Of a DNA stretch of 64,000 nt, positions 1 through 64,000 are shown in pieces. The stretch is from the IMG/VR virus record IMGVR_UViG_3300046660_000716, positions 62,001 through 126,000 of that record; one strand, written 5' to 3'. The translations under genes were made by a program, and so were the position numbers. A model generated the notes under the pieces. That model ran no database searches. It was not told the origin of the DNA and was given only the letters and a program-made list of their open reading frames with translations. How positions within the stretch are numbered: the first letter of the stretch is position 1; every line of letters begins with the position of its first letter.

Positions 1-2
1 GC

Positions 3-2192
3 GGCATCCCGGTCGAGGAGCACCCGCAGCACCCGGGCGTCTCCACGCTGGAGGCCGTCCTGACCAAAGCCCACACGGGCGGCAAGTTCGGCAAGAGTTA
101 CGGCATCTCCGGCGGCCTGCACGGTACGGGTCTGAAAGCGGTCACCGCCACATCCACCCACCTCCGTGCCACCGTCTGGCGCAACGGCCTCGAGAGCGTC
201 CTGGTGTTCAACAACGCCAAGATCGTCGCGCCGCTGGCGTCGACCCCGCTGCCGAAGTCCCAGGCCAAGCTGACCGGCACGCGCATCGAGTTCGTGCTGG
301 ACAAGACCGTGTTCAAGGACGCCACCAGCCTGGTGCCGAACCGCGAGACCCTGCGCCGCATGCTCCGCGAGCGGGCGTACATCAACGCCGGCCTGACGCT
401 GACGCTGAACTGGGCCGGGCAGCCGAGCGAGACCTTCTTCGAGCGCGACGGCATCGCGGCCTTCGCGGCCCACCTGGCTGACGGTAAGCAGATCTTCAAG
501 AAGCCGTGCTACTTCCAGAACCCGGAAGACTCCGAGGTGCGCGTCGCGGTGGCCCTGGCCTGGACCTCCGGCTACGGTCGCGACAACGTGCAGGGCTTCA
601 CCAACAGCGTGCGCCAGAGCGAGGGCGGTACCCACATCACCGGCCTGAAGATGGCTGTACCGCAGGTCATGCGCGCCTACGTCGAAGCGAACGGGATCTT
701 GACTGGAAAGGACAAGGACCTGAAGATCGAGGCGCAGGACTTCTTCGAGGGCGTGATCGCGCTGGTGAGCATCCGCCACAAGTCGCCGGTCTTCAAGGGT
801 CAGCACAAGGGCGGGCTGTCCAACACCGACGCCCAGGGCGCAGTGATCAAGGCGGTCAACACCGCGCTGGCGCAGTGGCTGGAGGAGAATCCGAAGGAGG
901 CTCGCTCGGCCGCCCTTCGCGCGGTCGGTGCCGCCAAGGCCCGCATCGCCGCATCCAAGGCCCGCGAGGCCGTGCGCAAGAACGACGCCGGCACCTTCGG
1001 CATGAAGAACTTCGGCAAGCTGAAGGACTGCGCGTCCAAGGACCCGACCATCAACGAGCTCTTCCTGGTCGAGGGCGACTCCGCGGGCGGCAGCGCCAGC
1101 ATGGGCCGCAACCGCGAGACCCAGGCCATCTACGCCCTGCGCGGCAAGCCGCTCAACTCCTGGGAGGCCGACGCCAACCAGGTAATGAGCAACAACGAGC
1201 TGTCCGACCTGGCCGCCGCCGTGGGCACCGGCCTGTTCAACGACCAGATGACGCAGGAAGAGATCGATGAGCTGATGGCCAAGCTCCGGTACCACAAGAT
1301 CGTCATCCTGGCCGACGCCGACATCGACGGCTCGCACATCGACTGCCTGCTGAACGGCCACTTCTACAAGCACATGCTGCCGCTGATCGAGCGCGGTCAT
1401 ATCTACATCGGGCAGCCCCCGCTGTACCGCGTGACCGAGCGCGGCAAGCACACGTACCTGAAGGACGAGACGGCCCTGCGCGCGTTCTTCCGCAAGCGGG
1501 CCAAGGCGTCCATCGGGGACGACAAGGACCTGCTGGCCCTGGCCGGCGTCGCCACCCAGGTGCGCGGCGCGTTCGAGAAGGCCGCGTCCAGCGTCGGCGT
1601 GACCGCGGCGGACATCTCGCAGGCGTTCGAAGCGGTGATCAGCTACGACCAGAACCGCGAGGACTGGCTGATGGCGTTCGCCGAGCGGCTGGTGTCCATC
1701 CGCGAGCGCGACTGCGAGGCCGTGGAGGCGGGCATGCTGGAGAACGGCGCCGTCATCATGTCCGGCCTCGAACCGAGCGGGCGCTTCTTCACCACGGTGG
1801 TGAACGACGTGTTCTACGGCGCGGTGGCCGAGACGTGGAAGACCATCGGCGAGCTGATGGACGACGACTCCTTCGCGAACATCAACCACGGCGAGCCGCG
1901 CTCGATCGGCGAGCTGGTGTCGCGCGATCTCTTCCAGCTGGCCAAGGAGATCGAGCGTATCTCCACCAAGGGCATCTCCATCCAGCGCATCAAGGGGCTG
2001 GGCGAGATGCAGGCGGAGGAGCTGGGGGAAACCACGCTCGATCCGGCCACCCGCCGCATGGTGCGCGTGAGGGTCAGCGACTTCGACTCCACGGGCGCTT
2101 TCATCCGCGACATGCTCAGCAAGAGCACGGTGCCGGCCCGCGTCGAGATCATTCGCTCGACGCACATCGACAGCGAGATGGTGGACGCCTGA
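3..2192 (+). CDS. gyrB: DNA gyrase subunit B (5'-truncated by the window edge)
   Basis: The frame is open from base 3 (GIPVEEHP..HTGGKF..SGGLHGTG, the GHKL ATP-lid). Also GQHK, TOPRIM LVEGDSAGG, ALRGKPLN, ADADIDGSHI, PPLYRV, an insert of about 180 aa, and IKGLGEM. Confidence 0.95.
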   Translation, partial: GIPVEEHPQHPGVSTLEAVLTKAHTGGKFGKSYGISGGLHGTGLKAVTATSTHLRATVWRNGLESVLVFNNAKIVAPLASTPLPKSQAKLTGTRIEFVLDKTVFKDATSLVPNRETLRRMLRERAYINAGLTLTLNWAGQPSETFFERDGIAAFAAHLADGKQIFKKPCYFQNPEDSEVRVAVALAWTSGYGRDNVQGFTNSVRQSEGGTHITGLKMAVPQVMRAYVEANGILTGKDKDLKIEAQDFFEGVIALVSIRHKSPVFKGQHKGGLSNTDAQGAVIKAVNTALAQWLEENPKEARSAALRAVGAAKARIAASKAREAVRKNDAGTFGMKNFGKLKDCASKDPTINELFLVEGDSAGGSASMGRNRETQAIYALRGKPLNSWEADANQVMSNNELSDLAAAVGTGLFNDQMTQEEIDELMAKLRYHKIVILADADIDGSHIDCLLNGHFYKHMLPLIERGHIYIGQPPLYRVTERGKHTYLKDETALRAFFRKRAKASIGDDKDLLALAGVATQVRGAFEKAASSVGVTAADISQAFEAVISYDQNREDWLMAFAERLVSIRERDCEAVEAGMLENGAVIMSGLEPSGRFFTTVVNDVFYGAVAETWKTIGELMDDDSFANINHGEPRSIGELVSRDLFQLAKEIERISTKGISIQRIKGLGEMQAEELGETTLDPATRRMVRVRVSDFDSTGAFIRDMLSKSTVPARVEIIRSTHIDSEMVDA

Positions 2193-2497
2193 TGCGGTGC
2201 GACCACCGGGTCGCGCTGGTGGGGAACATCGACATACAGGAATCCGGCTGGGATGCGGGCGTGCGCAGGTACGCCCGGCTCCTGGCCTCCTGGTACGCGC
2301 TGGGCGAGGAGCGGCCGGCGGTACGCGTGCCGAGGCCCGGCAGCGTGGTCGTCCACAACTTCTGCCCGGACTGCGGGCGGCGGCTGGACGATCTGAAGGT
2401 TCGCGCTCTGCTGCACGACGCCTACGTGGCACCGATGGTGCTGCTCGGGCGCGAGGAGTACGTGGAGGAACTGAAACACATGGAGAGCGGCGCTTAG
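2192..2497 (+). CDS. hypothetical protein with a CPDC motif
   Basis: ATG overlaps the gyrB TGA; 101 aa. Confidence 0.7.
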   Translation: MRCDHRVALVGNIDIQESGWDAGVRRYARLLASWYALGEERPAVRVPRPGSVVVHNFCPDCGRRLDDLKVRALLHDAYVAPMVLLGREEYVEELKHMESGA

Positions 2498-2543
2498 GTC
2501 GCTCGTCGATCAACTGAACATCGCAACCGGGACGGGAACCACC

Positions 2544-2780
2544 ATGGCACACCGCCCCCTGAACCTCCCGGGGACCCACGAGTTCTTCGACATCCGCGAT
2601 GCCCAGAAGGCCGCCGACCTCGGCATGATACGGCCAGGGGCCATCGTCATGGTGGAGGGGAAAGCCTTCAAGGCCCTCTACTACGACGAGGAGAAGCGGG
2701 TCGTCCTCGTGGGCGGCCCTGACTACACATTGGGAAGCAGGGACCACCTGCTCCTGCCAGCAGACAAGAGAAGGAAGTGA
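2544..2780 (+). CDS. hypothetical protein
   Basis: 78-aa ORF with genome-typical codon bias, coupled to the next gene. Confidence 0.7.
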   Translation: MAHRPLNLPGTHEFFDIRDAQKAADLGMIRPGAIVMVEGKAFKALYYDEEKRVVLVGGPDYTLGSRDHLLLPADKRRK

Positions 2781-3733
2781 CAATGGAACTGATCCAGTAC
2801 GACGCGTGGATGGGCGGCCAGATCGTGGACACGTTCGGCGCCGCCGACAAGGCCCAGGCCAAGCGCCTCGCCATACAGCGCATCTCGCAGACGAAGGAGG
2901 GCGTGTTCGCCAGCGTCGTCGTCTGCCGCAAGGACGCCAGCGAGTCGGAGAAGGAGAACGCCTGGGCCGAGTCGCTGAACGACGCAGACCTGCGCGACGA
3001 CCACCCGCCGGAGGGACGCATGTCCAGCGTGACCGTGGGCGCCCCGGTCGAGAGCGCGGTCAACGCCGACCTCGTGGCGGACTACTCGATGACGTTCCGC
3101 ACCACCGACGGCTCGGAGCTCATCACGTTCGGTAAGGAAGCCGTGATCTACCGCGGTCGCCTGCTGACGGACGAGAAGGAGATCGTGGACGGCATGCGCG
3201 CGTTCCTGCGCAACACCATGAAGCCGACGCCCCGCGACGGCGTGATCAGCCGCGTGGTGTTCTCGGTCGCGACGCGGCACGTCATCAGCAAGATCGCCGG
3301 CCTGATCGCCAAGGAGACGGTCGAGGCCATCCAGCGCCTCGGGTTCCGGTCCGAGCCCGAGATCCGCGACTCCGGCATGCTGGTGGCGACCATGTACAGC
3401 GGGCTGGTGCCGGTCGAGGCCTTCGACGCCGTGGAGATCCACGACATGACGGTCAGCCTGGAGGACGGCGGGTTCGTTCCGCTCAACCTCCCGACGGACC
3501 GCGCGTGCGCGTTCTCCGTCCAGGCCCACTACGTCCGCGGCGGCGTGGACACGGTGGCGGACTTCCGGTTCGACCCGGACGACGCACACTCGAAGGCGGT
3601 CGCCACCATGGCGGCCAACGAGCTGGCGAACTCGCTCGGCAGCATGATCATGGCGGCCTCGCCGGACCTGAAGCGCGGCTTCGTCCTGCGCGGCGTCCCG
3701 GACCTGCCCGTGTCTGGCAGCAGGGGAGGCTGA
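2777..3733 (+). CDS. hypothetical protein
   Basis: 318-aa ORF; GTGA overlap; SD AGGAAG. Confidence 0.8.
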   Translation: MTMELIQYDAWMGGQIVDTFGAADKAQAKRLAIQRISQTKEGVFASVVVCRKDASESEKENAWAESLNDADLRDDHPPEGRMSSVTVGAPVESAVNADLVADYSMTFRTTDGSELITFGKEAVIYRGRLLTDEKEIVDGMRAFLRNTMKPTPRDGVISRVVFSVATRHVISKIAGLIAKETVEAIQRLGFRSEPEIRDSGMLVATMYSGLVPVEAFDAVEIHDMTVSLEDGGFVPLNLPTDRACAFSVQAHYVRGGVDTVADFRFDPDDAHSKAVATMAANELANSLGSMIMAASPDLKRGFVLRGVPDLPVSGSRGG

Positions 3734-3785
3734 CATCATGCAAGACGGAATCATTCTCAACGGACACAAAAAAGGAGCAGCACAG

Positions 3786-4034
3786 ATGATAGGAATGATC
3801 CCAACGGCGGAGCCGACGTGGACTTCAGAGGACGAAGAAACCTTGATGGCCTTGATGCGCCGCCGCCAGGAATTCGAGGGTCTCAAGCGCGATCGGGTGA
3901 AGCAGGCCGTAAACCTCTTCTTCGACGACAACCTGACGGTCGATGGCATCATTGATGGCCTGATCTCGCAGTCCGGTCACGTGTTGATCGCGCTGGAGGC
4001 GTACCGTCCCGAATGGGCCAGGGACGCGAAGTGA
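3786..4034 (+). CDS. hypothetical protein
   Basis: SD AAGGAG before ATG 3786 (the track starts at 3738). Confidence 0.7.
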   Translation: MIGMIPTAEPTWTSEDEETLMALMRRRQEFEGLKRDRVKQAVNLFFDDNLTVDGIIDGLISQSGHVLIALEAYRPEWARDAK

Positions 4035-4387
4035 TCCACGTCTACAACATCGTCCGGGCGTCCATGAACGGCGCCCCGGACGAACCGCTGCGCGCCGACG
4101 TCGTGTCCACGCACATCAACCCGAAGTTCAACGACCGCGCCGAGAAGTCGGCGACGCTGGCCTTCGAGGCCGCGTGCCAGGAGTTCCGGCGCGCGACGAT
4201 CGGCACGGACTACGAGCTGCTGGAGGAGCACGACTACTCGCGCTCCGACATGACCGGCCACTACATGCGCCTGGAGGCGGACCCGAAGGCGCCGAGCACC
4301 ATGATGCGCCTGCAGTTCACGCTGCGCCACCGCAACGGGGAGCTGCGCCACGTGACGTTTCAGCTCGTGCAGAGCTGCATAGCCTAG
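4031..4387 (+). CDS. hypothetical protein
   Basis: GTGA overlap with the upstream stop. Confidence 0.75.
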   Translation: MIHVYNIVRASMNGAPDEPLRADVVSTHINPKFNDRAEKSATLAFEAACQEFRRATIGTDYELLEEHDYSRSDMTGHYMRLEADPKAPSTMMRLQFTLRHRNGELRHVTFQLVQSCIA

Positions 4388-4397
4388 GAGGCGTGCC

Positions 4398-5426
4398 ATG
4401 TCTGTCTACACCGATATATATCAGTGGGCCGTGCAGACAACCAGCACGACCGCGACGTACTACACCACCAGCACAATGGGCGCCACGACATCCGGCGCCT
4501 TCATCACCACCCCCGCCGTCTGGCGCTCCGTCGAGGAGTGGGACGACGGGGGAAGAGGGGGTTGGCAGAGCGCCGACGCCCAATCCAACGGAATCAACCA
4601 AGGAGATCACCTAATGCGCGTATCAGAATTCACCCCCGGCGACGCCGACCGCTCAGTCTGGCAGAAGCCCCGCGACCTGTGGACCCTGTGGGTCGACGGC
4701 AACGTGAGCGGCCACCACCGGGGCGTACACGTCGCAAGCTTCCATCAGTCCATCAAGGTGGAGGAGCGCCGCAGCCTCGCGCTGCACATCGCCGACGTGA
4801 TGAACCGCGTCCCCGGCACCAAGTCCCTGGGCACCTGGACCCCGGCCGGCACGAGCTCGATCGCGCTGGACGGCAAGAAGGCCGTCACCTTCTCGACGCA
4901 CCTCGCCGAGGACACCTACAAGCACTTCGTCCAGATCGCCTGCGAGCGCCTGAGCGCCGACGTGCCGGAAGCCGAGCCGCAGCCGGAGGCGCCCGCGCTG
5001 GATTGGGGTCACACGTCCAAGGTGACGTTCGAAGCCACCGCCTTCGTCGCCGACCCGAGCCTCTACGAGGGCTGCGTGATGCAGGACACCCTGATCGGCT
5101 ACAACGACGCGGCGCGCATCGCCGGCCTCCTGCCGCCCGAAGTGATGGCCGTGACCTCGGCGCGCATCTCGGTGGACGATGACCAGCCCGAGGGCGACGC
5201 AAAGATCTTCATCAGCGTCACGCTGCTGGTCGATCTGCCGGAGGACCAGGCCGCACGCATCCCGGTCCCGGAGCAGCTGCTGAACACGGTCGCCGCGCTG
5301 ATCCCGACCGAGGGCGCTCCCGGGTTCGACATCGACGCGGCATGGGAGGTGTCCGACACCGACGAGACCCTGCCGACCGACATGGCGGAAGCCACCTCGG
5401 CCGTGTCCTACCGGCCGCAAGCGTAG
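4398..5426 (+). CDS. hypothetical protein with a second in-frame start at 4614
   Basis: SD GGAGG at 4388; internal CAACCAAGGAG..ATG at 4614. Confidence 0.75.
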   Translation: MSVYTDIYQWAVQTTSTTATYYTTSTMGATTSGAFITTPAVWRSVEEWDDGGRGGWQSADAQSNGINQGDHLMRVSEFTPGDADRSVWQKPRDLWTLWVDGNVSGHHRGVHVASFHQSIKVEERRSLALHIADVMNRVPGTKSLGTWTPAGTSSIALDGKKAVTFSTHLAEDTYKHFVQIACERLSADVPEAEPQPEAPALDWGHTSKVTFEATAFVADPSLYEGCVMQDTLIGYNDAARIAGLLPPEVMAVTSARISVDDDQPEGDAKIFISVTLLVDLPEDQAARIPVPEQLLNTVAALIPTEGAPGFDIDAAWEVSDTDETLPTDMAEATSAVSYRPQA

Positions 5427-5445
5427 CACCCTCCCTCCGGCGATC

Positions 5446-5453
5446 CATATCAT
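5446..5453 (+). promoter_or_regulatory. CATATCAT motif, putative early phage promoter
   Basis: Intergenic copy of a motif recurring before gene blocks. Confidence 0.6.
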
Positions 5454-5505
5454 GTGGTCGACAGGAGGGAACTCTCCCTCCGCTCAACCACACAAGGAGA
5501 TACAC

Positions 5506-5952
5506 ATGAAATCGAAACTCGCAGCAGCCCTCGCCATGGCGGCCTCGATGGTCGCCTGCCACAACGTCCAGGCCGCCAGCATGGAGGTCATCAAGAACTT
5601 CGACCAGTTCCTGGGCGCGGTGCACCGCAGCAAGGTGCAGGGCGAGTACACCGACAAGCGCATCAACTACGATGCGTTCGTCAGCCGCGTCGGCACCATG
5701 ATGGCCAACGACCACAAGTCGACCATCTACTTCGCCGAGCTCGGCCCGGTCCGCACCGGCGACCACGTGTCGCCCGGCCTGAGCAACATGACCTGCGTCC
5801 TGCGCAAGCAGGATTACGATCGCGTGCACAACGGCAACCGCATCGCATTCAACGGCGTCATCAAGCAGGTGACCGTCGATCCGCGCTGGAACGGCACGGT
5901 CGGCATGCGCGTGGACGAGCACACCGTCATCGCCGTCTGCGAGGTGGAGTGA
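5506..5952 (+). CDS. exported protein, possible OB-fold (tRNA_anti-like)
   Basis: Signal peptide MKSKLAAALAMAASMVAC; strand pattern ..MTCVL..GNRIAFNGVIK. Confidence 0.65.
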   Translation: MKSKLAAALAMAASMVACHNVQAASMEVIKNFDQFLGAVHRSKVQGEYTDKRINYDAFVSRVGTMMANDHKSTIYFAELGPVRTGDHVSPGLSNMTCVLRKQDYDRVHNGNRIAFNGVIKQVTVDPRWNGTVGMRVDEHTVIAVCEVE

Positions 5953-6398
5953 TGCGAATGGTGTACATCAAGTACGATGCGGAAAACGTGCGGAGGGACC
6001 TGGAAGCGTTGGGCGTGCAGCCCTACCGCTTCGTGGACACCAAGGGCTTCGGTCCTTCCGCCGAGCTGGTCGAACAGGCCGCCGCACTCAACAAAGAGCT
6101 GCTGTCCAACGATTACCTGGTCCATCCCGTCTTCCACGATGACGAGTGGATGGGAGAGTGGAAGTTCGCGCTGGTCGACCTGGGGCTCCAGACCGGGCCG
6201 CTGCCGGCGCGAGTCCTGACCGAGTTCATCGTGCCGAAGCACGCCGACTGGCACACGCTGTACCTCTTCGGCGAGGCCTGCCGCACGACCTGGCACCAGG
6301 CCAAGCTGGTGGGCAAAGCCGTGATGCTGGCTGGCCAGCTGCGCCAGACTTGCTCGCAGACTGGCGTGCCGGTTGAGCTCATCGTGGCGCACTTATGA
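5952..6398 (+). CDS. hypothetical protein
   Basis: TGATG coupling; 148 aa. Confidence 0.75.
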   Translation: MRMVYIKYDAENVRRDLEALGVQPYRFVDTKGFGPSAELVEQAAALNKELLSNDYLVHPVFHDDEWMGEWKFALVDLGLQTGPLPARVLTEFIVPKHADWHTLYLFGEACRTTWHQAKLVGKAVMLAGQLRQTCSQTGVPVELIVAHL

Positions 6399-6592
6399 TA
6401 GAGCCGCGCGAGATAGCCGGGCGACAGAATGCCCGCCACGTCGGCGACTGGATCTGCCAGGGCGTCACAGACGACTTCGGTACCCTGACCGGCATCTTCG
6501 AGCTGCCGCCGGGCGCCTACGCTGCACGCTACAGCTGGTTCTGGGACACGGACTACGAGTTCGAGTTCTTCGGCGCCGGACCCCGCCGCTAG
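6395..6592 (+). CDS. hypothetical protein
   Basis: ATGA overlap; followed by a terminator. Confidence 0.65.
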   Translation: MIEPREIAGRQNARHVGDWICQGVTDDFGTLTGIFELPPGAYAARYSWFWDTDYEFEFFGAGPRR

Positions 6593-6598
6593 GGGAGG

Positions 6599-6628
6599 AA
6601 GAGGGGTCGCCGGACCCCCTCTTTTTTT
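6599..6628 (+). terminator. intrinsic terminator
   Basis: AAGAGGGGTC / GACCCCCTCTT stem plus T7. Confidence 0.8.
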
Positions 6629-6651
6629 CAGCACAAAGACAGCGAAGAATC

Positions 6652-6659
6652 CATATTAT
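6652..6659 (+). promoter_or_regulatory. CATATTAT variant of the early motif
   Basis: Lies just after a terminator and before SD/ATG 6693. Confidence 0.55.
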
Positions 6660-6692
6660 ACCAATGCTATAGCAATTCCAAGAGAGGAAACC

Positions 6693-7061
6693 ATGGAAAC
6701 ATTTCACTTCACGCGCTTGAACGAGTTTCACTTCAAGCGTCTGCTGGACTACGTGCGCGGTCAGAAGTTCCCGATCCGGTTCAAGACGTCCCGGGACGGC
6801 GTGCTGCACTTCACGGCGCACTTGGACCCAGCCTACGAACTTGACTTCCAGCTGACTGCTGCCGACGTCATGAGCGAAGCAGCCATTGGCGCCCTCGGCA
6901 TCACGAGCTACCTGGAGAAGATATCGTCCAACATGTGCAGGGCCGTCGAGGCGGCGTTCTGCATGCGCGAGATGTTTGACGAAAACGGCGTGGTCACCGA
7001 GCTCGGTAAGAACTTCCCGGATCTGATCAAGTCCACCATCGAGTATATCGATGGAAATTAG
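6693..7061 (+). CDS. hypothetical protein
   Basis: SD GAGGA; 122 aa. Confidence 0.75.
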   Translation: METFHFTRLNEFHFKRLLDYVRGQKFPIRFKTSRDGVLHFTAHLDPAYELDFQLTAADVMSEAAIGALGITSYLEKISSNMCRAVEAAFCMREMFDENGVVTELGKNFPDLIKSTIEYIDGN

Positions 7062-7536
7062 GTCCGGCGCCGGCTACCCGGCATCCGCGCTGAGCAACTT
7101 CGCCGCCCACTTCTTCGTCTTCGACGGCGTGGAGTGCGGATCGATGGAGGGTCTCCTGCAGGCGCTCAAGTTCGACAAGCCGCACGTCCAGGCGAACGTT
7201 TGCCGCATGACGGGCATGGCGGCCAAGATCCGCGGTAAGAAGCGCAACAAGGCGTGGCAGTCCAAGCAGACGCTCTGGTGGAAGGGAGCGGCCTACGACC
7301 GACACGGAGCCGAGTACCAGGCCCTGCTCGACAGCGCGTACGGCGCGCTCGCGGACCAGAACGAGGGCTTCCGCCGGGCGCTGCTCGCCACGGGAAAGTC
7401 CGTTTTCACCCACGCGCTCGGCAGCTCCAAGGAGTCCGAGACCGTCCTGACCGCCAGGGAGTTCTGCTCCCGGCTCCACGCGATCCGCAATCGCATAACG
7501 AAACCCTGTGATCCGCCGACGAGGAAAACCAAATGA
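7051..7536 (+). CDS. NADAR-family protein, T4 gp30.3 / AdfN-like ADP-ribosyl-guanine hydrolase
   Basis: ALSNFA..F..DGV..GSMEGLLQALK, TLWWKG, QNEGFRRALLAT, ETVLT..EF. This follows the recalled T4 gp30.3 pattern along its whole length. Confidence 0.85.
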   Translation: MEIRSGAGYPASALSNFAAHFFVFDGVECGSMEGLLQALKFDKPHVQANVCRMTGMAAKIRGKKRNKAWQSKQTLWWKGAAYDRHGAEYQALLDSAYGALADQNEGFRRALLATGKSVFTHALGSSKESETVLTAREFCSRLHAIRNRITKPCDPPTRKTK

Positions 7537-7943
7537 GCGAGCGAACCGAAGAGACGTTCGACGAGTACTGCGAGCGCCAGCGCCGGCAGTTCTGGTGGCT
7601 CGCCCGGTGGATGGCGTTCATCATCGCCGCGATGATAGTTCACCTGGCGGTGAGCATATACTGTGGCGATCGCGATTCCGCGATCAATCGCCGCGAGATG
7701 GCGATCGCCGGCCACGTGCCGGCGGCTCTCACGGCGCCGCGCCCGGTCCGCGTCGGAGACACGATGTTCTGGTACGACAGGCGAGGGCACGGCAAGCGGC
7801 AAGCCCAGATCTACTGGTGCGAGGGCATCGGCGGCCGATACGAGTCGCTGGGGATGTGCCGCCTCAGCCACGTGCTCACCGAGGAGGACATGGCGCGCAT
7901 GCAGCACCTAGACATCCGCCTCGGCGACAGAGTTCGATTTTAA
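7533..7943 (+). CDS. single-TM membrane protein
   Basis: Hydrophobic WWLARWMAFIIAAMIVHLAVSIYC. Confidence 0.75.
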   Translation: MSERTEETFDEYCERQRRQFWWLARWMAFIIAAMIVHLAVSIYCGDRDSAINRREMAIAGHVPAALTAPRPVRVGDTMFWYDRRGHGKRQAQIYWCEGIGGRYESLGMCRLSHVLTEEDMARMQHLDIRLGDRVRF

Positions 7944-7958
7944 CGAAAGGAAGACCAA

Positions 7959-9074
7959 ATGAGCACACCGACACCCGCGTTCAAGGACGTCCCGACCCAG
8001 GCCAGCGGGCGCTGGGAGGTCGCCACGACCGGCATCTTCACGCACGAGCGCGCCCTGTGGGTGATGAGCGGCGGCGGTTACATCCAGCCGGCCATCACCG
8101 TGGCCACGCTCGGCGACGGGAGCGTCTTCCGCGTGGCAGTGCTGGAGGGCGGCGCTTGGTCTGGCGACGTCTGGACCGACTACGAGCCTGTGGGCGGCTA
8201 CAGCTACATGCCGCGCCAGTTGGACGACATGCGCGCATCGGCGTGGCTGCTGGCCTACGTCAACCACAAGATGCACGAGTACGACCACCCGCGCATGGGG
8301 CAGGCGAAGAAGGGACGGATGGACCGCCTGCTGTTCGACGTTGATGCCGCGCTGGAGAAGGTCGTCCGCGCGCTGGAGTACAAGGACCTGCGCACGCTGA
8401 TGGAGATGTACATCCCGTCGAACGCCCGGTCCGAGAGCGCCAGGAACCTCATGGGCTACGCCCTGAAGATCGGCGCGATTCCGGCCGACAGCGCCTACCG
8501 CGCCCATGCGATCATGCGTCAGCGCGAGGACGAAAATGGCGGCGAGGAGTTCTTCTTCACCGCCCTCCACCACCGCGACACCGCCCTCAGCAAGGGCGAG
8601 CGCTACCTGGACGGCTGGTTCGTGCCGGACGTCCTGCAACAGTCACCAACCGAGCAAGGAAAGAGCATCATGTCAATCGTACACATGGACGTCAAGTCCG
8701 ACGGCCCCGTGGCCCTCCTGAAGGCGCTGGACCTCGCCATGCTCTTCGATGGCCACTTCACCCACACGCGTGCGGGCAAGAACGAAGAGGGCTACGGCAC
8801 GATGGACTTCATCCGCCACTACGGAAGCCAAGCCCTGCCTCCCGAGTACACCCCTCTGCCGTTCAGCATGGACAAGAACCCGGCCGCGGTGGCCGACTTC
8901 GTGAGCGCGTGGCTGAAGAACGGCGACGTCTACCCCCGCCCCAACAACCGCGGCGACGGCTCCCTCAACCGCGGATGGCGGGTCCAGGTCCGCAGCGGCC
9001 TCGACGTCACGTTCGGGATGGACCCCACCCCGGCGATCCGCGTGACCACGTACTTCAACTACTACGGGAAGTGA
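7959..9074 (+). CDS. hypothetical protein, probably two fused units (internal start near 8670)
   Basis: 371 aa; internal A/C-rich leader with AAGGA before MSIVH. Confidence 0.75.
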   Translation: MSTPTPAFKDVPTQASGRWEVATTGIFTHERALWVMSGGGYIQPAITVATLGDGSVFRVAVLEGGAWSGDVWTDYEPVGGYSYMPRQLDDMRASAWLLAYVNHKMHEYDHPRMGQAKKGRMDRLLFDVDAALEKVVRALEYKDLRTLMEMYIPSNARSESARNLMGYALKIGAIPADSAYRAHAIMRQREDENGGEEFFFTALHHRDTALSKGERYLDGWFVPDVLQQSPTEQGKSIMSIVHMDVKSDGPVALLKALDLAMLFDGHFTHTRAGKNEEGYGTMDFIRHYGSQALPPEYTPLPFSMDKNPAAVADFVSAWLKNGDVYPRPNNRGDGSLNRGWRVQVRSGLDVTFGMDPTPAIRVTTYFNYYGK

Positions 9075-9445
9075 CCGTGAAGCTCATCAATCTGAGCCTG
9101 CATGTGCGGGACAACGGCCCGTGGAAGCGGCAAGCGGGCGGCGCGGCGTGGTCCGGCATGGAGTACCATCGCCAGCATATCATGGATGCGGTGAAGGCGC
9201 TGCACTCCTGCGGCGCCACGCTGATCCACATCCCGCTCGACCCGCTCTCGCTCGACCAGTCGAACGACGCGTTCGTGATGCACCGCTTCTTCGGCGACGA
9301 CCACCGCGTCTCTCCCGTCGTGCGCCGCCTGGCCGTCATCCCGGACGGGTCCGCGCGCATCGAGTGGTGGCAGGCGAACTCCAGCCGGCTGGTCTGCACC
9401 GACCAATTCACGCTCCCAGAAACCGAACCAGAAAGAACCGCATGA
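9071..9445 (+). CDS. hypothetical protein
   Basis: GTGA overlap; coupled to gyrA by ATGA. Confidence 0.65.
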   Translation: MTVKLINLSLHVRDNGPWKRQAGGAAWSGMEYHRQHIMDAVKALHSCGATLIHIPLDPLSLDQSNDAFVMHRFFGDDHRVSPVVRRLAVIPDGSARIEWWQANSSRLVCTDQFTLPETEPERTA

Positions 9446-11955
9446 CCAACATGGCAGACAGCAGCATCATCGACGGCGAACTGGAGGACATGTTCCGCCT
9501 CAAGTACACCGCCTTCGCCAAGTCCAGCAACGGCCGCGCCATCCCGGACGCGCGCGACGGCCAGAAGCCCGTGCACCGCCGCGTGCTCTTCCAGACCCTT
9601 CAGACCGCTCCGCCGAGCCGCGGCACCGTCAAGTGCGCCTCCATCGTGGGCAACGCGCTGGGGAACTACCACCCGCACGGCGACACGTCGGTGTACGACG
9701 CGATGTGCCGGATGGTGCGCCCCTACGCCAACAACGTCACCATGATCGTCGGCCAGGGCAACTTCGGCGCCATCGACGGCTCGTCCGCGGCCGCCATGCG
9801 CTACACCGAGGCCAAGCTGGACCCGCTGGCCAACTGGCTGATGATGGACGGCGTGGACGAGGGCGCGGTCCCGATGGCGCCGAACTACGACGGCCGCCTC
9901 ACGGAGCCGACGCTGCTGCCCGTGAAGATGCCCATGCTGCTCCTGAACGGCGTGCCTGCCGGCTCGATTGGGGTCGGCTTTGCCTCCGTCATCCCCTCCC
10001 ACAACGCGGCCGAGCTCGCGACCGCCTCGAAGTACGTGCTGCAGTGCATGGCGGCCGGCGTGGAGCCGCTGCTGGCGGACATCCTGACCGCGATGCCAGG
10101 CCCGGACTTCCCGACCGGCGGCACGGTGAGCTCCGCCGAGGAGATCGCCCGCATGTACGAGACGGGCCGCGGCCTGCTCAAGATCCGCGCCACCGCGAAG
10201 TGCGAGGACGGCGAGGGCCGCTCCGGCGGCCGCATCGTGATCACCTCCATCCCCTACGCCCAGAACACCACGTCACTGGTCGAGGAGATCATGGACGCCA
10301 AGCTGGGCAAGAAGCTGGCCGCCGGCAAGGGCCGCGCGGAGCCCCTGGTCCCGGAGGTCAAGGACGTCCGCGACGAGACCACCACAGACCGCGTGACCAA
10401 GCAGGTCAAGGTGCGCATGGTCATCGAGGTCAAGGCCGGCGAGGACCCGCGCGTGACGCTGGAGAAGCTCTACATCAACACGTCGCTGGAGACCACCTTC
10501 GCCGCCAACATGGTCGCGCTGGACGAGGAGGGCCAGCCGATCATGCTGACGCTCGTCGAGGCCATCACGCGCTGGGCCAACTTCCGCGCCGAGTGCGTGC
10601 GCCGCCAGGCCGCCGCCGACCTGGAGCGCGCCCGCGACCGGGAGCACGTCATCAACGGCCTCGTGGCCGCCATCCCGAAGATCGAGGACGTCATCTCCGT
10701 GGTCAAGGGGTCGGAGTCCGAGGAGGTCGCCAACTACCAGCTGCGCGTTCTCATTCCCTGCACCAGCAAGCAGGCGACCGCCATCCTGGCCATGCGCATC
10801 AGCCGCCTCACCGGCCTGCGCACCGAGGAGCTGGAGGCCGAGCGCGTCGAGCTGCACAACCGGGCGAACGACCTGATCGTGCTGCTGACATCCCAGGAGG
10901 CCGTCATCGCCCACATCGAGCGCGAGCTCGACGAGGCGTCAGCGAAGCTCGCCCGCCCGCGCCGCACGGTCATCGCCGAGTTCAGCGCCACGGGCGACCC
11001 GCGCGACCTGGTGGTCCCCGAGCACTGCCTGGTGCAGGTCACCGGCCGCGGCTACCTCAAGCGGTCGCAGGCCGACGAGTTCCGCACCCAGCTGCGCGGT
11101 GGCAAGGGCAACAAGAAGGCCACCGTCAAGGTCAAGGACGAGGACGTGCTGCAGTCGGTCGTCGGCTGCCACTCGCACGACCGCCTCTTCGCCGTGACGG
11201 ACGGGGGCGCGGTCGTGCGGCTTGAGGCCCACGAGGTGCCGGTCGTCAGCGCCGGCCGCCACGCCGCCAACCTCGGCTTCGAAGAGGGCGAGCTGGTCCG
11301 GGCGCTGCTGGTCAGCCCGTGGCCGGTGCCGGAGGAGGCGCAGGCCGTCTTCGCTACCACCGACGGCGAGGTCAAGCGCGTCGCCATGCCGGACCTGTCC
11401 AGCAAGATGACAAAGCGTCTGGTCTTCTTCCGCTCCGCGACGGAGAGCAACATCCGCGGCGGCATCGAGCTGCCGACCGGCGAGACCTCCGGCGACGTGT
11501 TCCTCGCGTCGGCGCACGGCCAGGGCACGCGCTTCGCCCCGAGCGAGGTCCGCCTGTCCAAGCGCGACAGCGGCGGGGTCCGCGGCATGGACCTCCGCGA
11601 GGACGACCGCCTGGTCTCCATCGGCCGCATCGACTCGGAGGACCAGCTGATCCTCTGCGTCACCAGCGACGGCATCGGCAAGCGCACCGCGTCGTCCGCG
11701 TTCCCCACCCAGGGCCGCGGCAACAAGGGCCGCATCCTGATCCGCCCGCGCCCCGGCGCCGAGCTGGTCCAGGCGCTGGTGGTCCGCGACGCCGACAGCG
11801 TGCTGATCGCGACGAAGGACGGCGTGACCGTCCGGATCCGCGTAGGCGAGGTCAAGGAGCTCGGCCGCTCAGCGATGGGCGTCAAGCTGATCGCCCTGAA
11901 CAAGGGCGACGTCGTCGTGTCCGCGGCGATCCTGCCGCTGGACGACGAGGAGTAA
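9442..11955 (+). CDS. gyrA: DNA gyrase subunit A
   Basis: RAIPDARDGQKPVHRR, YHPHGDTSVYD, GQGNFG, catalytic AAMRYTE, GPDFPTGG, GyrA-box QLRGGKG and beta-pinwheel blades. True start is ATG 9442. Confidence 0.95.
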   Translation: MTNMADSSIIDGELEDMFRLKYTAFAKSSNGRAIPDARDGQKPVHRRVLFQTLQTAPPSRGTVKCASIVGNALGNYHPHGDTSVYDAMCRMVRPYANNVTMIVGQGNFGAIDGSSAAAMRYTEAKLDPLANWLMMDGVDEGAVPMAPNYDGRLTEPTLLPVKMPMLLLNGVPAGSIGVGFASVIPSHNAAELATASKYVLQCMAAGVEPLLADILTAMPGPDFPTGGTVSSAEEIARMYETGRGLLKIRATAKCEDGEGRSGGRIVITSIPYAQNTTSLVEEIMDAKLGKKLAAGKGRAEPLVPEVKDVRDETTTDRVTKQVKVRMVIEVKAGEDPRVTLEKLYINTSLETTFAANMVALDEEGQPIMLTLVEAITRWANFRAECVRRQAAADLERARDREHVINGLVAAIPKIEDVISVVKGSESEEVANYQLRVLIPCTSKQATAILAMRISRLTGLRTEELEAERVELHNRANDLIVLLTSQEAVIAHIERELDEASAKLARPRRTVIAEFSATGDPRDLVVPEHCLVQVTGRGYLKRSQADEFRTQLRGGKGNKKATVKVKDEDVLQSVVGCHSHDRLFAVTDGGAVVRLEAHEVPVVSAGRHAANLGFEEGELVRALLVSPWPVPEEAQAVFATTDGEVKRVAMPDLSSKMTKRLVFFRSATESNIRGGIELPTGETSGDVFLASAHGQGTRFAPSEVRLSKRDSGGVRGMDLREDDRLVSIGRIDSEDQLILCVTSDGIGKRTASSAFPTQGRGNKGRILIRPRPGAELVQALVVRDADSVLIATKDGVTVRIRVGEVKELGRSAMGVKLIALNKGDVVVSAAILPLDDEE

Positions 11956-11962
11956 AACCACA

Positions 11963-11985
11963 CGGGGTATCCTCCGGGATGCCCC
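11963..11985 (+). terminator. hairpin after gyrA (no T-tract)
   Basis: CGGGGTATCC-tcc-GGGATGCCCCG; coordinates approximate. Confidence 0.4.
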
Positions 11986-12006
11986 GTTCACACACAGGAG
12001 CACCGA

Positions 12007-13026
12007 ATGAGCGACAAGAACTACAAGCAGATGACGACGCCGCAGCTGAGCAACGAGTACGCTCGTCGCCTCGGACCAGGTCACGTCTTTCTGAGCCCCG
12101 ACGAGGCCGGCTTCCGCAACGAGATGGTCGCCGCGCTGGAAAAGCAGGACGCCGTGGACCTGCCCGGCGAACTCGACGAGTACATGCAGATGCCGCTGAG
12201 CGCCCTGGAGAGCCTGGCCGTGCGCTACGACCGCCACTCCTACACCAGGCTCAGAGAAGTGCACGAATCGAGCCGGGGCAAGGAATCGGAGCTGCGCGCC
12301 GCCCACACCTTCCGCATGGCCATGGTCGCGCTGCTGAAGGGTCTGACGGTCGCGAAGGTCGAAGAGAATGTGGCTGAGGCCGGCAACCGCCGCATGACCC
12401 AGGCCGAGTCCGAGGCGATGGACGCGCCCACCGACATGACGGACGAGAAGGCTCGGCTGATGGCGGTGCAGATGAAGGCGCGCGCCAGGCCGGTGATCTT
12501 GAAGAGCTCCCTGCACAAGATCGTCGACACGCGACCGCGTCGCCGCCACGGGGGCGCGCCCCTTCCGAAATTCCTGCGGGAGGCGCTGAACCCGGCGTAC
12601 GGAGACGGCACGGTCGAAGGCGAGGTGCAGGTTCATATCGCGCAAAGTCGCAGAGCAGCCATCGAAGTTAAAGCCAACTTGACCTCCAGCGAGGTGCATC
12701 ACGTGGGGCTGGCAATCGACGCGCTGCTGTGCGGCTACTCGGGCGCATTCGTCGCGAGCGTCGACACCGACGACCGCGGCATCGTGATCGGCGCCGACTA
12801 CGAGGTCGGCTCGATCGAGTCCGACAGCAAGGGCGCTTCCGTGCGCGCCAGCGCCGAGGACGCCATGTACGACATCGTTTTCGACGACACCGAGGCGTCC
12901 GGCACGCTGAAGCTCGTGCGTCTGGTCCTGCTCGTGATGCTGCCGAACGGCCACGTCGCGCCGTGGGAGCCGCGGAGCACCAAGCCGTCCACCCGTGTGG
13001 CGTTCTGCAACCAGTACTACGCCTGA
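12007..13026 (+). CDS. hypothetical protein, C-terminal paralog family C domain
   Basis: TDDRGIVI..YDIVFD..LLVMLPNGHVAPW, shared with 19458 and 20822. Confidence 0.8.
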   Translation: MSDKNYKQMTTPQLSNEYARRLGPGHVFLSPDEAGFRNEMVAALEKQDAVDLPGELDEYMQMPLSALESLAVRYDRHSYTRLREVHESSRGKESELRAAHTFRMAMVALLKGLTVAKVEENVAEAGNRRMTQAESEAMDAPTDMTDEKARLMAVQMKARARPVILKSSLHKIVDTRPRRRHGGAPLPKFLREALNPAYGDGTVEGEVQVHIAQSRRAAIEVKANLTSSEVHHVGLAIDALLCGYSGAFVASVDTDDRGIVIGADYEVGSIESDSKGASVRASAEDAMYDIVFDDTEASGTLKLVRLVLLVMLPNGHVAPWEPRSTKPSTRVAFCNQYYA

Positions 13027-13059
13027 TCAACAACGCAACACCAACCGAAGGAGAATGAA

Positions 13060-13572
13060 GTGAACACCGAATCCAATACCGAAGTGGCGGTCGCGTCCCT
13101 GAAGCTGTCCGGCCAGAAGTCCATGGTCGTCGCGTCCCTGTACTCGTGCCGGGAGTCCAACGGCTACAGCGTCCAGTCGGACGGCTGGCGCGCGCTGGTC
13201 GTGCCGACCGAATTCCTCGACCTGCTCTCCGAGGGCGACAGCCCCGTTTCCAAGACCGACGTCACCAACGGCCGCGAGCTGGACTTGGCCAACAATCCGA
13301 CCGCTTACGCCGACCAGATCGGCCTGGAGTTCGACACCACTCAGGACCAGTACGACGACTTCGAGCTGTGGCTGGCCGACGGCGAGTCCAAGCTGGGCGC
13401 CCTGTTCGGCCGCTGCGAGCTGCTGCCGAACGAAGTGACGAGCCTCGTCAGTATGTGCGGCGACGTCGAGCAGGCCGCCAAGATGGCGCTGTCGGCCGGC
13501 CAGGGCATGGCAAACACCCGCTTCACCGGAAAGCCCGTCTTCTTCGGCCTCTGCATCCACTGGGACAACTGA
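13060..13572 (+). CDS. hypothetical protein, paralog family A copy 1
   Basis: Aligns by eye with 14088..14609 over its full length. Confidence 0.8.
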   Translation: MNTESNTEVAVASLKLSGQKSMVVASLYSCRESNGYSVQSDGWRALVVPTEFLDLLSEGDSPVSKTDVTNGRELDLANNPTAYADQIGLEFDTTQDQYDDFELWLADGESKLGALFGRCELLPNEVTSLVSMCGDVEQAAKMALSAGQGMANTRFTGKPVFFGLCIHWDN

Positions 13573-13573
13573 T

Positions 13574-14086
13574 ATGAACTCCATCCAAGACGTATACAGT
13601 CAGCTCGACACCAACACGCTGGGGCACCTGCTGTCCGAGCGCGCCCCCGCGGTGGCGGCCTCCGTCACCGCCCATGCTGTGCACCGCCGTCGCGAGCTGC
13701 TGACGGCACTGCGCAAGCTGGCGGAGCCAGGCCGCGTCGATACCATGAGCATCATTCCGGTCCGGCGCGGCTCGTTTGTCGATGCTGTACTCGCAGTAAT
13801 CGGCACGCGCGTGATCGTGTCGCCGGTGGAACCGGACGAGGACGGCAATCTGAAGCTGCTGCCGGACTCGACAGGCCAGCTGATGATCGACGACGATCTG
13901 ATCTGCCTGCTCCCGGTCGTCGCAGCCTACGTCACTACCAAAGGCCACCTGACGCTCCTGGCCGACCACCCGGAGCGTGGCTGGATCGAGTTCGCCGTCA
14001 CCGCCGCGGAAGAGGACGATCACATCCTGCCGCTGGAGCCGAAGCAAGTCAAGATCATGTACAACCTGAACGTGAAAGAAGACTGA
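13574..14086 (+). CDS. hypothetical protein, paralog family B copy 1
   Basis: FVDAVLAVIGTRVIV..GQLMI..VAAYVTTKGHL. Confidence 0.8.
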   Translation: MNSIQDVYSQLDTNTLGHLLSERAPAVAASVTAHAVHRRRELLTALRKLAEPGRVDTMSIIPVRRGSFVDAVLAVIGTRVIVSPVEPDEDGNLKLLPDSTGQLMIDDDLICLLPVVAAYVTTKGHLTLLADHPERGWIEFAVTAAEEDDHILPLEPKQVKIMYNLNVKED

Positions 14087-14087
14087 C

Positions 14088-14609
14088 ATGGGCGCAGCAC
14101 AAATGGATCTGAACCTCGCCGAGCGCGACGACCTGAGCGTCGGCGAGACGCTCGACATCATCAACAGCGGCGAGATGGTCCTCGTCGCGGCGGTCATCTA
14201 CTCGATGACCGAGCAGACCGGCTGGACCACCGTGATCAACGGCATCGTCGTGGCCCTGGTGCCACCGACGTTTCTCGGCATGCTCACGCACGGCAGCGAC
14301 GTGCGCGTGCTGGGCATCGATTACAAGCTGGACCTGGTGAACGAGCGCACGGTCGCCTCGGACTACTGCGCCCTCGACTTCGAGAGCGAGCACGAGCAGG
14401 CCGAAGACTTCGCCACGTGGGTCACCGGGCAGGACAGCGCGTTCGAGGAGGCGCTTGGGATGGCCACCATGCTGCGCCGCGTAACCGGCACCGACGCCGA
14501 GTCGATGGCCCAGGCGTTCCACGACGTCCCGGAGGCGCTCGAGCACGCGCTCGGAACCGAGCTGGCGGACTGCGTCCTGCCGTTCGCCCTGTGCGCAAAC
14601 TACGGCTAA
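14088..14609 (+). CDS. hypothetical protein, paralog family A copy 2
   Basis: Aligns by eye with 13060..13572. Confidence 0.8.
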   Translation: MGAAQMDLNLAERDDLSVGETLDIINSGEMVLVAAVIYSMTEQTGWTTVINGIVVALVPPTFLGMLTHGSDVRVLGIDYKLDLVNERTVASDYCALDFESEHEQAEDFATWVTGQDSAFEEALGMATMLRRVTGTDAESMAQAFHDVPEALEHALGTELADCVLPFALCANYG

Positions 14610-14621
14610 GGGGGATTCGTC

Positions 14622-15017
14622 ATGCATACAGTGACCCAGGACATGCTGTCCCTAATTCGCCCGGAGCATTTGAACCCGCTGGTACGGCGTGTGATCGCTG
14701 AGCTGGGGCAGTACGTCACGATCAAGATGGAGGACGAAGTCGACGACATCGCCGACGAAACCAACGAGTACGAGTTCCCCGAGCGCACCGCAAATACGCT
14801 GCTTTGCGGCGGCGAGGACTCGTGGGGTGCGCTGGTCGGCGCCTTCGTCCTCGAGGGCGAATTTGTGATCGCAGCCAACTTCGGCGACGACGGCGTGGTC
14901 TTCTACTCGCTGTCCGGAACCGAATCACCGCTGTGCCACGTCAGCAATGTGCTCTCAGCCAAGGACATCATCATCGGCCGATCGCTCGACGAGCTCAACC
15001 CGGAACTGGCAGAATGA
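14622..15017 (+). CDS. hypothetical protein, paralog family B copy 2
   Basis: LVRRVIAELGQYVTI..SWGALVGAFVLEGEFVIAANF. Confidence 0.8.
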   Translation: MHTVTQDMLSLIRPEHLNPLVRRVIAELGQYVTIKMEDEVDDIADETNEYEFPERTANTLLCGGEDSWGALVGAFVLEGEFVIAANFGDDGVVFYSLSGTESPLCHVSNVLSAKDIIIGRSLDELNPELAE

Positions 15018-15433
15018 GCGCCACTGAGACCATCAGCCTGGGAACCGGCATCGCCGAGGGGAACAGGACGCGGCTCGTCGAGTCCGTGCTGAACTACCTC
15101 GGCGACAAGGTGATCATCACCACGGACGACGAGGGACTCAAAACCTACGAGATGGCCACGCCGCACCGCGGGCGCCTCATGGTCAGCGAGGAAGGCGCAT
15201 GGGGCGAGGTCATCGGCGCCTACACGGAGAAGGGCCACCTGGTCATGGTGGCCCGGTTCAGCGACCCGGAGTCGCTGGAAGTCCAGGATGACCCGCTCCG
15301 CGGCGTGTTCACCTTTTCGATCACGAAGATCCACGAGTACTATCCGACCGCGTTCACCCGGCCGCGCGTGCTGAAGGGTCACGAGATCTGCGTCTTCAGC
15401 ACGATCGCCGAAATCTACCCGGAGGCCGCGTGA
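15014..15433 (+). CDS. hypothetical protein, paralog family B copy 3
   Basis: LVESVLNYLGDKVII..GRLMV..AWGEVIGAYTEKGHLVMVARF; ATGA overlap. Confidence 0.8.
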   Translation: MSATETISLGTGIAEGNRTRLVESVLNYLGDKVIITTDDEGLKTYEMATPHRGRLMVSEEGAWGEVIGAYTEKGHLVMVARFSDPESLEVQDDPLRGVFTFSITKIHEYYPTAFTRPRVLKGHEICVFSTIAEIYPEAA

Positions 15434-15840
15434 GCTGGCAGCAGGGGCGGCTCGTCACGCTACAGGAGATACTGGAATCGGCCACGTCGGTCCTGCCGTC
15501 GCGCTTTCAGATCGCCGATCCAGTGTGGGTCTGGGTCAACGAGGAGCACGGCTTCGAGCGCCCGATCGAGGGAGTGATAGTAGGCGCGTCGTTCGGCCTG
15601 CTCGGACGGATGTCCTACAGCATCGCTTTCCGCATCGGGACTGGACCGTACTACGCCGTCGCCACCGGCGTGCGCGGCTGGCTCACATCCCCGGGTGAAT
15701 CCCTATCGCCGGAGGACGGCCTTGTCGAAGTCACGAAAATCGAGGGCGCCGTGAGGAGTGTGAAGGCCGTCGAGCGCCGCGCTTCTATGCGCATCGTACC
15801 ACCTCCCGGCACGCCGCCGGAACCGGAGGAACCGGATTAG
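15430..15840 (+). CDS. hypothetical protein
   Basis: GTGA overlap; last gene before a terminator. Confidence 0.7.
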   Translation: MSWQQGRLVTLQEILESATSVLPSRFQIADPVWVWVNEEHGFERPIEGVIVGASFGLLGRMSYSIAFRIGTGPYYAVATGVRGWLTSPGESLSPEDGLVEVTKIEGAVRSVKAVERRASMRIVPPPGTPPEPEEPD

Positions 15841-15843
15841 ACG

Positions 15844-15871
15844 GATGCGGCCGAGCGCCGCATCTTTTTTT
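15844..15871 (+). terminator. intrinsic terminator
   Basis: GATGCGGC-cgagc-GCCGCATC plus T7. Confidence 0.85.
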
Positions 15872-15898
15872 CACGAGTTGAGCCCCTCCGCTTATGAG

Positions 15899-15906
15899 CA
15901 TATCAT
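15899..15906 (+). promoter_or_regulatory. CATATCAT motif
   Basis: Lies after a terminator and before SD/ATG 15941. Confidence 0.65.
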
Positions 15907-15940
15907 TCCTGTGAGACTAACCCACACAAAGGAGAACCAC

Positions 15941-16381
15941 ATGTCACTATCACCAGCAAACACGCAGCAGACCGACCCGCGCGTCCGCGCCAGCGCCCAC
16001 GACGACCTCAAGATTCTCGCCAAGGCATGTCTGGTCACCGCCAACCTGGCGGACAGCCTGATGTCGCGCAACATGGTCGCGTCCCTGTACGCGGACGGCA
16101 TCGGCGAGGCGCTGACGGAGTACTTCATCGGCGACCCGTTCACCCGCACCGAGGTGGACTGCGCCGGGGCGCTGGTCAAGGCAGCCTTCGAAGAGGCGGA
16201 CGTTGGCCCGCTGGTGAACCGCTGCGGCGACCTGGAAGTCACCTACGGTGAAGATCTGAACAGCGACGACGCCGTCGAGAACCAAGCGTGCATGATCCGC
16301 ATCCGCTTCGAGGCCCGCTCGACCAAGCGCCGCCACTGCATCGAGGTGCCGTTCGGCTGCAACGGCGCGAGGCGCCTGTGA
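15941..16381 (+). CDS. hypothetical protein
   Basis: SD AAGGAG before ATG 15941. Confidence 0.75.
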   Translation: MSLSPANTQQTDPRVRASAHDDLKILAKACLVTANLADSLMSRNMVASLYADGIGEALTEYFIGDPFTRTEVDCAGALVKAAFEEADVGPLVNRCGDLEVTYGEDLNSDDAVENQACMIRIRFEARSTKRRHCIEVPFGCNGARRL

Positions 16382-16698
16382 CCGGTCTGCCAGAAGCCAT
16401 GTTCCCCACCAGCGGTCCGACCGTCATCTCCGAGCACATCGATGACTACGTCAAGGGCATGCGCCATGAGGACGGTCGCGTCGAGATCTTCATCAAGTCG
16501 GACTTGGTGATCGCATTTCCGACCCAGGAAGCAGCCCTCGCCAAGCTCAACGAGATGGCGCCGGACATGAAAAACCGCGGCCACTTCATCCGCGTCGTCG
16601 GCCGCCGCACCATGCGGTCCTACGACGTGAAATCTATGGTCCGGGTGCTCCGCAAGATCCTGAAGCCCATCAAGCCACCGAAAGCGAAGAAAGCATGA
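16378..16698 (+). CDS. hypothetical basic protein
   Basis: GTGA overlap. Confidence 0.65.
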   Translation: MTGLPEAMFPTSGPTVISEHIDDYVKGMRHEDGRVEIFIKSDLVIAFPTQEAALAKLNEMAPDMKNRGHFIRVVGRRTMRSYDVKSMVRVLRKILKPIKPPKAKKA

Positions 16699-17234
16699 AG
16701 AAGATGAACCAAGAGAAGGGTCCGGCCTACGTGGACTTCAGCCGCGAGACCATGTACCCCGTCGTGCGCGCCGTGCTTGCGGCCACGCGGTTCTCCGGCC
16801 ACATCTACAACCTGGAGCGCGTAGACCATCCGGTAACGTCCGACGCGCTCTGCGCCGAGGCGGTCCGCGTGCTCAAGGCGGCAGGATACACCGACCGCGT
16901 GTACAACTGCATCACGCCGCGCATGACGCTGCAGCGCGAGGGCTTCCCGTGGGAGTACGCGGAAGTGGAGGTCGACCTGCGCAAGTTCGCCCACGGCGAC
17001 GACGCCTGCCAGCATGAGTACATCCGCCTGTACTGGGAGGAGGGCGGCGGCGCGATGGACAGCGGCACGCCGCACACGTATATCATGTGCATGCGCTGTG
17101 CCAAGAGCCCGGTCCTGCCGAGCATCGGCACACGCCGCAAGCCCGGCGCCGGGCTGACCGTGGAGCGCGTGCCAGCTCCGCCCAGCCTCTGGCGTCGCGT
17201 CCTGCAGTTCCTGAACCCCTGCGACAAAACGTAA
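16695..17234 (+). CDS. hypothetical protein (CQH..CMRC motif)
   Basis: ATGA overlap; 179 aa. Confidence 0.75.
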   Translation: MKKMNQEKGPAYVDFSRETMYPVVRAVLAATRFSGHIYNLERVDHPVTSDALCAEAVRVLKAAGYTDRVYNCITPRMTLQREGFPWEYAEVEVDLRKFAHGDDACQHEYIRLYWEEGGGAMDSGTPHTYIMCMRCAKSPVLPSIGTRRKPGAGLTVERVPAPPSLWRRVLQFLNPCDKT

Positions 17235-17246
17235 AGGAAGCAATCA

Positions 17247-17594
17247 ATGAAAAAAGTGATCTACGTCGCGCTGGCCCTGGCCTTCGCGCTCCCGGCACAC
17301 GCCGGATTCGTCACCGGCGTGATCGTCGGGAGCGCGATGTCCGACAAGGGCAAGAAGCCTCCGGGCGACTCCATGGTCGTGGCCTCCGACACCCACGACG
17401 TCCTGGTCTGCGTGCGCAAGCGAGACAGTCCCGGGCTGTGCAACGACGTGTGCTTCTGGGACGAGGCCAAGAGGATCAACCGCTGCCTGACGCCGGCCGA
17501 GTACGCGGGTCGCGCCGGCTACAAGACGCTGCACCGCGTCGGCGCCGCGTTCCACGACGGGACGAGCTACATCACCATGGAGGTCTCCCGCTAG
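17247..17594 (+). CDS. exported Cys-containing protein
   Basis: Signal peptide MKKVIYVALALAFALPAHA. Confidence 0.75.
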   Translation: MKKVIYVALALAFALPAHAGFVTGVIVGSAMSDKGKKPPGDSMVVASDTHDVLVCVRKRDSPGLCNDVCFWDEAKRINRCLTPAEYAGRAGYKTLHRVGAAFHDGTSYITMEVSR

Positions 17595-17631
17595 GGGACT
17601 CCGACCAACCATAACCGAAGGAGAATCACCA

Positions 17632-18078
17632 ATGACCGAACAAGACCAACTCATCCAGAAGCTGGAGGCGGTCGGCGCCTCCACCGAGGAGATGAAGTCC
17701 ATCGCCAAGGACCTGAAGACGCCGGTCTGTCCGTACGGCTGGATCATCGACATCGACCACATCCCGAGTGAGGGCGCGGCCGAAGGCACCAACAGCAACG
17801 CCAAGGGCATGATGGGGCCGCGTGGCATCAACGACGACGTCGCGGCCCTCCTGAAGCTCGGCTCCGGCCGCGAGTTCCGCATGTACGACGACGACGCCGA
17901 GCTGTACTACACCGGCCGCATCATCGTCCGCGGCGACCCGTGCAGCACCGGCGATATGAAGAGCGACGCCTTCGGCGAGGAGTACTTCGCGCCGCTGGAC
18001 GACTTCGGCATGCCGAACGCCGGCGCCGTCCGCATCGACTACCAGAATGCCGGAAGCGGCAAGTGGGAGACGCTGTGA
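17632..18078 (+). CDS. conserved phage hypothetical protein
   Basis: FRMYDDD..LYY.G..PLDDFGMPNAG motif, recalled from other phages. Confidence 0.8.
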   Translation: MTEQDQLIQKLEAVGASTEEMKSIAKDLKTPVCPYGWIIDIDHIPSEGAAEGTNSNAKGMMGPRGINDDVAALLKLGSGREFRMYDDDAELYYTGRIIVRGDPCSTGDMKSDAFGEEYFAPLDDFGMPNAGAVRIDYQNAGSGKWETL

Positions 18079-19397
18079 GCGCCGCCGCGACCGTGCAGGA
18101 ACCGGAGATCGAATTCGACATCCGCCTGGTCTGGCCCGACGGCAGCCACGGCGAGTACAAGCAGAAGGCCCCGAACCCGACCGTCGCCATGGACCGCCTG
18201 CTGTTCCGCATCATGCCCGACGCGCAGCGCGCTGACGACTTCCGGCGCCAGCTCGCGGAGAACCAGGCCGGCGCCACCGTGTCCTGGCCCGGCACGGCGA
18301 GGTTCGGCTGGCACCTCTCGCCGGACACCGAGTACAACCGCGAGTACGTCGTCACCCTGCCGTGGAACCCGGACAACCCCGGCTCCGACGAGGGCGACTA
18401 CTCGACGAGCGTCTGGGCCTCGTCCGACACCAGCGCCATCCTCCAGGTGGCCGAGGAGATGGCCGACCACAGGGACTCCGGCGCGCAGACCGAGCAGGAG
18501 CAGGCCGAGTTCGCCGCGCGCCTGGTCGATCTCGCGTCGGGCGAGCCGTGCCGCTACGCCCTGCTGAGGGAGCAGCCGCTCCTCCCGCCGGCCCTTCCTC
18601 CCGCCCTCGATCGCAAGCGCGAGACGGTGCTCTACCAGGTCTTCGAGCGCTACCGCCGCCTCGTCATCGCGTGCCTCCAGACCGTCGTCCTGGCGCCGTA
18701 CGACAGCCCGTCGAGCAACGGTCGCTTCGAGATCCTGGAGGAGCTCCCGCCGTCCGAGTACATCCGGGCGCTGGAGGGCCACCGCATCCTGACGGTCGAC
18801 CGCATGGCCGACTTCATGGACGACCACGCCGTATCGATCCTCGACTTCTGCGAGGACCTGTCGAACAAGGCCGTCGCGGAGATGACCAAGTTCGTGCACC
18901 TGCACGGCGAGTCGATCGCGGCGGTCAAGATCATGGCGAGCAAGGTGCTCGGCGCCCACGGCAAGGAGCCGGTGGAGATGGACCCCAACGTCCACAACCA
19001 GCACTCCCGCTTCCGCGTCGAAGCGTTCTCCCCCACCAGCCAGGTCTACGTGATCGAGTGGCAGCCGCGCGGCGCGCCGTTCGTTCGGCTGCGCACCGTC
19101 GAGCGCGTCAACGTGTCGATCGGCCCGAACATGGAGCAGACGTTCACTTACGTCTTCATCCGTGTGCCGGGGGACGACGCGTACTCGGACATGACCAACA
19201 GCATCAACGTGCACGGCCGTCTCGAGAGCGCCGAGCGCCAGCTGAGTCGAATCGGCCACTGCAGCCTCTCCACCGACACGATCCGCACCGCCGGTCAGCC
19301 GGACGTCCATAAGCTCGTGTACAAGTCCACCGTCAAAGGCTGGACGCATCACGAGGACGGCTGGGATGCCGCCGACGAGCACTGGACCAAATCGTAA
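18075..19397 (+). CDS. hypothetical multidomain protein
   Basis: GTGA overlap; 440 aa. Confidence 0.8.
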   Translation: MSAAATVQEPEIEFDIRLVWPDGSHGEYKQKAPNPTVAMDRLLFRIMPDAQRADDFRRQLAENQAGATVSWPGTARFGWHLSPDTEYNREYVVTLPWNPDNPGSDEGDYSTSVWASSDTSAILQVAEEMADHRDSGAQTEQEQAEFAARLVDLASGEPCRYALLREQPLLPPALPPALDRKRETVLYQVFERYRRLVIACLQTVVLAPYDSPSSNGRFEILEELPPSEYIRALEGHRILTVDRMADFMDDHAVSILDFCEDLSNKAVAEMTKFVHLHGESIAAVKIMASKVLGAHGKEPVEMDPNVHNQHSRFRVEAFSPTSQVYVIEWQPRGAPFVRLRTVERVNVSIGPNMEQTFTYVFIRVPGDDAYSDMTNSINVHGRLESAERQLSRIGHCSLSTDTIRTAGQPDVHKLVYKSTVKGWTHHEDGWDAADEHWTKS

Positions 19398-19457
19398 ACG
19401 CAGCACCCCGACCCGGCACCCCGCCGGGCGGGCAACCCAAAGAAAGGTAAGCTCCCC

Positions 19458-20393
19458 ATGAAGATCGTATCCACCAACAACACCCTGCCCAACACCCACA
19501 AGCTGGCGGCCCAGTCCACCATGACCGACCCGCGCTTCCCGAACGGCGAGCTGCAGGCGATCGCGGCGGCCCTGGGCTCGTCCTTCCCGGCCCACCTGGA
19601 GAGCGGCGTCCAGGAGACGATGCAGAAGGTCGCGACCATGCCCAAGCTGCGCGTCTGGGCTGACAAATCGGCCCTGTCTGCCAGCGTCGTGCGCTTCCTG
19701 ACCCACGCATGCGGCGCCACGCTGTACTCCAAGCTGAACGCCGGCCGCAGCCCCGTCTTCGTGCGCAACAACAAGACCGAGGACATCGGCCTGGCCTACG
19801 ACGTGGCGTACTCGGCCCACGGCGTGTCCGACGCGCAGGACGAGACCATCCGCAACGCATGCGGCGTCGAGGGCACGAACGGCGTGACCGTGATCGAAGA
19901 CGACGGCAAACACTTCGTCGCAGCCATCCATGTGATGGCCCTGCTGCCGACCGGCTTCGTCGCTGCGTGGCCGCTGGTGGAGTGCACGTTCGGCAAGGAC
20001 GATGACGAGGAAGAGCCGACCAACCTGATGAGCGCCATCATCCGCACGGTCACCACCTCGGCCCGCAAGATCAATGCTGACGCCTTCCGCGCCCAGTACT
20101 GGAACGACGCCGAAGGCAACATCGTCGTGGCCGGCCCGCACCTGACCAACACGGGTAAAAACATGACCGTGATCGGCCGGCTGGAGGGCATGGAGGTCGC
20201 CCGCTTCGACGCCATCGAGCTGTGCTGCGAGGCCCACGCGGAGCAGCACAAGGAAAGCCTGATGGACGCGTATCGCGGCCAGATCGCCAACACGCTGGGC
20301 CTGGACGCGGCTCAGTGGGCGGCGCTGGAGGTCGATCTGGTGAAGAGCGACACCGCGGTGGCGGAGACCTGCACGTCCCGCCACGTGCACTAG
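19458..20393 (+). CDS. hypothetical protein, family C domain
   Basis: TEDIGLAYDVAYSAHG..VMALLPTGFVAAW. Confidence 0.8.
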   Translation: MKIVSTNNTLPNTHKLAAQSTMTDPRFPNGELQAIAAALGSSFPAHLESGVQETMQKVATMPKLRVWADKSALSASVVRFLTHACGATLYSKLNAGRSPVFVRNNKTEDIGLAYDVAYSAHGVSDAQDETIRNACGVEGTNGVTVIEDDGKHFVAAIHVMALLPTGFVAAWPLVECTFGKDDDEEEPTNLMSAIIRTVTTSARKINADAFRAQYWNDAEGNIVVAGPHLTNTGKNMTVIGRLEGMEVARFDAIELCCEAHAEQHKESLMDAYRGQIANTLGLDAAQWAALEVDLVKSDTAVAETCTSRHVH

Positions 20394-20402
20394 GAGCGGA
20401 GG

Positions 20403-20732
20403 ATGACCACTCACCTGCCCGAGACCATAGTGCTGGACGACATCCTCCGCCCGGAGGCGGTCGTCGTCCACAACCACCTGGCGTTCCTGTGGGAAGCCAG
20501 CCCGAAAGCGAAGCGGGATGAGGTCAAGGAGGGGGACGTCGTGCTCTTCCAGGGCTTCGACACCGAGGACCTGGAGCGCCCGGCCGACGCCCCGACGTAC
20601 CACTTCGCCACCGTGTACTGCGCCCAGGACGGCCGCCTGATGCTGGCGATCAGCGGCATGCACACGATCCAGGGCCGGATAACGGTCGATGACCCCGAAG
20701 AGCAGTTCGTAGTCATGGTCCCGCGAGACTAA
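20403..20732 (+). CDS. hypothetical protein
   Basis: SD AGGAG; weak family B-like ATVYCAQDGRLML. Confidence 0.75.
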   Translation: MTTHLPETIVLDDILRPEAVVVHNHLAFLWEASPKAKRDEVKEGDVVLFQGFDTEDLERPADAPTYHFATVYCAQDGRLMLAISGMHTIQGRITVDDPEEQFVVMVPRD

Positions 20733-20752
20733 AGCGGGCCCAACCAGGGAAT

Positions 20753-20798
20753 AGCTCCGGCGGTGGCCCCTGAAGGCCACCGCCTAGCTTTCCCTTTT
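20753..20798 (+). terminator. intrinsic terminator
   Basis: GGCGGTGGCC-cctgaa-GGCCACCGCC plus a T-rich tail. Confidence 0.7.
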
Positions 20799-20821
20799 GA
20801 AACCAAACCAGAGAGAACCGC

Positions 20822-21637
20822 ATGACAATCACCCAAGTAGTAGCATCGAACCCGAAGCCAATTCGCTTCCTGGTAAGCGCCAGCGCCGAGCAGGATCCGC
20901 TGGGCCGCGCCTCCGCGATGGCCATGATCGCCCAGCCGGGTCACCTCCCCCAGTGGCTGAGCTACGCTGACATCATGGTCGGCAGCCTGGTGGCGGCGAA
21001 GCACTTCGAGCTCGACAACGACATGCCGCCTGGGATCGAGCCGATGCCCGGCGAGTACATGCTGGCGGAGCACACCCTGAATCTGGTCCTCGCGAAGAAG
21101 CTGAGCGCTTTGCCGGCATCGTCGGTGTTCGGCGAGGACATCATGTTCGTGCAGAACGAGGGCTCGGACGACGTCGGCATCGTGATCGACATGGCCGCGC
21201 GCATCTACGGGCTGGAAAACGGAAACGACGAGAATAACGAGTTCGATCTGATCATCGAGCGCGACGGCAATTACCTCGGCTTCCAGACCCTGCTGCTGGT
21301 GGCTCTTCCGAACGGCGCCGTCGATCGCTGGGACGCCGACAAGGTCAGCCACATCGAAGGCGAGGACGGGCTGGAGCTGTACCGCGCCCAGATCTGGGTC
21401 GTGGGCGACGACATCGCCGCGCCGACCCCGCCGGCCGACGTCCAGCTGCCGAAGAACTGGGCCGTGAGCGGAACCGACGTCAACGGCGAGTTCTACACCC
21501 ACATCTACAACAGCATGGACGAGGAAACCGCCAAGGCCACTTTCATCTCCGAGATGGGCACCGAGGGCGACGAGGCCGGCGCGGCTGCGCAGATCCTGGG
21601 CGTCGTCAGCTCCTACACCGAGATCATGTCTGCATAA
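20822..21637 (+). CDS. hypothetical protein, family C domain
   Basis: SDDVGIVIDMAARIYG..FDLIIE..LLVALPNGAVDRW. Confidence 0.8.
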   Translation: MTITQVVASNPKPIRFLVSASAEQDPLGRASAMAMIAQPGHLPQWLSYADIMVGSLVAAKHFELDNDMPPGIEPMPGEYMLAEHTLNLVLAKKLSALPASSVFGEDIMFVQNEGSDDVGIVIDMAARIYGLENGNDENNEFDLIIERDGNYLGFQTLLLVALPNGAVDRWDADKVSHIEGEDGLELYRAQIWVVGDDIAAPTPPADVQLPKNWAVSGTDVNGEFYTHIYNSMDEETAKATFISEMGTEGDEAGAAAQILGVVSSYTEIMSA

Positions 21638-21649
21638 CCGGAGAGCGAC

Positions 21650-22816
21650 ATGGAAGGACTGGAAAAGATAGGATTCGAGGTGGGCTGGGATCACGCCGAG
21701 TACGGCCTGTCCCTGCCTGCCGACTTCTCCGGGCCGGGCGTGATGCTTGACGGTTACAAGGCCGGCATCCTCAGACTGGGCCAGGCCAGGCCCAAGGAGC
21801 ACGACATCTTCACCAAGAAGTGGCTGCAGCTGCGCCGGTCGGCGTGGCGCCGCGGCCGCATCTTCGAGGAGGCGGTGACCCCGCGCTTCCTGGTGCAGAT
21901 CGCGCAGGACAACTGCCCGATCTGCCGGTTCGAGATGACCTCCGGGACGGGCGAGGACACGGACTGGTCCGTCGACCGCCTCAACAACGACGGCGGCTAC
22001 GCCCGGGGAAACCTGGTCGTGATGAGCGTCAGGGCCAACAAGGCCAAGGCAGCGCTCACGGTCGAGGAGATCGTGAAGCGCTCCACCGAGTTCAGCGAGG
22101 AGCACCAGGCGATGGTCCTCGACAGCACGCCCCTGTACGGTCTGACCGTGCAGGAGACGATGCGGCTCTACACCCTGACCGTGCTCACGTCCGTCGAGCA
22201 CATGGTCATCCCCTCGGTCGTGATGGTGCCCCCTCACGTGCCGACGGGCGTGCCGTACATCCTGCAGTGCTACCTCGCCCGCCTGTCGGTGATCGCCGTG
22301 TTCTCGGCGAAGCTGATGAGGGAGCTCAAGGCGCTCGACGGCCGCCCGAACGGTATCTGGCGCGTCGTCCGCCTCATGATGGAGCGCGCCAAGCCGCGCA
22401 TCGCCGACCACCCGAACAGCGCCAGCTGGTTCGACTGGGGCGCGCGGGAGTACGTCATCGGAGGCCAGGACGTCGACTGGCTGGCCGAGGACATCTGGCT
22501 CTACAACGCGGACGTGTACAAGGCGTTCCACAAGTGGGCGCTTAACGCCCCTCCGAAGGTGTTCGAGTACGTGACCCGCTCCGTGTTCGACCTCGCCGCC
22601 CGCCAGGGGTGCGGCACCTCCTTCAACCGCACCACGAACGTGGACCGCGAGGCGCTGGGCCACCGCATCGGCCTGGACACGCGCGGGTTCGTCGACGCGC
22701 ACGACCGCCGGGCCTCCCCGCGCCCGGACTCCGAGGACCGGCGCGCGCCGATCGAAATGCCTCCCGGCACGGATATCATTCCCGTGCAACCAACCGAAGG
22801 AGTAAGCACCGCATGA
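21650..22816 (+). CDS. His-Me finger (HNH-like) nuclease-domain protein
   Basis: CPIC..WSVDRLNNDGGYARGNLVVMSVRANKAK, a bba-Me pattern. Confidence 0.65.
   Translation: MEGLEKIGFEVGWDHAEYGLSLPADFSGPGVMLDGYKAGILRLGQARPKEHDIFTKKWLQLRRSAWRRGRIFEEAVTPRFLVQIAQDNCPICRFEMTSGTGEDTDWSVDRLNNDGGYARGNLVVMSVRANKAKAALTVEEIVKRSTEFSEEHQAMVLDSTPLYGLTVQETMRLYTLTVLTSVEHMVIPSVVMVPPHVPTGVPYILQCYLARLSVIAVFSAKLMRELKALDGRPNGIWRVVRLMMERAKPRIADHPNSASWFDWGAREYVIGGQDVDWLAEDIWLYNADVYKAFHKWALNAPPKVFEYVTRSVFDLAARQGCGTSFNRTTNVDREALGHRIGLDTRGFVDAHDRRASPRPDSEDRRAPIEMPPGTDIIPVQPTEGVSTA
22772..22779 (+). promoter_or_regulatory. GATATCAT motif
   Basis: At the 3' end of the upstream CDS, 34 nt before ATG 22813. Confidence 0.5.
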
Positions 22817-23382
22817 GCCAAGAGAAACTGAACGAGATGCAGAAGGTAGTGTGCGCCCACTACTGCCAGGGCGAGTACGCCGATCTGGAGACGGCCGAGG
22901 AGGTCGAGCAGGTCGGCGACCTCCTCTTCCAGTTCCTGGTCCTAGAGGCCGAGGAAGTCAAGACCCTGGCGGACCTCCAGGACCGCCTGCAGACCGCCAT
23001 GAACGACATCCAGAACATGGGCGACTCCATCGAGGACGCGGTGTCCTCCGGCGAGATGACGACCGTCCCCCTCGCCGAGCGCTACGCGCACAAGGTCATC
23101 ACCAACCCGGCCGACGTCGTGCAGCTCGAGATCGAGGGCGTGCGCTACACGTCGCCGGCCAGGGACAACATCACCGTCGACAACGAGGCGCCCGACTTCT
23201 TCACGGTCTACGCGCGCATTCGCTGCCCGGTCGGCGAGGGCGTGCAGGACCTGGCGGCCGCCGTCGGCGACTTCATGGACGTGGACGCGTGCCGCCACTA
23301 CGCCGGCCAGCTGATCAACGAGCGCTACAAGCGCCCCGAGTGGCCGCTGGTCGACCGCTACTACGAGGTTAGCGGCAAGTAA
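22813..23382 (+). CDS. hypothetical protein
   Basis: SD GAAGGAG; ATGA overlap. Confidence 0.8.
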   Translation: MSQEKLNEMQKVVCAHYCQGEYADLETAEEVEQVGDLLFQFLVLEAEEVKTLADLQDRLQTAMNDIQNMGDSIEDAVSSGEMTTVPLAERYAHKVITNPADVVQLEIEGVRYTSPARDNITVDNEAPDFFTVYARIRCPVGEGVQDLAAAVGDFMDVDACRHYAGQLINERYKRPEWPLVDRYYEVSGK

Positions 23383-23386
23383 TTCC

Positions 23387-23429
23387 GGGACGGGAGCGGC
23401 TGCGGTCGCTCCCGCCTCTTTCGTTTTTT
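23387..23429 (+). terminator. intrinsic terminator
   Basis: CGGGAGCG..CGCTCCCG stem plus a T-rich tail. Confidence 0.75.
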
Positions 23430-23459
23430 CTGCGCTCCGCAACCTGGGCTCGATCCTGG

Positions 23460-23471
23460 AACATCCACTTA
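23460..23471 (+). promoter_or_regulatory. AACA-N6-TA, putative non-virion RNAP promoter
   Basis: AACAtccactTA between a terminator and the sigma-like gene; matches the AR9 late consensus. Confidence 0.5.
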
Positions 23472-23492
23472 GCCAAACAGAGGATCACGCTC

Positions 23493-24719
23493 ATGTCCAA
23501 CACAACGCAGGGTAAGGTCTTCCTTTCCCGAGAGTACCACAAGGTCGAGGAGGCGCTGTCGCGCCCCGGCGCCGCGGCCCGCCTGCACGCCCACATGCAG
23601 GGCGTCATCGGGTCCGACCGGCTCATGAAGGCCCTGGAGGCCACGCATCCCGGCGAGACGGTCTACTTCGGCGACAAGGAGGGCAGCGCCGACCAGGTGC
23701 CGGTTTACGAGATCTCCGGGCTGAACCCGCTCGAGGTGCGCAAGGCCATCAAGGACACCGGCGTCGTCCAGGCGTCCTGGGCGCACGCCAACAAGCCGCT
23801 GTACTGGACGATGATGATGATCATCCGCTTCCACGCGCGCCAGAAGAACACCGCCCCGACCGCGATGAAGGTCGGCTTCCGCGCCGCCGAGATCGAGGAG
23901 AACACGAAGATGGCCGTCATGTTCATGGCCACCGCCATGTACGCCGGCCTGCAGTTCCGCTACTTCCGCCGCTTTTACCAGCCGAACGCCATGGCCTACG
24001 CGATGAACACGCTGACGGACAAGTTCACGCTGAAGCAGGAGGGCACGATGATCAAGACCATCTTGACCATCGCGTGGCGCGCGCACCTCAAGTACGCCCC
24101 GGACCTGGAGAACGGCTCCGACCTGCTCCTGCTCAAGTACCTCGTCAGCATGTGGGGCCGCCTGAACGGGATGGTCAAGGCGCTGAAGAACCAGTACGAG
24201 AACACCAAGCTCGCCGGCAACTACCTCAACCAGTCCCGCGACCGCCACGACGACGGCGAGATGGTCGAGCGCGAGACGGACGGCGGGCGGGTGGAGGCCA
24301 CGGTCAACAAGGTCAACGAGGCGTTCTTCGGGGAGCCGATGCCGCCGCGCATCGTCGACATCGCCGCGCAGATGACCGACACGCCGCAGCAGAGCCTGGT
24401 GCTGGCGGTCAACGAGATCCGACAGGGCGACCCAGGCCCGGTCCAGGAGGCCATCCACATCATCGTGGAGCTCTTCTTCGAGGAGACGCGGGGCACACGC
24501 GAGGACATCAGGACGCGGAACTTCCTGTCGTTCTGCAACAGCGTGTACATGCGATCAAATACAGTGGATCAAAGAGTCGAAAAGCTCAAGGCGATCCTTG
24601 ATAAACTCCTCCGCGAGCGCAGCCCGCAGTACCTCCGCACGAACCGGGAGGCCACCAAGGGCGCGTTCCGCAAGGCCATGTACCTGACCCTGGTGCTCTA
24701 CATCCAGACCAAAGCCTAG
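23493..24719 (+). CDS. probable promoter-specificity (sigma-like) subunit of the non-virion RNAP, AR9 gp226 / phiKZ gp68-like
   Basis: YF....NAMAYAMNTLTDKFTLKQ, RLNGMVKAL, YLNQ, FLSFCNSVYMRSNT..KLKAILDKLL, FRKAMY. These follow the recalled AR9 gp226 pattern; all-helical, 408 aa. Confidence 0.7.
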   Translation: MSNTTQGKVFLSREYHKVEEALSRPGAAARLHAHMQGVIGSDRLMKALEATHPGETVYFGDKEGSADQVPVYEISGLNPLEVRKAIKDTGVVQASWAHANKPLYWTMMMIIRFHARQKNTAPTAMKVGFRAAEIEENTKMAVMFMATAMYAGLQFRYFRRFYQPNAMAYAMNTLTDKFTLKQEGTMIKTILTIAWRAHLKYAPDLENGSDLLLLKYLVSMWGRLNGMVKALKNQYENTKLAGNYLNQSRDRHDDGEMVERETDGGRVEATVNKVNEAFFGEPMPPRIVDIAAQMTDTPQQSLVLAVNEIRQGDPGPVQEAIHIIVELFFEETRGTREDIRTRNFLSFCNSVYMRSNTVDQRVEKLKAILDKLLRERSPQYLRTNREATKGAFRKAMYLTLVLYIQTKA

Positions 24720-24729
24720 GAGGGCGATT

Positions 24730-24957
24730 ATGAAACGTGGTGTCTTCAACGAAGCCGATCTGATTCGGTGCTACGCCCCGCCTAACCTTCTTTCGGTCAT
24801 GCCCGGAAACCGCGTGATGCTCCGATCGGGCGGCCCTGAGATGACCGTCTACGACGTGGCGGAGAACGGCGACGCCCTCTGCCAGTGGATGGCCGGGGGC
24901 AAGCTGGAGAAACATGCTTTCACCCTCGCCTGCCTCACGTGCTACGGTGCGCGCTAG
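24730..24957 (+). CDS. YodC/DUF2158-family protein
   Basis: GNRVMLRSGGPEMTV..CQW..F..L. Confidence 0.75.
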   Translation: MKRGVFNEADLIRCYAPPNLLSVMPGNRVMLRSGGPEMTVYDVAENGDALCQWMAGGKLEKHAFTLACLTCYGAR

Positions 24958-24987
24958 GCGGGCCGCCGCAGCAGAGAACCATGCCAG

Positions 24988-24995
24988 CATATCAT
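24988..24995 (+). promoter_or_regulatory. CATATCAT motif
   Basis: Intergenic, before SD AAGGAG / ATG 25033. Confidence 0.65.
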
Positions 24996-25032
24996 TCTCC
25001 TGTCCAAGCCGGACTACTAAGGAGAATTCGAT

Positions 25033-25494
25033 ATGCTGGCATCATCCGCACCACTGATCAAGTTCCACGGCCACGTCGAAGCGACGACGGGCATGCTCTT
25101 CGACGCCGACACGATCAAGAAGCTGAGCTACAAGGTCACGTCGCCGACCAAGTTCGAGGTGCGCAACCTGGAGGGCCTCCACACGGAGCCGTTCATGGAC
25201 AACCTGGCCGCGCTGGTGGGCATCGACCGCGAGAAGCTGGACTTCGTCTACTTCAGCGTCTGCACCGGCGCCGAGCCGCACACCGACTCGCTGGACCACC
25301 AGAAGTTCACCCCGACGACCTTCGTCGTGCCGATCGTCCTGCCGAAGGGCCGCTCGGTGATCACCTCCGAGGAGGAGGAGAAAGAGGTGGAGCTGTTCGG
25401 CGTGTACGAGTTCAACCACGAGCGCACGCACTCGATGGTGCTGGAGGACAACGAGTCCGGCTGCGTCGTAGTCATGGTCGCGGTCAAGTACTAA
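25033..25494 (+). CDS. cupin / 2OG-Fe(II) oxygenase-like protein
   Basis: PHTD (HxD) plus distal FNHERTHS His, with a double-stranded beta-helix strand pattern. Confidence 0.55.
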   Translation: MLASSAPLIKFHGHVEATTGMLFDADTIKKLSYKVTSPTKFEVRNLEGLHTEPFMDNLAALVGIDREKLDFVYFSVCTGAEPHTDSLDHQKFTPTTFVVPIVLPKGRSVITSEEEEKEVELFGVYEFNHERTHSMVLEDNESGCVVVMVAVKY

Positions 25495-25513
25495 CCCAAC
25501 CGAAAGAGAACCG

Positions 25514-26083
25514 ATGCACGTTGAAACCACCAGAACCCGGATCGTCCTGGAGCGCCCCGACGGGCACGTCCTGGCGCTCGTCCGCAACTTCCTCGACCGC
25601 CTCGGATACGACTGGATGAGCATCCAGATGCCGGGCGGCGGCATCGACGAGGGCGAAGACGCCCTCCAGGCCCTCATCCGCGAGATCCGCGAGGAGCTCG
25701 GTCTGGAGCTCGACCCGAAGACGGTGAGGCTGCTGTACGTCTACCGCGAGACCCGCGAGGCGGACGCCGTGGAGAAGGCCGTGTGGCCGGGCTGCACCAC
25801 GATCACCAACCACTTCATCTTCTTCAACGCGGACGTCACGACCGAGGCCGCATACTCCGTGTTCCTGGCGGAGCCGCACAAGTTCAAGGCGATGGAGTGG
25901 ATCCCGCCCTACCAGGTCGCGACGGAGATGGCCGGGCGCTTCGGCGCCCGCCTGGGCGACGGCATCAGCGAGGCCATGGCCAACGTCCAGGGCCGGCGCA
26001 CCTTCTACAGGAGCAATCCGAACGTCGACGTGGTGGGCATGGACGCCCGCTGGGCGGCCCAGTGGAGCAGCGCCCCCGTGTGA
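25514..26083 (+). CDS. Nudix hydrolase
   Basis: Exact Nudix box GGIDEGEDALQALIREIREELGL. Confidence 0.9.
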   Translation: MHVETTRTRIVLERPDGHVLALVRNFLDRLGYDWMSIQMPGGGIDEGEDALQALIREIREELGLELDPKTVRLLYVYRETREADAVEKAVWPGCTTITNHFIFFNADVTTEAAYSVFLAEPHKFKAMEWIPPYQVATEMAGRFGARLGDGISEAMANVQGRRTFYRSNPNVDVVGMDARWAAQWSSAPV

Positions 26084-26089
26084 CGCACC

Positions 26090-26097
26090 AATATCAT
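26090..26097 (+). promoter_or_regulatory. AATATCAT motif
   Basis: Intergenic, before SD AAGGAG / ATG 26130. Confidence 0.6.
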
Positions 26098-26129
26098 ACT
26101 TTCGCAAGACCAACAACCAAGGAGCAGCA

Positions 26130-27056
26130 ATGCACATCAAGGACATACAGCCAACGGAGCACGGCTGGGTCATCTACCTGACCCGCAACGGCGAGACCGG
26201 CCCGATGCTCAACGTCGGCCGCATGGACGACGATCCGGTGGCGTGCCTCATGCGCCGCCTGGAAACCGAGGCGGCCCGCCAGTGGACCATCGCCACGGCG
26301 CCGCAGGGGCTCGTGCCGGTCTATAGCCGCCGCCCGGACCCGATCGGCGAACTGGAACCCCGCCGCCCCAACGCGAACGACGAGGCCATCGCGCTCTATG
26401 CCAGCATGGGCGGAGTAGTCCTGGACTCCGACACGGAATTCACGGACTACCCCATCGAGAGCTGGTCCAAGACCGACAAGGGCTACGACCTGAACATCGA
26501 CGGCGGAACGCTGCACGTGACGCCGGAGGACTTCACGCCGGCCGAGCCGCTGACCAGCGTGCGCATCTACGGCAATGCACGCACGATGCAGATCCGCGGA
26601 CTGATGCTGGACGGCAAGCTGGTCCACTACCGTACCCCGGGCGAGTACCGGCAGGACTCGCTGAACGCCAAGTACGCGGCCACGGGCGCCGAGTGGCTCG
26701 AGCGCTGGGATCGCGGCGAGGTCGTCTACTCCGTCAAGATGGCGGGCATGTACGGGCCGGCAGTCGAGCAGATCATCCAGATCACCGCGGCGGAGAACCT
26801 CCGCGTGATGGTCAACCGCAAGATGGATGTGGCCTTCTGGGCCAATCGCGACGCGTGGGAAGAGGATCGCAAGATCGTCTTCGATGCGTCGATCACCAAT
26901 CCCCGCATCGCAGGGCTTGGTCTGGGCGGCAACCAGTTCAGCGCTGCGCTGAGCCTGGCAGTCGCCCTCTACAAGGACGGCCCCGTCGTGGCCGTCGGCA
27001 CGCAAACGCAGGAGCGCCAGATCATGGTCTCCAGCACGTTTCCCACCGTTGTATGA
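26130..27056 (+). CDS. hypothetical protein
   Basis: 308 aa with a good SD. Confidence 0.8.
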   Translation: MHIKDIQPTEHGWVIYLTRNGETGPMLNVGRMDDDPVACLMRRLETEAARQWTIATAPQGLVPVYSRRPDPIGELEPRRPNANDEAIALYASMGGVVLDSDTEFTDYPIESWSKTDKGYDLNIDGGTLHVTPEDFTPAEPLTSVRIYGNARTMQIRGLMLDGKLVHYRTPGEYRQDSLNAKYAATGAEWLERWDRGEVVYSVKMAGMYGPAVEQIIQITAAENLRVMVNRKMDVAFWANRDAWEEDRKIVFDASITNPRIAGLGLGGNQFSAALSLAVALYKDGPVVAVGTQTQERQIMVSSTFPTVV

Positions 27057-27211
27057 AGGGGGTGATGCCATGGGCGATAACGACCACGTGATCGGCATCT
27101 GAGCCGGCTGAGGGGCAGTCCAGCGGCCCCGCATATGGCGCCCGTCCTTGCGCAGGACGGGCACGTCAACACACTCATGGGAGCTCCGGCCGGAGCTCTC
27201 TTTTTTTTTTT
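27057..27211 (+). other. structured intergenic element (3 hairpins, terminator, 10-codon ORF)
   Basis: GATGCC..GGCATC, GGGGC..GCCCC, GCCCGTCCT-tgcgc-AGGACGGGC, GAGCTCCGG/CCGGAGCTC plus T11. Confidence 0.45.
27181..27211 (+). terminator. intrinsic terminator
   Basis: 18-bp palindrome plus T11. Confidence 0.85.
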
Positions 27212-27229
27212 GCCATTTGCGGAAGCTGT

Positions 27230-27697
27230 ATGACAGGATACATCAGAGTAGGCAACAAGCACGGCGGGAAAGAGATCCTGGCCGAGGGCGAGGCGATGGT
27301 ATCCGTCGACCGGGGGACCGACTTCGGGAACCCCTGGCCGCTGAGGGACGCGAAGGACGACGCGGCGAGGAACCTGTGCTGCGACAGGTTCGCGCGCATG
27401 GCGGATCGCGACATGGCCGTGCACGGCCCCATCTGGCGGGCGGTGCAGGAGCTGGCACGCCGCGTCATGGACGGAGAGCGCATCGTCCTGATGTGCTGGT
27501 GCACGCCGAAGCGGTGCCACGGACACTACATAGCCATGCTCGTCGAACGGGTCGTGGCGCAACTAACGGAAGCTAAAAATGAACGTATGCGGAGAGCAGT
27601 GCCGGCGCGCAGGACTGGCGACGCCGTCGAACGCCGTGGGAACGGAGGTCCAGTTCTTCGATCCAACTACCGGCTGGACCGCGACGCCGAAGACTAA
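27230..27697 (+). CDS. DUF4326-family protein
   Basis: VDRGTDFGNPW..LMCWCTPKRCHG. Confidence 0.75.
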   Translation: MTGYIRVGNKHGGKEILAEGEAMVSVDRGTDFGNPWPLRDAKDDAARNLCCDRFARMADRDMAVHGPIWRAVQELARRVMDGERIVLMCWCTPKRCHGHYIAMLVERVVAQLTEAKNERMRRAVPARRTGDAVERRGNGGPVLRSNYRLDRDAED

Positions 27698-27794
27698 GTT
27701 CGGCACCTGCCGCGAGGCGTGCAAGGCGCTGAGCGAGGTTCCCGAGGGGAAGGAGGCGCGCCTCTACGCGACGCTGGGAGAGGCCCATGGCTAA
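27579..27794 (+). CDS. hypothetical protein
   Basis: 71 aa; overlaps the DUF4326 tail; 8-nt overlap with the next gene. Confidence 0.5.
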   Translation: MNVCGEQCRRAGLATPSNAVGTEVQFFDPTTGWTATPKTKFGTCREACKALSEVPEGKEARLYATLGEAHG

Positions 27795-28530
27795 GCTGAC
27801 ACCCGACAAGCGCGCCCGGATCGAGAAGCTGGTGGTCTCGGCCTTCGCCGCCCTCGACGAAACGGGCGCGAACGCGGCCAAGTACGAGAAGGAGCTCAAG
27901 GGAATGAGCGACGCCCAGTTCACGAGGTGGCTGGACGAGTTCGTTCGCAACGAGGACAAGCACTTCTACCTGGACGTGCAGCCCTTCCACAACGAACCGA
28001 CGCTGGAGCAGATCGAGAAGGCTGCCAAGATCACCGGCACGAAGCTCCACCAGTACGTCTACTTCAAGCACGACGGCGCCCAGGGCGACCCGGTGCGCAC
28101 CGCGAAGCGCCTGCCCTGCGGCTACATCCACGTCCGCCGCCTGCAGCAGATCCTGGCCAAGAAGACGTCCTACTCGACCGAGGCCAGCAAGCGCAGCCAG
28201 CTGACAGGCCAGCTCTCAGGCGACGACGCCGTTGGCCGCCTGGCCGACGAAGAGGCGTACGCCCTCAAGACCGTCGGCGCCAACGCCATCCTGCGCGAGC
28301 TCCTGGGTCCGCGCGCCGACAACCGGGGCAAGCGCCTCGGCATGTACCACGCGATCGAGCGCGACGGCTACGTGCAGTACAAGGACCTCGTGGGCGACAC
28401 GAAGGACCAGCCGACGCTGAACTACCTCAACACGCTGCTCCTGGCGGCCGGGCTCAAGTCCGACCTCGTCGACTCGACCGAGCTGCTGCGCGTGAGCGTC
28501 GATCGCCCCATCGAAAACCAAAGGAAATGA
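27787..28530 (+). CDS. virion RNA polymerase beta C-terminal subunit (SPN3US gp244-like)
   Basis: GYIHVRRLQQILAKK..LTGQ..GRLADEEAYAL..GANAILRELLGPRAD corresponds to the RpoB C-terminus. The N-terminus YEKELKGMSDAQF and the size of about 245 aa match the small vRNAP beta-C subunit. Confidence 0.8.
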   Translation: MAKLTPDKRARIEKLVVSAFAALDETGANAAKYEKELKGMSDAQFTRWLDEFVRNEDKHFYLDVQPFHNEPTLEQIEKAAKITGTKLHQYVYFKHDGAQGDPVRTAKRLPCGYIHVRRLQQILAKKTSYSTEASKRSQLTGQLSGDDAVGRLADEEAYALKTVGANAILRELLGPRADNRGKRLGMYHAIERDGYVQYKDLVGDTKDQPTLNYLNTLLLAAGLKSDLVDSTELLRVSVDRPIENQRK

Positions 28531-28531
28531 C

Positions 28532-29086
28532 ATGATCATCGAAGACATGGGCCTCATGGAGGCCCTCGAGATGCCGTACGCACCGATCAAGATCTGCGCC
28601 GCCGGTCTGACCGGCACCTCCGGCACCTACGCGCGCGCCGACCCGATCTACGACGACGTGGCCGCCGTCCTGGCCGCGATGCCGGCCGCGTGCCCGTTCG
28701 ACGCGAAGACGCTGCGCGAGGAGGCACACGTGACCATCGTGTACTCCCGCGAGCACGCCGCCGACATGTCGCTCATCGACAAGTCCGCGTTCGACCTGCG
28801 CTGCATCGAAGCCAAGATCACCGGCATCGAGCACTGGGACGGCCACGACGGCGACGGGTACGTCGTACTGAAGCTGGCGAGCGAGTCGCTGGCGGCCTGG
28901 AACCGCTACCTGATCGACGCGGGCGCCCAGCATAGCTTCCCGGACTACTCGCCACACCTGAGCCTCTGCTCCAAGGCCGGCCCGAAGACGCCGGAGATGG
29001 TGAGCTGGATGGAGTCGGCGTGCGAGAAGCTGGTGGGCATGTGCCTGTGCTTCGACGCCATCATCATCGAAGACATCAAGAAGTAG
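28532..29086 (+). CDS. acb1: anti-CBASS nuclease Acb1-like 2H phosphoesterase (T4 gp57B family)
   Basis: GTYA, HVTIVYSR and GAQHSFPDYSPHLSL, versus recalled T4 GLYV, HSTICYSR and GATHDFDDYTPHITL. Confidence 0.85.
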   Translation: MIIEDMGLMEALEMPYAPIKICAAGLTGTSGTYARADPIYDDVAAVLAAMPAACPFDAKTLREEAHVTIVYSREHAADMSLIDKSAFDLRCIEAKITGIEHWDGHDGDGYVVLKLASESLAAWNRYLIDAGAQHSFPDYSPHLSLCSKAGPKTPEMVSWMESACEKLVGMCLCFDAIIIEDIKK

Positions 29087-29089
29087 GCC

Positions 29090-29437
29090 ATGGACCTCCT
29101 CGAGCCCGTCGAGCTGATGGAGGCGTACAGCGAGTACCGGAGCTTCTTCTTCCACCAGGGGCGCCGGTACAGCCTCAACAAACTGCTCGCCGCCACGGCC
29201 AAGCTAAAGACCGAGCGGGTGCCCATGTCCAGGCTGGCGTGGAACCTGGCCGGCGACGCCGACCCGGAGCGCGTGGCCGCCGCCGATCCGTCCGTGCCCA
29301 TCCTGGTCTTCCGCCAGGGCACGCGCGAGGTGATCGTCGACGGGCTGCACCGCACCAAGAAGGCGCTCGCCCTCGGCGACTCCTCGATGGGCGCGCGCCG
29401 CATCTCCCAGTCCATGCTGAACGCCGCCGCCCTGTAG
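29090..29437 (+). CDS. stand-alone ParB/Sulfiredoxin-like domain protein
   Basis: VPILV....VIVDGLHR.KKAL. Confidence 0.75.
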   Translation: MDLLEPVELMEAYSEYRSFFFHQGRRYSLNKLLAATAKLKTERVPMSRLAWNLAGDADPERVAAADPSVPILVFRQGTREVIVDGLHRTKKALALGDSSMGARRISQSMLNAAAL

Positions 29438-29464
29438 GGGCGTCGGAGCCCCGCAGAGCGAGCG

Positions 29465-29472
29465 CATATCAT
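29465..29472 (+). promoter_or_regulatory. CATATCAT motif
   Basis: Intergenic. Confidence 0.6.
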
Positions 29473-29542
29473 GCGTTTGAACCAACAGAGACCATGCGCC
29501 CAAAGGCGCATGGTCCTCTTTCCAACCTTTCAGGAGCCGACC

Positions 29543-29680
29543 ATGAGAACCCTCACCACACTCGCGCTGCTCGCCGCCCTGGCGGTCTGCATCGACAACG
29601 TAGCAAACGACGGCCGCTTCAGCGACCGCGCCCTGGTCCTCTTGAAGAGCGGGATCGATTACGCACGCACACAGTCATAA
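29543..29680 (+). CDS. small hydrophobic/exported peptide
   Basis: SD AGGAG; MRTLTTLALLAALAVC. Confidence 0.55.
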   Translation: MRTLTTLALLAALAVCIDNVANDGRFSDRALVLLKSGIDYARTQS

Positions 29681-29696
29681 GACGAAAGGAAGCAAG

Positions 29697-30152
29697 ATGC
29701 TGAAGCAAGAGCCACGCCCGACCCTGTCCCCGGTCAAGATCACCAAGCAGTGCGCCAGGAAGTTCGGCGACGCCGAGACCATCGCCATGCTGCTGAACGA
29801 CGCGACCCGGACGCTGAGCGACTACGCCGGCCGGGCGCACCGCGACGACCGCTCCGTCGTGGCCGCCTGCGCCCTGCAGTACGCCAAGGAGCTGGACGGC
29901 GGGGTGCCGCACGTCGTCACCTGGCTGCTGGACGCGATCGCCCTGGACCTGTCCGACTCCCAGCTCGGCTCCCACGCCGCGGATATCCTGCGCTCCGCCT
30001 CCACGGCGGCCTCCGAGTCGATCAACGCGGCCGGCTGCTGGATGACCAAGTACGTCGGCTCCCACGGGCGCGGCCGCCACGAGGCCATCCTCCAGCACAC
30101 CGCCGGGATCGGCGCCCTCGTGCGCCACGCGCAGCGCCGCACGCTGATGTGA
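29697..30152 (+). CDS. hypothetical protein
   Basis: SD AAGGAAG; 151 aa. Confidence 0.75.
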   Translation: MLKQEPRPTLSPVKITKQCARKFGDAETIAMLLNDATRTLSDYAGRAHRDDRSVVAACALQYAKELDGGVPHVVTWLLDAIALDLSDSQLGSHAADILRSASTAASESINAAGCWMTKYVGSHGRGRHEAILQHTAGIGALVRHAQRRTLM

Positions 30153-30177
30153 CCGTAGGAGCCCCGAAAAGCGGGCC

Positions 30178-30185
30178 CATATCAT
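30178..30185 (+). promoter_or_regulatory. CATATCAT motif
   Basis: Intergenic. Confidence 0.65.
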
Positions 30186-30238
30186 ACTCTCGAACCGATA
30201 GCCGTACTACCTCAACCCCACAAGAAAGGTACCACACC

Positions 30239-30949
30239 ATGACCACCGCAGCCAACAACGCACAAGACGCAACCAACAACGCCAACGAAGAAGCCAAGGG
30301 CGCAGAGCAGCCGAAGGCCAAGAAGGAGTCCCTGTGGAACCGCATGAAGGCGAAGGCCAAGGCCGCCACCACGCCGACGCCGCGCAACCACGGCATGATC
30401 CACGCCCAGGCCTCGAAGGCCATCATGGAAGACACCGACACCTCCTACAGCGAGCGTCGCGTCGCGGCCCTGGCCGGCCTGGTGGACACCTACGCCACGT
30501 TCAAGTTCATCCCGGCCAACGCCTGGATCCTGCGCCTGATCGACTACACCCGCATGTACGTCCTGCGCAATCCCGGTGCCGTGGGCATGGTCGTCTTCGC
30601 CGAAGAGCTGGTCCTGCAGCTCAAGACGATGAACGCCAGCGCCGGCCTGGACTCCGCCAAGAAGGCCATCGACGTCATCGACAGCATCGTCAAGCTGCTG
30701 GGAGTGAAGAACACGGTCAGCAAGAGCAACATGGACAAGTACTACAAGGGCAAGGACAAGCTGCTGCACGCCGAGACCGAGGCCATCCTGAAAGAGATGC
30801 GCTCGATGGTCCGTTACACCAACGTGCCGCCACAGTGGTCGCTGATCAATCTGGACGCTCCTGTCGTGGAAGAGCGCGCCATCCGCAAGTCCGTGGACAT
30901 CGACCCGGTGCAGTCCATGCACGACGGCGAGCTGATCGCCGCCGAATGA
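30239..30949 (+). CDS. hypothetical protein
   Basis: Strongly biased codons; ATG 30239 follows an A/C-rich leader. Confidence 0.8.
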   Translation: MTTAANNAQDATNNANEEAKGAEQPKAKKESLWNRMKAKAKAATTPTPRNHGMIHAQASKAIMEDTDTSYSERRVAALAGLVDTYATFKFIPANAWILRLIDYTRMYVLRNPGAVGMVVFAEELVLQLKTMNASAGLDSAKKAIDVIDSIVKLLGVKNTVSKSNMDKYYKGKDKLLHAETEAILKEMRSMVRYTNVPPQWSLINLDAPVVEERAIRKSVDIDPVQSMHDGELIAAE

Positions 30950-30952
30950 TTC

Positions 30953-30985
30953 GAAGGAGGGGGGCCACCGCGCCCCTTCTTTTTT
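30953..30985 (+). terminator. intrinsic terminator
   Basis: GAAGG..GGGGC / GCCCCTTC plus T6. Confidence 0.7.
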
Positions 30986-31006
30986 CACAACCAACACGAG
31001 GATGCC

Positions 31007-31540
31007 ATGAGCTTCTACACCGTACTCCAAATGCAGTTCACTCTGCGCCAGGCCGCACCCGTCTTCGTGCGCGACATCGTCCGCGGCCTGATGTACATGC
31101 CCGTAGAGGGGGCAACGCCAGCCAATGAAGAGGAAGACCTCTGCGTGGCCGTGCTGCGCGCCGAGCGGAGCCTGAACAGGCCCGATTCGCTGTCGGACCA
31201 CCAGCTGTTCAGCGAAGAGCGCTGGACCGGGCTGTGTGGCAACAACGGCTTCGATCTGATCATGAAGCGCCACTCCGGCCTGTACGACGGCTACAAGCTG
31301 GAGTACACAGACAACCAGGACGGCAGCGCCACGGTCGACATCGCATCCTACGTCAACCGCACCGGCACGTGCCCGGAGCTGTTCGCCTCGTTCGTCATCC
31401 CGTGGCTCAAGGCCGGGGAGCGAGCGGTGTTCACGCGCCACGACGAGGACAGAATGTGGAACGACCCGCTGGTGATCTACGGGCGCAACATGGTCGACAC
31501 GCCGGACGTCAACAACGTACACATCCGGCCAACAAGATAA
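31007..31540 (+). CDS. conserved phage hypothetical protein
   Basis: MSFYT.L..F.L..HQLF.EERW motif. Confidence 0.75.
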   Translation: MSFYTVLQMQFTLRQAAPVFVRDIVRGLMYMPVEGATPANEEEDLCVAVLRAERSLNRPDSLSDHQLFSEERWTGLCGNNGFDLIMKRHSGLYDGYKLEYTDNQDGSATVDIASYVNRTGTCPELFASFVIPWLKAGERAVFTRHDEDRMWNDPLVIYGRNMVDTPDVNNVHIRPTR

Positions 31541-31555
31541 ACAAGGAGAAAGACG

Positions 31556-31924
31556 ATGGGCAAGATCGAGGTTTTGCTGTGCTCCTTCTGCCCAAAGTCG
31601 GGCTGGAGGGTTAAGGGGGTGGCTCGCGCCGATAGCGACAGGATCGCCGTGGTGGTTGTGGACGGGCGCAAGCTCCTCCAGATACCGGTGGCGAAGGCCG
31701 TCAAGGGCGGGCGCTTCTGCAACCCCCGCAAGCTGGCCGTCGAGTACGTGCGCGCCAAGTGGGCGCCCCTGACCGGCGCTCCGGCGCCGAGCGGACCGAT
31801 AGTGCTTGCGCCAGCCAGGGAAGAGCGGAAGCCGATCCAGCAACAAGTCCCGCCGGCGATCACCGCCGCGGTTTTGAGAGCACTGAGGGAGATGGACGAT
31901 GGGCAAGCGCAGAACACCGGCTGA
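31556..31924 (+). CDS. hypothetical protein
   Basis: SD AAGGAG. Confidence 0.65.
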   Translation: MGKIEVLLCSFCPKSGWRVKGVARADSDRIAVVVVDGRKLLQIPVAKAVKGGRFCNPRKLAVEYVRAKWAPLTGAPAPSGPIVLAPAREERKPIQQQVPPAITAAVLRALREMDDGQAQNTG

Positions 31925-32198
31925 GCTGCAGGCCGATGGCTACTACGAGATCAGGGTCGTCGACGGCGTCACGTGCGCCCTGAAGAACTTTCTGACCACG
32001 GTGGCCGTGTGCGTGGGCATCACGTCCGCGTGCGAGGGTCGCCGGTACTGCTTCAGAGAGGCGTCGGACGCCCGGGCCGCTCTTCGCGAGTACGAGCGCC
32101 CGAGGGAGCACGTCTCCGGTCCCTGGCTGAAGTGCAAGGGAATACACAGTGGCATGATCGTAGACATGCCGAATCCAAACGAAGGAGAGCACAAATGA
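31899..32198 (+). CDS. hypothetical protein
   Basis: 99 aa; coupled to the next gene. Confidence 0.65.
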   Translation: MGKRRTPAELQADGYYEIRVVDGVTCALKNFLTTVAVCVGITSACEGRRYCFREASDARAALREYERPREHVSGPWLKCKGIHSGMIVDMPNPNEGEHK

Positions 32199-33163
32199 GT
32201 TTTTCGGAAGTCTACCACGACGGGTCCGCCCACATGGTCGAGGGCATGCGGGCCGCCACCAGGAGAAAGCCGCACGACCGGGGCCTCGCGAAGACGGCGG
32301 CCATGGCCGAGCGATGGATCGCCCGGAGCGTGCGCTTCACCCTGCCGCACGAGGGGTACCACATCGTCCGCAAGCCCGTGCCGATGTTCCCCGCGAACAT
32401 GGCCCAGCTGGTCTTCCCGCCGTTCCCCAAGACGTACATGCAGTTCACGAGCAGCGACGAGAAGATCAGGCACGGCATGTTCTTCATGGAGCTTACGCCC
32501 GACTTGCTGCACGACCTGCTGCTCTCCGACATGCAGGCGCTCGACGTCGGCTCGCACGGAAACATCAACCGGCCCGAGTTCGCGGCCGAGATCGAGGCCG
32601 GCGAGTGGATGGCCCTCGCGTGCGTCGTCTGCCAGCCAAGGGCGGAGGTGGTGGCCCCTCCGACCATGGTCATGCTCTTCCGCCGCGGCGCCCTGGAGTT
32701 CGGCCTCGCGGACCGCATGGAGCTGGGCGGCTTCAGGCTCAAGGTCGAGTCGGCCGTCTTCGGGTTCTTCAAGACGGAGATGGAGTTCGACCAGGACCGG
32801 GCGACGAGCTTCGCCGAGTGGATGATGTCCCTCGTGTGGGTCGCGCTGGACTTCTGCCTGACGCTGAGCTGCTCGAACATCCGGCAGGAGGTCATCCAGC
32901 CTCCCGAGAAGCTCAACAGGAAGCGGATCAAGAACGGCCGCGTGCCGTTCTCCGAGTTCCGCGTGCTCGACCTCGCCCGCCCGCCCGGCGCGCTGCGCGA
33001 TCCGGAGGACTACGAGGAGGGACCGAGCCGGAACAGCCCCCGCCTGCACCTGCGCCGGTGCCACATCCGCCACTACACGAGGACGGGAAAGAGCGTGATG
33101 ATCGCCAGCCAGATGATCGGCAAGGCGGACCTTGGCACGATCCAGAAGACGTACAGGACCTGA
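32195..33163 (+). CDS. conserved phage hypothetical protein (SPRxHxRRxH family)
   Basis: KLNRKR..SPRLHLRRCHIRH..IG..G.IQKTY. Confidence 0.8.
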   Translation: MSFSEVYHDGSAHMVEGMRAATRRKPHDRGLAKTAAMAERWIARSVRFTLPHEGYHIVRKPVPMFPANMAQLVFPPFPKTYMQFTSSDEKIRHGMFFMELTPDLLHDLLLSDMQALDVGSHGNINRPEFAAEIEAGEWMALACVVCQPRAEVVAPPTMVMLFRRGALEFGLADRMELGGFRLKVESAVFGFFKTEMEFDQDRATSFAEWMMSLVWVALDFCLTLSCSNIRQEVIQPPEKLNRKRIKNGRVPFSEFRVLDLARPPGALRDPEDYEEGPSRNSPRLHLRRCHIRHYTRTGKSVMIASQMIGKADLGTIQKTYRT

Positions 33164-33164
33164 A

Positions 33165-33216
33165 GGACGGGAGCGGGCCAGAGCGGTTCGCTCCCAATCC
33201 CACTCGTTCTTTTTTT
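33165..33216 (+). terminator. intrinsic terminator related to the one at 23387
   Basis: GGACGGGAGCGG..CGCTCCC plus T7. Confidence 0.65.
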
Positions 33217-33236
33217 ATCAAAACTAGCGGAACCGT

Positions 33237-33244
33237 GATATAAT
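33237..33244 (+). promoter_or_regulatory. GATATAAT variant of the early motif
   Basis: After a terminator and before the recA-like gene; contains TATAAT. Confidence 0.6.
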
Positions 33245-33289
33245 TGTATCGTACGACCACCGATTCACCCATTCACAAGGAAGCACACA

Positions 33290-34606
33290 ATGGCAACTCG
33301 TAAAGCGCTGGAAGAAGCGAAGGCCGCGAAGGCAGCTGAGAAAGCAGCGAACAAGGCGGCAGCGCTGACCGCCGGCGGTTTGATGGACATGATGAAGGAC
33401 ATCGCGGGCAAGGCCGGCATCAAGGAAGCCAAGTCCTACAAGCCGGTCCCGACCGGCCTGAACGTCATGGACTACTACAACGCCCGCTACTTCATGAACC
33501 ACGAGTCGAAGCAGCACGAGCTGTTCACGGGCCTGCCAACCGGCAAGCTGATCATGATGATCGGCTACACCGGCACGGGCAAGACCACCCTGGCAGTCCA
33601 GAACGCCTGGTCGATGGTAGCCCCGTTCCAGGAAGGCAGCATCTTCCACATCGACCTCGAGAACGCCTGGTCGATCGAGCGCACCGCCGACATCACGGGC
33701 GTGAGCGTCGACACGGTCAAGACCAAGTACTTCCGCACCGAGCCGATCTCGCTGGACAAGATCTACGCCTTCATCAAGCGCGTCATCTTCGCCAAGCAAG
33801 AGCGGATGAAGAACCCGAACGACCCGATCTGGGTCACGAACCCGCACACCGGCGAGCGCATGGTCACGCCGACCGTCTTCCTGATCGACACCGTCGCGGC
33901 CCTCCAGTCCGAGGAGGTCCTCTCCGAGAACGAGGAGATGGGCAAGCTGATGTACGAGAAGGGCGCCCAGGCCGGCGCCAACAATGCGTTCGCGCAGCGC
34001 CTGGCCGGCATGATCGGCGAGGTCAACATCACCATCTTCGCGATCAACCACGTCCGCGTCGGCATCAGCGACGGCGGTTCGCCGAAGCCGAAGCGCGTCC
34101 AGTACCTGGCGGCCGACGAGACCGTCCCGGGCGGCACCGGCTTCCCGCAGTACGCCGACTACTTCCTGCACCTGCGCCCGACCGACTCACTGACCATGAA
34201 GGCCGACGAGGGCTTCGCCATCCCGGGCAAGATCGTCAAGTGCTCGATCATCAAGTCGCGTCTGTCCTACGACGGCCGCCAGTTCGACCTGGTCCTGACC
34301 GACAACGGCTTCAGCAACGCCTGGTCCAACCTGCAGTTCCTGAAGAGCGTCAAGGCGATCAAGGGCGCGGGCGCCCACCTGTTCATCGAGGCGCCGGACG
34401 GCCGCGCCACGCGTAAGTTCGCCCAGCGCAACTGGTCCGAGTTCTACGAGGGCGACCAGGAATTCCGCGAGGTCGCCGACGCGCGGCTCGAGTACGAGCT
34501 GCTGGGCCTGGTTCCGCAGCCAGGCACCGCCGAAGAGCAAGAAGTCATGGCAGGCGCCGAAGCCGTGGCAGGCGACCTCGACGAGGCGCTGACCGCCACC
34601 GAGTAA
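33290..34606 (+). CDS. RecA/UvsX-like recombinase
   Basis: VPTG..MD, GLPTG, Walker A GYTGTGKT, Walker B FLIDTVAAL, INHVR, IIKSR. Confidence 0.85.
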   Translation: MATRKALEEAKAAKAAEKAANKAAALTAGGLMDMMKDIAGKAGIKEAKSYKPVPTGLNVMDYYNARYFMNHESKQHELFTGLPTGKLIMMIGYTGTGKTTLAVQNAWSMVAPFQEGSIFHIDLENAWSIERTADITGVSVDTVKTKYFRTEPISLDKIYAFIKRVIFAKQERMKNPNDPIWVTNPHTGERMVTPTVFLIDTVAALQSEEVLSENEEMGKLMYEKGAQAGANNAFAQRLAGMIGEVNITIFAINHVRVGISDGGSPKPKRVQYLAADETVPGGTGFPQYADYFLHLRPTDSLTMKADEGFAIPGKIVKCSIIKSRLSYDGRQFDLVLTDNGFSNAWSNLQFLKSVKAIKGAGAHLFIEAPDGRATRKFAQRNWSEFYEGDQEFREVADARLEYELLGLVPQPGTAEEQEVMAGAEAVAGDLDEALTATE

Positions 34607-34622
34607 CACCCGCACCAAGCGC

Positions 34623-34652
34623 AGCGCCTCCGGCCCATCGGTCGGAGGCGCT
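34623..34652 (+). other. 13-bp stem hairpin between the recA-like and RNAP genes
   Basis: AGCGCCTCCGGCC-catc-GGTCGGAGGCGCT; no T-tract. Confidence 0.55.
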
Positions 34653-34676
34653 TCCGCAACCCGAAGGAGAAGAAGA

Positions 34677-36761
34677 ATGGCAGGATCAGTAATCAAGGAC
34701 GCAGCACAGTTCGACGGCGGGCACAAGTTCCTCGCGGAGGAGCTGCTGCAGCCGATGTCGGACAAGTGCGACGTCGGCCGCACCAACATGTGGGCCGGCC
34801 ACTTCGTCCAGGCCGTGACGCTGGACCACCCGGAGCGCCCGCGCATCTTCAGTCGCTTCGAGGACGCCATCGGTGCGTACACCACCGCCGTGAAGGTGCT
34901 GCCGGCCGACGCCGAGATCGTGGCCGTGTTCCAGAAGAACGCCCTGCAGAGCGTGTACGCGATCCGCTACGCAGACGGGAAGATGGACGTGCACTTCGCC
35001 AAGCCGGTGCGCCACCTGACCGAGAACTACGGCTACACCCTGAGCAGCCACCTGGAGGGCCGCCAGGCCGGCGAGAAGCTCCCGTCCGGCTCCGTCATCC
35101 AGAGCTGGGCCTGCACGAACGAGGAGGGCAGCTTCCAGTTCGGCCAGAACCTGCGCACCGTGTACATGAACAAGGACGGCAAGACCTACGAGGACGGCTA
35201 CATCATCGGCGAGTCCGCGGCCGACAACATGTCGCACACCTCGGTCGAGGAAGTCACGGTCGTGCTCAACGCCAACGACCTGCTCGTCAACCACTACAGC
35301 GGGAACGAGGAGCACCAGGGCTTCCCGAACGTGGGCGAGAAGATCAAGAACGGCCTCATGTCCGTCCGCCGCCGGATCAACCACGAGTCGATCCTGTTCG
35401 ACCTGGCGGCGCAGCAGCTGGGCAAGATCCACTGGGACGCCGACCAGCCGTTCTACGTCGACGGCACGGTGGTGGACATCGACGTCTACTCGAACCTGTC
35501 GGCCGAGGAGCTGGACAAGCACCCGTTCAACAGCCAGATCCTGCAGTACCACAACAAGTGGCTGGAGTTCCGCGACTGGTTCACCGAGGTCTTCAGCGAG
35601 GTCACCCAGTCCGAGGGTCCGCGCATGTACTCCGACGACGTGGCCTACTGGTGGCGCCTGTGCCGCGACACCCGCACGGAGCGGTGGCGCCACGAGCGCC
35701 GCGAGTTCGACGGCGTGGTCATCCGCTTCACGGTGGCAAAGCGCAACCCGGTCAAGGCGGGCTCGAAGCTCACCAACCGCTTCGGCGGCAAGGGCGTCGT
35801 CTCGGAGGTCCGCCCGGACCACCTGATGCCGAAGACCAAGGACGGCGTCTACGCGCAGCTGATCGTCAACAGCCTGGGCGTGGTTAACCGCCTCAACCCG
35901 GCCCAGCTGTACGAGTCCGAGGTGAACTACATCGGAGAGTGCGTGGAAGCCCAGATGCGCGCGATGCCCGGCGTCGAGGCGGCCGCGACCCACTTCCTGA
36001 AGTTCCACTCGTTCGTCGACCCCGTGCACGGTGCGTTCCTGGCCGAGCAGCCCGAGCTGTACGATCTCGTGGGCGAGATCCTGCGCGGCGAGGAGCACAT
36101 CTACATCCACCAGCCGCCCTTCTTCGGCAACATCTCGCTGGATACGCTCGAGCTCACCTACAAGGAGTTCGGCGTCGAGAAGGTGTACTACGAGGGCCTG
36201 GAGGAGCCGCAGATCCCGGGCACCAACTACTACCTGAAGCTGCGCCACGAGCCGCTGTCGAAGATGTCCGCCCGCTCGGCCAAGCACCTGTCGATCAGCG
36301 GCGTCCCGACCAAGAACAGCCGGGGCGTGCGCGGCAGCACGGAGCACCACAGCACGACGCCTATCCGCCTGGGCGAGCAGGAGCTCCAGAACTTGCTGAT
36401 AGCCAACCAGCCGGACGAGCTGAAGCGCCTGCTGCGCCTGTACGCCACCGACGACCTGTCCCGCGAAGGGGCGATCGCCGAGCTGCTGGTGCGCCAGGAC
36501 GCGTTCTCGCACGAGCGCATCGAGCCGCGCGGCACGGGCATCACCCGCCCCGTCGCCGGCCTGAAGGCGCTGCTCGAGTCCATCGGGCTCAAGCTCCAGA
36601 CCACCGGCGAGATCGTGGACGAGTCCCTGGACGACGTCCCCCTGCCTACCACCTACGCCACATTGGAGATCGAAAATGAGCATGAAGAAACCGCAGCCAC
36701 CGAGGCCGCAATTGCCGTCGAAGAGCTCGACCCAGTCGACCCAGACGCCGAAGACGAGTGA
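34677..36761 (+). CDS. non-virion RNA polymerase beta C-terminal subunit (AR9 gp089 / phiKZ gp71-73-like)
   Basis: TYEDG, GSKLTNRFGGKGVVS, IVNSLGVVNRLNPAQLYE, YYLKLRHEP.SKMSARS, IRLGEQE. Confidence 0.9.
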   Translation: MAGSVIKDAAQFDGGHKFLAEELLQPMSDKCDVGRTNMWAGHFVQAVTLDHPERPRIFSRFEDAIGAYTTAVKVLPADAEIVAVFQKNALQSVYAIRYADGKMDVHFAKPVRHLTENYGYTLSSHLEGRQAGEKLPSGSVIQSWACTNEEGSFQFGQNLRTVYMNKDGKTYEDGYIIGESAADNMSHTSVEEVTVVLNANDLLVNHYSGNEEHQGFPNVGEKIKNGLMSVRRRINHESILFDLAAQQLGKIHWDADQPFYVDGTVVDIDVYSNLSAEELDKHPFNSQILQYHNKWLEFRDWFTEVFSEVTQSEGPRMYSDDVAYWWRLCRDTRTERWRHERREFDGVVIRFTVAKRNPVKAGSKLTNRFGGKGVVSEVRPDHLMPKTKDGVYAQLIVNSLGVVNRLNPAQLYESEVNYIGECVEAQMRAMPGVEAAATHFLKFHSFVDPVHGAFLAEQPELYDLVGEILRGEEHIYIHQPPFFGNISLDTLELTYKEFGVEKVYYEGLEEPQIPGTNYYLKLRHEPLSKMSARSAKHLSISGVPTKNSRGVRGSTEHHSTTPIRLGEQELQNLLIANQPDELKRLLRLYATDDLSREGAIAELLVRQDAFSHERIEPRGTGITRPVAGLKALLESIGLKLQTTGEIVDESLDDVPLPTTYATLEIENEHEETAATEAAIAVEELDPVDPDAEDE

Positions 36762-37407
36762 CCTCGTCCCGGCCGACGGCCTGCTGGAGTCCGGCTCGGA
36801 CAGCGCCCCGTCGATGCCCTCGGGCTCGTCGGACGGCCTGACCGAGGTGGCGTCGGAGCCGGAGACTCCGGCGGCCGAGGGGCTCACCGTGACCTCGGCC
36901 ACCGACGACTTCGACGGTGACGCCGGTGCGGCGATCGAGGTACCGCCCGGCGACCACCGCGAGTTCGAGAGCGAGGCGTTCGTGCCGCTGGTCGCCCCCG
37001 ACCCGCTGCCGTCCGCCCCGGTGGTCGGCGAGCCCGTGTCGCCGGTGTCCGAGGCGCTCCCGGACGGCGCGATGCCGTACCTGGGCGTCCTGGTCCAGGC
37101 CAACATGGTGGGTCGCTCCGGCTCCGGCCGGGTGGCCGGCCTGCCCGTGGTGATCCGCAGCACGGAGGCTGCTCCCCGCACCCTGGGGGTCCTGGTGCTG
37201 TCCGACCCGGGCACCACCATGGCCATCGAGCGCAAGCTCACGGAGGCGGGCTACGTCGGCCCGTTCGCCGTGTTCCTGCCCCACGAGCTGTCCCGCGAGC
37301 TGAAGCTGGCCGCGGCGAAGGCGATCGCTCCGCAGGCCCAGGAAGACGGGCTGGACCGCGCCGCGGCGCTGTCCGCGCTCGGCCACAGCTTCCAATCCCT
37401 CGCCTAG
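36676..37407 (+). CDS. hypothetical protein with a Pro/Ser/acidic disordered N-terminus
   Basis: 243 aa; overlaps the RNAP gene tail by 86 nt. Confidence 0.65.
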   Translation: MSMKKPQPPRPQLPSKSSTQSTQTPKTSDLVPADGLLESGSDSAPSMPSGSSDGLTEVASEPETPAAEGLTVTSATDDFDGDAGAAIEVPPGDHREFESEAFVPLVAPDPLPSAPVVGEPVSPVSEALPDGAMPYLGVLVQANMVGRSGSGRVAGLPVVIRSTEAAPRTLGVLVLSDPGTTMAIERKLTEAGYVGPFAVFLPHELSRELKLAAAKAIAPQAQEDGLDRAAALSALGHSFQSLA

Positions 37408-37410
37408 CGA

Positions 37411-37418
37411 GATATCAT
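37411..37418 (+). promoter_or_regulatory. GATATCAT motif
   Basis: Intergenic, directly followed by a hairpin. Confidence 0.55.
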
Positions 37419-37423
37419 TGACA

Positions 37424-37468
37424 TGGACGGATGAGCCCTTTGGCTCATCCGCCATTCCTTTACTTTTT
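37424..37468 (+). terminator. hairpin with a T-rich tail
   Basis: CGGATGAGCC-cttt-GGCTCATCCG then TTCCTTTACTTTTT. Confidence 0.6.
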
Positions 37469-37483
37469 CCCGAAGGACAGAAA

Positions 37484-37798
37484 ATGTCGATCGACAAGAA
37501 ATTCGATACGTTCGCAGAGACGCAGACCAAGGGGCCGCGCCTGCGCGGAGCCACCCGTGCGGTGATGATGGCCGTGCCGCCGCCCGGCCACACCTCGCCC
37601 ATCGAGGCCACGGTCCTGGAGGGCACCCCGGACCAGGCGTTCGCCGCCCTGCGCCACAAGTGCTTCAACCGCGGCGCAGTCGAGATCGTCAAGAGCATCG
37701 TGCACATGAGCTCCACGCCGAACAGCCTGGCCAACTTCGCGGTCATCATGGAGAGCGATGCCCGCATCCAGCTGTCCTTCATGAAGGCCGCCGCGTGA
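37484..37798 (+). CDS. hypothetical protein
   Basis: SD GAAGGA. Confidence 0.7.
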   Translation: MSIDKKFDTFAETQTKGPRLRGATRAVMMAVPPPGHTSPIEATVLEGTPDQAFAALRHKCFNRGAVEIVKSIVHMSSTPNSLANFAVIMESDARIQLSFMKAAA

Positions 37799-38112
37799 AA
37801 GTCGCTGGCAAGGCGATCGCCTTCGTGCAGATAGGCGAGCCGAACGGCAAGGAGATCCCGTATCTCCTCGAGGTGGTCAAGGAGACCCCGACGACGTATT
37901 TCACGGTCGAGGCGATCGCGCTCGGCCTGCGCGACCTGGCGCCCACCTACCGCGCGAAGCGCGTGGTGCGCTGGAGTAAGCTGGAGCGCCGCCGCAACGG
38001 CGACAACACGTCCGACCCCCATTTCAAGATCTGCCGCACGCTGTCCCGCCCCGAGGCAGACATGCTGCGCGGCAAAGTAGTGATTCTGACACAAGCAAAG
38101 GAAGCAGCATGA
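37795..38112 (+). CDS. hypothetical protein
   Basis: GTGA overlap. Confidence 0.65.
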   Translation: MKVAGKAIAFVQIGEPNGKEIPYLLEVVKETPTTYFTVEAIALGLRDLAPTYRAKRVVRWSKLERRRNGDNTSDPHFKICRTLSRPEADMLRGKVVILTQAKEAA

Positions 38113-38654
38113 ACGCAACTAAGAAGGAAGACAACCTGCGGGCCGTGGGCCACCATGAGACCGAGCAGGGCCGCACGCTCGACGCCGTGAACGGGTACTT
38201 CGGCCGCGGCGCCAAGAAGGTCATCGTGACCCTGCTTGATTCCGACCCGGCGAACGTCGAGTGGGACATCGTGGTCATTGGCCGCGAGAAGGACCTCGGC
38301 GGCATCATGGGCTACGCGGTCAATCCGAGCGAGTTCATCGTGGACTTCGAGCTGACTCCAAAGTTCGCGGACGGCAACGAGGTGTGGGTAGTATTCGGCC
38401 GGGGAACCCTGCGCTCCGGCACGATCATCGGTCGCCGCCAGACGCGATTCTCCGCCGAGAATACGGAATTCAACCGGACGGGCGTGCCGTCCCAGCAGGA
38501 AGAGTGGCTGGTACAGTGGATGTTCCCGCTGGACGAGAACCACGCCGGTGCGCAGAAGCCCGAGTGGATGCCGACACCTCGCTGCTTTCACACGGCTGAG
38601 GAGGCCGCGAGCAAGATGTGCATCAGCCTCTTCAGCTCCAAGGTGCAATCGTGA
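38109..38654 (+). CDS. hypothetical protein
   Basis: ATGA overlap. Confidence 0.75.
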   Translation: MNATKKEDNLRAVGHHETEQGRTLDAVNGYFGRGAKKVIVTLLDSDPANVEWDIVVIGREKDLGGIMGYAVNPSEFIVDFELTPKFADGNEVWVVFGRGTLRSGTIIGRRQTRFSAENTEFNRTGVPSQQEEWLVQWMFPLDENHAGAQKPEWMPTPRCFHTAEEAASKMCISLFSSKVQS

Positions 38655-39115
38655 TCGACCCGCGCCCCGTTCCCCCGAACGTCAACCCCGAGACCGGCGT
38701 GCGCTACGGCGCCGTCTCGGCCCGCCTGCTCTACGACGAGGTGATCGAGACCATCCAGAACGACGGTACCGACCTCACCCGCGCCGCCGAAGCGGCGGCG
38801 CTCCGCGCGGAGATCCAGACGAAGCGCCCGTACATCGGCGAGACCGAGCTGGCCAACGAGGTCTACTTCGCGCTGGAGGGCGAGTGCTACGACCAGCCCG
38901 AGCACCGCTACACTCGCCCCGACGGTCTCGACGTGCTGACGATGTGGCTGGGCGGTGCCATGCACGTCATGGTGCTGCGCTCGCCGCACTTCACGGCGAC
39001 CAACCTGTGCTCGCCCTGCATGCCGGGCGCGGGCAACCTGGACGAGGCACCCGTCAACGGCGGCCACCGCTGCTACGACGTGCCGCCGGACTGGTACCGC
39101 AAGGAGGTCGCATGA
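38651..39115 (+). CDS. conserved phage hypothetical protein (CSPCxPGAG motif)
   Basis: NVNPETGVRYG..LCSPCMPGAGNLD. Confidence 0.75.
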   Translation: MIDPRPVPPNVNPETGVRYGAVSARLLYDEVIETIQNDGTDLTRAAEAAALRAEIQTKRPYIGETELANEVYFALEGECYDQPEHRYTRPDGLDVLTMWLGGAMHVMVLRSPHFTATNLCSPCMPGAGNLDEAPVNGGHRCYDVPPDWYRKEVA

Positions 39116-39447
39116 GCATCCTCCTCCCGCAGGACGCACAGCAGAAGTCCGCCACCGCGGCGCACATGAAGCAGCTGAAGACGCTGGACAGAGTGCGCGC
39201 GAGCGATACGCTCACCAAGCACATAAACGCCGTCGGCGCCCTGGTCGAGCGCGCCGCGGCCGCCGGCGAGTACAGCGTCTGCTTCAATCTGGTGGAGTTC
39301 TTCGGTAACGAGCCGACGGCTCACAAAGGCGTGAGCTTGATAGACCCGATTCTGCGTGACCTGGGCTACAAGACCGACTTCACGTTCTCCAGCAACTACA
39401 TCAACGAGCGCATGACCGTATCGTGGTCAAAGAAAGGCAAGGAATGA
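39112..39447 (+). CDS. hypothetical protein
   Basis: SD AAGGAGG; ATGA overlap. Confidence 0.7.
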   Translation: MSILLPQDAQQKSATAAHMKQLKTLDRVRASDTLTKHINAVGALVERAAAAGEYSVCFNLVEFFGNEPTAHKGVSLIDPILRDLGYKTDFTFSSNYINERMTVSWSKKGKE

Positions 39448-39743
39448 GCGACGTCCCCAACATGTCCGGCACGCTGCTGGCGAACTACATCAAGCGCCTG
39501 AAGACCGCGCTCGACGACAAGGCCAAGGCCGAGTATCTGGCCGGCACCGGACGCGAGCCTATCGAGGGCACGGACCTGTACGCTGGTGCCTGGGTGTTCT
39601 TCCACAAGGGCGCCAGCGTGTTCGTCGACGACGCCCAATCGGTGAACGCCGACTGGATCATGCTCCACACGCCTTTCGCCAAGACGGGACGTATGACGGT
39701 TCCCCTCACCAACATCCGCGGCATCATATTTGACAGCGAGTAA
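39444..39743 (+). CDS. hypothetical protein
   Basis: ATGA overlap. Confidence 0.7.
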   Translation: MSDVPNMSGTLLANYIKRLKTALDDKAKAEYLAGTGREPIEGTDLYAGAWVFFHKGASVFVDDAQSVNADWIMLHTPFAKTGRMTVPLTNIRGIIFDSE

Positions 39744-39746
39744 TCC

Positions 39747-40499
39747 ATGACCGAATCAGCAGTATTCTCTCTCAGCGCGGCCGTCCAGGAGATAGCCAAC
39801 CGCACCGGGCGCATCATCACCGTAGAAACGGACGATGCCGTCGCCAGCTCGTTCGTTGCGTCGCCCCACCTGCCGGCGCCGACCATGAAGGTCGAGGACA
39901 TCCACGCAGCCCTCAAGCGCCACGCTCCGCATGCGATCATCTCGTGCAAGCTCCCGACCCACCGCCAGTCCCACGTCGAGCAGTTCATGCTCGACGTCGC
40001 CCACGACATCGGCAAGATCGGGCAGAAGTCGCTCGTTATCGAGGTCGACCCGCGGGCCGTCGTACGGCCCGTTCGCATGGCGAACGCCATCCCCTCGGCG
40101 GCGGACCTGGAGACCATGTGGTCGCCGAGCGGCGACGGCGAGCACCCCGGTTTTCCGCGCGAGGACTGGCGAGCCGCCGTGGCCAATGACGACACCATTC
40201 AGGGTTACTGGGACTGGCTGCACCACGAGCTGGCGAAAGAAGCCGACCTCAAGGTCGAGCAGGCACGCGAGCAGCACAACGGCTGCGACGTCTACGTCCA
40301 GTTCGAAATGCCGTCCGACCAGGACATGCAGAAGCTCGGCCCGTTCGCCTACGCCCAGATCACCTACGGCGAGCTCCGCGTCGAGCTGCCGGACGGCACC
40401 ATGGTGGACGACCTCGCTGTCCTGGACAAGGAGAGCGGCATGTGGCGCGAGTCGGCCACGGGCAAACTGTGGACCGACATCGTCATCTTCACCGACTAA
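39747..40499 (+). CDS. hypothetical protein
   Basis: 250 aa; EHP.F.REDW..V.NDDT..GYW.W motif. Confidence 0.75.
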   Translation: MTESAVFSLSAAVQEIANRTGRIITVETDDAVASSFVASPHLPAPTMKVEDIHAALKRHAPHAIISCKLPTHRQSHVEQFMLDVAHDIGKIGQKSLVIEVDPRAVVRPVRMANAIPSAADLETMWSPSGDGEHPGFPREDWRAAVANDDTIQGYWDWLHHELAKEADLKVEQAREQHNGCDVYVQFEMPSDQDMQKLGPFAYAQITYGELRVELPDGTMVDDLAVLDKESGMWRESATGKLWTDIVIFTD

Positions 40500-40511
40500 G
40501 GAGCAACCGAT

Positions 40512-41012
40512 ATGGGCAACGCCCACCAGAAGAAAATCCTCGGCATCGTCACCCAGGCGATCGTCGACAACGGGCTGGACCCGGTGCACCGTGGCAAGTT
40601 CTCCAACATGGGCGCGATCGGAATCCAGCTTTCGACCAAGCCGGTGGACATCGCGCTGGTCAACTACGATTTCCAGAGCGACACGATGACGCTCTCGATC
40701 TACGTCAAGAACGCCGCCGGCGCCATGGTCGGCGTCCAGAGCCAGCCGCCGCGTCAGAACTACTTCGACTTCTACATGAAGTACGAGGACGAGCGCGGCT
40801 ACGACCGCTTCTACACCGCGCTGATGCAGGAGCTGAAGAAGCTGAAGCCAAAGCAGCCCAAGGGCGTGCAGGCGGCACCGCCTCCCCCGGTCGAGGCCGA
40901 GGGCCTGGTGCGCGACCTGGTCAAGGCGCTGGACGACTCCTCGCCGCTCTGGCGGGCCGCCCTGCCCGTCCTCCTGGACCGCGTCGAACGCTTCCTCGCG
41001 CCGAAAAAGTAA
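40512..41012 (+). CDS. hypothetical protein
   Basis: SD TAAGGAG. Confidence 0.8.
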   Translation: MGNAHQKKILGIVTQAIVDNGLDPVHRGKFSNMGAIGIQLSTKPVDIALVNYDFQSDTMTLSIYVKNAAGAMVGVQSQPPRQNYFDFYMKYEDERGYDRFYTALMQELKKLKPKQPKGVQAAPPPPVEAEGLVRDLVKALDDSSPLWRAALPVLLDRVERFLAPKK

Positions 41013-41057
41013 ACGCTCGCAACAAGCGATGTGTTCGATCAACAACGGAGAAACTTC

Positions 41058-41336
41058 ATGACCCGCAATACCCAAGTCAGTATCAGCACGGAACTCCCCA
41101 ACGCGCCCATCCGCGACTCCCTTCAGCCTGGCGACGTATTCGTCTACGCGCACCGCCGCAACGATCTGCGCCTGGTGCCGAACGTGTCGTTCTCCAGCAT
41201 GGGCCAGCACCTCGTCGGCAAGGACGTCATCCTGAGCGGCGAGCACGCCGGCATGACCGACGACTCGACGCCAAGCGCGCAGGTCATCGCCATGGACATC
41301 GTTGCGTCCCCATCCTCGACGGCGGTGCCGGCATGA
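41058..41336 (+). CDS. hypothetical protein
   Basis: SD GGAG; coupled to the ligase gene. Confidence 0.65.
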   Translation: MTRNTQVSISTELPNAPIRDSLQPGDVFVYAHRRNDLRLVPNVSFSSMGQHLVGKDVILSGEHAGMTDDSTPSAQVIAMDIVASPSSTAVPA

Positions 41337-43528
41337 GCACCAAGACCGCGTACCACGCCGTCCTCGCGGCGGTCCAGGCCGGCAACCTGGAGCTCTCCCA
41401 GCGCCTGCTGAAGGAGCACAACGATGCGTACTACGAGAACGGCTCGTCCGCCATGACGGACCCCGAGTTCGACCACGCGTGCAAGATCTACACCGGTCGC
41501 TTCGGTCTGGTTTTCAAGACCGGTTCCGTCGCGCAGAAGGCGCAGGTCGAGGGTCACAGTCGCCACGCCGTGCACGCGCACGAGTGGCCTCTGCTGTCCG
41601 GCTGGCTGGCCAAGGCCGACGGTCCCGCAGAGATGGCCGCGTGGCTGACCAAACGCGTGCGCTCCGGCGCCAACATGATCGGCAGCCCGAAGTGGGATGG
41701 CATGAGCCTGGTCTTCACCTACAGCCAGTTCGGCATCGTCAAGCGCGTGCTGACGCGCGGTGAGGACGGCAAGGGCGTGGACGTCACCCGCCACTTCAGG
41801 GACGAGTCGCACTTCGGCGGCTACGACTTCGGCGTCGCGAAGTTCGGCGTCAAGTACGAGGCCGTGCTGTCCTGGACCGACCTCGAGCGCATGAACGAGG
41901 ACCTGGGCGGCGAGTACAAGAACCCGCGCAATACCATCGCCGGCATCATCGCCAAGGACGACAGCTCCGAGCGCCGCCAGTACGTCACGCTGGTGCCGTT
42001 GGAGATCGAGTGGAAGGACATGACCGACGACCGCGTCGAGCGTCTGACCTTCATGCAGCAGCTGTTCGCCGGCACCGAGCAGACCACGGATGAGGATACC
42101 GGGTTGGTAACTCCTGCAGCCGGACCGATCTTCAACGACGGCCACAACGCCGCACCGTTCTTCTGGTGGGGCACTGGCGATGCCGAAGCGTTCAGCGCGT
42201 GCTCGGACATCTACCAGACCGTCCACGACATGCGCGACACCTGCGACTACATGCTCGACGGCACGGTCATCGAGTTCGCCGAGGACCAGGACGTCGAGCG
42301 TCTGGGCGGCCTGGAGAACGACTGCCCGGACTACGCCCTGGCCGTCAAGTTCCCGAGCATGGTCGGCCGCACGTTCGCGCGCACGATCGACTTCGACACG
42401 GGCAACACCGGCCGGCGCACGCCGTGCGTCAACTACGACCCGATCACGCTCGACGGACGCACATTCAGCCGAACGTCACTCGCGAACATGACACGGTTTG
42501 ATCAGTTAAAGCTCGCCCCGGGAACACCAATCTTAGTCGAAATCCGTGGTGACATCATCGGCTGGGTGGACCGCGACGGGGACGACCCGGCCGGCGCCGT
42601 GCCGTTCGTCGAGCCGGAAGGCATGACGTACACGTACAACCGCAAGCTGGGCTACCGGGTCTTCGCCTACAGCGAGGCCCCGCTGGAGGGCCGCGTCGAG
42701 CGGATGGTCATCAAGTGCGGCATCAAGGGCCTGCGCATTGAGACTGCCCGCAAGCTCGTCGAGGCCGGTGTCGTGACGAAGCTGTCGGACATGTGGGACC
42801 TCGAGCCCAAGTTCGCGCAGATCGCCTCGATCCCCGGCATGGGCGAGGGCTCGGCCAACATCGTGCTGGACGCCATCGACCGCGTCCGCCGCGACGGCCT
42901 GTGGGACTGGCAGATCCTCGCCAGCATCGGGATCAACAACGTGGGCCGCACGCTGTCCAAGGAGGCGCTGAAGGTGCGCACCCTGGAGGAGCTGCTGGCC
43001 GCCACGGCCCCGTTCCCGCTCAGCGAGGCATCGATGCTGGAGAGCCGCGCCATCCTCATCGCAGAAGCGACTCAGGACCTTGTGGCTATACTCGGTAAGG
43101 AGCGCGGACCGATGGTGATGGAGGGCGTGGAGCGGTGCTGGTCGGACCTGTCTGACCTCATGCACGCCAACCTGCCCAAGGTGAACGTCACCAAGACGGC
43201 GATGCTTGCCGCCACCACAGGACAGAAGTACAAGGTCGTCGTAACCGGCGATCTCACGCACTGGGACCGAGACGTCTTCCGGGACTACATCGAGACCCTC
43301 GGCCACAAGATGGTCGGCTCGATGAGCAGAAAGGTCGACCTGCTCATCACCAACACCCCGAAGTCGGGGACGAAGAAGAACAAGGAGGCGCAAGCCCTCG
43401 AGATCCGCATCGTCACCGAGCAGGAGGCCATCGAAATCATGGGCCTGACCCCTCCCGCCGCGAAGGCGGGTTACGTTCCGGGCGCACCGGAAGCAGGAGT
43501 GCGCGAAGGCTCGCTCGACGAGCTGTGA
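41333..43528 (+). CDS. ligA: NAD-dependent DNA ligase
   Basis: HNDAYY..D.EFD, SPKWDG (KxDG), NPRN..AG, LDG.VI, AVKFP, G.TG..TP, HhH repeats, BRCT VVVTG..KVDLLI..K.KEA. True start is 41333. Confidence 0.95.
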   Translation: MSTKTAYHAVLAAVQAGNLELSQRLLKEHNDAYYENGSSAMTDPEFDHACKIYTGRFGLVFKTGSVAQKAQVEGHSRHAVHAHEWPLLSGWLAKADGPAEMAAWLTKRVRSGANMIGSPKWDGMSLVFTYSQFGIVKRVLTRGEDGKGVDVTRHFRDESHFGGYDFGVAKFGVKYEAVLSWTDLERMNEDLGGEYKNPRNTIAGIIAKDDSSERRQYVTLVPLEIEWKDMTDDRVERLTFMQQLFAGTEQTTDEDTGLVTPAAGPIFNDGHNAAPFFWWGTGDAEAFSACSDIYQTVHDMRDTCDYMLDGTVIEFAEDQDVERLGGLENDCPDYALAVKFPSMVGRTFARTIDFDTGNTGRRTPCVNYDPITLDGRTFSRTSLANMTRFDQLKLAPGTPILVEIRGDIIGWVDRDGDDPAGAVPFVEPEGMTYTYNRKLGYRVFAYSEAPLEGRVERMVIKCGIKGLRIETARKLVEAGVVTKLSDMWDLEPKFAQIASIPGMGEGSANIVLDAIDRVRRDGLWDWQILASIGINNVGRTLSKEALKVRTLEELLAATAPFPLSEASMLESRAILIAEATQDLVAILGKERGPMVMEGVERCWSDLSDLMHANLPKVNVTKTAMLAATTGQKYKVVVTGDLTHWDRDVFRDYIETLGHKMVGSMSRKVDLLITNTPKSGTKKNKEAQALEIRIVTEQEAIEIMGLTPPAAKAGYVPGAPEAGVREGSLDEL

Positions 43529-43576
43529 CCGCCGCAACCGCAACACCATCCCAACTCACACAAGAGGAATACAGCA

Positions 43577-43894
43577 ATGGCAAATGCAGCTAGCAACCCG
43601 ATCATGAACAAAGACGCCATCATCACCGCGATGGCCGCCAAGACCGGCACCACCAAGGCCGAGTCCGAGCGTCACTTCAGCGCCCTGCTGGACTCCGTGA
43701 CCGAGGGCCTGAAGGCCGGCAACGACGTGCGCCTGGTCGGCGTCGGCACCCTGAAGACCAAGATGGTCGCCGCGCGCGCCGGTCGCAACGTGCGCACCCA
43801 GGAGTCCATCCAGATCCCGGCGCACACCGAAGTCAAGTTCAGCGTGTCGGCCGAGCTGAAGGCCGCCGTCCGCGGCGAAGAAGCGGCAGCGTAA
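43577..43894 (+). CDS. hup: HU-family histone-like DNA-binding protein
   Basis: MNK..II..A..TG.TK..G.DV.L.G.GT..AR.GRN..T.E.I.IPA..VKF..LK.AV. Confidence 0.9.
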   Translation: MANAASNPIMNKDAIITAMAAKTGTTKAESERHFSALLDSVTEGLKAGNDVRLVGVGTLKTKMVAARAGRNVRTQESIQIPAHTEVKFSVSAELKAAVRGEEAAA

Positions 43895-43914
43895 GCGCCA
43901 TGCAGTGAGGAGGC

Positions 43915-43946
43915 CCATCCCCGCGGGGATGGGCTTTCGTTTTTTG
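43915..43946 (+). terminator. intrinsic terminator
   Basis: 22-bp palindrome GCCCATCCCCGCGGGGATGGGC plus TTTCGTTTTTT. Confidence 0.8.
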
Positions 43947-43958
43947 CAGGAGGTAGAG

Positions 43959-44603
43959 ATGTACGCACTTCCAGAATTCGACAACCCGCGCAACTGGTCG
44001 GAAGACTACGCGGCGAACGGCAGCGGCATGTACACCAACACGTGCTGCGATTGCAAGGTCCCGTTCTTCGGACACAAGCGTCGCTTCATCTGCAAGGTGT
44101 GCGACAAACAGAAAACCGACGCCGCGGCGGCGCTGCAGAAGCAGATCGCCGACGGCGCACTCACGGAAGAAGAGATGAGCATACTGCCAAAGATTTCCCT
44201 GATCGACGGGCTGACCGCGCACCTCGCGGCGTCCCTCCAGATCGACACCGCCAACCAGGAAGAGATGGCCGGCGTCGAGAAGATCGCCCAGTCGGCGGTC
44301 GAGTACTTCCAGTACAGCACGAAGGGCGCCCCCAACGGGTCCGGCGCCGTCATGCAGTGGATCCTGTTCTCCGCGGCGTGGGAGGGCAAGGTGGCCCAGG
44401 CCGAGATCGACGCGTTCTTCTCCAACGTGAACATGGACCCGACGCGCATGCTCGCCGCGTGGCGCTCGATGAGCCCGCAGGAGCGCCAGGGTGTGTTCAC
44501 GGTCGCCCTGATCCCGGGCAAGCTGGACGAAGCTGACATCAGCGACGTCGCCGCCGCCCTCTTCCACAACCGCGGCGCCGCGACCGGCGGCCTCCCGGGC
44601 TAG
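43959..44603 (+). CDS. hypothetical protein with an N-terminal zinc ribbon
   Basis: CCDC..F.GHKRRF.C..C; SD AGGAGGT. Confidence 0.75.
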   Translation: MYALPEFDNPRNWSEDYAANGSGMYTNTCCDCKVPFFGHKRRFICKVCDKQKTDAAAALQKQIADGALTEEEMSILPKISLIDGLTAHLAASLQIDTANQEEMAGVEKIAQSAVEYFQYSTKGAPNGSGAVMQWILFSAAWEGKVAQAEIDAFFSNVNMDPTRMLAAWRSMSPQERQGVFTVALIPGKLDEADISDVAAALFHNRGAATGGLPG

Positions 44604-44656
44604 CGCTCGCGGGCCGGGCAACAGCCAATCGCAGACAACACCAATCAGGAGAACCA

Positions 44657-45292
44657 ATGAAGCAAGACCAAATCACATCCCTGCCGCAGATCACGGTGAC
44701 GGACAAGTTCGACGTGCCGGACGTGCGCGCCGTGCTGCTGGCCGAGTTTGGCCCGGACGTGGGCGTGCGCGAGATCGTCGCCGCCGAGGCCGATCCGGCC
44801 GCCAATGAAGCGGAAGCGGCACCCGCGACCGCGCTGGAAGAGTACGACGCGGTGCTCGAAGCCGCAGCCGGACTGGAGGAGTTCCCCGAGACCGTCCCGG
44901 TGGCGCAGATGTCGGGCGTGCGCCTCGTGCGCGTGCTGGACTCCAAGGTCGACGGCGCGGGCAACGTGTTGCACGACCTCGTCACGGCGTTCGACGCCGG
45001 TACCGGCATGACCCCGCTGACCTTCCTGCTGGGCGGAGGCGCCGTCCTGGCCTCGACCCGCCCAGGCGAGACCTACGCCTGGCAGCTGGTCAAGGTCGGG
45101 CAGATCCCGGACGAGTCCGCGACCGCCGTGCAGATCGAGGGCTGCCGCCTGGCGACCGCCGAGGAGACGGTCACGCTGAACGAGATGTACCCGGGCTGGC
45201 TGGAGGCATGCAAGAAGGTGGACGAGGCCGCCAAGGGCGACGACTTCACCGAGACGCTGCTGAAGGCGCCGCGCATCGGCATGATGCACTAG
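44657..45292 (+). CDS. hypothetical acidic protein
   Basis: SD AGGAG. Confidence 0.75.
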   Translation: MKQDQITSLPQITVTDKFDVPDVRAVLLAEFGPDVGVREIVAAEADPAANEAEAAPATALEEYDAVLEAAAGLEEFPETVPVAQMSGVRLVRVLDSKVDGAGNVLHDLVTAFDAGTGMTPLTFLLGGGAVLASTRPGETYAWQLVKVGQIPDESATAVQIEGCRLATAEETVTLNEMYPGWLEACKKVDEAAKGDDFTETLLKAPRIGMMH

Positions 45293-45966
45293 GCGCCGTT
45301 GATGTCGACCACCAGGATCAGGCGGCCGTCCGCCATCACGGCGTAGGGCTGCGGCTCCGCGTCGGGGTAGACCTCCTCCGCCTGGACGTCGGCCCGCTCG
45401 GCGCCGTTCTCGCCGACCACCCACAGGTTCCCCTGCGGGTCCGACACGGTGTCGCCGACGCTGATGTCGGCCGGCAGCTCCCGCTCCTCCTCTTCCTCGT
45501 ACGGCTCCAGGGCCGCCGCGGGGGAGGGGAGGGCCGCGCCCTCGTTTTTTGGCTCGTCGCCGCCCACGGGGTCGAGCATGGCCGCGGCCGGGGCGGTCCC
45601 GCCCTTGAGCATGGTCTGGATCGACTGCAGCAGGCTGGCGTTCACGCCGGACGCGCGCTCGTCGTTCTTGGCCGCGTCGTCCTGCTGGGCGATCTTGATC
45701 TCGCGGTCGGCCATGTCCTTCTTGGTCGCCTTGAGCTCCTTGATCAGCGCCAGGCGCTGGTTGCGGTTCGAGATCACCTGCTCCGTCGTTCGCACGACGA
45801 GGGCGGCGGCCCCGCGCGCGCGGTCCATCGTGGGGTACAGCTTGTCCAGAAGCTCGTTCAGGCGCTTGTCGAGGGCCTCGCACTCTCGGATCGCCTCCAG
45901 AATGCGCTTGGTCTCGGCCTGGTAGGACGCGCGGAACTTCTTGTCTGAGTAGTCGGCGATAGCCAT
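45289..45966 (-). CDS. hypothetical coiled-coil protein
   Basis: 225 aa; heptad N-terminal half and acidic tail; genome-typical codon bias on the minus strand. Confidence 0.75.
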   Translation of the reverse strand: MAIADYSDKKFRASYQAETKRILEAIRECEALDKRLNELLDKLYPTMDRARGAAALVVRTTEQVISNRNQRLALIKELKATKKDMADREIKIAQQDDAAKNDERASGVNASLLQSIQTMLKGGTAPAAAMLDPVGGDEPKNEGAALPSPAAALEPYEEEEERELPADISVGDTVSDPQGNLWVVGENGAERADVQAEEVYPDAEPQPYAVMADGRLILVVDINGA

Positions 45967-46039
45967 GATTGTGTCCAGTGAGGGCGCCGGCCATGGTGCG
46001 ACAACGGGTCGCGGGCTGCGGGCGCTTGGGTGCTTCGGT

Positions 46040-46051
46040 CAACTTGATGTT
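46040..46051 (-). promoter_or_regulatory. AACA-N6-TG, putative late promoter
   Basis: AACAtcaagtTG upstream of the minus-strand gene, divergent from CATATCAT. Confidence 0.45.
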
Positions 46052-46073
46052 CCGCCAACGCGGAGGCCGCACG

Positions 46074-46081
46074 CATATCAT
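46074..46081 (+). promoter_or_regulatory. CATATCAT motif
   Basis: Intergenic, heads the HNH-polB unit. Confidence 0.6.
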
Positions 46082-46122
46082 TGTCCGGAGACGCCCCGTA
46101 AATCAGACTCCTGGAAGAGCAG

Positions 46123-46332
46123 ATGAACCTAACCAAACTTTCGAAGATCCAACCCGCCCACCTGGGCGCGCTGATCCTGGTCCTCATGCCCGTGCTGCAT
46201 CTGCTGATGTGGCTGGCCATGGCGGTGATCGCGGTCATCGCAGCCCGGGACGTGCTCCGCTGCATCGGCCGCCACGCGCGCGCCCTGTGGTCCGGCCGGG
46301 CGGACACCGCCGCACTAGGAGAACCAGAGTAA
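46123..46332 (+). CDS. small membrane protein
   Basis: Long hydrophobic segment; TAATG coupling to the HNH gene. Confidence 0.6.
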   Translation: MNLTKLSKIQPAHLGALILVLMPVLHLLMWLAMAVIAVIAARDVLRCIGRHARALWSGRADTAALGEPE

Positions 46333-46967
46333 TGCCGAAGCTGATAGACCTGTCGGGACAGACGTTTGGAAGGCTCACCGTTGTGCGGCGCCACGGCCTG
46401 GACGGACGAAACACGACGTGGCTGTGCACGTGCGACTGCGGAGGTCCGAAGGCAGATGAGGTTATCGTGCAGACCTACAACCTGCGGCACGCAAAGACGG
46501 TGTCGTGCGGATGCGTTCGCAAGGAGAACTCGGCCGCTGCAACGATCACGCATGGTATGTCCGAGACGCGCGTGTACCACATATGGAAGATGATGCTGCA
46601 GCGATGCACGAATCCGAAGGCCGATGCGTACAGCAACTACGGTGGCCGAGGAATCACCGTCGACCCGTCGTGGCATGAATTCGAGAAATTCTATGCGGAC
46701 ATGGGCGAACCGCCATCGCCAAAGCACACCCTCGAACGCGAGGACAACAACGGCAACTACACATCGTCAAACTGCAAGTGGGCGACCGATGAGGAGCAGG
46801 CCAACAACCGTCGGACCAATGTGACACTCACGTTGGGCGAGCGCACGATGACGAAAGCCCAATGGGCTCGCGAGTTAGGAATCACTGATTGCTCGCTGCA
46901 GAACCGACTGGATGCCGGATGGAGCGTCGAGCGCGCACTTACCACCAAGAAACGAGGAACACAATGA
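46332..46967 (+). mobile_element. free-standing HNH homing endonuclease
   Basis: DL.GQ.FGRLTV..W.C.CDCG..SCGC, YGGRGI.V..W..FE.FY.DMG, TLER.DNNGNY..NC.WAT..EQANN; AT-richer codons than its neighbours. Confidence 0.85.
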
Positions 46968-48814
46968 CCGAAACGGTATCGAAGCCTGTGGTACGCCACC
47001 AGCTGATTAACGTAATCCATCATAACATGGCGCTCTACCATTCCGACTGGTTTGGCAAGGGCCAGTGCGTGATGCTGGTCGAGAAGCTGCACTTCCCCGA
47101 CGGCACGACCAAGAAGCAGGTGCTGAAGGTCGAGAAGCCGACCCAGCAGTACTCGCTGACCGCCCCCGAGTTCCAGGCCGAGCACGAGCTGCCCGAGCTG
47201 GCCTACCCGTCGAACCGCTGCGAGCTGTACGAGAGCCCGATCGACCAGCTGGACCGCCACGTCGCCGAGCTGACCGGCCAGATGGCCTACTACAACGAGA
47301 CCAAGGGTCCGGGCGCCAACCGCCGCCGCCGGAAGCTCCACGACCACCGCTGGCTGCACGGCTCCGACGCCAACATCGCCGACGCGTACATCGACCGCTA
47401 CATGGAGAAGTACGCCAAGGAGGGCGTGCTGGACACGACCTCCCCGCTCGAGCAGGCTTTCGCCGACATCGAGGTGGACGGCGTGGACTATCGCGGCTTC
47501 CCGGACGAGCGCATCGCCCCGGTCCCGGTCAACCTGATCACGTACTTCCACCGCCCCACGCGCAAGATGACCCAGTTCATCCTGCGCAACACGGTGCGCG
47601 ACAACCCGGCCATCGCCCAGTTCGAGAGCGACACGGGCTACTGGCTCGTCCGGCTGATGGCCGAGTACAACCGCGCGCCGCTCGAGAAGGCCCGCAAGGG
47701 CGCGGACGGCGTCAAGCTGGCGCCGCTGGTCCCGAAGGACTGCGAGTGGGAGGTCATCGCCGGCCAGATCGGACTGACCGAGGGCGTGGATGCCGATCCG
47801 GACTCCGTGGCCGCCTGCCGCCTCCAGGACCTGGACCTGCTGTTCTACGACACCGAGCTCGAGCTCCTGGAGGCGTTCTTCCACCTCGTCAACGAGGTCG
47901 ACCGCCCGGACACGCTGGCCTACTGGAACGCGTCGTTCGACATCCGCACCATGATGGGCCGCGTGCAGCAGCTGGGCTTCAACCCGGCCGAGGCTTTCTC
48001 GCCGCAGGACTTCCGCCCGTGGTGCATCGCGGACTACAACGAGGACACGTTCAACGCGCTGAAGCCGACCGAGTCGGGCGACGTCTTCACCGTGAGCGCG
48101 TACACGATCTACATCGACCAGATGCTGCTGTACGCGCAGCTGCGGAAGGCCGGCGGCCTCAAGGAGAGCTACAGCCTGGACTTCACCATCGAGGCCGAGC
48201 TGGGGCAGAACAAGCTCGAATTCGCCGGTCCGATCAGCCAGTTCTCGTACAACGACTTCCCGCGCTTCGTCGAGTACGGCGGCAAGGACGTCCTGCCGAT
48301 GGCGGACCTGGAGGACAAGACCGAGGACATCGCGCAGGCGTACCAGCTGTCGATGGTCACCCGCACCCGGTTCCACAAGATCCTGAAGAAGACCGTCTGC
48401 CTGCGCAACCTGGCCAACGTCTACTACCGGGACCGCGGCCTGACGCTCAGCAACAATCGCAACCGCAACAAGGAGCGCATCGACACCGAGAAGTTCCGCG
48501 GCGCGTTCGTCGCGGACCCGCAGCTCATGGGCGCCACCGGCATCATCATGGGCGGCACGAGGTCCGACCGGGTGTTCGACGACGTGGTCGACTTCGACGC
48601 GACGGCGCTGTACCCGTCCATCATCATCGGCTTCAACATCGACCAGTCGGGCCAGGTCGGCCGCCTGGTGACGCTCGACGAGTACGGGCAGGACGTGAAC
48701 TCGTTCACGCTGATGGAGAACTGGGCGTGCGGCGACCCGCTGGAGGTCGGCCGCGAGTGGCTGGGCCTGCCGGGTGTGGCCGAGCTGGCCGAGCTGGTCC
48801 GCGACCCGCAGTAG
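46964..48814 (+). CDS. family B DNA polymerase, N-terminal (exonuclease + motif A) subunit of a split enzyme
   Basis: ExoI ADIEVD, ExoII YWNASFD, SYSLD, ExoIII EYGGKD, FRGAFV, motif A DFDATALYPS. No KxxxNSxYG or YxDTDS before the stop. Confidence 0.9.
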   Translation: MTETVSKPVVRHQLINVIHHNMALYHSDWFGKGQCVMLVEKLHFPDGTTKKQVLKVEKPTQQYSLTAPEFQAEHELPELAYPSNRCELYESPIDQLDRHVAELTGQMAYYNETKGPGANRRRRKLHDHRWLHGSDANIADAYIDRYMEKYAKEGVLDTTSPLEQAFADIEVDGVDYRGFPDERIAPVPVNLITYFHRPTRKMTQFILRNTVRDNPAIAQFESDTGYWLVRLMAEYNRAPLEKARKGADGVKLAPLVPKDCEWEVIAGQIGLTEGVDADPDSVAACRLQDLDLLFYDTELELLEAFFHLVNEVDRPDTLAYWNASFDIRTMMGRVQQLGFNPAEAFSPQDFRPWCIADYNEDTFNALKPTESGDVFTVSAYTIYIDQMLLYAQLRKAGGLKESYSLDFTIEAELGQNKLEFAGPISQFSYNDFPRFVEYGGKDVLPMADLEDKTEDIAQAYQLSMVTRTRFHKILKKTVCLRNLANVYYRDRGLTLSNNRNRNKERIDTEKFRGAFVADPQLMGATGIIMGGTRSDRVFDDVVDFDATALYPSIIIGFNIDQSGQVGRLVTLDEYGQDVNSFTLMENWACGDPLEVGREWLGLPGVAELAELVRDPQ

Positions 48815-48823
48815 CGCAATGAG

Positions 48824-48850
48824 ACCGAAGCGGGGAAACCCGCTTCGGCC
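48824..48850 (+). terminator. hairpin after polB
   Basis: CCGAAGCGGG-gaaa-CCCGCTTCGG; no T-tract. Confidence 0.45.
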
Positions 48851-48875
48851 CATCAATCAACCGAAGGAGAATGCA

Positions 48876-49400
48876 ATGTCAATCAAGCGACACTCGCGAC
48901 CGTTCGCCGGCCTCCGCGTGCTGCCGGTCCCGTACTGGGCCAACAGCCAGCGACTCCGCACTCACATGCTGGCGAGCGGAGCCATGATGACGCGCATCGA
49001 CCCGATCGTGGGCCGCAGCGGGTACTACAACGTCCGCGCGCACGGGCAGTCCCAGCGCGACGGCTCGCCCCACACCGAGTTCCCGGCGATGACCTGGATC
49101 GAGAAGGACGGACTGGCCTGGAGGCTCGATGCGCAGGACGCGAGCGACAGCTTCACCCACGCTCTGATGCTCATGGGCGACGACGACCGCATCACCCAGC
49201 GCGAGGCCGCCGCCCTGCGCACCGTCATCAGCCTGACGACCAGCCCCCTGACCCTGACGGCCTGCCGCATGCGCCTGCAGCGCGGCCTGGAGGCGAACGA
49301 GCTGGCGAGCATCGGTCGGAAAGCCCGCCGGGCAGGCAAGCGAATCCGCGCAGCGCGCCAGGCGTTCCTGGCCAAGGTAGATTCAGACAAGAAGGAGTAA
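48876..49400 (+). CDS. hypothetical protein
   Basis: SD GAAGGAG. Confidence 0.7.
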   Translation: MSIKRHSRPFAGLRVLPVPYWANSQRLRTHMLASGAMMTRIDPIVGRSGYYNVRAHGQSQRDGSPHTEFPAMTWIEKDGLAWRLDAQDASDSFTHALMLMGDDDRITQREAAALRTVISLTTSPLTLTACRMRLQRGLEANELASIGRKARRAGKRIRAARQAFLAKVDSDKKE

Positions 49401-49403
49401 AGA

Positions 49404-49700
49404 ATGGACGTCACCAAAGACACCGAGCACTGCGACCGGTGCGCCAACCCGCTGGAGGAGTCCCAGATCGGCCTGTGCGACTCGTGCCAGGAAGACGACA
49501 CGCCCGCCGACAACGGCGAGTGGATGCACGTGCTGGGCGGCGTGGACCCGAATCCGCCGAAGCCCGCGATCCCATGGTCCGAACCGACCCTGGAGTTCGA
49601 CCCGCGCGACCGTCTCGAGACGCGCATGCAGATGCGCCGCAACCACCGCGAGGCCCATCCCGAGCTGTACGTCGACCCCAACGAGCGGAACGTGTTCTGA
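49404..49700 (+). CDS. hypothetical protein with CxxC..CxxC
   Basis: SD AAGGAG. Confidence 0.7.
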   Translation: MDVTKDTEHCDRCANPLEESQIGLCDSCQEDDTPADNGEWMHVLGGVDPNPPKPAIPWSEPTLEFDPRDRLETRMQMRRNHREAHPELYVDPNERNVF

Positions 49701-50260
49701 TGGAGCCGGGTGACTTCGCGGCGATGGACGCCGCCAACGAAGAAATCGCGCAGCGCGTGCGATTCAGCCCGTCCTGCGACATGCAGGTCAGCGTTCACAT
49801 GGACGAGATCATGGCCGTGGAGGCGGGCAACGGGTGGGTGGCTAAGTGGGTGGCAGAAAAGGGCATTGCCGACCTGCCTGGTTACAAGGTCCACGCATCC
49901 GACTACGACGTGCCGTCCCGCTCCGACGGGTCCGGCGGCGGAATGGTCCGGGTCAAGTGGTACGGCGTCTTTGATGACTACGACCGCTTGGTGCACGGGT
50001 ACCTGCTCAATCGCGACCTCAAGAACTGGACGCAGCTGACGTGCTTCACCATGCAGGCCGACGACCCGTGGAAACCTGTGCCCGTCTCGGCCCTGGCGCG
50101 CGAGGAAAGGGGTGAGCTCGTCTTTGCCAGGCAAATGGAATCCGGCGAGTGGGAGTACGCCATGGGCCGGTTCTACATGGGGAGCGTGCACGCCAACGGC
50201 ATGCAGCGCACCTGGAGGCCCACGCACTACCGGCCGCTGTTCCCACCGAAAGGACAATGA
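49700..50260 (+). CDS. hypothetical protein
   Basis: TGATG coupling. Confidence 0.7.
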   Translation: MEPGDFAAMDAANEEIAQRVRFSPSCDMQVSVHMDEIMAVEAGNGWVAKWVAEKGIADLPGYKVHASDYDVPSRSDGSGGGMVRVKWYGVFDDYDRLVHGYLLNRDLKNWTQLTCFTMQADDPWKPVPVSALAREERGELVFARQMESGEWEYAMGRFYMGSVHANGMQRTWRPTHYRPLFPPKGQ

Positions 50261-50263
50261 ACG

Positions 50264-51013
50264 ATGAACGACAACATAGAGAATTTGCTCCGCGACGCGC
50301 AGCACGCGCTGCGGGCGCACCACCAGGCCGGCGTGGCCGAGGGCTCGGCCTACACGGACGAGAAGCTGTCTACCGACACGGTGGACGTCATCCAGCGCCT
50401 GCAATCCGTGCGCTCGCACCTGGCCGCGCTGCACCGCGATCCGATGCCGGCGAACGCCTGGCCCGGATACAGGCTGGTCCCGATGACGCTCACCGGCGCC
50501 GAGGTCGAGGCGCTGCAGAACCGGGCCGCCGCTATGCTGGACAAGCCCCGCAGCGCCCTGTCCCAGGGCGACCGGCACACGGCCTCGGTCGAGCTACTGG
50601 CCGCCGTGGCGAGCTACACGATCCGGCCGGACGACTCGTGGGCCCGCCTGCTGCAGAACCACATCGAACTCCACCTCTCGTCGCCCCGGGCGCATCCGGC
50701 GCACACTCTGCGAGCGGCCATCGAGGCGGTCCAGATGCACTGCGCCCGGCGCGAGGCCCTTGCGGTCGAGCCGGTCATGGACAACCTGCGCGTCGCCGTG
50801 GCAAGGGCATGGAAGGCCGACGCCCGGCTGACCAAGCTCGGATCCCAGATCCGCGCGGCCGGCTACGACATCGACTCCGACGACAACCTGGTCGCGCGCC
50901 GCCCTCCGGTGACGATGGGGGCAGTCGGCGACGGCGGCGTCATGCTCTGCGCCGGGGAACCCGAACTCAACCAGCGGGGCGGATCCGGTAACGCGGACCC
51001 GGCTCAGCGATAA
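50264..51013 (+). CDS. hypothetical protein
   Basis: 249 aa. Confidence 0.75.
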   Translation: MNDNIENLLRDAQHALRAHHQAGVAEGSAYTDEKLSTDTVDVIQRLQSVRSHLAALHRDPMPANAWPGYRLVPMTLTGAEVEALQNRAAAMLDKPRSALSQGDRHTASVELLAAVASYTIRPDDSWARLLQNHIELHLSSPRAHPAHTLRAAIEAVQMHCARREALAVEPVMDNLRVAVARAWKADARLTKLGSQIRAAGYDIDSDDNLVARRPPVTMGAVGDGGVMLCAGEPELNQRGGSGNADPAQR

Positions 51014-51033
51014 CACACCAGAAGGAAGACAGA

Positions 51034-51786
51034 ATGATCGAACTGACCGAGAACGGCCTGATGACCTCGGCTCCCGAGCTGGCGCAGGAGGCGGCCGACC
51101 GGGTCATCGGCGGCGCGCTGAAGGCCGCGCGCGCCTACGTGCCGACCCGCGAGAACGCCGAGGGCAAGAAGGAGCACTGCGACGTGTCGCTGCACAACGG
51201 CAAGATCTACGTCGGCACGGACCACTCCGTCTACGCGGCAGTCATCACGATGAAGCTGCACGAGCTCTGCAAGAAGCGGTCGCCCCTGCGCGCCGCCGTC
51301 GAGCAGATGCAGGAGAAGGCTTGCGCCCGCCTGAACTACGGCGACGCGTCGCCGTGGCTGAAGACCCACAAGGCCAACATCAAGGTCGCGGAGATCGGCA
51401 CCCGGGTCACGCGCATGACGGTGGTCGAGGGCGTGGTCGAGCTGGACCTCTCCCCGACGCCGGAGAGCACAGCCTACGCGGTGCAGGTGGCCGCCCTCAT
51501 CGAGGAACGCGTGCGCGACGACATGGCGATCGCGGGGCCGCACGAGATGCCCGGCCTGACCGGCGACTCGTGGGTCGTCGTGGTTGGCGCCGAAGGCATC
51601 CGCCTGGAGCAGGCCCTGGCGCCCGAGTGCACCGACACCCAGGTCAAGCTGCGGGCGTCCATGCTGCCCGGGTGCCCCTGCACGGTGACGGCGTACGAGG
51701 ACCCGAACGGCGACCGCATCGTGCGGTTCGTCGCCGACACCCCGACGATGAAGGTCGAGCAGTTCTTCAGGGTGCTCGTGGTGTAG
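51034..51786 (+). CDS. hypothetical protein
   Basis: SD GAAGGAAG; 250 aa. Confidence 0.8.
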   Translation: MIELTENGLMTSAPELAQEAADRVIGGALKAARAYVPTRENAEGKKEHCDVSLHNGKIYVGTDHSVYAAVITMKLHELCKKRSPLRAAVEQMQEKACARLNYGDASPWLKTHKANIKVAEIGTRVTRMTVVEGVVELDLSPTPESTAYAVQVAALIEERVRDDMAIAGPHEMPGLTGDSWVVVVGAEGIRLEQALAPECTDTQVKLRASMLPGCPCTVTAYEDPNGDRIVRFVADTPTMKVEQFFRVLVV

Positions 51787-51816
51787 CGCATCGCCTTGGT
51801 CCTCCTCGGAGGGCCG

Positions 51817-51830
51817 AACACTCTGATAGC
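51817..51830 (+). promoter_or_regulatory. AACA-CTCTGA-TAGC, putative late promoter
   Basis: Matches AACA-N6-TA; shares the 11-mer ACTCTGATAGC with 55106. Confidence 0.6.
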
Positions 51831-51883
51831 AAGGCCGGGCCGGAAGGTCCGGCCGCCTACCCCGATTTTTTTGAGAGGCGACA

Positions 51884-52405
51884 ATGCAGCTCACGTTCAC
51901 ACAGATGCAGGATTACGTGAATCGCCTCCCCGTCACCGAGGCGAACTACTACATCTTCGAGGCGCTCCTGCGCCAGCCGTACGACCTGTACCGCCCGATC
52001 ATGGACATGCTCTTCGACGGCACCATCGTCGTCGAGGACCTCGTGGCGGCCGACGGCGCACCGGCCACCGGCGCGGCCCTGGCCGACATAGCGGCGGCCC
52101 GAGGCCGGCTGGCTCTGGCCTCGCGGGACGCGACGGCCGAGGCCACGTCGCAGCGCGCCCAGTCCCTGGCCTACGGTGTGCAGCCCGGCGCCGTGGTGCT
52201 CCAGCGCGACGCGACGCCGCTCACCGCCAACCCGGACGGCTCTCCGGGGTCCGTCTACGTCCCCGGCACAACGTCGGTGGTCGGCGCGGACGCGTCGTCC
52301 ATCTCCCCGAACCCGATCGAGCTGGAACGCGCGGGCTCCCTGGAGGACGCGCAGAAGGCGTCCCAGGAGGCTGTCATCGCGGCCATGCAACCTCAGATAG
52401 CATAG
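51884..52405 (+). CDS. hypothetical protein, probably virion-associated
   Basis: First gene of the block leading to the portal. Confidence 0.7.
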   Translation: MQLTFTQMQDYVNRLPVTEANYYIFEALLRQPYDLYRPIMDMLFDGTIVVEDLVAADGAPATGAALADIAAARGRLALASRDATAEATSQRAQSLAYGVQPGAVVLQRDATPLTANPDGSPGSVYVPGTTSVVGADASSISPNPIELERAGSLEDAQKASQEAVIAAMQPQIA

Positions 52406-52415
52406 AAAGTACACA

Positions 52416-53498
52416 ATGCCACTAACACTGCTCACCGACGCCCAGGTGTCGGAGTACGTCGCCGGGCTCGACCTCGCGCAGGGCAGCACCGCGTACACCA
52501 CCATGAACGCCATGCTGCTCCTCCCGCCCGCCTCCTTCGCGCAGGCGGTGTCGGCGATCGCGCAGGGCCTGATCACCATGGCCGACATGCGCAACCTCCC
52601 GGCTATGAACGCGCGACTCGTGGAGGCGCTCATCAGCAGCACGATGTCAGTCACCGACGAGTCCGTGCTGGCGTGGCGGTACCGCTCCGAGTGGCTCCCG
52701 GCCAGCATCGACGTCGCCAGGCTGCGAGCCGACTCGATCGGAGACGCCGCCGCGTCCATCGCCGCCAGGTACACCGACAAGTGGGGCGGCATCATCCGCC
52801 CCGCCTACGACTACACGAAGACCGACGAGACCAAGTACCACAGCTACGGCGAGGCGTACGCGGCCTACCTCGTGATCGCCAACGACCCGCTCTGCCTCGC
52901 CGAGGCGGACGCCTTCCGCGCCGCCCACGCGGCGTTCCGCGCCGCCCACCCCGACCTGCTGCAGGCCACGGATTCCCTGTGCCCCGTGCTGGGCCTCGTC
53001 AACGCCGCCGTGTCCACCAGCCTCTTCATGGAGCGCGTGAACGGCGGCCGCGGAGCGAACGTCCTCCTGGACTACGTGACGTCGGCGTCCTGGCGGCGCT
53101 GCCTGCCGGGCGACTACGCGCGCTTCATGGACGAAGTGGCGTACCCGGCCATGGCGGCCTCCGTCGACCCGGCGCGCACGGGCCTCCCCGGCGCCCAGGC
53201 GGCGTTCGACGCGGCAACGTGGCTGCCGATCGCCCTCCCGGCTCCGGGCTGGGACATGGACAGGGCCAGGATGGCTCGCATCAACCTCCCCTCGGCCTAC
53301 GGCGCGTCGCTGGTCGGGTTCGACCGCCCCGCAGAGGTCGCGCAGGAGGCGGCGCTGCTCGGCTACCTGGAGGCGGCGCGCACCGCTTTGCTCAACATCC
53401 ACGAGCTGATCAGCCGCAAGGTGGCGGGCGACGCGTCGCTGTACCGCGCCGGACCAGGCCAGTCGGTCGGCATCCTCCTCGCAATCACCAACCCATAA
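52416..53498 (+). CDS. hypothetical protein, probably virion-associated
   Basis: 360 aa; context. Confidence 0.75.
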   Translation: MPLTLLTDAQVSEYVAGLDLAQGSTAYTTMNAMLLLPPASFAQAVSAIAQGLITMADMRNLPAMNARLVEALISSTMSVTDESVLAWRYRSEWLPASIDVARLRADSIGDAAASIAARYTDKWGGIIRPAYDYTKTDETKYHSYGEAYAAYLVIANDPLCLAEADAFRAAHAAFRAAHPDLLQATDSLCPVLGLVNAAVSTSLFMERVNGGRGANVLLDYVTSASWRRCLPGDYARFMDEVAYPAMAASVDPARTGLPGAQAAFDAATWLPIALPAPGWDMDRARMARINLPSAYGASLVGFDRPAEVAQEAALLGYLEAARTALLNIHELISRKVAGDASLYRAGPGQSVGILLAITNP

Positions 53499-53510
53499 AC
53501 GGAAACCACC

Positions 53511-54062
53511 ATGGCCCTCTCAGTAACCGCCGGATTCGGCACCATCATCGCGACCGAGATCATCGGCGGCGCCCACCACCAGTCCGTCATCGTCTTCGAG
53601 AACCACTTCCGGTCGCAGGTGGAATCGCCCACGACCGCCGGCGCGGACTACAGCTCAGGCATGTACCTCGGAGCCCAGCTCTCGTTCGCGGCGGCGACGC
53701 GCGGGCCGGGCCAGTTCTCCATACTGGACGGCCTGCAGGTGATCCTGCGCGACATGCAGGCCGCGCCTGATCTGGACATCGTGTTCTACACGGACGCGCT
53801 GGACAACCCTCCGGTGGACGCGACCCACGCCGTCCTGTCGGCGGGCGACATCCTGGCCGTGACCGGCGTCCTGCGCATTCCAGGATCGGCCTTCGTCGAA
53901 CTTGGCGGCCACATGATCGCCGACGTGGCGCTGCCGCGATCGCTGGTCGTGCAGGCCGGCGCGGGCGAGGGTTCGTCCCACGCCGCGATCGTGGTCCGCG
54001 AGGACGTGACGATCCCGGCGGTCGACACCCTGGTCGTGTCCGCCGTGTTCCGCCGGGACTGA
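53511..54062 (+). CDS. hypothetical beta-rich protein, probably virion structural
   Basis: 183 aa; context. Confidence 0.75.
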   Translation: MALSVTAGFGTIIATEIIGGAHHQSVIVFENHFRSQVESPTTAGADYSSGMYLGAQLSFAAATRGPGQFSILDGLQVILRDMQAAPDLDIVFYTDALDNPPVDATHAVLSAGDILAVTGVLRIPGSAFVELGGHMIADVALPRSLVVQAGAGEGSSHAAIVVREDVTIPAVDTLVVSAVFRRD

Positions 54063-54064
54063 CC

Positions 54065-55099
54065 ATGGACCGCGCACAAGTGACGGGCGCGTCCGTCCGC
54101 AACTACATGGACGCCAACCTCGACCGGACCAACTACCACCTCTTCTACGGGCTGCACCTGCTGCCGAGGGACCGCTTCCTAGCGGTCATGGACGCACTTC
54201 TCAACAACGAGTTGCAGCCCGAGGAGCTGGTTCGCCTTGGCGGATTCACAGCGGCCGAGGCGGATTCGCTGCTCAAAGACTCGCTGGGAAGCTGGACCAA
54301 CCCGTCGGTGGCCCAGCCGGTCGTTGGCACCGACGGGTACACGTACCTCGCCGAGACCCTGGGCCTGGCCCAGCTGGTGAAGGACGCGTCGCTCGCCGTG
54401 GCGGGTCCGGCCGCGTCCCGCACTCTGGGAGCGCACGTCCGCATCGGCGGCCGCGATGGGCACATTAACGAGGCGGCAGCCGAGTCGATCTTCCGAAGCG
54501 CGGTGCTTCCCGCCGCGCTGGGCGTGAGCGCGCTCGAGAGCGTGCTGCCGGGAAACGAGGCCGAGTACAGGGCTCTCCCGTGCGCCGCGGGCGCCCAGGA
54601 CCAGGCCTGGCTGTGGGGGTCTGGCGTGTTTGGTCCCCTCATCTCCCCCGACGACGGGCTCCTCCTGCGACGGCTGGTGTGGACGGGCATGGTGCCGTCC
54701 TCCCTGCAGCTGAACCCGGCCCTGGCAGAGTGGGTCATCACCACCCCCATGCCAGCGTACGACACGCACCTCCTGCTGCACAGGGTGGCTGTCGAGCGCA
54801 CCGTCGCCGGCCCGTACACCTCGGCCGAGCTGTCGGCCCTGCTGGACGAGCTCGAGTCCGCCCGGCCCAACCACGTCGGCACCTCGCGCAAGATCAGCTT
54901 CCTCGATCTCAAGGTGCGGATCGCCCGCGCCGCCGCGGCGCACCACTTCCCGGACGACGCGGTGCTGAACGGCCGCGCCGCCGTGCTGACCGGCGCGATG
55001 CAGCAACTGACGGACCACCGCGCCGTGCTGCGCTCGTTCATGGCCGCCGTGCTGGCCGGCTGCGCCTCCAACCTGCTCGGCGACTACCCGCCGGGCTGA
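54065..55099 (+). CDS. hypothetical protein
   Basis: 344 aa; directly upstream of the portal. Confidence 0.75.
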   Translation: MDRAQVTGASVRNYMDANLDRTNYHLFYGLHLLPRDRFLAVMDALLNNELQPEELVRLGGFTAAEADSLLKDSLGSWTNPSVAQPVVGTDGYTYLAETLGLAQLVKDASLAVAGPAASRTLGAHVRIGGRDGHINEAAAESIFRSAVLPAALGVSALESVLPGNEAEYRALPCAAGAQDQAWLWGSGVFGPLISPDDGLLLRRLVWTGMVPSSLQLNPALAEWVITTPMPAYDTHLLLHRVAVERTVAGPYTSAELSALLDELESARPNHVGTSRKISFLDLKVRIARAAAAHHFPDDAVLNGRAAVLTGAMQQLTDHRAVLRSFMAAVLAGCASNLLGDYPPG

Positions 55100-55102
55100 A
55101 CC

Positions 55103-55116
55103 ACAACTCTGATAGC
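55103..55116 (+). promoter_or_regulatory. ACAA-CTCTGA-TAGC, putative late promoter of the portal gene
   Basis: Same 11-mer as 51820-51830, in a 28-nt gap. Confidence 0.55.
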
Positions 55117-55127
55117 GACGACACAAG

Positions 55128-57683
55128 ATGGCAACCACTCCACAGAACGGCCGCAACCGCGGCGGCAAGCGCAACAATCCGGCCGAGAAGGCGCTCGGCC
55201 GGGCGGAGCGCTCTGCCGACAGCGCCGATCAGCTGCTGACCGGCGGGATCGAACCCGAGCTGCAGGGTGCGCGCGACCTCGACAGCGTGGTCCGCACCAT
55301 CGCCCGGCAGGTGGGCGCGGCCAACACGCGCCTGACCGGCGGCAACACGCTGGAGACCATGTCCCGCCTCAAGCAGGACACGCTGCTCTCCACCCCACTC
55401 GTGCAGCAGAACGCCTCCAACCAGATCAAGATCACCGACGGCGGCGCGACGCTGAAGGACGCGCTGGACGAGGTCGAGTCCAGCATGATCAACGAGCTCT
55501 TCGCCACGGAGAAGGGTCGGCTGGACGATTACCAGACCTACGCGCAGATCGCCGACCTGATCACCCAGGCGGGCGAGTCCATCCAGGCGTTCACCGACAA
55601 TATCGTGAGCCCGGACGACTTCACCAAGCGCGATGTGGCAGTGTTCTACGACGGCACCGACGAAGAGGGCAAGCTGATCAAGCAGGTCAAGGCCAAGGCC
55701 GACGACCTGATCAAGAAGTACATGCTGGAGGACCGCGCGGAGGAGGCCATCACCAAGGCGCTGGTCAAGGGCGACTACTTCATGGTCATCCTGAACCTAC
55801 GCCAGGAGCTCGAGGGCATCCTGAACGAGCAGGGCGCGCTGGTGGAGAACGCCCAGGCCCTGCTGGACGAGCACCGCGTGTCGCAGAAGTTCGAGGCGCA
55901 GCACGTGCCGAACCTGGAGGACCCGGACGTCAAGGGCCTCATGGAAATCATGAAGCTCGAGATCAAGGCGAGCGAGGCCAAGGGCGCCAAGGACGGAGCC
56001 CTGACCGAGAGCACGCTGGTCGCCGAGTCGTCCAAGTTCCGCGAGGAGCTGGCCGCCTACTTCAACGAGCTGCTCGTGGTCAACGAGGACGCGTCGGGCC
56101 TGGTCGGCAAGCAGGCCATGTCGATGAAGTTCGCGCAGGACCTGCCGAGCAAGCAGCGCGTCCGGGCCGGCGGCAAGATGGTCGCCCCCGGCGAGGGCAG
56201 GGGCGCCAGCCTCGCGGGCTCCAAGGTCACCGGCTCGGTGGTGAAGATGGTCCCTCCGGAGAACGTCGTCAAGCTGTACCAGGACGACACGCTGTTCGGC
56301 TACTACTTCATCGAGCTGTCCGGCCCGGACATCGCCGACTTCGCGCGCCGCGGCACGATGGACCAGACCGCCATGGTCCGCGCCATCGACCAGAACCTGT
56401 CGGTGCGCGCGCTGGGCGGCAACACGGGCGCCGTGCCGAAGGGCAAGGACGCGCTGATCAGCCGCATCATCATCAAGACGCTGAGCACGAAGCTGGGCAA
56501 CTCGAAGTACCTGAAGGACCACGAGGAGTTCGCCTCCGACGCGTACGCGATCCTGTCGCGCGCCCGCCGGGAGCGCCGCCGCGCCACCTTCACGTACGTG
56601 GCCCCGGACCAGATGGTCCACTTCACGCCGAACGGCTCTACGGCCTACGGCGAGTCCGTGCTGAGCCGCATCAAGTTCCTGTCCAAGCTGTACCTGGGCG
56701 CGATGACCAACGCGTTCATGCGCAACTCCATCCGGCGCCCCGAGCGCCTGGTGTGGTACATCGACATCGGCACGGACAACGACGGCAGCAACTCGGTCCA
56801 GAACTTCATCCGCACGATCAAGCAGCGCGAGGTCAAGTTCTCGAACCTGCGGGACATCACGACCACGATCAACCAGATCGGCGAGTTCCACGACTTCTAC
56901 GTGCCGACCTACAACGGAGAGCGCCCCGTCGACGTTGAGACGCTGAACATGGGCGCCGCCGCCGAGGTCGACAACGCCTACCTGGAGTACCTGCGCAAGG
57001 CCATCATCGGCGGCACGGGCGTCCCTGCGGCGTACCTGGGCTACTCCGAGGAGGTGGCGTTCGCCCGCTCCCTGACGATGGACAACGGCCGCTTCCTGCG
57101 CCGCGTGATCCGCAACCAGAAGCACTTCGGTGCGGCCATGACCCGCGTGCTGCAGATCCTGTGGCGCAACGAGTACATGAGCCTGGAGGAGCTGGTCGGC
57201 AAGACCAAGGACCAGTCCGCCGACGACGTGGAGCGGGCCAGCAAGGAGCGCAGCGACAAGGAGAACGCCAAGGCCGGCGTCGACCGAGCTCTGGCAGACA
57301 TCGACATCTCGAAGATCGTCGTGCGCTACCCTAGCCCGGCCACGCTGAACATGACCAACCTGGCCGACGCGATGAACCAGGGCCAACCCGTGGCCGAGTT
57401 CATCACCGACGTGGTCGGCTCCGGCGAGGAGGATGACGTCAAGAACGAGCTGAAGAAGCAGGTGCTGCAGGACCTGATGCCTCAGATCCACTGGTCGAAG
57501 TACCACGACATGCTGGACAACGCACGCAAGGCCATCGAGAAGAAGAAGGCCGGCGAATCGACGACGCCGGCCGCCGGTGGCGGCGACGGTCTCGAAGGGG
57601 GCGGCGACGGCCTCGGTGCTGCCGGCATGGATGCGGGCGGCGACGGCGGAGACACAGCCGAAGCCGACTTCCCTCCTCCGTAA
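55128..57683 (+). CDS. portal vertex protein (T4 gp20-like)
   Basis: RRPERLVWYIDIG, DFYVP..GER..DVETL, YLRKAIIGGTGVPAAYL correspond to T4 gp20 PERRVFYIDVG, EDYWLP and YF.KKL..L.VP.SR. Confidence 0.85.
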   Translation: MATTPQNGRNRGGKRNNPAEKALGRAERSADSADQLLTGGIEPELQGARDLDSVVRTIARQVGAANTRLTGGNTLETMSRLKQDTLLSTPLVQQNASNQIKITDGGATLKDALDEVESSMINELFATEKGRLDDYQTYAQIADLITQAGESIQAFTDNIVSPDDFTKRDVAVFYDGTDEEGKLIKQVKAKADDLIKKYMLEDRAEEAITKALVKGDYFMVILNLRQELEGILNEQGALVENAQALLDEHRVSQKFEAQHVPNLEDPDVKGLMEIMKLEIKASEAKGAKDGALTESTLVAESSKFREELAAYFNELLVVNEDASGLVGKQAMSMKFAQDLPSKQRVRAGGKMVAPGEGRGASLAGSKVTGSVVKMVPPENVVKLYQDDTLFGYYFIELSGPDIADFARRGTMDQTAMVRAIDQNLSVRALGGNTGAVPKGKDALISRIIIKTLSTKLGNSKYLKDHEEFASDAYAILSRARRERRRATFTYVAPDQMVHFTPNGSTAYGESVLSRIKFLSKLYLGAMTNAFMRNSIRRPERLVWYIDIGTDNDGSNSVQNFIRTIKQREVKFSNLRDITTTINQIGEFHDFYVPTYNGERPVDVETLNMGAAAEVDNAYLEYLRKAIIGGTGVPAAYLGYSEEVAFARSLTMDNGRFLRRVIRNQKHFGAAMTRVLQILWRNEYMSLEELVGKTKDQSADDVERASKERSDKENAKAGVDRALADIDISKIVVRYPSPATLNMTNLADAMNQGQPVAEFITDVVGSGEEDDVKNELKKQVLQDLMPQIHWSKYHDMLDNARKAIEKKKAGESTTPAAGGGDGLEGGGDGLGAAGMDAGGDGGDTAEADFPPP

Positions 57684-57690
57684 AGTATAG

Positions 57691-57728
57691 AAAGAGCCCA
57701 TACCCCAGCTGGGGTATGGGCGTCTTTT
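57691..57728. terminator. bidirectional terminator between convergent genes
   Basis: AAAGAG-CCCATACCCCAGCTGGGGTATGGG-CGTCTTTT (24-bp palindrome). Confidence 0.8.
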
Positions 57729-57990
57729 ACGGAGCGTCGCGGAAGAACGCCACGAGCTCGACCTGGTCGACCTCGGTGCACTCGACCACCGGCATGACCT
57801 CGGGGCCGACCTCCTCGTTGTGCGTGAAGATCAGCGTGCCGCCGTCGATCACCAGGCTGTAGCGCGCCTTCACGCCCACTGAGGAGTGCATGTTCCAGTT
57901 TTTGCCGGATGTGGTGGCGATGTAGCGGACGTTCTCGAGGTCCGTGCCGCCATGGGTGGCGATGAGATCGTCGAATCGTGCTTGTTGCAT
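57727..57990 (-). CDS. hypothetical protein downstream of the tail fibre (possible chaperone)
   Basis: SD GAGAGG; 87 aa. Confidence 0.7.
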   Translation of the reverse strand: MQQARFDDLIATHGGTDLENVRYIATTSGKNWNMHSSVGVKARYSLVIDGGTLIFTHNEEVGPEVMPVVECTEVDQVELVAFFRDAP

Positions 57991-58011
57991 TGTGTTCCTC
58001 TCTTCCTGTGG

Positions 58012-58031
58012 GGAGGGGCCGAAGCCCCTCC
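58012..58031 (-). other. cUUCGg hairpin after the tail fibre stop
   Basis: GGAGGGGC-ttcg-GCCCCTCC on the minus strand; no U-tract. Confidence 0.55.
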
Positions 58032-58038
58032 TTGTCGT

Positions 58039-61000
58039 TTACGCGGTGGTCCAGGTGCCGAAGCCGCCAGTGATGTGCCAGACGTAGGTGCTGGCACCGG
58101 TCTGCACGCACGTCAGCATGACGCTGGCGTTGGTCTCCGTCGCGGTCGAGTTCGTCAGAGTGCCCGCCGCCGTGGAGTCCTGTATGGTATCAGTTCCCAC
58201 GGCTTTGATCACGAAGTTCTGAGCGTTGACCTTGAAGAAGCGCAGGGTCTGGCCCACCATCGTCGAGCCTGCAGGCAGGGTGTCGGTGATGGCGCCCGCT
58301 GCACCGCGGTTGGTCAGCATCGAGCCGACGTCCGTCGACAGCACCGTGTAGGATGCGGTTTTCGGGTTGTCGACCAGGGCCGCAGCCGCGCCGTCCGTGA
58401 TGCCGTAGCCGGCCAGGGTGGTCGGCTTGCCGGTGATGCTGGCGAAGGCAGGGGTCACGGTCACATTCGCAGCCAGGACCAGGCGGCCCTTGGAGTCGAC
58501 CGTGAAGGTCGGGATCTGGGTCGCCGAGCCGTAGGCCGCCGCCGCCACCGCCGTGTTGGCCAGAGTCAGAGCGCCCGTCGCCGCAGCCGAGCCGTCGAAG
58601 TTCGTCGTCCAGGTGGCGTCGCCGGTGATCGAGATCGCCCGAGCGGTCGCCAGCTTGGTCGCCGTGTCGGCGTTGCCCGTGACGTTGCCCGTGACGTTGC
58701 CGGTCACGTTGCCCGCGACGTTGCCCTGCAGGTTCATCTGGGCGGTGCCCACCGAGCCGCTGAAGACCTCGCCGGTGTTCGACGCGTCCGGGATGAACGT
58801 GAAGAAGCCGGTGGAGTCGTCGAAGCCGAAGTAGCCCACCTTCGCGGTGGTGCCGTTGTGCCAGCGGTACTCGATGCCGCGGTCCTTGTTGTCGTCGACG
58901 GTCGGAGCCGTGTCGCCGCCCAGGGTGAAGATAGGGTCGTCGATGGTCACGGTCGTCGAGTTGAACGTGGTCGTGGTGCCGTTGAACGTCACGTTGCCCG
59001 TGAAGGTGGTGGTGCCGTTCACGACCAGCGACGCGGCGGTCAGCGCGCCCGCGGTCGTCAGGTTGGCCGAGCCAGCCCAGGTGGACAGCGCGGTGTTCTC
59101 CACGTTGCCCAGTCCGACGGCCGCGGCGTTCAGCGCTGCCATCACCTTGTCGCCGCGGTAGTACTGCGCCGCGGTGCCAGCAGCGATGAGCGGCTGCGAG
59201 TCAGTGATGCCGTATCCGGCCAGGGTGGTCGGCAGGCCCGTGATGTTGGCGAAGGCCGGGGTCACGGTCACGTTGGCCGCCAGGACCAGGCGGCCCTTGG
59301 AATCGACCGTGAAGGTCGGGATCTGGGAGCCGGAGCCGTAGGCCGCCGCCGCCACGGCGGTGTTGGCCAGGGTCAGCGCGCCGGTGGCGTTGGCCGAGCC
59401 GTCGAAGCTGGTGGTCCAGGTGGCGTCGCCGGTGATCGAGACGCTGCGGGCGGTCGCCAGCTTGGTCGCGGTCGAGGCGTTGCCCGTGAAGCCGGCCGTC
59501 GTGTTGATGGTCAGCTTGTTGTTGACGTCGTCGTAGGCCACCGAGATGTTGGTGCCGGAGACGATGTCCAGGCGCTCGGCCGTGGTGTACGAGATCTGCG
59601 CGCTGGTGCCGTCGCCGATCGACAGCGTGTGCGTGTGGTTGGACAGCGCCGCGTCGGTGATGCCGTAGCCGGCCAGGGTGGTCGGCTTGGACGTGATGCT
59701 TGAGAACAGCGGCGTGATCGTCACCGGCGCGCCGACGCTGATGATGCGGCCCTTGGAGTCGACCGTGTACGGCGTGACCGCGGTCGCCGTCGCGTTGTAC
59801 GTGCCGGCGGCGACGCCCGATGCGGCCAGCGTCATGGCGCCCGTGGCTGCGGCGGTGCCGTCGAAGTTCGTCGTCCAGGTGCCGTCGCCGGTCATGGAGA
59901 TCGCGCGGGTCGTCGCCAGAGCCGTGGCGGTCGAGGCGTTGCCCGTGAAGCCTGCGGTCGTGTTGACCGTGAGCTTATTGGTGGCGTCGTCGTAGACCAG
60001 CGAGATGTTCGTGCCGGACACGATGTCCAGGCGATCGCTGGTCAGGTAGTTGATCTGCGTCGCGGTCCCGTCGCCGATCTTCAGCGCGTGGGTGTGCACC
60101 AGCGGCGCAGCGTCGGTGATGCCGTAGCCGCCCAGCGTGGTCGGCAGACCCGTGATGTTGGCGAACGCCGGGGTCACGGCGGTGCTACCGGCGACGGTCA
60201 GGCGACCCTTGGAGTCGACCGTGAAGGTCGGAACCAGGGCGCCCGAGCCGTAGGAGGCCGCAGCGACGCCGGTGTTGGCCAGCGTGCCGGCAGCCGTGGC
60301 GTTGGCCGAGCCGTCGAAGTTGGTGGTCCAGGACACGTCGCCGGTCATCGAGATCGAGCGGGCGTTGGCCAGCTTGGTCGCGGTGTCGGCATTGCCGGTG
60401 AAGCTCGCGCTCGAACCGATCGTGATCTTGTTGTTGACGTCGTCGTAGGCCACCGTGATGTTGCTGCCCGACACGATGTCCAGGCGGTCGCTGGTGAGGT
60501 AGTTCACCCGCGCGGCGGTCCCGTCGCCGATCGTCAGCGCGTGGGTGTGCACCAGGGCCGCGGCGTCGGTGATGCCGTAGCCGCCCAGCGTGGTGGGCTT
60601 GCCGGTCACGCTGGCGAAGGCCGGGGTGATCGTGACCGCGGCGCCGGTTGCCACGATGCGGCCCTTGGCGTCCACGGTGAACGGCGTGATCGCGGTCGCC
60701 GAGTTGTTGTACTGGGCGGCGGCGACGCCGGTGTTGGCCAGCGTCAGGGCGCCGGTCGCGGCAGCGGTGCCGTCAAAATTCGTCGTCCAGGTGGCGTCGC
60801 CGGTGATCGAGATCGCACGGCTGGTGGCCAGAGCGGTCGCAGTCGAGGCGTTACCGGTCACGGCGCCCGTCAGGTTGCCGGTGACGTTGCCCAGCAGGTT
60901 AGCCTCCAGGGTGCCCACCGCGCCGGAGAAGACCTCGCCGGCATTCACCGCGTCCGGGATGAAGGTCATGCGGCCGGTGCTTCGGTCGAAGCCGAAGAAG

Positions 61001-62892
61001 CCAACCTTGGCCGCGCCGTTGTACCAGCGGTACTCGATGCCGCGGTCCTTGCCGTCGTCCAGCACCGGAGCGGTGTCGCCGCCCAGGGTCAGGATCGGGT
61101 CGTCCAGTGTCACGGTGGTCGAGTTGACGGTGGTCGTGGGGCCGTTGAAGACCACGGCTCCGGTGACGGTCAGCGAGTCCACGGTCAGGGCACCCGCGGT
61201 CGTCAGGTTCGACGAGCCAGCCCAGGTGGACAGCGCGGTGTTCTCCACCAGACCCAAGCCGACTGCGGCCTTGTCCAGGGTCGCGAAGACCTTGTCACCG
61301 CGGTAGTACTGTGCGGCGGTGCCAGCTGCGATCAGGCCCTGCGCGTCGACGATGCCGTACCCGGCCAGGGTGGTGGGCTTGCCCGTGACGCTGGCGAAGG
61401 CCGGGGTGATCGTGACAGGAGCGCCGGTCGCGACAATGCGGCCCTTCGCGTCCACAGTGAACGGCGTCACCTGGGTCGCCGAGTTGTTGTAGGTGCCGGC
61501 GGCTACGGCGGTGTTGGCCAGGGTGGCCGCGCCGGTGGCGTTGCCGCTGCCGTCGAAGTTCGTGGTCCAGGTCACGTCGCCGGTGGACGAGATCGAGCGG
61601 CTGGTGGCCAGCTTGGTCGCGGTGTCGGCGTTGCCGGTGAAGGAGCCGCTGGTGCCGATCGTGATCTTGTTGTTGACGTCGTCGTAGCCGATGGTGACGT
61701 TGGCGCCGGAGACGATGTCGAGGCGCTCTGCGGACGTGAACGAGATCTGGCTCGCGGTGCCGTCGCCGATGGACAGGGCGTGGGTGTGGCCAGCCAGCGC
61801 CGCGTCGGTGATGCCGTAGCCGGCCACGGTGGTCGGCGTGTTGGTCACGCTGCCCCAGGCCGGGGTGATCGTGACGGCCGGGCCCACGAAGGTCAGGCGG
61901 CCCTTGGCATCCACGGTGTACGGCGACAGCTGGGTGGCCGAGTTGTTGTAGGCTCCCGCAGCGACGCCGGAGTCGCCGAAGGTGATCGCAATGTCAGCGG
62001 CGGCGTGGCCGTCGAACTGCACGGTGCCGGACGCGTCGCCCGAGACGGACAGCGCCACGGCGTTGGCCAGCTTGGTAGCGGTGGACGCATTGCCAGCCAG
62101 GGCCGCGGTCACGGTGCCGGCGGCGAAGTTGCCGCTCGCGTCGCGGTAGACCAGGGTGCTAGGCGTGTTCAGGTTGTCCGAGGCGATGACGATCTGCGGG
62201 CTCGCCGCCTGTCCGTCGCCGTTGGCCACGCTCACGCCCAGACCGGTCGCGCCGATGGTGCGCAGTGCGGCGGCGCCGTCGGCCGTGCGGGCCAGCATGC
62301 CGGTGCCGGTCAGGGCGGCGATCGCCGTCAGGTCCGAGTCCAGCGCCTGCGCGTCGGTGATGCCGTAGCCAGCGCGGGTGGTCGGCTTGCCGGTCAGGTT
62401 GGTGAACGTGTGGGTGTGGCTGTCGTTCAGCACGGTGACGGTGATCGTTGCGTCGTCGGAGCCGTCGAAGAAGACGGAGCCGGTGGCGTCGCCGCCGAGC
62501 TGGATGATGCGCGCGGTCAGCAGCTTCGTCGCGGTCGCGGCGTTGCCGACGCCCTGGCCCGAGGCCAGCAGGTCGCGCAGCGACTTCTGGTTGACGATCT
62601 GGCCGTCGGGGGACTGGCCGTCCAGGTTCGGCGCCAGCGGCACGCCTGTCAGGTGCGGCGAGTCCAGCGACGCCAGGAGTGCGAGGGCGTTCTGCAGGCC
62701 GACGATCTCCGAGATGCCGTGCGTGTGGTCGGAGTTGGCGGTCAGGATGCCGCCGGGGGTGATGCCGTCCTGGACGCGGATCTGCTTCAGATCCATGTCA
62801 ATCACGACTTCACCGAACTGGCCGATGTACGCCGCTGCCAGCTCCGTGGTGCCGCGCTTCAGGCGGATATTGCGGATTTCAGTAGTGCTCAT
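58039..62892 (-). CDS. long tail fibre protein with Mtd_N-like head and modular repeats
   Basis: IRLKRGT..GE..D..QDG.TPGG N-terminus; 8x GNAxTAT..FDG..KPTTLxGYGITD; six HTH motifs; 2x DDPI.TLGGD..DRGIEYRW. Confidence 0.9.
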   Translation of the reverse strand: MSTTEIRNIRLKRGTTELAAAYIGQFGEVVIDMDLKQIRVQDGITPGGILTANSDHTHGISEIVGLQNALALLASLDSPHLTGVPLAPNLDGQSPDGQIVNQKSLRDLLASGQGVGNAATATKLLTARIIQLGGDATGSVFFDGSDDATITVTVLNDSHTHTFTNLTGKPTTRAGYGITDAQALDSDLTAIAALTGTGMLARTADGAAALRTIGATGLGVSVANGDGQAASPQIVIASDNLNTPSTLVYRDASGNFAAGTVTAALAGNASTATKLANAVALSVSGDASGTVQFDGHAAADIAITFGDSGVAAGAYNNSATQLSPYTVDAKGRLTFVGPAVTITPAWGSVTNTPTTVAGYGITDAALAGHTHALSIGDGTASQISFTSAERLDIVSGANVTIGYDDVNNKITIGTSGSFTGNADTATKLATSRSISSTGDVTWTTNFDGSGNATGAATLANTAVAAGTYNNSATQVTPFTVDAKGRIVATGAPVTITPAFASVTGKPTTLAGYGIVDAQGLIAAGTAAQYYRGDKVFATLDKAAVGLGLVENTALSTWAGSSNLTTAGALTVDSLTVTGAVVFNGPTTTVNSTTVTLDDPILTLGGDTAPVLDDGKDRGIEYRWYNGAAKVGFFGFDRSTGRMTFIPDAVNAGEVFSGAVGTLEANLLGNVTGNLTGAVTGNASTATALATSRAISITGDATWTTNFDGTAAATGALTLANTGVAAAQYNNSATAITPFTVDAKGRIVATGAAVTITPAFASVTGKPTTLGGYGITDAAALVHTHALTIGDGTAARVNYLTSDRLDIVSGSNITVAYDDVNNKITIGSSASFTGNADTATKLANARSISMTGDVSWTTNFDGSANATAAGTLANTGVAAASYGSGALVPTFTVDSKGRLTVAGSTAVTPAFANITGLPTTLGGYGITDAAPLVHTHALKIGDGTATQINYLTSDRLDIVSGTNISLVYDDATNKLTVNTTAGFTGNASTATALATTRAISMTGDGTWTTNFDGTAAATGAMTLAASGVAAGTYNATATAVTPYTVDSKGRIISVGAPVTITPLFSSITSKPTTLAGYGITDAALSNHTHTLSIGDGTSAQISYTTAERLDIVSGTNISVAYDDVNNKLTINTTAGFTGNASTATKLATARSVSITGDATWTTSFDGSANATGALTLANTAVAAAAYGSGSQIPTFTVDSKGRLVLAANVTVTPAFANITGLPTTLAGYGITDSQPLIAAGTAAQYYRGDKVMAALNAAAVGLGNVENTALSTWAGSANLTTAGALTAASLVVNGTTTFTGNVTFNGTTTTFNSTTVTIDDPIFTLGGDTAPTVDDNKDRGIEYRWHNGTTAKVGYFGFDDSTGFFTFIPDASNTGEVFSGSVGTAQMNLQGNVAGNVTGNVTGNVTGNADTATKLATARAISITGDATWTTNFDGSAAATGALTLANTAVAAAAYGSATQIPTFTVDSKGRLVLAANVTVTPAFASITGKPTTLAGYGITDGAAAALVDNPKTASYTVLSTDVGSMLTNRGAAGAITDTLPAGSTMVGQTLRFFKVNAQNFVIKAVGTDTIQDSTAAGTLTNSTATETNASVMLTCVQTGASTYVWHITGGFGTWTTA
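58671..58730. repeat. 12-bp tandem repeat x5 (GNVT peptide repeat)
   Basis: CGTTGCCCGTGA-like unit, five consecutive copies. Confidence 0.9.
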
Positions 62893-62913
62893 GGGGTGCT
62901 TTCCTAGCAGTGG

Positions 62914-63510
62914 TTATTGGAGCTCGCCGCAGTCGATGTCGGTGCCGACCAGGGAGAAGAGCGAGTCGGACTCGGACTTGGTGTACGACGCGCCGGCCAC
63001 CTGCACCGCCACGCCGTTGATGAACAGGCCGGAGCTGTTGGCGGTCACGACGCCGGCTACGTCCAGCGTGAGGGCGTTGACGTTGCCCGCCTCGACCGTC
63101 GCCAGGAAGCGCTGCGCGTCGGCGAAGATCACCGCGCTGCCGGTGAACGCCTCCGGCATGGTGATCTTGAACGAGTCGTCGTCGACCAGCACCCGGTCCT
63201 GCCCCTGGATGATCGATCCGTCGTCGTGGTACGCCACGAAGATCACGTCGGTCGTGCCGAGGCCGTGGTTGACGGTCCACTCCGCGGACGCGATCGCCTG
63301 GTGGTGGGCCGCGCTGTTCTTCGGGTTGGTCAGCGGGAACCAGGCCGGGATTCCGGCGACCGTGGTGTAGGCCCAGATGGCGCCCTGCACCAAGCTGATC
63401 GAGTTGGGCTTCGGTTCCGGCGGAAAGTCTTCGTGGTTCGTCCCGATGATGAGCGCACCGCCGAAGTGCGCGTCGGCGCGAAAGCGCACCGTGGAATTTG
63501 TGTTGGACAT
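62914..63510 (-). CDS. tail/fibre-associated structural protein
   Basis: WTVNHGLG..V..D.G..DD.SFKI..F.GSAV motif; adjacent to the fibre gene. Confidence 0.75.
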   Translation of the reverse strand: MSNTNSTVRFRADAHFGGALIIGTNHEDFPPEPKPNSISLVQGAIWAYTTVAGIPAWFPLTNPKNSAAHHQAIASAEWTVNHGLGTTDVIFVAYHDDGSIIQGQDRVLVDDDSFKITMPEAFTGSAVIFADAQRFLATVEAGNVNALTLDVAGVVTANSSGLFINGVAVQVAGASYTKSESDSLFSLVGTDIDCGELQ

Positions 63511-63562
63511 TGAGTGCTCCGCTTAGAAGAGGTGTAGGGCGCCATAGCGGCGATCCTGTTTT

Positions 63563-63772
63563 TCAATCATCTGTTGTCCCGGATGGTGGATCTGCCTTCG
63601 GGCGGGGCGCGCCGGAGAACACGGCCTTCCCCTCCAGGACCTTCAGGGTGACCGCCAGGATTGCGTATTGCTGCGAGAAGCTCTCGGCGTCGGCCCCGGT
63701 CCGCTGGAGGCGCGCGATGTTGTCGTCGCACTTGGACAGCCAGTCCACGATCCTTGCGTTGATTGCTTTCAT
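63563..63772 (-). CDS. hypothetical protein
   Basis: Starts MKAINARI, overlapping the upstream stop. Confidence 0.6.
   Translation of the reverse strand: MKAINARIVDWLSKCDDNIARLQRTGADAESFSQQYAILAVTLKVLEGKAVFSGAPRPKADPPSGTTDD
63564..63575 (-). promoter_or_regulatory. AACA-N6-TG, possible late promoter
   Basis: AACAgatgatTG upstream of the structural gene. The TG coincides with an upstream stop codon, so it may be chance. Confidence 0.35.
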
Positions 63773-63984
63773 GGCGCGCTCCCTGCGTGGATGAGGGACC
63801 CGACGCGGCTGTAACACTGCTTGAGGAAGTCCATGTTCGCCCGGAAGACGTCGACTGTCTCCTCGTCGGAAAAGTCAGCTTTAGTGGACGCGTTTTTCAG
63901 AGCGGCGATGCAGGACCGGATGTGGGCGAGCCCGTCCTCGACCGTGGCGATCGAGGCGATGTCGAAATTCGGGAGAGGCGTCAT
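63769..63984 (-). CDS. hypothetical protein
   Basis: SD GAGGA; 71 aa. Confidence 0.65.
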   Translation of the reverse strand: MTPLPNFDIASIATVEDGLAHIRSCIAALKNASTKADFSDEETVDVFRANMDFLKQCYSRVGSLIHAGSAP

Positions 63985-64000
63985 GGCGTTGTCCTCGGTG

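What the first reader, a model, noticed from the sequence alone, without database searches (positions are those of the whole stretch)
5446..46081. Recurrent NATATCAT motif heading gene blocks: candidate virion-RNAP (early) promoter
Seen: CATATCAT at 5446, 15899, 24988, 29465, 30178 and 46074; GATATCAT at 22772 and 37411; AATATCAT at 26090; CATATTAT at 6652; GATATAAT at 33237. All are on the plus strand, roughly 30-80 nt before a start, and several directly follow terminators. I could see no consistent -35 TTGACA. An AT-rich 7-8-mer recurring in short gaps of a GC-rich genome is unlikely by chance. Established (recalled): phiKZ early promoters have a TATATTAC-like core. Inference: this is this phage's early promoter.
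Basis: partly seen in the sequence, partly recalled or inferred. Interest (0 to 1): 0.6.

Follow-up and report, generated by a model that had tools for sequence, protein, structure and literature searches.

The report
Early promoters of a jumbo phage
The recurring ATATCAT-type motif is real and is most likely the early promoter read by the RNA polymerase this giant phage carries in its particle, matching the promoter known from Bacillus phage AR9, so it is a solid but expected feature.

Summary
Observation confirmed. All 11 listed sites exist. The full pattern ATAT[C/A/T]AT-N6-G occurs 13 times in the window, all on the + strand, against 0.4 expected.

The window lies in a complete 259-kb, 65.6% GC jumbo phage. 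This phage encodes two split multisubunit RNA polymerases, and their closest characterised relatives are in Bacillus phage AR9/PBS1 and Yersinia phiR1-37.

The motif matches the experimentally mapped AR9 virion-RNAP early promoter, AAATATATATTAT-(6N)-G+1:
- same ATATNAT core;
- same 6-nt spacer;
- same G (30 of 31 intergenic sites).

Gene context fits an early promoter:
- It precedes all five non-virion RNAP subunit genes, replication genes and small ORFan genes.
- It does not directly precede virion or virion-RNAP genes.
- Those genes instead carry an AR9-type late motif, AACA-N6-T[A/G] (41 against 6.5 expected).

Six metagenomic relatives (41-69% GC) keep the motif: 26 copies on the gene strand against 1 on the other, including the orthologous site upstream of the UvsX/nvRNAP-beta operon.

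The phage has no consistent -35 element, no sigma factor and no T7-like RNAP.

This is a new member of a known kind. Start sites and rifampicin resistance remain untested.

The parts
5447..5460 (+). Early promoter: ATATCAT (5447-5453), 6N, predicted +1 G at 5460. It lies 46 nt upstream of a 148-aa ORFan gene (5506-5952).
   Evidence: no PHROG or Pfam family for the gene
6653..6666 (+). Early promoter, ATATTAT variant (identical to the AR9 core), predicted +1 G at 6666. It follows the terminator hairpin 6603-6618 plus T-run. Next gene is at 6693.
9177..9190 (+). Full motif inside a 124-aa ORF (9071-9445), 252 nt upstream of the gyrase/topoisomerase A-subunit homolog (9442-11955).
   Evidence: AR9 gyrA (g044) also has an early promoter (PMC5312081)
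15900..15913 (+). Early promoter ATATCAT-N6-G. It follows the terminator 15843-15865 plus T-run. Next gene is at 15941. It has a weak -35-like TTGAGC at 17 nt.
17080..17093 (+). Full motif inside ORF 16695-17234, 154 nt upstream of the next gene (17247).
22773..22786 (+). Early promoter ATATCAT-N6-G, overlapping the 3' end of the upstream ORF. Next gene is at 22813.
24989..25002 (+). Early promoter ATATCAT-N6-G. Next gene is at 25033 (ORFan).
26091..26104 (+). Early promoter ATATCAT-N6-G. Next gene is at 26130 (ORFan, 308 aa).
29466..29479 (+). Early promoter ATATCAT-N6-G. The 5' UTR holds a 12-bp hairpin (29489-29516). Next small gene is at 29543.
30179..30192 (+). Early promoter ATATCAT-N6-G. 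Next gene is at 30239 (ORFan, 236 aa).
33238..33251 (+). Early promoter, ATATAAT(T) variant, heading the UvsX-like gene (33290-34606) and the nvRNAP beta C-terminal subunit gene. The orthologous site is conserved in six relatives.
37412..37425 (+). Early promoter ATATCAT-N6-G. A hairpin at 37428-37451 starts right after the predicted +1. Next gene is at 37484.
46075..46088 (+). Early promoter ATATCAT-N6-G, heading a 69-aa gene (46123). The DNA polymerase exonuclease-domain subunit homolog (46964-48814, AR9 g132-like) is the next homolog downstream.
   Evidence: AR9 g132 also has an early promoter
34677..36761 (+). Gene for the non-virion RNAP beta-subunit C-terminal half, homolog of AR9 gp089 (32% identity, E 3e-103). 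It must be transcribed before nvRNAP exists.
27787..28530 (+). Homolog of part of AR9 g078, which is annotated as a virion RNAP subunit / HD-domain protein (43% identity over 134 aa).
23460..23471 (+). AR9-type late-promoter candidate AACA-N6-TA, 22 nt upstream of gene 23493 (AR9 g052 homolog). Similar intergenic candidates lie at 51817-51828 (+) and 46040-46051 (-).

Best explanation
The motif is the early promoter of an uncultivated, high-GC, AR9/phiR1-37-like jumbo phage. The consensus is R-N5-ATAT(C>A>T)AT-N4-Y-Y-G. With the G as the inferred start (+1), ATATNAT occupies -13 to -7 and the purine sits at -19. Inferred mechanism: a multisubunit virion RNA polymerase is packaged in the particle and injected with the DNA. 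Its subunits are homologs of AR9 g145, g189, g264 and part of g078. It recognises the short AT-rich element centred near -10 without a -35 element or a sigma factor, and starts at the G 7 nt past the last T. These transcripts encode small host-takeover ORFans, replication enzymes and all five subunits of the second (non-virion) polymerase. That second enzyme, with its gp226-like specificity subunit, then reads AACA-N6-T(A/G) late promoters in front of virion genes and virion-RNAP genes. Shown here: the motif, its enrichment, orientation, spacing and gene context, its conservation in relatives, and the presence of both polymerase sets. Inferred by homology to AR9: which polymerase reads it, the start site, and the timing.
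For: (1) Statistics. 13 full motifs in the window against 0.40 expected. 29 in oriented upstream gaps against 0.3 in shuffles of those same gaps. G at the 6N position in 30 of 31 intergenic sites (binomial p 8e-14) and in 7 of 8 intragenic ATATCAT copies (p 0.002). (2) Match to AR9. The AR9 early promoter, AAATATATATTAT-(6N)-G+1, was mapped by dRNA-seq and primer extension; transcripts from the early promoters tested (P087, P104) still accumulated under chloramphenicol (PMC5312081). My re-alignment of the 34 annotated AR9 sites shows T at -1 in 25 of 34 sites and G at +1 in 31 of 34. Our purine 6 nt upstream of the core (29 of 31) coincides with AR9's invariant first A. (3) Both polymerase sets are present. 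nvRNAP homologs: beta'N (genome 3006), beta C (window 34677), beta N (150298), beta'C (176568, - strand) and gp226-like (234921). vRNAP homologs: 166061, 185780 (-), 242987 (-) and window 27787. (4) Gene context. All five nvRNAP genes lie behind the motif, as in AR9. Ten orthologous units carry an early promoter in both phages: gyrB, gyrA, the five nvRNAP genes, guanylate kinase, the DNA polymerase exonuclease subunit and the g214-like virion gene. Only the DNA polymerase catalytic subunit disagrees. For virion homologs the nearest upstream promoter is late-type in 15 and early in 2; for non-virion homologs it is 16 and 17 (Fisher p 0.007). (5) The AR9-type late motif AACA-N6-T[AG] occurs 41 times against 6.5 expected, while the N5 and N7 spacing controls are at expectation. 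(6) Relatives with 54-67% identical nvRNAP beta C and 41-69% GC carry 26 full motifs on the gene strand against 1 on the other. The site upstream of the UvsX/beta C operon is ATATNAT in all six, with G after 6N in five, while the flanks differ. (7) The genome has no Sigma70_r2 match, and the T7-type RNAP model also gave no match, though its control rang in no genome. (8) The first genes after the window promoters have no PHROG or Pfam family, which is typical of early genes.
Against: There are no experimental data for this phage: no start sites, no timing, no rifampicin or chloramphenicol test and no virion proteome. No RNA run was listed. TATCAT, TATAAT and TATTAT with a start 7 nt downstream also fit a sigma-70 -10 hexamer, so host RNAP could read some sites, and 3 of the 13 window sites have a weak -35. 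Gene calls are my own codon-usage caller, so 'intergenic' and UTR lengths are approximate. The nvRNAP beta'C gene has a late-type motif directly upstream, and its early motifs are 369 nt upstream (inside the SbcC gene) or at the head of the SbcC gene. Two virion homologs lie behind an early motif, although AR9 shows the same for g214.
Confidence: 0.85

Rival explanations
1. The sites are host sigma-70 promoters of the '-10 only' kind, read by the bacterial RNA polymerase at the start of infection.
For: TATCAT, TATAAT and TATTAT keep the key A-11 and T-7 of the sigma-70 -10 hexamer, and the conserved G lies at the usual +1 distance. Three window sites pass a relaxed two-hexamer scan.
Against: There is no -35 signal above chance, and TG precedes the -10 hexamer at only one of the four scan-passing sites. 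The invariant positions (A-13, T-12, A-11, T-10, A-8, T-7 and G+1, with only -9 free) do not match sigma-70's TAnnnT tolerance. The same architecture in AR9 is read without new protein synthesis and is assigned to the virion polymerase (PMC5312081). The phage carries its own two polymerases.
Confidence: 0.07
2. The motif is a middle or continuous-class promoter read by the non-virion polymerase rather than the virion enzyme.
For: One nvRNAP gene (beta N, genome 150298) has both motif types upstream, as AR9 'continuous' genes do.
Against: All five nvRNAP subunit genes lie behind the motif, so something other than nvRNAP must read it first. A separate, strongly enriched AR9-type AACA-N6-T[AG] motif, together with a gp226 homolog, accounts for nvRNAP.
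Confidence: 0.04
3. The motif is a by-product of AT-rich intergenic composition, or a dispersed repeat, with no function.
For: Intergenic DNA is less GC-rich (59%) than the genome as a whole (65.6%).
Against: Dinucleotide shuffles of the intergenic regions themselves give 0.3 full motifs against 29 observed. The flanks are not similar, so it is not a repeat element. Orientation, spacing to G and conservation at orthologous sites in relatives all argue for function.
Confidence: 0.01

Closest known systems
Bacillus phage AR9 (PBS1-like) early promoters, AAATATATATTAT-(6N)-G+1, assigned to the virion multisubunit RNAP (Lavysh et al. 2017, PMC5312081)
   Same: The ATATNAT core, the 6-nt spacer, G at +1, a pyrimidine at -1 and a purine/A 6 nt upstream of the core are all shared. 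In both phages the motif is placed before the five nvRNAP genes, gyrase, DNA polymerase and guanylate kinase. Both also have a companion AACA-(6N)-T(A/G) late motif.
   Different: Position -9 is mostly C here (22 of 31) and T in AR9. AR9's AT-rich 5' extension (AAATAT) is reduced here to a single purine. This genome is 65.6% GC, against 27.8% for AR9. Protein identities are only 22-45%. The promoter here is unmapped experimentally.
Predicted or mapped vRNAP early promoters of phiKZ-related phages (phiKZ TATATTAC; OBP/N1M2 ...ATATTATYWWADTG; 201phi2-1 ...TATATTACDWHDGTG)
   Same: All have an AT-rich, highly conserved element centred near -10. For OBP, N1M2 and 201phi2-1, ATATTA(T/C) is followed by 6N-G by my reading of the table; for phiKZ only the core is listed there (PMC7058600 Table 2; review PMC7598289).
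   Different: Those phages are nucleus-forming Chimalliviridae. This phage's polymerases are closer to AR9/phiR1-37, with only about 20-22% identity to Pseudomonas jumbo-phage beta subunits. The phiKZ late motif (TATG) differs from the AACA type seen here.
Bacterial sigma-70 -10 element (TATAAT)
   Same: A hexamer of the form TAxxAT sits at -12 to -7, and the start lies 7 nt downstream.
   Different: There is no -35 element, no TGn extension and no sigma factor in the phage. The extra invariant A at -13 and the near-invariant G+1 are not sigma-70 features.

Membership tests
Virion-RNAP early promoters of multisubunit-RNAP jumbo phages (AR9/phiKZ type) | Highly conserved AT-rich element centred near -10, with a conserved start 6 nt after the element | tested here: met
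   ATAT[C/A/T]AT is invariant at 6 of 7 positions. G follows 6N in 30 of 31 intergenic sites. The geometry is identical to the 34 annotated AR9 sites. The G being the actual start is inferred.
Virion-RNAP early promoters of multisubunit-RNAP jumbo phages (AR9/phiKZ type) | The phage encodes both a virion and a non-virion split beta/beta' RNAP | tested here: met
   Homologs of AR9 nvRNAP g270, g089, g105, g154 and g226, and of vRNAP g145, g189, g264 and part of g078.
Virion-RNAP early promoters of multisubunit-RNAP jumbo phages (AR9/phiKZ type) | The motif heads nvRNAP subunit genes and other early genes, not virion genes | tested here: met
   All five nvRNAP genes lie behind the motif (the beta'C gene only via the SbcC unit or an internal site 369 nt upstream). 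Virion homologs have nearest promoter late 15, early 2 (Fisher p 0.007).
Virion-RNAP early promoters of multisubunit-RNAP jumbo phages (AR9/phiKZ type) | Primary transcript 5' ends map to the conserved start early in infection | not testable with these tools
   No RNA run was listed for the stretch. The phage is uncultivated.
Virion-RNAP early promoters of multisubunit-RNAP jumbo phages (AR9/phiKZ type) | Transcription is independent of host RNAP (rifampicin) and of new protein synthesis, and the polymerase is present in virions | not testable with these tools
   This needs infection experiments and virion proteomics.
Bacterial sigma-70 promoters | A -35 hexamer 16-18 nt upstream of the -10, or a TGn extended -10 | tested here: not met
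   Only 3 of 13 window sites pass a relaxed scan, and the count is not above shuffles. Little information is found at -35, and TG precedes the -10 hexamer at only one of the four scan-passing sites.
AR9-type nvRNAP late promoters (AACA-(6N)-T(A/G)); side finding | AACA at -11 to -8, a fixed 6-nt spacer, TA/TG at the start, upstream of virion genes, and a gp226-like subunit present | tested here: met
   41 against 6.5 expected in oriented gaps. N5 and N7 controls give 4 and 5 against about 6 expected. The motif precedes the sheath, terminase, tape-measure and vRNAP beta'N genes among others. A gp226 homolog lies at genome 234921. Dependence on uracil was not tested.

The most novel reading that the evidence does not exclude
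This phage and its metagenomic relatives may form a previously uncharacterised, mostly high-GC branch of the AR9/PBS1/phiR1-37 lineage. The branch would have kept the whole two-polymerase promoter code: ATATNAT-6N-G early and AACA-6N-T(A/G) late. Like its characterised relatives, it might replace thymine by uracil in its DNA. AR9's late-promoter recognition needs template-strand dU. This genome has the gp226 homolog and the AACA motif, lacks ThyA and ThyX, has a homolog of the AR9 g151 deoxyribonucleotidase, and has a 211-aa dUTPase/dCTP-deaminase-fold protein. If so, the early promoter would really be AUAUCAU. A second open point is that the ATATAAT(T) variant marks nvRNAP genes (4 of 6 against 2 of 25), which could define an immediate-early subclass.
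Probability: 0.3. Interest if true: 0.6.

Novelty: new member of a known kind. Interest (0 to 1): 0.4.

Why it matters
The result gives a precise, testable promoter map for an uncultivated 259-kb phage: 36 predicted early starts genome-wide, 13 of them in the window. It shows that the virion-polymerase promoter code (ATATNAT, 6 nt, G) holds across genomes from 28% to 69% GC. In the high-GC genome the code is stripped to its minimal core. That narrows which bases the sigma-less virion polymerase must contact, and how that enzyme recognises promoters was still open in the papers read here (PMC5312081). The paired late motif allows early and late classes to be assigned to genes of unknown function without any culture. 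[quoted passage not shown]

Tried and rejected
- Megablast of 24 kb of the window against GenBank phages found no match.
- The search for related loci with the nvRNAP beta C protein in IMG/VR found no confirmed relative. Relatives were reached instead through the protein word search and contig look-ups.
Conservation therefore rests on six loci of 15-22 kb.
- The search for RNA sequencing runs listed none.
- The sigma-70 reading was rejected for lack of a -35 element, a TGn extension or a phage sigma factor.
- The T7-like RNAP Pfam search was blank, but its control also rang nowhere, so it is weak evidence.
- PHROG and Pfam scans of the first genes behind the window promoters gave no family except UvsX.
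- Counting the short late motif over the whole window is uninformative, because many copies fall in coding sequence. Only the intergenic, oriented count was used.
- The nvRNAP-read and chance explanations were considered and rejected as listed under rivals.

Full report
**Observation**

- ATATCAT alone occurs 11 times in the window against 0.87 expected. None of 100 dinucleotide-preserving shuffles reached 11.
They lie inside ORFs.
The base 6 nt after the last T is G in 30 of 31 intergenic sites genome-wide. The two bases before it are pyrimidines, and the base 6 nt before the core is a purine in 29 of 31.
- The full pattern ATAT[C/A/T]AT-N6-G occurs 13 times in the window, all +, against 0.40 expected.

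**Genomic setting**

The window is bases 62001-126000 of a complete 259,338-bp virus record with direct terminal repeats and 65.6% GC.
- I called 312 genes with a codon-usage model; coding density is 92%.
- ATATCAT is the most enriched 7-mer in oriented upstream gaps, followed by ATATAAT(T).
- Genome-wide, 21 of 29 ATATCAT copies, all 6 ATATAAT and all 3 ATATTAT lie in the 7.8% non-coding DNA. All point at the downstream gene.
- Shuffling the upstream gaps themselves (59% GC) gives 0.3 full motifs against 29 observed. Intergenic AT-richness therefore does not explain the signal.
- Predicted 5' UTRs for the 25 sites under 150 nt have a median of 46 nt.
- Three window sites follow terminator-like hairpins or T-runs.

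**What the phage is**

PHROG scans and tblastn show split multisubunit RNA polymerase genes.
- The window gene 34677-36761 is 32% identical (E 3e-103) to AR9/PBS1 gp089, the non-virion RNAP beta C-terminal subunit. It is 32% identical to the phiR1-37 homolog and only about 20-22% identical to Pseudomonas jumbo-phage subunits.
- A tblastn map of all called proteins against the annotated AR9 genome finds 56 homologs (AR9 annotation).
- All five nvRNAP subunits are among them: AR9 g270, g089, g105, g154 and the specificity subunit g226.
- The virion RNAP subunits are also found: g145, g189, g264 and part of g078.
- The map also includes gyrase, DNA polymerase, ligase, the major capsid protein, portal, sheath, terminase and tape measure.
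- The genome has no Sigma70_r2 match, and a T7-type polymerase model gave no match, though its control rang in no genome.

**Comparison with the known promoter**

AR9 early promoters were mapped by dRNA-seq and primer extension. Transcripts from the early promoters tested (P087, P104) still accumulated under chloramphenicol, and the class is assigned to the injected virion RNAP. Their consensus is AAATATATATTAT-(6N)-G+1 (PMC5312081).
- I re-aligned the 34 promoters annotated in the AR9 record. The last seven bases are ATATTAT, followed by six bases, the last usually T, and then G in 31 of 34.
- The motif here has the same core, differing only at one position: C 22, A 6, T 3. It has the same spacer and the same G.
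- Its upstream purine coincides with AR9's invariant first A.
- Predicted early promoters of OBP, N1M2 and 201phi2-1 also read ATATTA(T/C)-6N-G by my reading of the published table.
- A review states that every RNAP-encoding jumbo phage has such an AT-rich element of about 10 nt centred near -10 (PMC7598289).

**Gene context**

- The motif lies upstream of all five nvRNAP subunit genes. For beta'C it does so through the SbcC unit and an internal copy 369 nt upstream.
- It also precedes gyrB, an internal site before gyrA, UvsX, the DNA polymerase exonuclease-domain unit, guanylate kinase, the primase unit and many small genes without any PHROG or Pfam family.
- Ten orthologous units carry an early promoter in both AR9 and this phage. 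Only the DNA polymerase catalytic subunit disagrees.
- Virion homologs and vRNAP genes are not directly preceded by the motif.

**A second, late-type motif**

Virion genes and vRNAP genes are instead preceded by AACA-N6-T(A/G), which is the AR9 late (nvRNAP/gp226) consensus.
- It occurs 41 times in oriented gaps against 6.5 expected.
- The same words with 5- or 7-nt spacers occur at expectation.
- For homologs of AR9 virion proteins, the nearest upstream promoter is late-type in 15 and early in 2. For other homologs the counts are 16 and 17 (Fisher p 0.007).
- The two exceptions are homologs of AR9 g214 and g215, which lie behind an annotated early promoter in AR9 too.

**Conservation in relatives**

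A protein search found about 30 metagenomic relatives with 53-67% identical beta C subunits. I examined six loci from contigs of 57-253 kb, with 41-69% GC.
- They hold 26 full motifs on the gene strand and 1 on the other.
- The site upstream of the UvsX-like gene that precedes beta C reads ATATAAT-N6-G in four loci and in the window. It reads ATATGAT-N6-G in one locus and ATATTAT-N6-C in another. The flanking sequence differs throughout.
- The fifth core position is therefore free, and the rest is under selection.

**Mechanism and rivals**

The best reading, with confidence 0.85, is as follows.
1. The injected virion polymerase recognises ATATNAT at -13 to -7 and a purine at -19, without a -35 element or a sigma factor, and starts at the G.
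2. This produces the nvRNAP.
3. The nvRNAP then reads the AACA late promoters.

The assignment to the virion enzyme, the start site and the timing are inferred from AR9.

The rivals fare worse.
- A sigma-70 reading (0.07) is weakened by the absence of a -35 or TGn signal. Only 3 of 13 sites pass a relaxed scan, which is not above shuffles. The pattern of invariant bases also does not fit.
- Reading by nvRNAP (0.04) cannot explain its own genes lying behind the motif.
- Chance (0.01) is excluded.
- No RNA run was listed for the stretch, so no reads were laid.

**Verdict**

It is a new member of a known kind, solid but expected.

The less expected points are side findings:
- the full AR9 two-promoter code is retained in a high-GC, uncultivated clade;
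- the ATATAAT(T) variant is preferred in front of nvRNAP genes (4 of 6 against 2 of 25, p 0.006);
- there are hints of uracil-DNA: no ThyA or ThyX, a homolog of the AR9 g151 deoxyribonucleotidase, and a dUTPase/dCTP-deaminase-fold protein.

Noticed in passing
Genome-wide; in the window at 23460-23471 (+), 51817-51828 (+) and 46040-46051 (-): An AR9-type late promoter motif, AACA-N6-T(A/G), is strongly enriched in oriented upstream gaps (41 against 6.5 expected). N5 and N7 spacing controls are at expectation. It sits in front of the sheath, terminase, tape-measure and vRNAP beta'N genes and other virion genes.
   Followed up: yes
Whole genome G000; g214 at genome 163067-163747; dUTPase-fold ORF at genome 239182-239817: Hints of uracil-containing DNA, as in AR9/PBS1/phiR1-37. 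There is no ThyA or ThyX. There is a homolog of the AR9 g151 5'(3')-deoxyribonucleotidase. A 211-aa protein matches the dUTPase/dCTP-deaminase fold only at the Pfam cut-off (22.8 bits). No dCMP deaminase was found. The gp226 homolog and the AACA late motif are conserved. This is not proof.
   Followed up: partly
Genome 2930, 95238 (window 33238), 150229 and 234853, compared with the other early sites: The ATATAAT(T) variant precedes nvRNAP subunit genes in 4 of its 6 copies, against 2 of 25 for the other variants (Fisher p 0.006). The same variant is kept upstream of the UvsX/beta C operon in four relatives. It could mark a stronger or earlier subclass.
   Followed up: partly
Window 9177-9190 and 17080-17093; genome 154711, 178805 (-), 239486 and 259077 (-): Intragenic ATATCAT copies keep the G after 6N in 7 of 8 cases (p 0.002), so several may be internal early promoters. 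One lies 252 nt before gyrA and one 369 nt before nvRNAP beta'C.
   Followed up: partly
Window 37428-37451 and 29489-29516; also about 5463-5490: Stable hairpins begin within a few bases of the predicted +1 of some early transcripts. They may be 5' stabilising or regulatory structures.
   Followed up: no
Window 28532-29086 (+): A 184-aa protein matches Pfam Acb1 (anti-CBASS, 66.6 bits against a cut-off of 27). It lies in the same-strand block of early-promoter units. Relatives carry Acb1 at a similar place.
   Followed up: no
Genome 2927-2936 (outside the window, left end): Two divergent early promoters overlap back to back. ATATCAT on the - strand heads guanylate kinase and ATATAAT on the + strand heads nvRNAP beta'N. 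They share the central ATAT.
   Followed up: no
Window 58039-62892 (-): A 1617-aa protein is built of 7-9 tandem repeat domains that hit PHROG head-decoration, structural and tail-fibre families.
   Followed up: no
L031:7591-9951 and L034 (whole locus): In one relative the UvsX-like gene is 786 aa and carries a LAGLIDADG_3 domain, suggesting an intein or homing endonuclease insertion. Another relative has only 41% GC yet keeps the same promoter motif.
   Followed up: no

What the first reader, a model, noticed from the sequence alone, without database searches (positions are those of the whole stretch)
12007..21637. Third dispersed paralog family (C) fused to different partners in three genes
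Seen: 12007 C-terminus TDDRGIVIG..MYDIVFD..LLVMLPNGHVAPWE; 19458 TEDIGLAYDVAYSAHG..VMALLPTGFVAAWP; 20822 SDDVGIVIDMAARIYG..EFDLIIE..LLVALPNGAVDRWD. The flanking regions are unrelated, suggesting a shuffled domain of about 90 aa. Its hydrophobic-strand/PNG/strand hairpin resembles the family B AYxTxKGHL hairpin and the 20403 VYCAQDGRLM segment, so B and C may be one superfamily with 6-7 copies in 10 kb (weaker inference).
Basis: partly seen in the sequence, partly recalled or inferred. Interest (0 to 1): 0.6.

Follow-up and report, generated by a model that had tools for sequence, protein, structure and literature searches.

The report
Triplicated orphan protein family in jumbo phage
Three genes in a variable island of an uncultured 259-kb phage share a real but very diverged protein module, single-copy and stand-alone in related phages and of unknown function, so this is an ordinary local gene-family expansion.

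Summary
The products of 12007-13026 (C1), 19458-20393 (C2) and 20822-21637 (C3) share a module at the quoted motifs. Pairwise BLASTP gives E 6e-5, 1e-3 and 1e-7. Leave-one-out profiles recover each copy at E about 1e-5, with the next hit at E about 1. A profile built only from seven outside homologues recovers exactly these three genes.

In related phage contigs the module is a whole stand-alone protein of 170-212 aa, one per contig. It lies upstream of the same HNH-like gene and, in two contigs, downstream of gyrA. The best reading is local duplication with lineage-specific extensions, not a 90-aa domain shuffled onto partners. C2 and C3 are probably sister copies.

No Pfam, PHROG, NCBIfam or PDB relative was found. 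A link to family B or to the 20403 gene is not supported (hhalign probability 1.4% or less). Function is unknown; a non-enzymatic binding protein of an early or accessory island is inferred.

The parts
12007..13026 (+). Gene C1 (339 aa). A private, probably helical, N-terminal extension of about 160-200 aa is followed by the C unit at the C-terminus.
   Evidence: ORF and translation; GC3 0.88-0.90 in all parts; no homologue of residues 1-160.
12610..13020 (+). C unit of C1 (aa 202-338), aligned to positions 43-176 of the 196-position external profile. A colinear N-terminal motif may begin at aa 161 (nt 12487), but this is not statistically supported.
   Evidence: AlphaFold2 model of aa 150-339 with pLDDT 79.
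19458..20393 (+). Gene C2 (311 aa). The C unit is in the first two thirds, followed by a private C-terminal extension (aa about 217-311).
   Evidence: A 271-nt contig of an independent rhizosphere metatranscriptome is identical to 20061-20331.
19668..20105 (+). C unit of C2. Aa 71-173 align by profile. An insertion of about 22 aa follows, then the terminal 'AFRAQYW' strand (to aa 216).
20822..21637 (+). Gene C3 (271 aa). The C unit is followed by a private acidic C-terminal extension (aa about 200-271). It is the positional counterpart of the single C gene of relatives, directly upstream of the HNH-like gene.
21146..21400 (+). C unit core of C3 (aa 109-193), aligned to positions 91-177 of the external profile.
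9439..11955 (+). gyrA-like gene, the left border of the island. It is 61% identical to the gyrA fragment that precedes the single C gene in relative L005.
21650..22816 (+). HNH/endonuclease VII-like gene, the right border of the island. It is conserved (42-50% identity) directly or closely downstream of the C gene in relatives L005, L006 and L007.
13060..15433 (+). Families A (13060-13572, 14088-14609) and B (13574-14086, 14622-15017, 15014-15433) in the order A-B-A-B-B. They belong to the same island but are not detectably related to C.

Best explanation
C1, C2 and C3 are three strongly diverged paralogues of an unannotated phage protein family. The family unit is about 135-180 aa and consists of a short N-terminal segment, three helices and a small beta-barrel. 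The conserved 'D-x-G' and 'LPNG' motifs are the turns of its two long hairpins. In related uncultured phages the unit is a stand-alone, single-copy gene in a variable island, upstream of an HNH-like gene and, in two contigs, just downstream of gyrA. In this 259-kb AR9/PBS1-like jumbo phage the island has grown to 9.6 kb and 17 genes. The C gene was duplicated locally: C2 and C3 are probably sisters, and the placement of C1 is unresolved. Each copy then diverged fast and carries its own extension with no relatives. Shown here: homology, copy number, synteny and stand-alone status in relatives. Modelled only: the fold. Inferred, at roughly 30% for function: the proteins are non-enzymatic binding modules made from the early/DNA-metabolism gene block, and the paralogues have diversified towards different host or phage targets.
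For: Homology and exactly three copies. Stand-alone homologues of 170-212 aa. Synteny: L005 reads gyrA (61% id) - C - 86-aa ORF - HNH-like (49% id). L006 reads gyrA - 115 aa - B-fusion - lipoprotein-like - C - small - small - HNH-like. L007 and L004 read C - small 'MAVYHNY' gene (- HNH-like). One C gene per contig. Tree: C2+C3 are supported at 91/95, window branches are long (1.3-1.8 against 0.1-0.7), and monophyly of all three is not rejected (p-AU 0.55). Extensions are coding but orphan. Model: pLDDT 79, pTM 0.75, with the invariant glycines in hairpin turns, so conservation looks structural rather than catalytic. All top fold matches are SH3-like barrels (KOW, Tudor, PWWP, BAH, FlgD, R67 DHFR, NdhS) over model residues 90-180. 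Phage context: RNAP beta at 32% identity to AR9/PBS1/phiR1-37, with gyrB, gyrA, ligase and DNA polymerase on the same strand.
Confidence: 0.72

Rival explanations
1. One reading: a mobile domain of about 90 aa that has been shuffled onto three unrelated partner proteins.
For: The flanks of the three genes share no detectable similarity with each other.
Against: All external members are stand-alone and span the whole unit. All three window copies lie in one island whose borders are conserved in relatives. The extensions match nothing in the genome, in the relatives or in a 5.8-billion-protein collection. No donor 'partner' gene is therefore visible. The one candidate fusion, C3 tail = downstream 'MAVYHNY' gene of relatives, was tested and failed.
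Confidence: 0.1
2. Families B, C and the 20403 protein are one superfamily sharing a strand-turn-strand barrel, giving 6-7 copies in 10 kb.
For: Both families have a hydrophobic strand / Gly-containing turn / strand motif. Both occur in the same island here and in relative L006. Small beta-barrels diverge beyond sequence recognition.
Against: hhalign probabilities are 0.09-0.14% for C against B, 0.11% for C against 20403 and 1.4% for B against 20403. No cross-recovery occurs with any profile. The motif sits at different relative positions in the two alignments.
Confidence: 0.12
3. The C protein is an accessory factor of the phage gyrase, which would explain its position next to gyrA.
For: C1 starts 52 nt after gyrA. 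In L005 the single C gene directly follows gyrA, and in L006 it lies 1.5 kb downstream. Weak fold resemblance exists to nucleic-acid- or protein-binding barrels.
Against: In L004 the upstream neighbour is a BCS1-like AAA ATPase, not gyrA. The steadier neighbour is the HNH-like gene. Adjacency alone is weak evidence. No interaction test was run.
Confidence: 0.08
4. The similarity is chance or a compositional artefact of a 65% GC genome.
For: Identities are only 26-30% and the first three-sequence profile also 'hit' giant repeat proteins.
Against: An independent external profile recovers only the three genes. Leave-one-out E-values are about 1e-5 against about 1 for the next ORF. The giant-protein hits are sums of 5-16 repeats of 4-8 bits each and vanish with the external profile.
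Confidence: 0.01

Closest known systems
SH3-like small beta-barrel domains (KOW of NusG/Spt5, Tudor, PWWP, BAH, FlgD Tudor-like domain, R67 DHFR, NdhS, YccV-like)
   Same: The barrel part of the model (residues 90-180) aligns to these over 47-69 residues at rmsd 1.5-3.6 A. They fill essentially the whole list of top matches. Like many of them it has no obvious catalytic residues.
Lineage-specific paralogue families in accessory or early regions of jumbo phages
   Same: Small orphan genes sit on one strand between conserved replication genes. They are locally duplicated, fast-evolving and variable in number between related phages.
   Different: This particular family is in no library searched (Pfam, PHROGs, NCBIfam, PDB sequences). 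It has only about seven known outside members.
Small phage anti-defence proteins (Tad2, AcrIIA7)
   Same: They appear among the weak Foldseek rows. Like them, C is a small non-enzymatic-looking phage protein in a variable region.
   Different: E is 0.08-0.4 and TM 0.14-0.16 by query, so these are not meaningful matches. No defence-related evidence was obtained.

Membership tests
Family C (defined here by the external-only profile of P0007, P0008, P0009, P0011, P0013, P0014, P0016) | Significant match to a profile that contains no window sequence | tested here: met
   E 3e-9, 1.4e-8 and 1.6e-7 for the three genes; next ORF 0.7.
Family C | Conserved motifs F-V-x-N..D-x-G-I, L-P-x-G...W and the terminal F..Q.W strand | tested here: met
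   Alignments A3 and A6. In C2 the last strand is displaced by an insertion.
Family C | Locus upstream of the HNH-like gene | tested here: met
   C3 ends 12 nt before the HNH-like gene. The same neighbourhood is seen in L005, L006 and L007.
Family B of the same island (13574, 14622, 15014, L006 1216-1560) | Profile-profile similarity to the B alignment | tested here: not met
   hhalign probability 0.14% and 0.09%.
Family B of the same island | Same three-dimensional fold | not tested
SH3-like small beta-barrel fold | Five-stranded, strongly bent barrel superposable on known members with a clear score | tested here: inconclusive
Calx-beta / DUF11 / DUF7507 Ig-like repeats | Per-domain significant match | tested here: not met
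   Single stretches score 4-8 bits. The external profile gives no hit.
Any Pfam, PHROG or NCBIfam family or solved structure | Score above threshold | tested here: not met

The most novel reading that the evidence does not exclude
The C family is a fast-diversifying set of target-binding proteins, for host take-over or counter-defence, or as modulators of the phage gyrase/HNH module. Its triplication, with private extensions, would give this phage three different specificities. It would be a new small-barrel family specific to high-GC AR9-like jumbo phages of soil bacteria.
Probability: 0.2. Interest if true: 0.5.

Novelty: new member of a known kind. Interest (0 to 1): 0.3.

Why it matters
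It adds an unannotated protein family, with a usable model and a defined locus, to the catalogue of jumbo-phage orphan genes. It also shows how one variable island between gyrA and an HNH-like gene grew from 1-6 genes in relatives to 17 here, by duplication of three families. That is useful for annotating this phage clade and for choosing candidates for host-interaction screens. It does not change any general view.

Tried and rejected
1. A single-sequence AlphaFold2 run on C3 gave pLDDT 31 and was unusable.
2. C3's C-terminal tail as a fused copy of the 'MAVYHNY' small gene that follows the C gene in relatives: a profile of that gene finds nothing in the genome, and BLASTP gives no alignment.
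3. N-terminal homology of the window copies with the stand-alone proteins looks colinear, but a profile of that part alone fails. It is left open.
4. Giant Calx-beta/DUF11 proteins in the representative search are summed weak repeats and were rejected.
5. Searches that found no further members:
   - IMG/VR pattern scans with A1, A4, A6 and the HNH-like protein.
   - tblastn of C2 and P0011 against 50,697 phage records.
   - megablast of the region.
6. Atlas feature searches for P0009 and B2 gave no usable hit.
7. The sigma-70 promoter scan gave 2 sites against 1.1 expected. It is uninformative because the phage encodes its own multisubunit RNA polymerase.
8. No complex-prediction job was sent, because adjacency to gyrA alone does not justify a binding claim.
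Full report
**Context**

The window is bases 62001-126000 of a 259,338-bp virus record with direct terminal repeats. GC content is about 65%. The same DNA sits in a 91-kb contig of a rhizosphere metagenome, which may be its source.

The window carries a topoisomerase II/GyrB-like gene, a full-length gyrA, an NAD-dependent ligase, a DNA polymerase and a phage multisubunit RNA polymerase beta subunit. The beta subunit and the 23493 gene find only the AR9/PBS1, phiR1-37, S6 and LPJP1 group of jumbo phages among cultured phages. Identity to these is 26-32%. The phage is therefore a distant, high-GC, uncultured relative of that group. From 0.2 to 58 kb nearly all genes lie on the + strand.

**The observation**

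The three quoted segments are in the products of 12007-13026 (C1, P0001), 19458-20393 (C2, P0002) and 20822-21637 (C3, P0003). The evidence that they are related is as follows.

- Pairwise BLASTP gives E 6e-5, 1e-3 and 1e-7.
- A profile of any two copies finds the third at E about 1e-5 among all 1531 ORFs of the genome. The next ORF is at E about 1.
- A profile of all three, run against 1.84 billion representative proteins, found four small proteins matched end to end: P0007, P0008, P0009 and P0011 (170-212 aa).
- The same run also returned several giant repeat proteins. Those hits are sums of many 4-8-bit stretches, and they disappear with an independent profile.
- The word search added P0013-P0015, and a metagenome locus added P0016.
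- A profile of these outside sequences alone recovers exactly C1, C2 and C3 (E 3e-9 to 1.6e-7) and nothing else in the genome.
- A six-frame search confirms three copies.

The family is real.

**Extent of the unit**

By the external profile the aligned parts are:

| Copy | Residues aligned | Profile positions (of 196) |
|---|---|---|
| C1 | 202-338 | 43-176 |
| C2 | 71-173 | 64-156 |
| C3 | 109-193 | 91-177 |

Alignments show that the unit runs past the 'LPNG..W' hairpin to a last '..F..Q.W' strand. C2 has an insertion of about 22 residues before that strand.

Upstream, a motif of the stand-alone proteins ('I-x-K-T-x-L-x-K-L-x-S-x-S') lines up with C2's and C3's own N-termini and with C1 residues about 161-175. 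A profile of that third alone does not recover the window genes, so this part stays unproven.

The remaining parts are C1 1-160, the C2 tail and the C3 tail. They have coding-type GC3. They have no relatives in the genome, in the related loci, or, for C1 1-160, in the 5.8-billion-protein collection.

**Relatives and synteny**

- L005 (3.5 kb) reads gyrA fragment (61% identical), then the C gene P0008, then an 86-aa ORF, then a homologue of the window's 21650 gene (49%).
- L006 (4.9 kb) reads gyrA end, a 115-aa ORF, and a 253-aa protein whose first 110 residues are family B (E 2.6e-17 to 14622). It continues with a lipoprotein-like ORF, the C gene P0016, two small ORFs and the HNH-like gene.
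- L007 and L004 show the C gene followed by the small 'MAVYHNY' gene. In L007 the HNH-like gene follows. In L004 the upstream gene is a BCS1-like AAA ATPase.

Each contig holds one C gene. In the window the same two border genes enclose 9.6 kb with 17 genes. Eight of them belong to three paralogue families: A x2, B x3 and C x3. C3 is the positional counterpart of the relatives' gene. C1 occupies the position next to gyrA seen in L005.

A maximum-likelihood tree groups C2 with C3 (91/95) and leaves C1 unresolved. It gives the window copies long branches. It does not reject a single origin of all three (p-AU 0.55).

This is the pattern of local duplication and rapid divergence, not of a domain moved into foreign proteins.

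**Structure**

With the 10-row alignment A7, AlphaFold2 models C1 150-339 at mean pLDDT 79 and pTM 0.75. The elements are:

- helices at 39-45, 51-65 and 78-93;
- strands at 99-102 and 108-122;
- a low-confidence insert with a helix at 127-136;
- strands at 141-145, 151-162, 168-171 and 176-178;
- a short helix and a final strand.

The invariant glycines of 'D-x-G' and 'LPNG' lie in the turns of the two long hairpins.

Fold searches gave no clear match.

- Foldseek against PDB and BFVD gives nothing at E 1e-3 or better.
- The Atlas search stays at TM 0.37 or less.

Nearly all top rows are SH3-like small barrels: KOW, Tudor, PWWP, BAH, FlgD, R67 DHFR, the BirA C-terminus and NdhS. They align over model residues 90-180. 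I read this as a small SH3-like barrel arrangement, not as membership of any of those families.

**B, C and 20403**

Family B is real and is conserved in relative L006. Profile-profile comparison gives no relation of B to C (probability 0.14% and 0.09%), of C to 20403 (0.11%) or of B to 20403 (1.4%). A common fold remains untested.

**Function**

Nothing is known. No library has the family. The inference of a non-enzymatic binding protein made with the early/replication block rests on four points.

- The protein has a small barrel and lacks conserved polar residues other than turn residues.
- It lies in an island that varies between relatives.
- It has been duplicated.
- Its paralogues evolve fast.

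A strong terminator-like hairpin at 15843-15865 splits the island into two likely units. One 271-nt contig of an independent rhizosphere metatranscriptome is identical to 20061-20331 inside C2. This is a hint of transcription and not proof.

**Verdict**

The 'shuffled domain' and 'B/C superfamily' readings are not supported. What is there is an ordinary local expansion of an orphan phage family of modest interest.

Noticed in passing
window 13060-15433: Genes lie in the order A-B-A-B-B. A1/A2 match at E 1e-13, B2/B3 at 1.7e-7 and B1/B3 at 3.4e-5. This looks like a duplicated A-B pair plus an extra B. A third, weaker A-like ORF lies at genome 40100-40714 (-), outside the window.
   Followed up: partly
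L006:1216-1977: In a related phage contig the family B module (first 110 aa) is fused to a C-terminal part of about 140 aa that is absent from this genome. Family B, not C, is the one seen in a different architecture.
   Followed up: partly
window 15843-15906: A strong terminator-like hairpin (9 pairs followed by a run of seven T) is followed by a promoter-like site. It lies between the 15430 gene and the next gene and splits the island into two likely transcription units. The annotated start at 15845 overlaps the hairpin, so the true start is probably further downstream.
   Followed up: no
window 34677-36758 and 23493-24719: A phage multisubunit RNA polymerase beta subunit and a phrog_2921 protein match only the AR9/PBS1, phiR1-37, S6 and LPJP1 jumbo phages, at 26-32% identity. 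This is a high-GC, rhizosphere, uncultured relative of that group.
   Followed up: partly
window 58039-62892 (-): A 1617-aa protein is built of repeats (head-decoration / tail-fibre-like PHROGs, 7-9 stretches). It has a 60-73% identical paralogue at genome 28154-30043. Its repeats produce many spurious antisense ORF 'families'. The strand and the GC skew switch here.
   Followed up: no
window 21650-22816: The right-border gene has an HNH/endonuclease VII-like core (aa 54-153). That core also matches the PHROG named Srd anti-sigma factor. A 230-aa C-terminal part of unknown function follows. The gene is conserved at 42-50% identity in three related contigs.
   Followed up: partly
window 17247-17594 and L006 about 2070-2282: A small protein with a signal-peptide or lipoprotein-like N-terminus lies between the B and C genes both here and in relative L006. 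No sequence similarity between the two was detected.
   Followed up: no
window 20061-20331: A 271-nt contig from an independent rhizosphere metatranscriptome (run X2) is identical to this stretch of C2. The phage, or a very close one, is therefore present in a second study.
   Followed up: partly
window 2200-9100: About a dozen orphan genes separate the gyrB-like gene (204-2192) from gyrA (9439-11955). This is a second stretch of unannotated small genes inside the gyrase pair.
   Followed up: no

What the first reader, a model, noticed from the sequence alone, without database searches (positions are those of the whole stretch)
13060..15433. A-B-A-B-B array: a duplicated two-gene module of two unknown protein families after gyrA
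Seen, family A (13060 vs 14088): GQKSMVVASLYSCRESNGYSVQSDGWRALVVPTEFLDLLSEG vs GEMVLVAAVIYSMTEQTGWTTVINGIVVALVPPTFLGMLTHG, and ELDLANNPTAYADQIGLEFDTTQDQYDDFELW vs KLDLVNERTVASDYCALDFESEHEQAEDFATW; both end in F.LC. Seen, family B (13574, 14622, 15014): FVDAVLAVIGTRVIV / LVRRVIAELGQYVTI / LVESVLNYLGDKVII, then VAAYVTTKGHL / VGAFVLEGEF / IGAYTEKGHL. Genes are tightly coupled (gaps of 1, 1, 12 and -4 nt), end at one terminator (15844) and are highly diverged at DNA level. Inference: an old, retained duplication of an A+B functional pair, such as a heteromeric host-takeover or anti-defence complex diversified for different targets. I recognise neither family.
Basis: partly seen in the sequence, partly recalled or inferred. 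Interest (0 to 1): 0.75.

Follow-up and report, generated by a model that had tools for sequence, protein, structure and literature searches.

The report
Duplicated orphan gene pair in jumbo phage
Five small back-to-back genes in a giant soil-phage genome are ancient copies of two unrelated protein families found nowhere else, which is a real but fairly ordinary lineage-specific gene expansion whose function remains unknown.

Summary
Window 13060-15433 carries five tightly packed + strand genes in the order A1-B1-A2-B2-B3. A1 and A2 are clear paralogs (BLASTP E 1e-14). B2~B3 (1e-9) and B1~B3 (4e-6) link the three B genes; B1~B2 is linked only through B3. A and B are unrelated to each other.

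It sits right after a DnaB-like helicase and has no B gene beside it.

The host genome is a 259-kb jumbo myovirus from a rhizosphere metagenome. It has split multisubunit RNA polymerase genes and a terminase at most 39% identical to any GenBank phage.

Neither family has a homolog. The A profile found only its own three members among 1.84 billion representatives. B found nothing in word-indexed, tblastn and pattern searches. Pfam, PHROGs, NCBIfam, PADLOC and PDB sequence searches gave nothing.

Predicted structures were too poor to assign a fold, and the A1+B1 complex prediction returned "no answer".

An old duplication of an A-B gene pair is the most economical reading of the gene order. A heteromeric anti-defence complex is untested. 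Interest is low to moderate.

The parts
9442..11955 (+). GyrA-like subunit of the phage type II topoisomerase (837 aa). It lies upstream in the same transcription direction.
   Evidence: Pfam DNA_topoisoIV plus DNA_gyraseA_C on the identical Logan gene call. tblastn gives about 33% identity to GyrA genes. The GyrB-like partner lies at genome 61763-64192 (phrog_543).
11962..11987 (+). Strong RNA hairpin just after the gyrA stop, without a U-tract. It may be a partial terminator or a processing or stability element that sets off the downstream 7-gene block.
   Evidence: 11-bp stem, -22.4 kcal/mol, z -4.0 against shuffles. The terminator scan did not call it because there is no T-run.
12007..13026 (+). 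up339, a 339-aa orphan protein and the first gene of the block. Its C-terminal ~85 residues weakly resemble two proteins encoded 6-8 kb downstream (19458-20393 and 20822-21637).
   Evidence: No Pfam, PHROG, NCBIfam or PADLOC hit. hhalign E 7.8e-5, probability 61%. tblastn E 0.018 and 0.52.
13060..13572 (+). A1, family A paralog, 170 aa, pI 4.2.
   Evidence: BLASTP to A2 E 1e-14 and to A3 E 6e-7. GC3 0.93. Good Shine-Dalgarno sequence (GAAGGAG).
13574..14086 (+). B1, family B paralog, 170 aa, with a ~57-aa N-terminal extension absent from B2 and B3.
   Evidence: BLASTP to B3 E 4e-6. Leave-one-out HMM gives the top non-training hit in the genome, E 0.04. The extension has the coding signature (GC3 0.84). 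It starts 1 nt after the A1 stop.
14088..14609 (+). A2, family A paralog, 173 aa, pI 4.05.
   Evidence: It starts 1 nt after the B1 stop.
14622..15017 (+). B2, family B paralog, 131 aa, pI 4.2.
   Evidence: BLASTP to B3 E 1e-9. Leave-one-out E 0.005. It has its own Shine-Dalgarno sequence (GGGGGA).
15014..15433 (+). B3, family B paralog, 139 aa. It is the least diverged (central) member of the family.
   Evidence: ATGA start/stop overlap with B2.
15430..15840 (+). dn136, a 136-aa orphan protein, the last gene before the terminator. It is not related to A or B.
   Evidence: GTGA overlap with B3. hhalign against the B profile is not significant. No family hits.
15843..15872 (+). Intrinsic terminator: a 9-bp GC-rich stem followed by T7.
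   Evidence: Terminator scan. Fold -15.7 kcal/mol. The previous + strand terminator-like site with a T-run outside a gene is at 6603-6618; one search also listed two intragenic matches at 14840-14861.

Best explanation
The region is a block of genuine, co-transcribed, translationally coupled genes (up339, A1, B1, A2, B2, B3, dn136). It lies between a hairpin after the phage gyrA-like gene and one intrinsic terminator, inside the replication and DNA-metabolism region of an isolated lineage of jumbo myovirus.

Shown: A (three copies in the genome) and B (three copies) are two unrelated, lineage-restricted protein families.

Inferred from gene order: an ancestral A-B gene pair was duplicated in tandem and one B was duplicated again. 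This happened long ago, since the copies differ by 2-4 substitutions per site and no DNA similarity is left. All copies have since been kept as intact genes.

Inferred weakly about function: the residues conserved across each family are mostly Gly, Pro, Ala, Leu, Val, Asp and Trp. There is no catalytic-looking constellation, and the proteins are small and mostly acidic. They most likely act as non-enzymatic binding proteins, that is accessory (non-core) factors made together with the phage's DNA-handling enzymes. Each paralog would have diverged toward a different partner or target. Whether A binds B is open.
For: - Paralogy.
- A and B are unrelated.
- No further members in the genome.
- Coding signature and independent gene calls.
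- Coupling distances and ribosome-binding sites.
- Hairpin and terminator.
- No DNA repeats.
- Deep ML distances.
- Replication-type context: GyrA-like and GyrB-like genes, split PolB, UvsX, and a DnaB-like helicase next to A3.
- Conserved columns lack His/Ser/Cys-type catalytic sets.
- Acidity: pI is 4.05-4.2 for A1, A2 and B2. Only 8% of a crude set of 231 predicted proteins of this genome fall below pI 4.5, and 2.6% fall below 4.2.
- Paralog clusters are frequent in this genome, with about 9 families in about 300 genes, several of them tandem.
- Paralog families are documented for phiKZ-like giant phages (PMC5694885).
- More than half the genes of a nucleus-forming jumbo phage are dispensable accessory genes (bioRxiv 10.64898/2025.12.19.695335).
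Against: - There is no positive evidence for any molecular activity.
- The structure models are poor: A1 pLDDT 44 and B3 pLDDT 58.
- Fold searches gave nothing above noise.
- Complex prediction gave no answer.
- Three-sequence alignments are too shallow to exclude an enzymatic site.
- Three-taxon distances cannot show that A and B were duplicated in the same event.
- Stacking of diverged alleles acquired from related phages by recombination would give the same picture as in-genome duplication.
- Transcription-unit boundaries come from pattern scans only.
Confidence: 0.5

Rival explanations
1. Anti-defence or host-takeover heteromer. A and B form a complex, and each duplicated pair is specialised to neutralise a different host defence or host protein.
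For: - The proteins are small, acidic and lineage-specific, and sit in a non-structural region.
- The genes are tightly coupled.
- The paralogs have diversified.
- Accessory genes of jumbo phages are widely suspected of such roles.
Against: - No similarity to any defence-related model (PADLOC) or to any known family.
- The A1+B1 prediction gave no answer.
- A3 has no B partner.
- Coupling is equally tight across B1->A2 as across A1->B1, so spacing does not mark A-B pairs.
Confidence: 0.2
2. Accessory factors of the phage's own DNA enzymes. Family A proteins would be adaptors or regulators of replication and topology enzymes (DnaB-like helicase for A3, type II topoisomerase for A1 and A2), with B as a co-factor at the topoisomerase locus.
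For: Both A loci lie directly downstream of a DNA enzyme gene on the same strand. A3 starts 51 nt after the DnaB-like helicase gene (PF20307 E 8e-20). A1 and A2 lie in the block after gyrA.
Against: - Both regions are dense with replication genes, so proximity is expected by chance.
- A 339-aa gene and a hairpin separate gyrA from A1.
- There is no similarity to known helicase loaders or gyrase modulators.
Confidence: 0.2
3. Virion-internal or ejected proteins, like the tandem paralog families of phiKZ-like and SPN3US heads.
For: Giant phages related by their RNA polymerase and terminase carry large tandem paralog families of head proteins of unknown function (PMC5694885).
Against: - The array sits in a replication-gene operon, tens of kb from the nearest recognised structural gene (window 55128-57683) and further from the sheath, baseplate and terminase genes.
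- No match to PF12699 or to any virion PHROG.
Confidence: 0.05
4. Non-functional remnants: duplicated genes drifting toward loss, or spurious ORFs of a GC-rich genome.
For: No homologs anywhere. Predicted folds have low confidence.
Against: - All six copies are intact at comparable lengths despite 2-4 substitutions per site.
- They show a strong frame-specific GC3/GC2 signature equal to that of gyrA.
- Start/stop coupling is conserved.
- Hydrophobic and Gly/Pro columns are conserved.
Confidence: 0.05

Closest known systems
Tandem paralog families of giant phiKZ-like phages (for example SPN3US paralog families A, B and C; phiKZ inner-head proteins, Pfam PF12699)
   Same: Multi-copy, highly diverged, mostly tandem families of unknown function in a jumbo myovirus with phage-encoded multisubunit RNA polymerase. 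Copy number is lineage-specific. This genome has about 9 such families.
   Different: There is no sequence relation. Here two unrelated families alternate as a repeated pair. The location is a replication operon rather than a head-gene region, and there is no evidence of virion association.
Small accessory ORFs flanking the topoisomerase and replication genes of T4-like phages (for example the Gp30.3 family, PF08010, which this same stretch also encodes at 7051-7536)
   Same: Short, tightly packed, translationally coupled genes of unknown role, transcribed with DNA-metabolism genes.
   Different: A and B are not members of any T4 accessory family, and they are duplicated.
Small beta-barrel binding modules (Tudor, WYL, Sm, SH3-like) as a possible fold class for family B
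   Same: The weak best matches of the B3 model are repeatedly of this kind: 53BP1 Tudor, RapA Tudor, PafBC, CapW, BrxR WYL, RimM and Hfq.
   Different: All matches are at noise level (Foldseek E >= 0.36, TM <= 0.41, VIA Z <= 3.4) on a model of pLDDT 58. This is a lead only, not an assignment.

Membership tests
phiKZ/SPN3US head paralog families (PF12699 and relatives) | Sequence match to the family profile | tested here: not met
   Pfam and PHROGs scans of all five proteins gave no hit at E < 0.001.
phiKZ/SPN3US head paralog families (PF12699 and relatives) | Presence in the virion or head | not testable with these tools
   This needs proteomics of purified particles. The genomic context is non-structural.
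Generic 'lineage-specific tandem paralog array of a jumbo phage' | Two or more significantly similar genes adjacent on one strand of a genome over 200 kb | tested here: met
Known anti-phage defence or counter-defence protein families | Match to a PADLOC or other curated model | tested here: not met
   PADLOC best E 0.053 at 9.7 bits. NCBIfam found none.
DNA-mimic anti-restriction proteins (Ocr/ArdA type) | Strongly acidic surface | tested here: inconclusive
   pI is 4.05-4.2 for A1, A2 and B2, but 4.95-5.6 for B1, B3 and A3. Acidity is common in this proteome (median pI 5.6).
DNA-mimic anti-restriction proteins (Ocr/ArdA type) | Sequence or fold similarity to a known mimic | tested here: not met
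   No PDB sequence hit and no fold hit for B3. The A model is unusable.
Two-gene heteromeric module (obligate A-B partners) | A and B always adjacent wherever they occur | tested here: not met
   A3 has no B-like neighbour and the genome has no fourth B. No other genomes are available to test.
Two-gene heteromeric module (obligate A-B partners) | Physical A-B interaction | tested here: inconclusive
   Complex prediction returned 'no answer', score 0.00, with both folds uncertain.
Tudor/WYL/SH3-like small beta-barrels (family B) | Structural match above noise (TM >= 0.5 or Z >= 8) | tested here: not met
   Best TM 0.41 and best Z 3.4.

The most novel reading that the evidence does not exclude
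A and B are the two subunits of a previously unseen phage-encoded complex. The module has been duplicated and diversified so that each version addresses a different target, either host immunity proteins or the phage's and host's DNA-topology and helicase machinery. A3 would be a stand-alone version dedicated to the helicase.
Probability: 0.12. Interest if true: 0.55.

Novelty: new member of a known kind. Interest (0 to 1): 0.3.

Why it matters
The array is a clean example of how jumbo phages build accessory gene content by duplicating and diversifying small genes. It is unusual in that two unrelated genes appear to have been copied together as a unit.

If A and B prove to be partners, the three A and three B copies would give a ready-made natural specificity series for studying how a phage binding module diversifies.

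At present the main value is descriptive. It marks two orphan families, and an isolated jumbo-phage lineage from the rhizosphere, for follow-up when relatives or an isolate become available.

Tried and rejected
1. Homolog searches:
- Word-indexed search of 5.8 billion clusters with A1, with B3 and with the B profile found only the genome's own proteins.
- An exhaustive hmmsearch of the A profile on 1.84 billion representatives found only A1, A2 and A3. The one extra hit was a 1139-aa repeat protein (P0005, E 7e-5 summed over six short repeats sharing an acidic D-F-x-x-W-V-x-x-Q-like helix motif). I rejected it as a motif and repeat artefact.
- tblastn of B3 and B1 against GenBank phages found nothing.

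2. Family libraries: Pfam, PHROGs, NCBIfam, PADLOC and PDB sequences all gave nothing.

3. Structure:
- AF2 gave A1 pLDDT 44 and B3 pLDDT 58.
- Foldseek on PDB, BFVD and AFDB, VIA-wide, and Atlas shape searches were all at noise level.
- Language-model look-alikes were uninformative.

4. Complex prediction for A1+B1 gave no answer.

5. Other ideas tested and rejected:
- A3's N-terminal extension is a piece of B: hhalign not significant.
- up339, dn136, D3 or the two small genes after D3 are B-like: not significant.
- A related to B: not significant.
- A shared leader motif CACACANAGGAG: only 2 sites, no more than chance.
- An RNA element in the region: none in Rfam.

6. Read mapping showed only the same phage: about 200x in the source rhizosphere run, and identical low-depth fragments in two other runs. 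No variant or relative was seen.
Full report
**What is there**

The window is bases 62001-126000 of a 259,338-bp virus record with direct terminal repeats, with about 65% G+C. Between 13060 and 15433 the + strand carries five ORFs of 170, 170, 173, 131 and 139 codons. They are separated by 1, 1, 12 and -4 nt.

Each has the genome's coding signature: G+C of 0.80-0.93 at third codon positions and 0.36-0.43 at second positions, the same as gyrA. An independent gene caller on a second assembly of the same phage, a 91-kb Logan contig, calls exactly these genes.

**Is the similarity real?**

- A1 and A2 align over 157 residues at 27% identity, E 1e-14.
- B2~B3 gives E 1e-9 and B1~B3 gives E 4e-6.
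- B1~B2 is not significant directly.

In leave-one-out tests, a profile of two members was scored against all 3187 six-frame ORFs of the genome. It always ranked the third member first among non-training ORFs: A 2e-11, 3e-11 and 4.5e-7; B 9.5e-9, 0.005 and 0.04.

The A and B profiles are unrelated to each other (hhalign E 0.19). No DNA repeat survives between the copies. ML distances are 2.3-4.2 substitutions per site.

A third A gene (A3, 204 aa, ending in the same F-G-[LI]-C motif) lies at genome 40100-40714 on the minus strand, about 35 kb upstream of the array and outside the window. It starts 51 nt after a DnaB-like helicase gene (PF20307 E 8e-20).

A3 is followed, with a 1-nt gap, by an unrelated 324-aa orphan gene. 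Neither that gene nor the two small genes after it resemble B. The genome has no fourth B.

**Anatomy of the unit**

- gyrA (9442-11955) ends just before a strong hairpin (11962-11987; -22.4 kcal/mol, z -4.0) that has no U-tract.
- Seven coupled genes follow: up339, A1, B1, A2, B2, B3 and dn136.
- A canonical intrinsic terminator lies at 15843-15872.
- The previous + strand terminator-like site with a T-run outside a gene is at 6603-6618; one search also listed two intragenic matches at 14840-14861. The block may therefore be read through from the gyrA message or form its own sub-unit.
- Coupling is as tight across B1->A2 as across A1->B1, so spacing does not mark A-B pairs.
- No Rfam family matches the region. 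The minus-strand ORFs are the usual shadows of a GC-rich coding strand.

**The genome**

PHROG matches identify several split RNA-polymerase beta-type subunits, a split family-B DNA polymerase, UvsX, SbcC, a GroEL-like chaperonin, tail sheath, a baseplate-wedge-like protein, terminase, and a GyrB-like topoisomerase II large subunit. This is a jumbo myovirus of the broad phiKZ/PBS1-AR9 kind.

The lineage is isolated. The terminase is at most 39% identical to any GenBank phage, and the only IMG/VR hit is 28% identical. gyrA is about 33% identical to anything in GenBank phage records.

The phage comes from a rhizosphere metagenome, at about 200x in the source run. Identical low-depth fragments occur in two other rhizosphere runs, and no variants were seen.

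**Search for relatives and for function**

Family A has no member outside this genome among 1.84 billion representatives of about 15 billion proteins. The single extra hit is a repeat-protein artefact.

Family B found nothing in the word-indexed profile search, in tblastn against GenBank phages or in IMG/VR and JGI pattern scans.

Pfam, PHROGs, NCBIfam, PADLOC and PDB sequences gave no hit.

With only three sequences per alignment, AlphaFold2 gave pLDDT 44 for A1 and 58 (pTM 0.54) for B3. The B3 model matched nothing above noise. Its weak matches recur among small beta-barrels (Tudor, WYL, Sm), which I record only as a lead.

Language-model look-alike searches were uninformative. The complex prediction for A1+B1 returned "no answer", and I use it neither for nor against binding.

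**What can be inferred**

The residues conserved across each family are mainly structural (Gly, Pro, Ala, Leu, Val, Trp, a few Asp, and one C-terminal Cys in A). There is no obvious catalytic set. A1, A2 and B2 have pI 4.05-4.2; in a crude set of 231 predicted proteins of this genome, 8% fall below pI 4.5 and 2.6% below 4.2.

The genes sit among replication and DNA-metabolism genes, not structural ones. I therefore favour non-enzymatic binding proteins that act as accessory factors, diversified after duplication.

I cannot separate a host-directed role (anti-defence or takeover) from a role with the phage's own helicase and topoisomerase. I give these about equal weight. The second is suggested only by the position of both A loci directly behind such enzymes, in regions where such neighbours are expected anyway.

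**How unusual is it?**

An all-against-all comparison of about 300 predicted genes finds about 9 paralog families in this genome, several of them tandem pairs.

Large tandem paralog families of unknown function are documented in phiKZ-like giant phages (PMC5694885). More than half the genes of a nucleus-forming jumbo phage are dispensable accessory genes (bioRxiv 10.64898/2025.12.19.695335). In a lineage this isolated, orphan status of accessory genes is expected.

The one less common feature is that two unrelated genes alternate, as if copied together.

**Verdict**

- The duplication reading is plausible but not provable with three sequences per family.
- The heteromer and anti-defence reading is untested, and the solitary A3 weakens the idea of obligate A-B pairing.
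- Nothing was left out as a referred step.

Noticed in passing
Outside the window: genome G000:C1:40100-40714 (-), which is L003:1387-2001 (-): A third family A paralog (A3, 204 aa, with a ~45-60 aa N-terminal extension). It lies 51 nt downstream of a DnaB-like helicase gene (PF20307) and is followed by an unrelated 324-aa orphan gene with a 1-nt gap. There is no B gene nearby.
   Followed up: yes
window 12007-13026, 19458-20393 and 20822-21637 (+): The C-terminal ~85 residues of the 339-aa gene upstream of A1 weakly resemble two adjacent paralogous orphan proteins 6-8 kb downstream (hhalign E 7.8e-5, probability 61%; shared L-P-x-G-x-V-A-x-W motif). This may be a third local paralog family.
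   Followed up: partly
window 58039-62892 (-): A 1617-codon minus-strand ORF contains about 3.6 copies of a 459-nt (153-aa) tandem repeat at 74% identity (59200-60852). The repeat produces a spurious 'family' of small + strand ORFs. GC skew changes sign near 58000, where the coding strand switches.
   Followed up: partly
window 11962-11987 (+): A very stable 11-bp hairpin lies immediately after the gyrA stop codon, with no U-tract (-22.4 kcal/mol, z -4.0). It may be an attenuator, a processing site or an RNA-stability element.
   Followed up: partly
window 7051-7536 (+): A clear homolog of T4 Gp30.3 (PF08010, E 1.6e-55) lies in the stretch between the 6603-6618 terminator-like site and gyrA. 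It is one of the few accessory genes here with relatives in other phages.
   Followed up: no
whole genome G000 (259,338 bp): The phage is an isolated jumbo-myovirus lineage. It has split multisubunit RNA polymerase genes, a GroEL-like chaperonin, and a two-subunit gyrase-like topoisomerase. Its terminase is at most 39% identical to any GenBank phage. No tRNA genes were found in the 64-kb window. It is abundant (about 200x) in one rhizosphere metagenome.
   Followed up: partly
genome 136979-139057, 164452-165832 and 217143-226537: Further tandem or clustered paralog families: a 329/347-aa pair at E 1e-39, a 271/186-aa pair, and a four-member family around 217-226 kb. Duplication is a general habit of this genome.
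   Followed up: no
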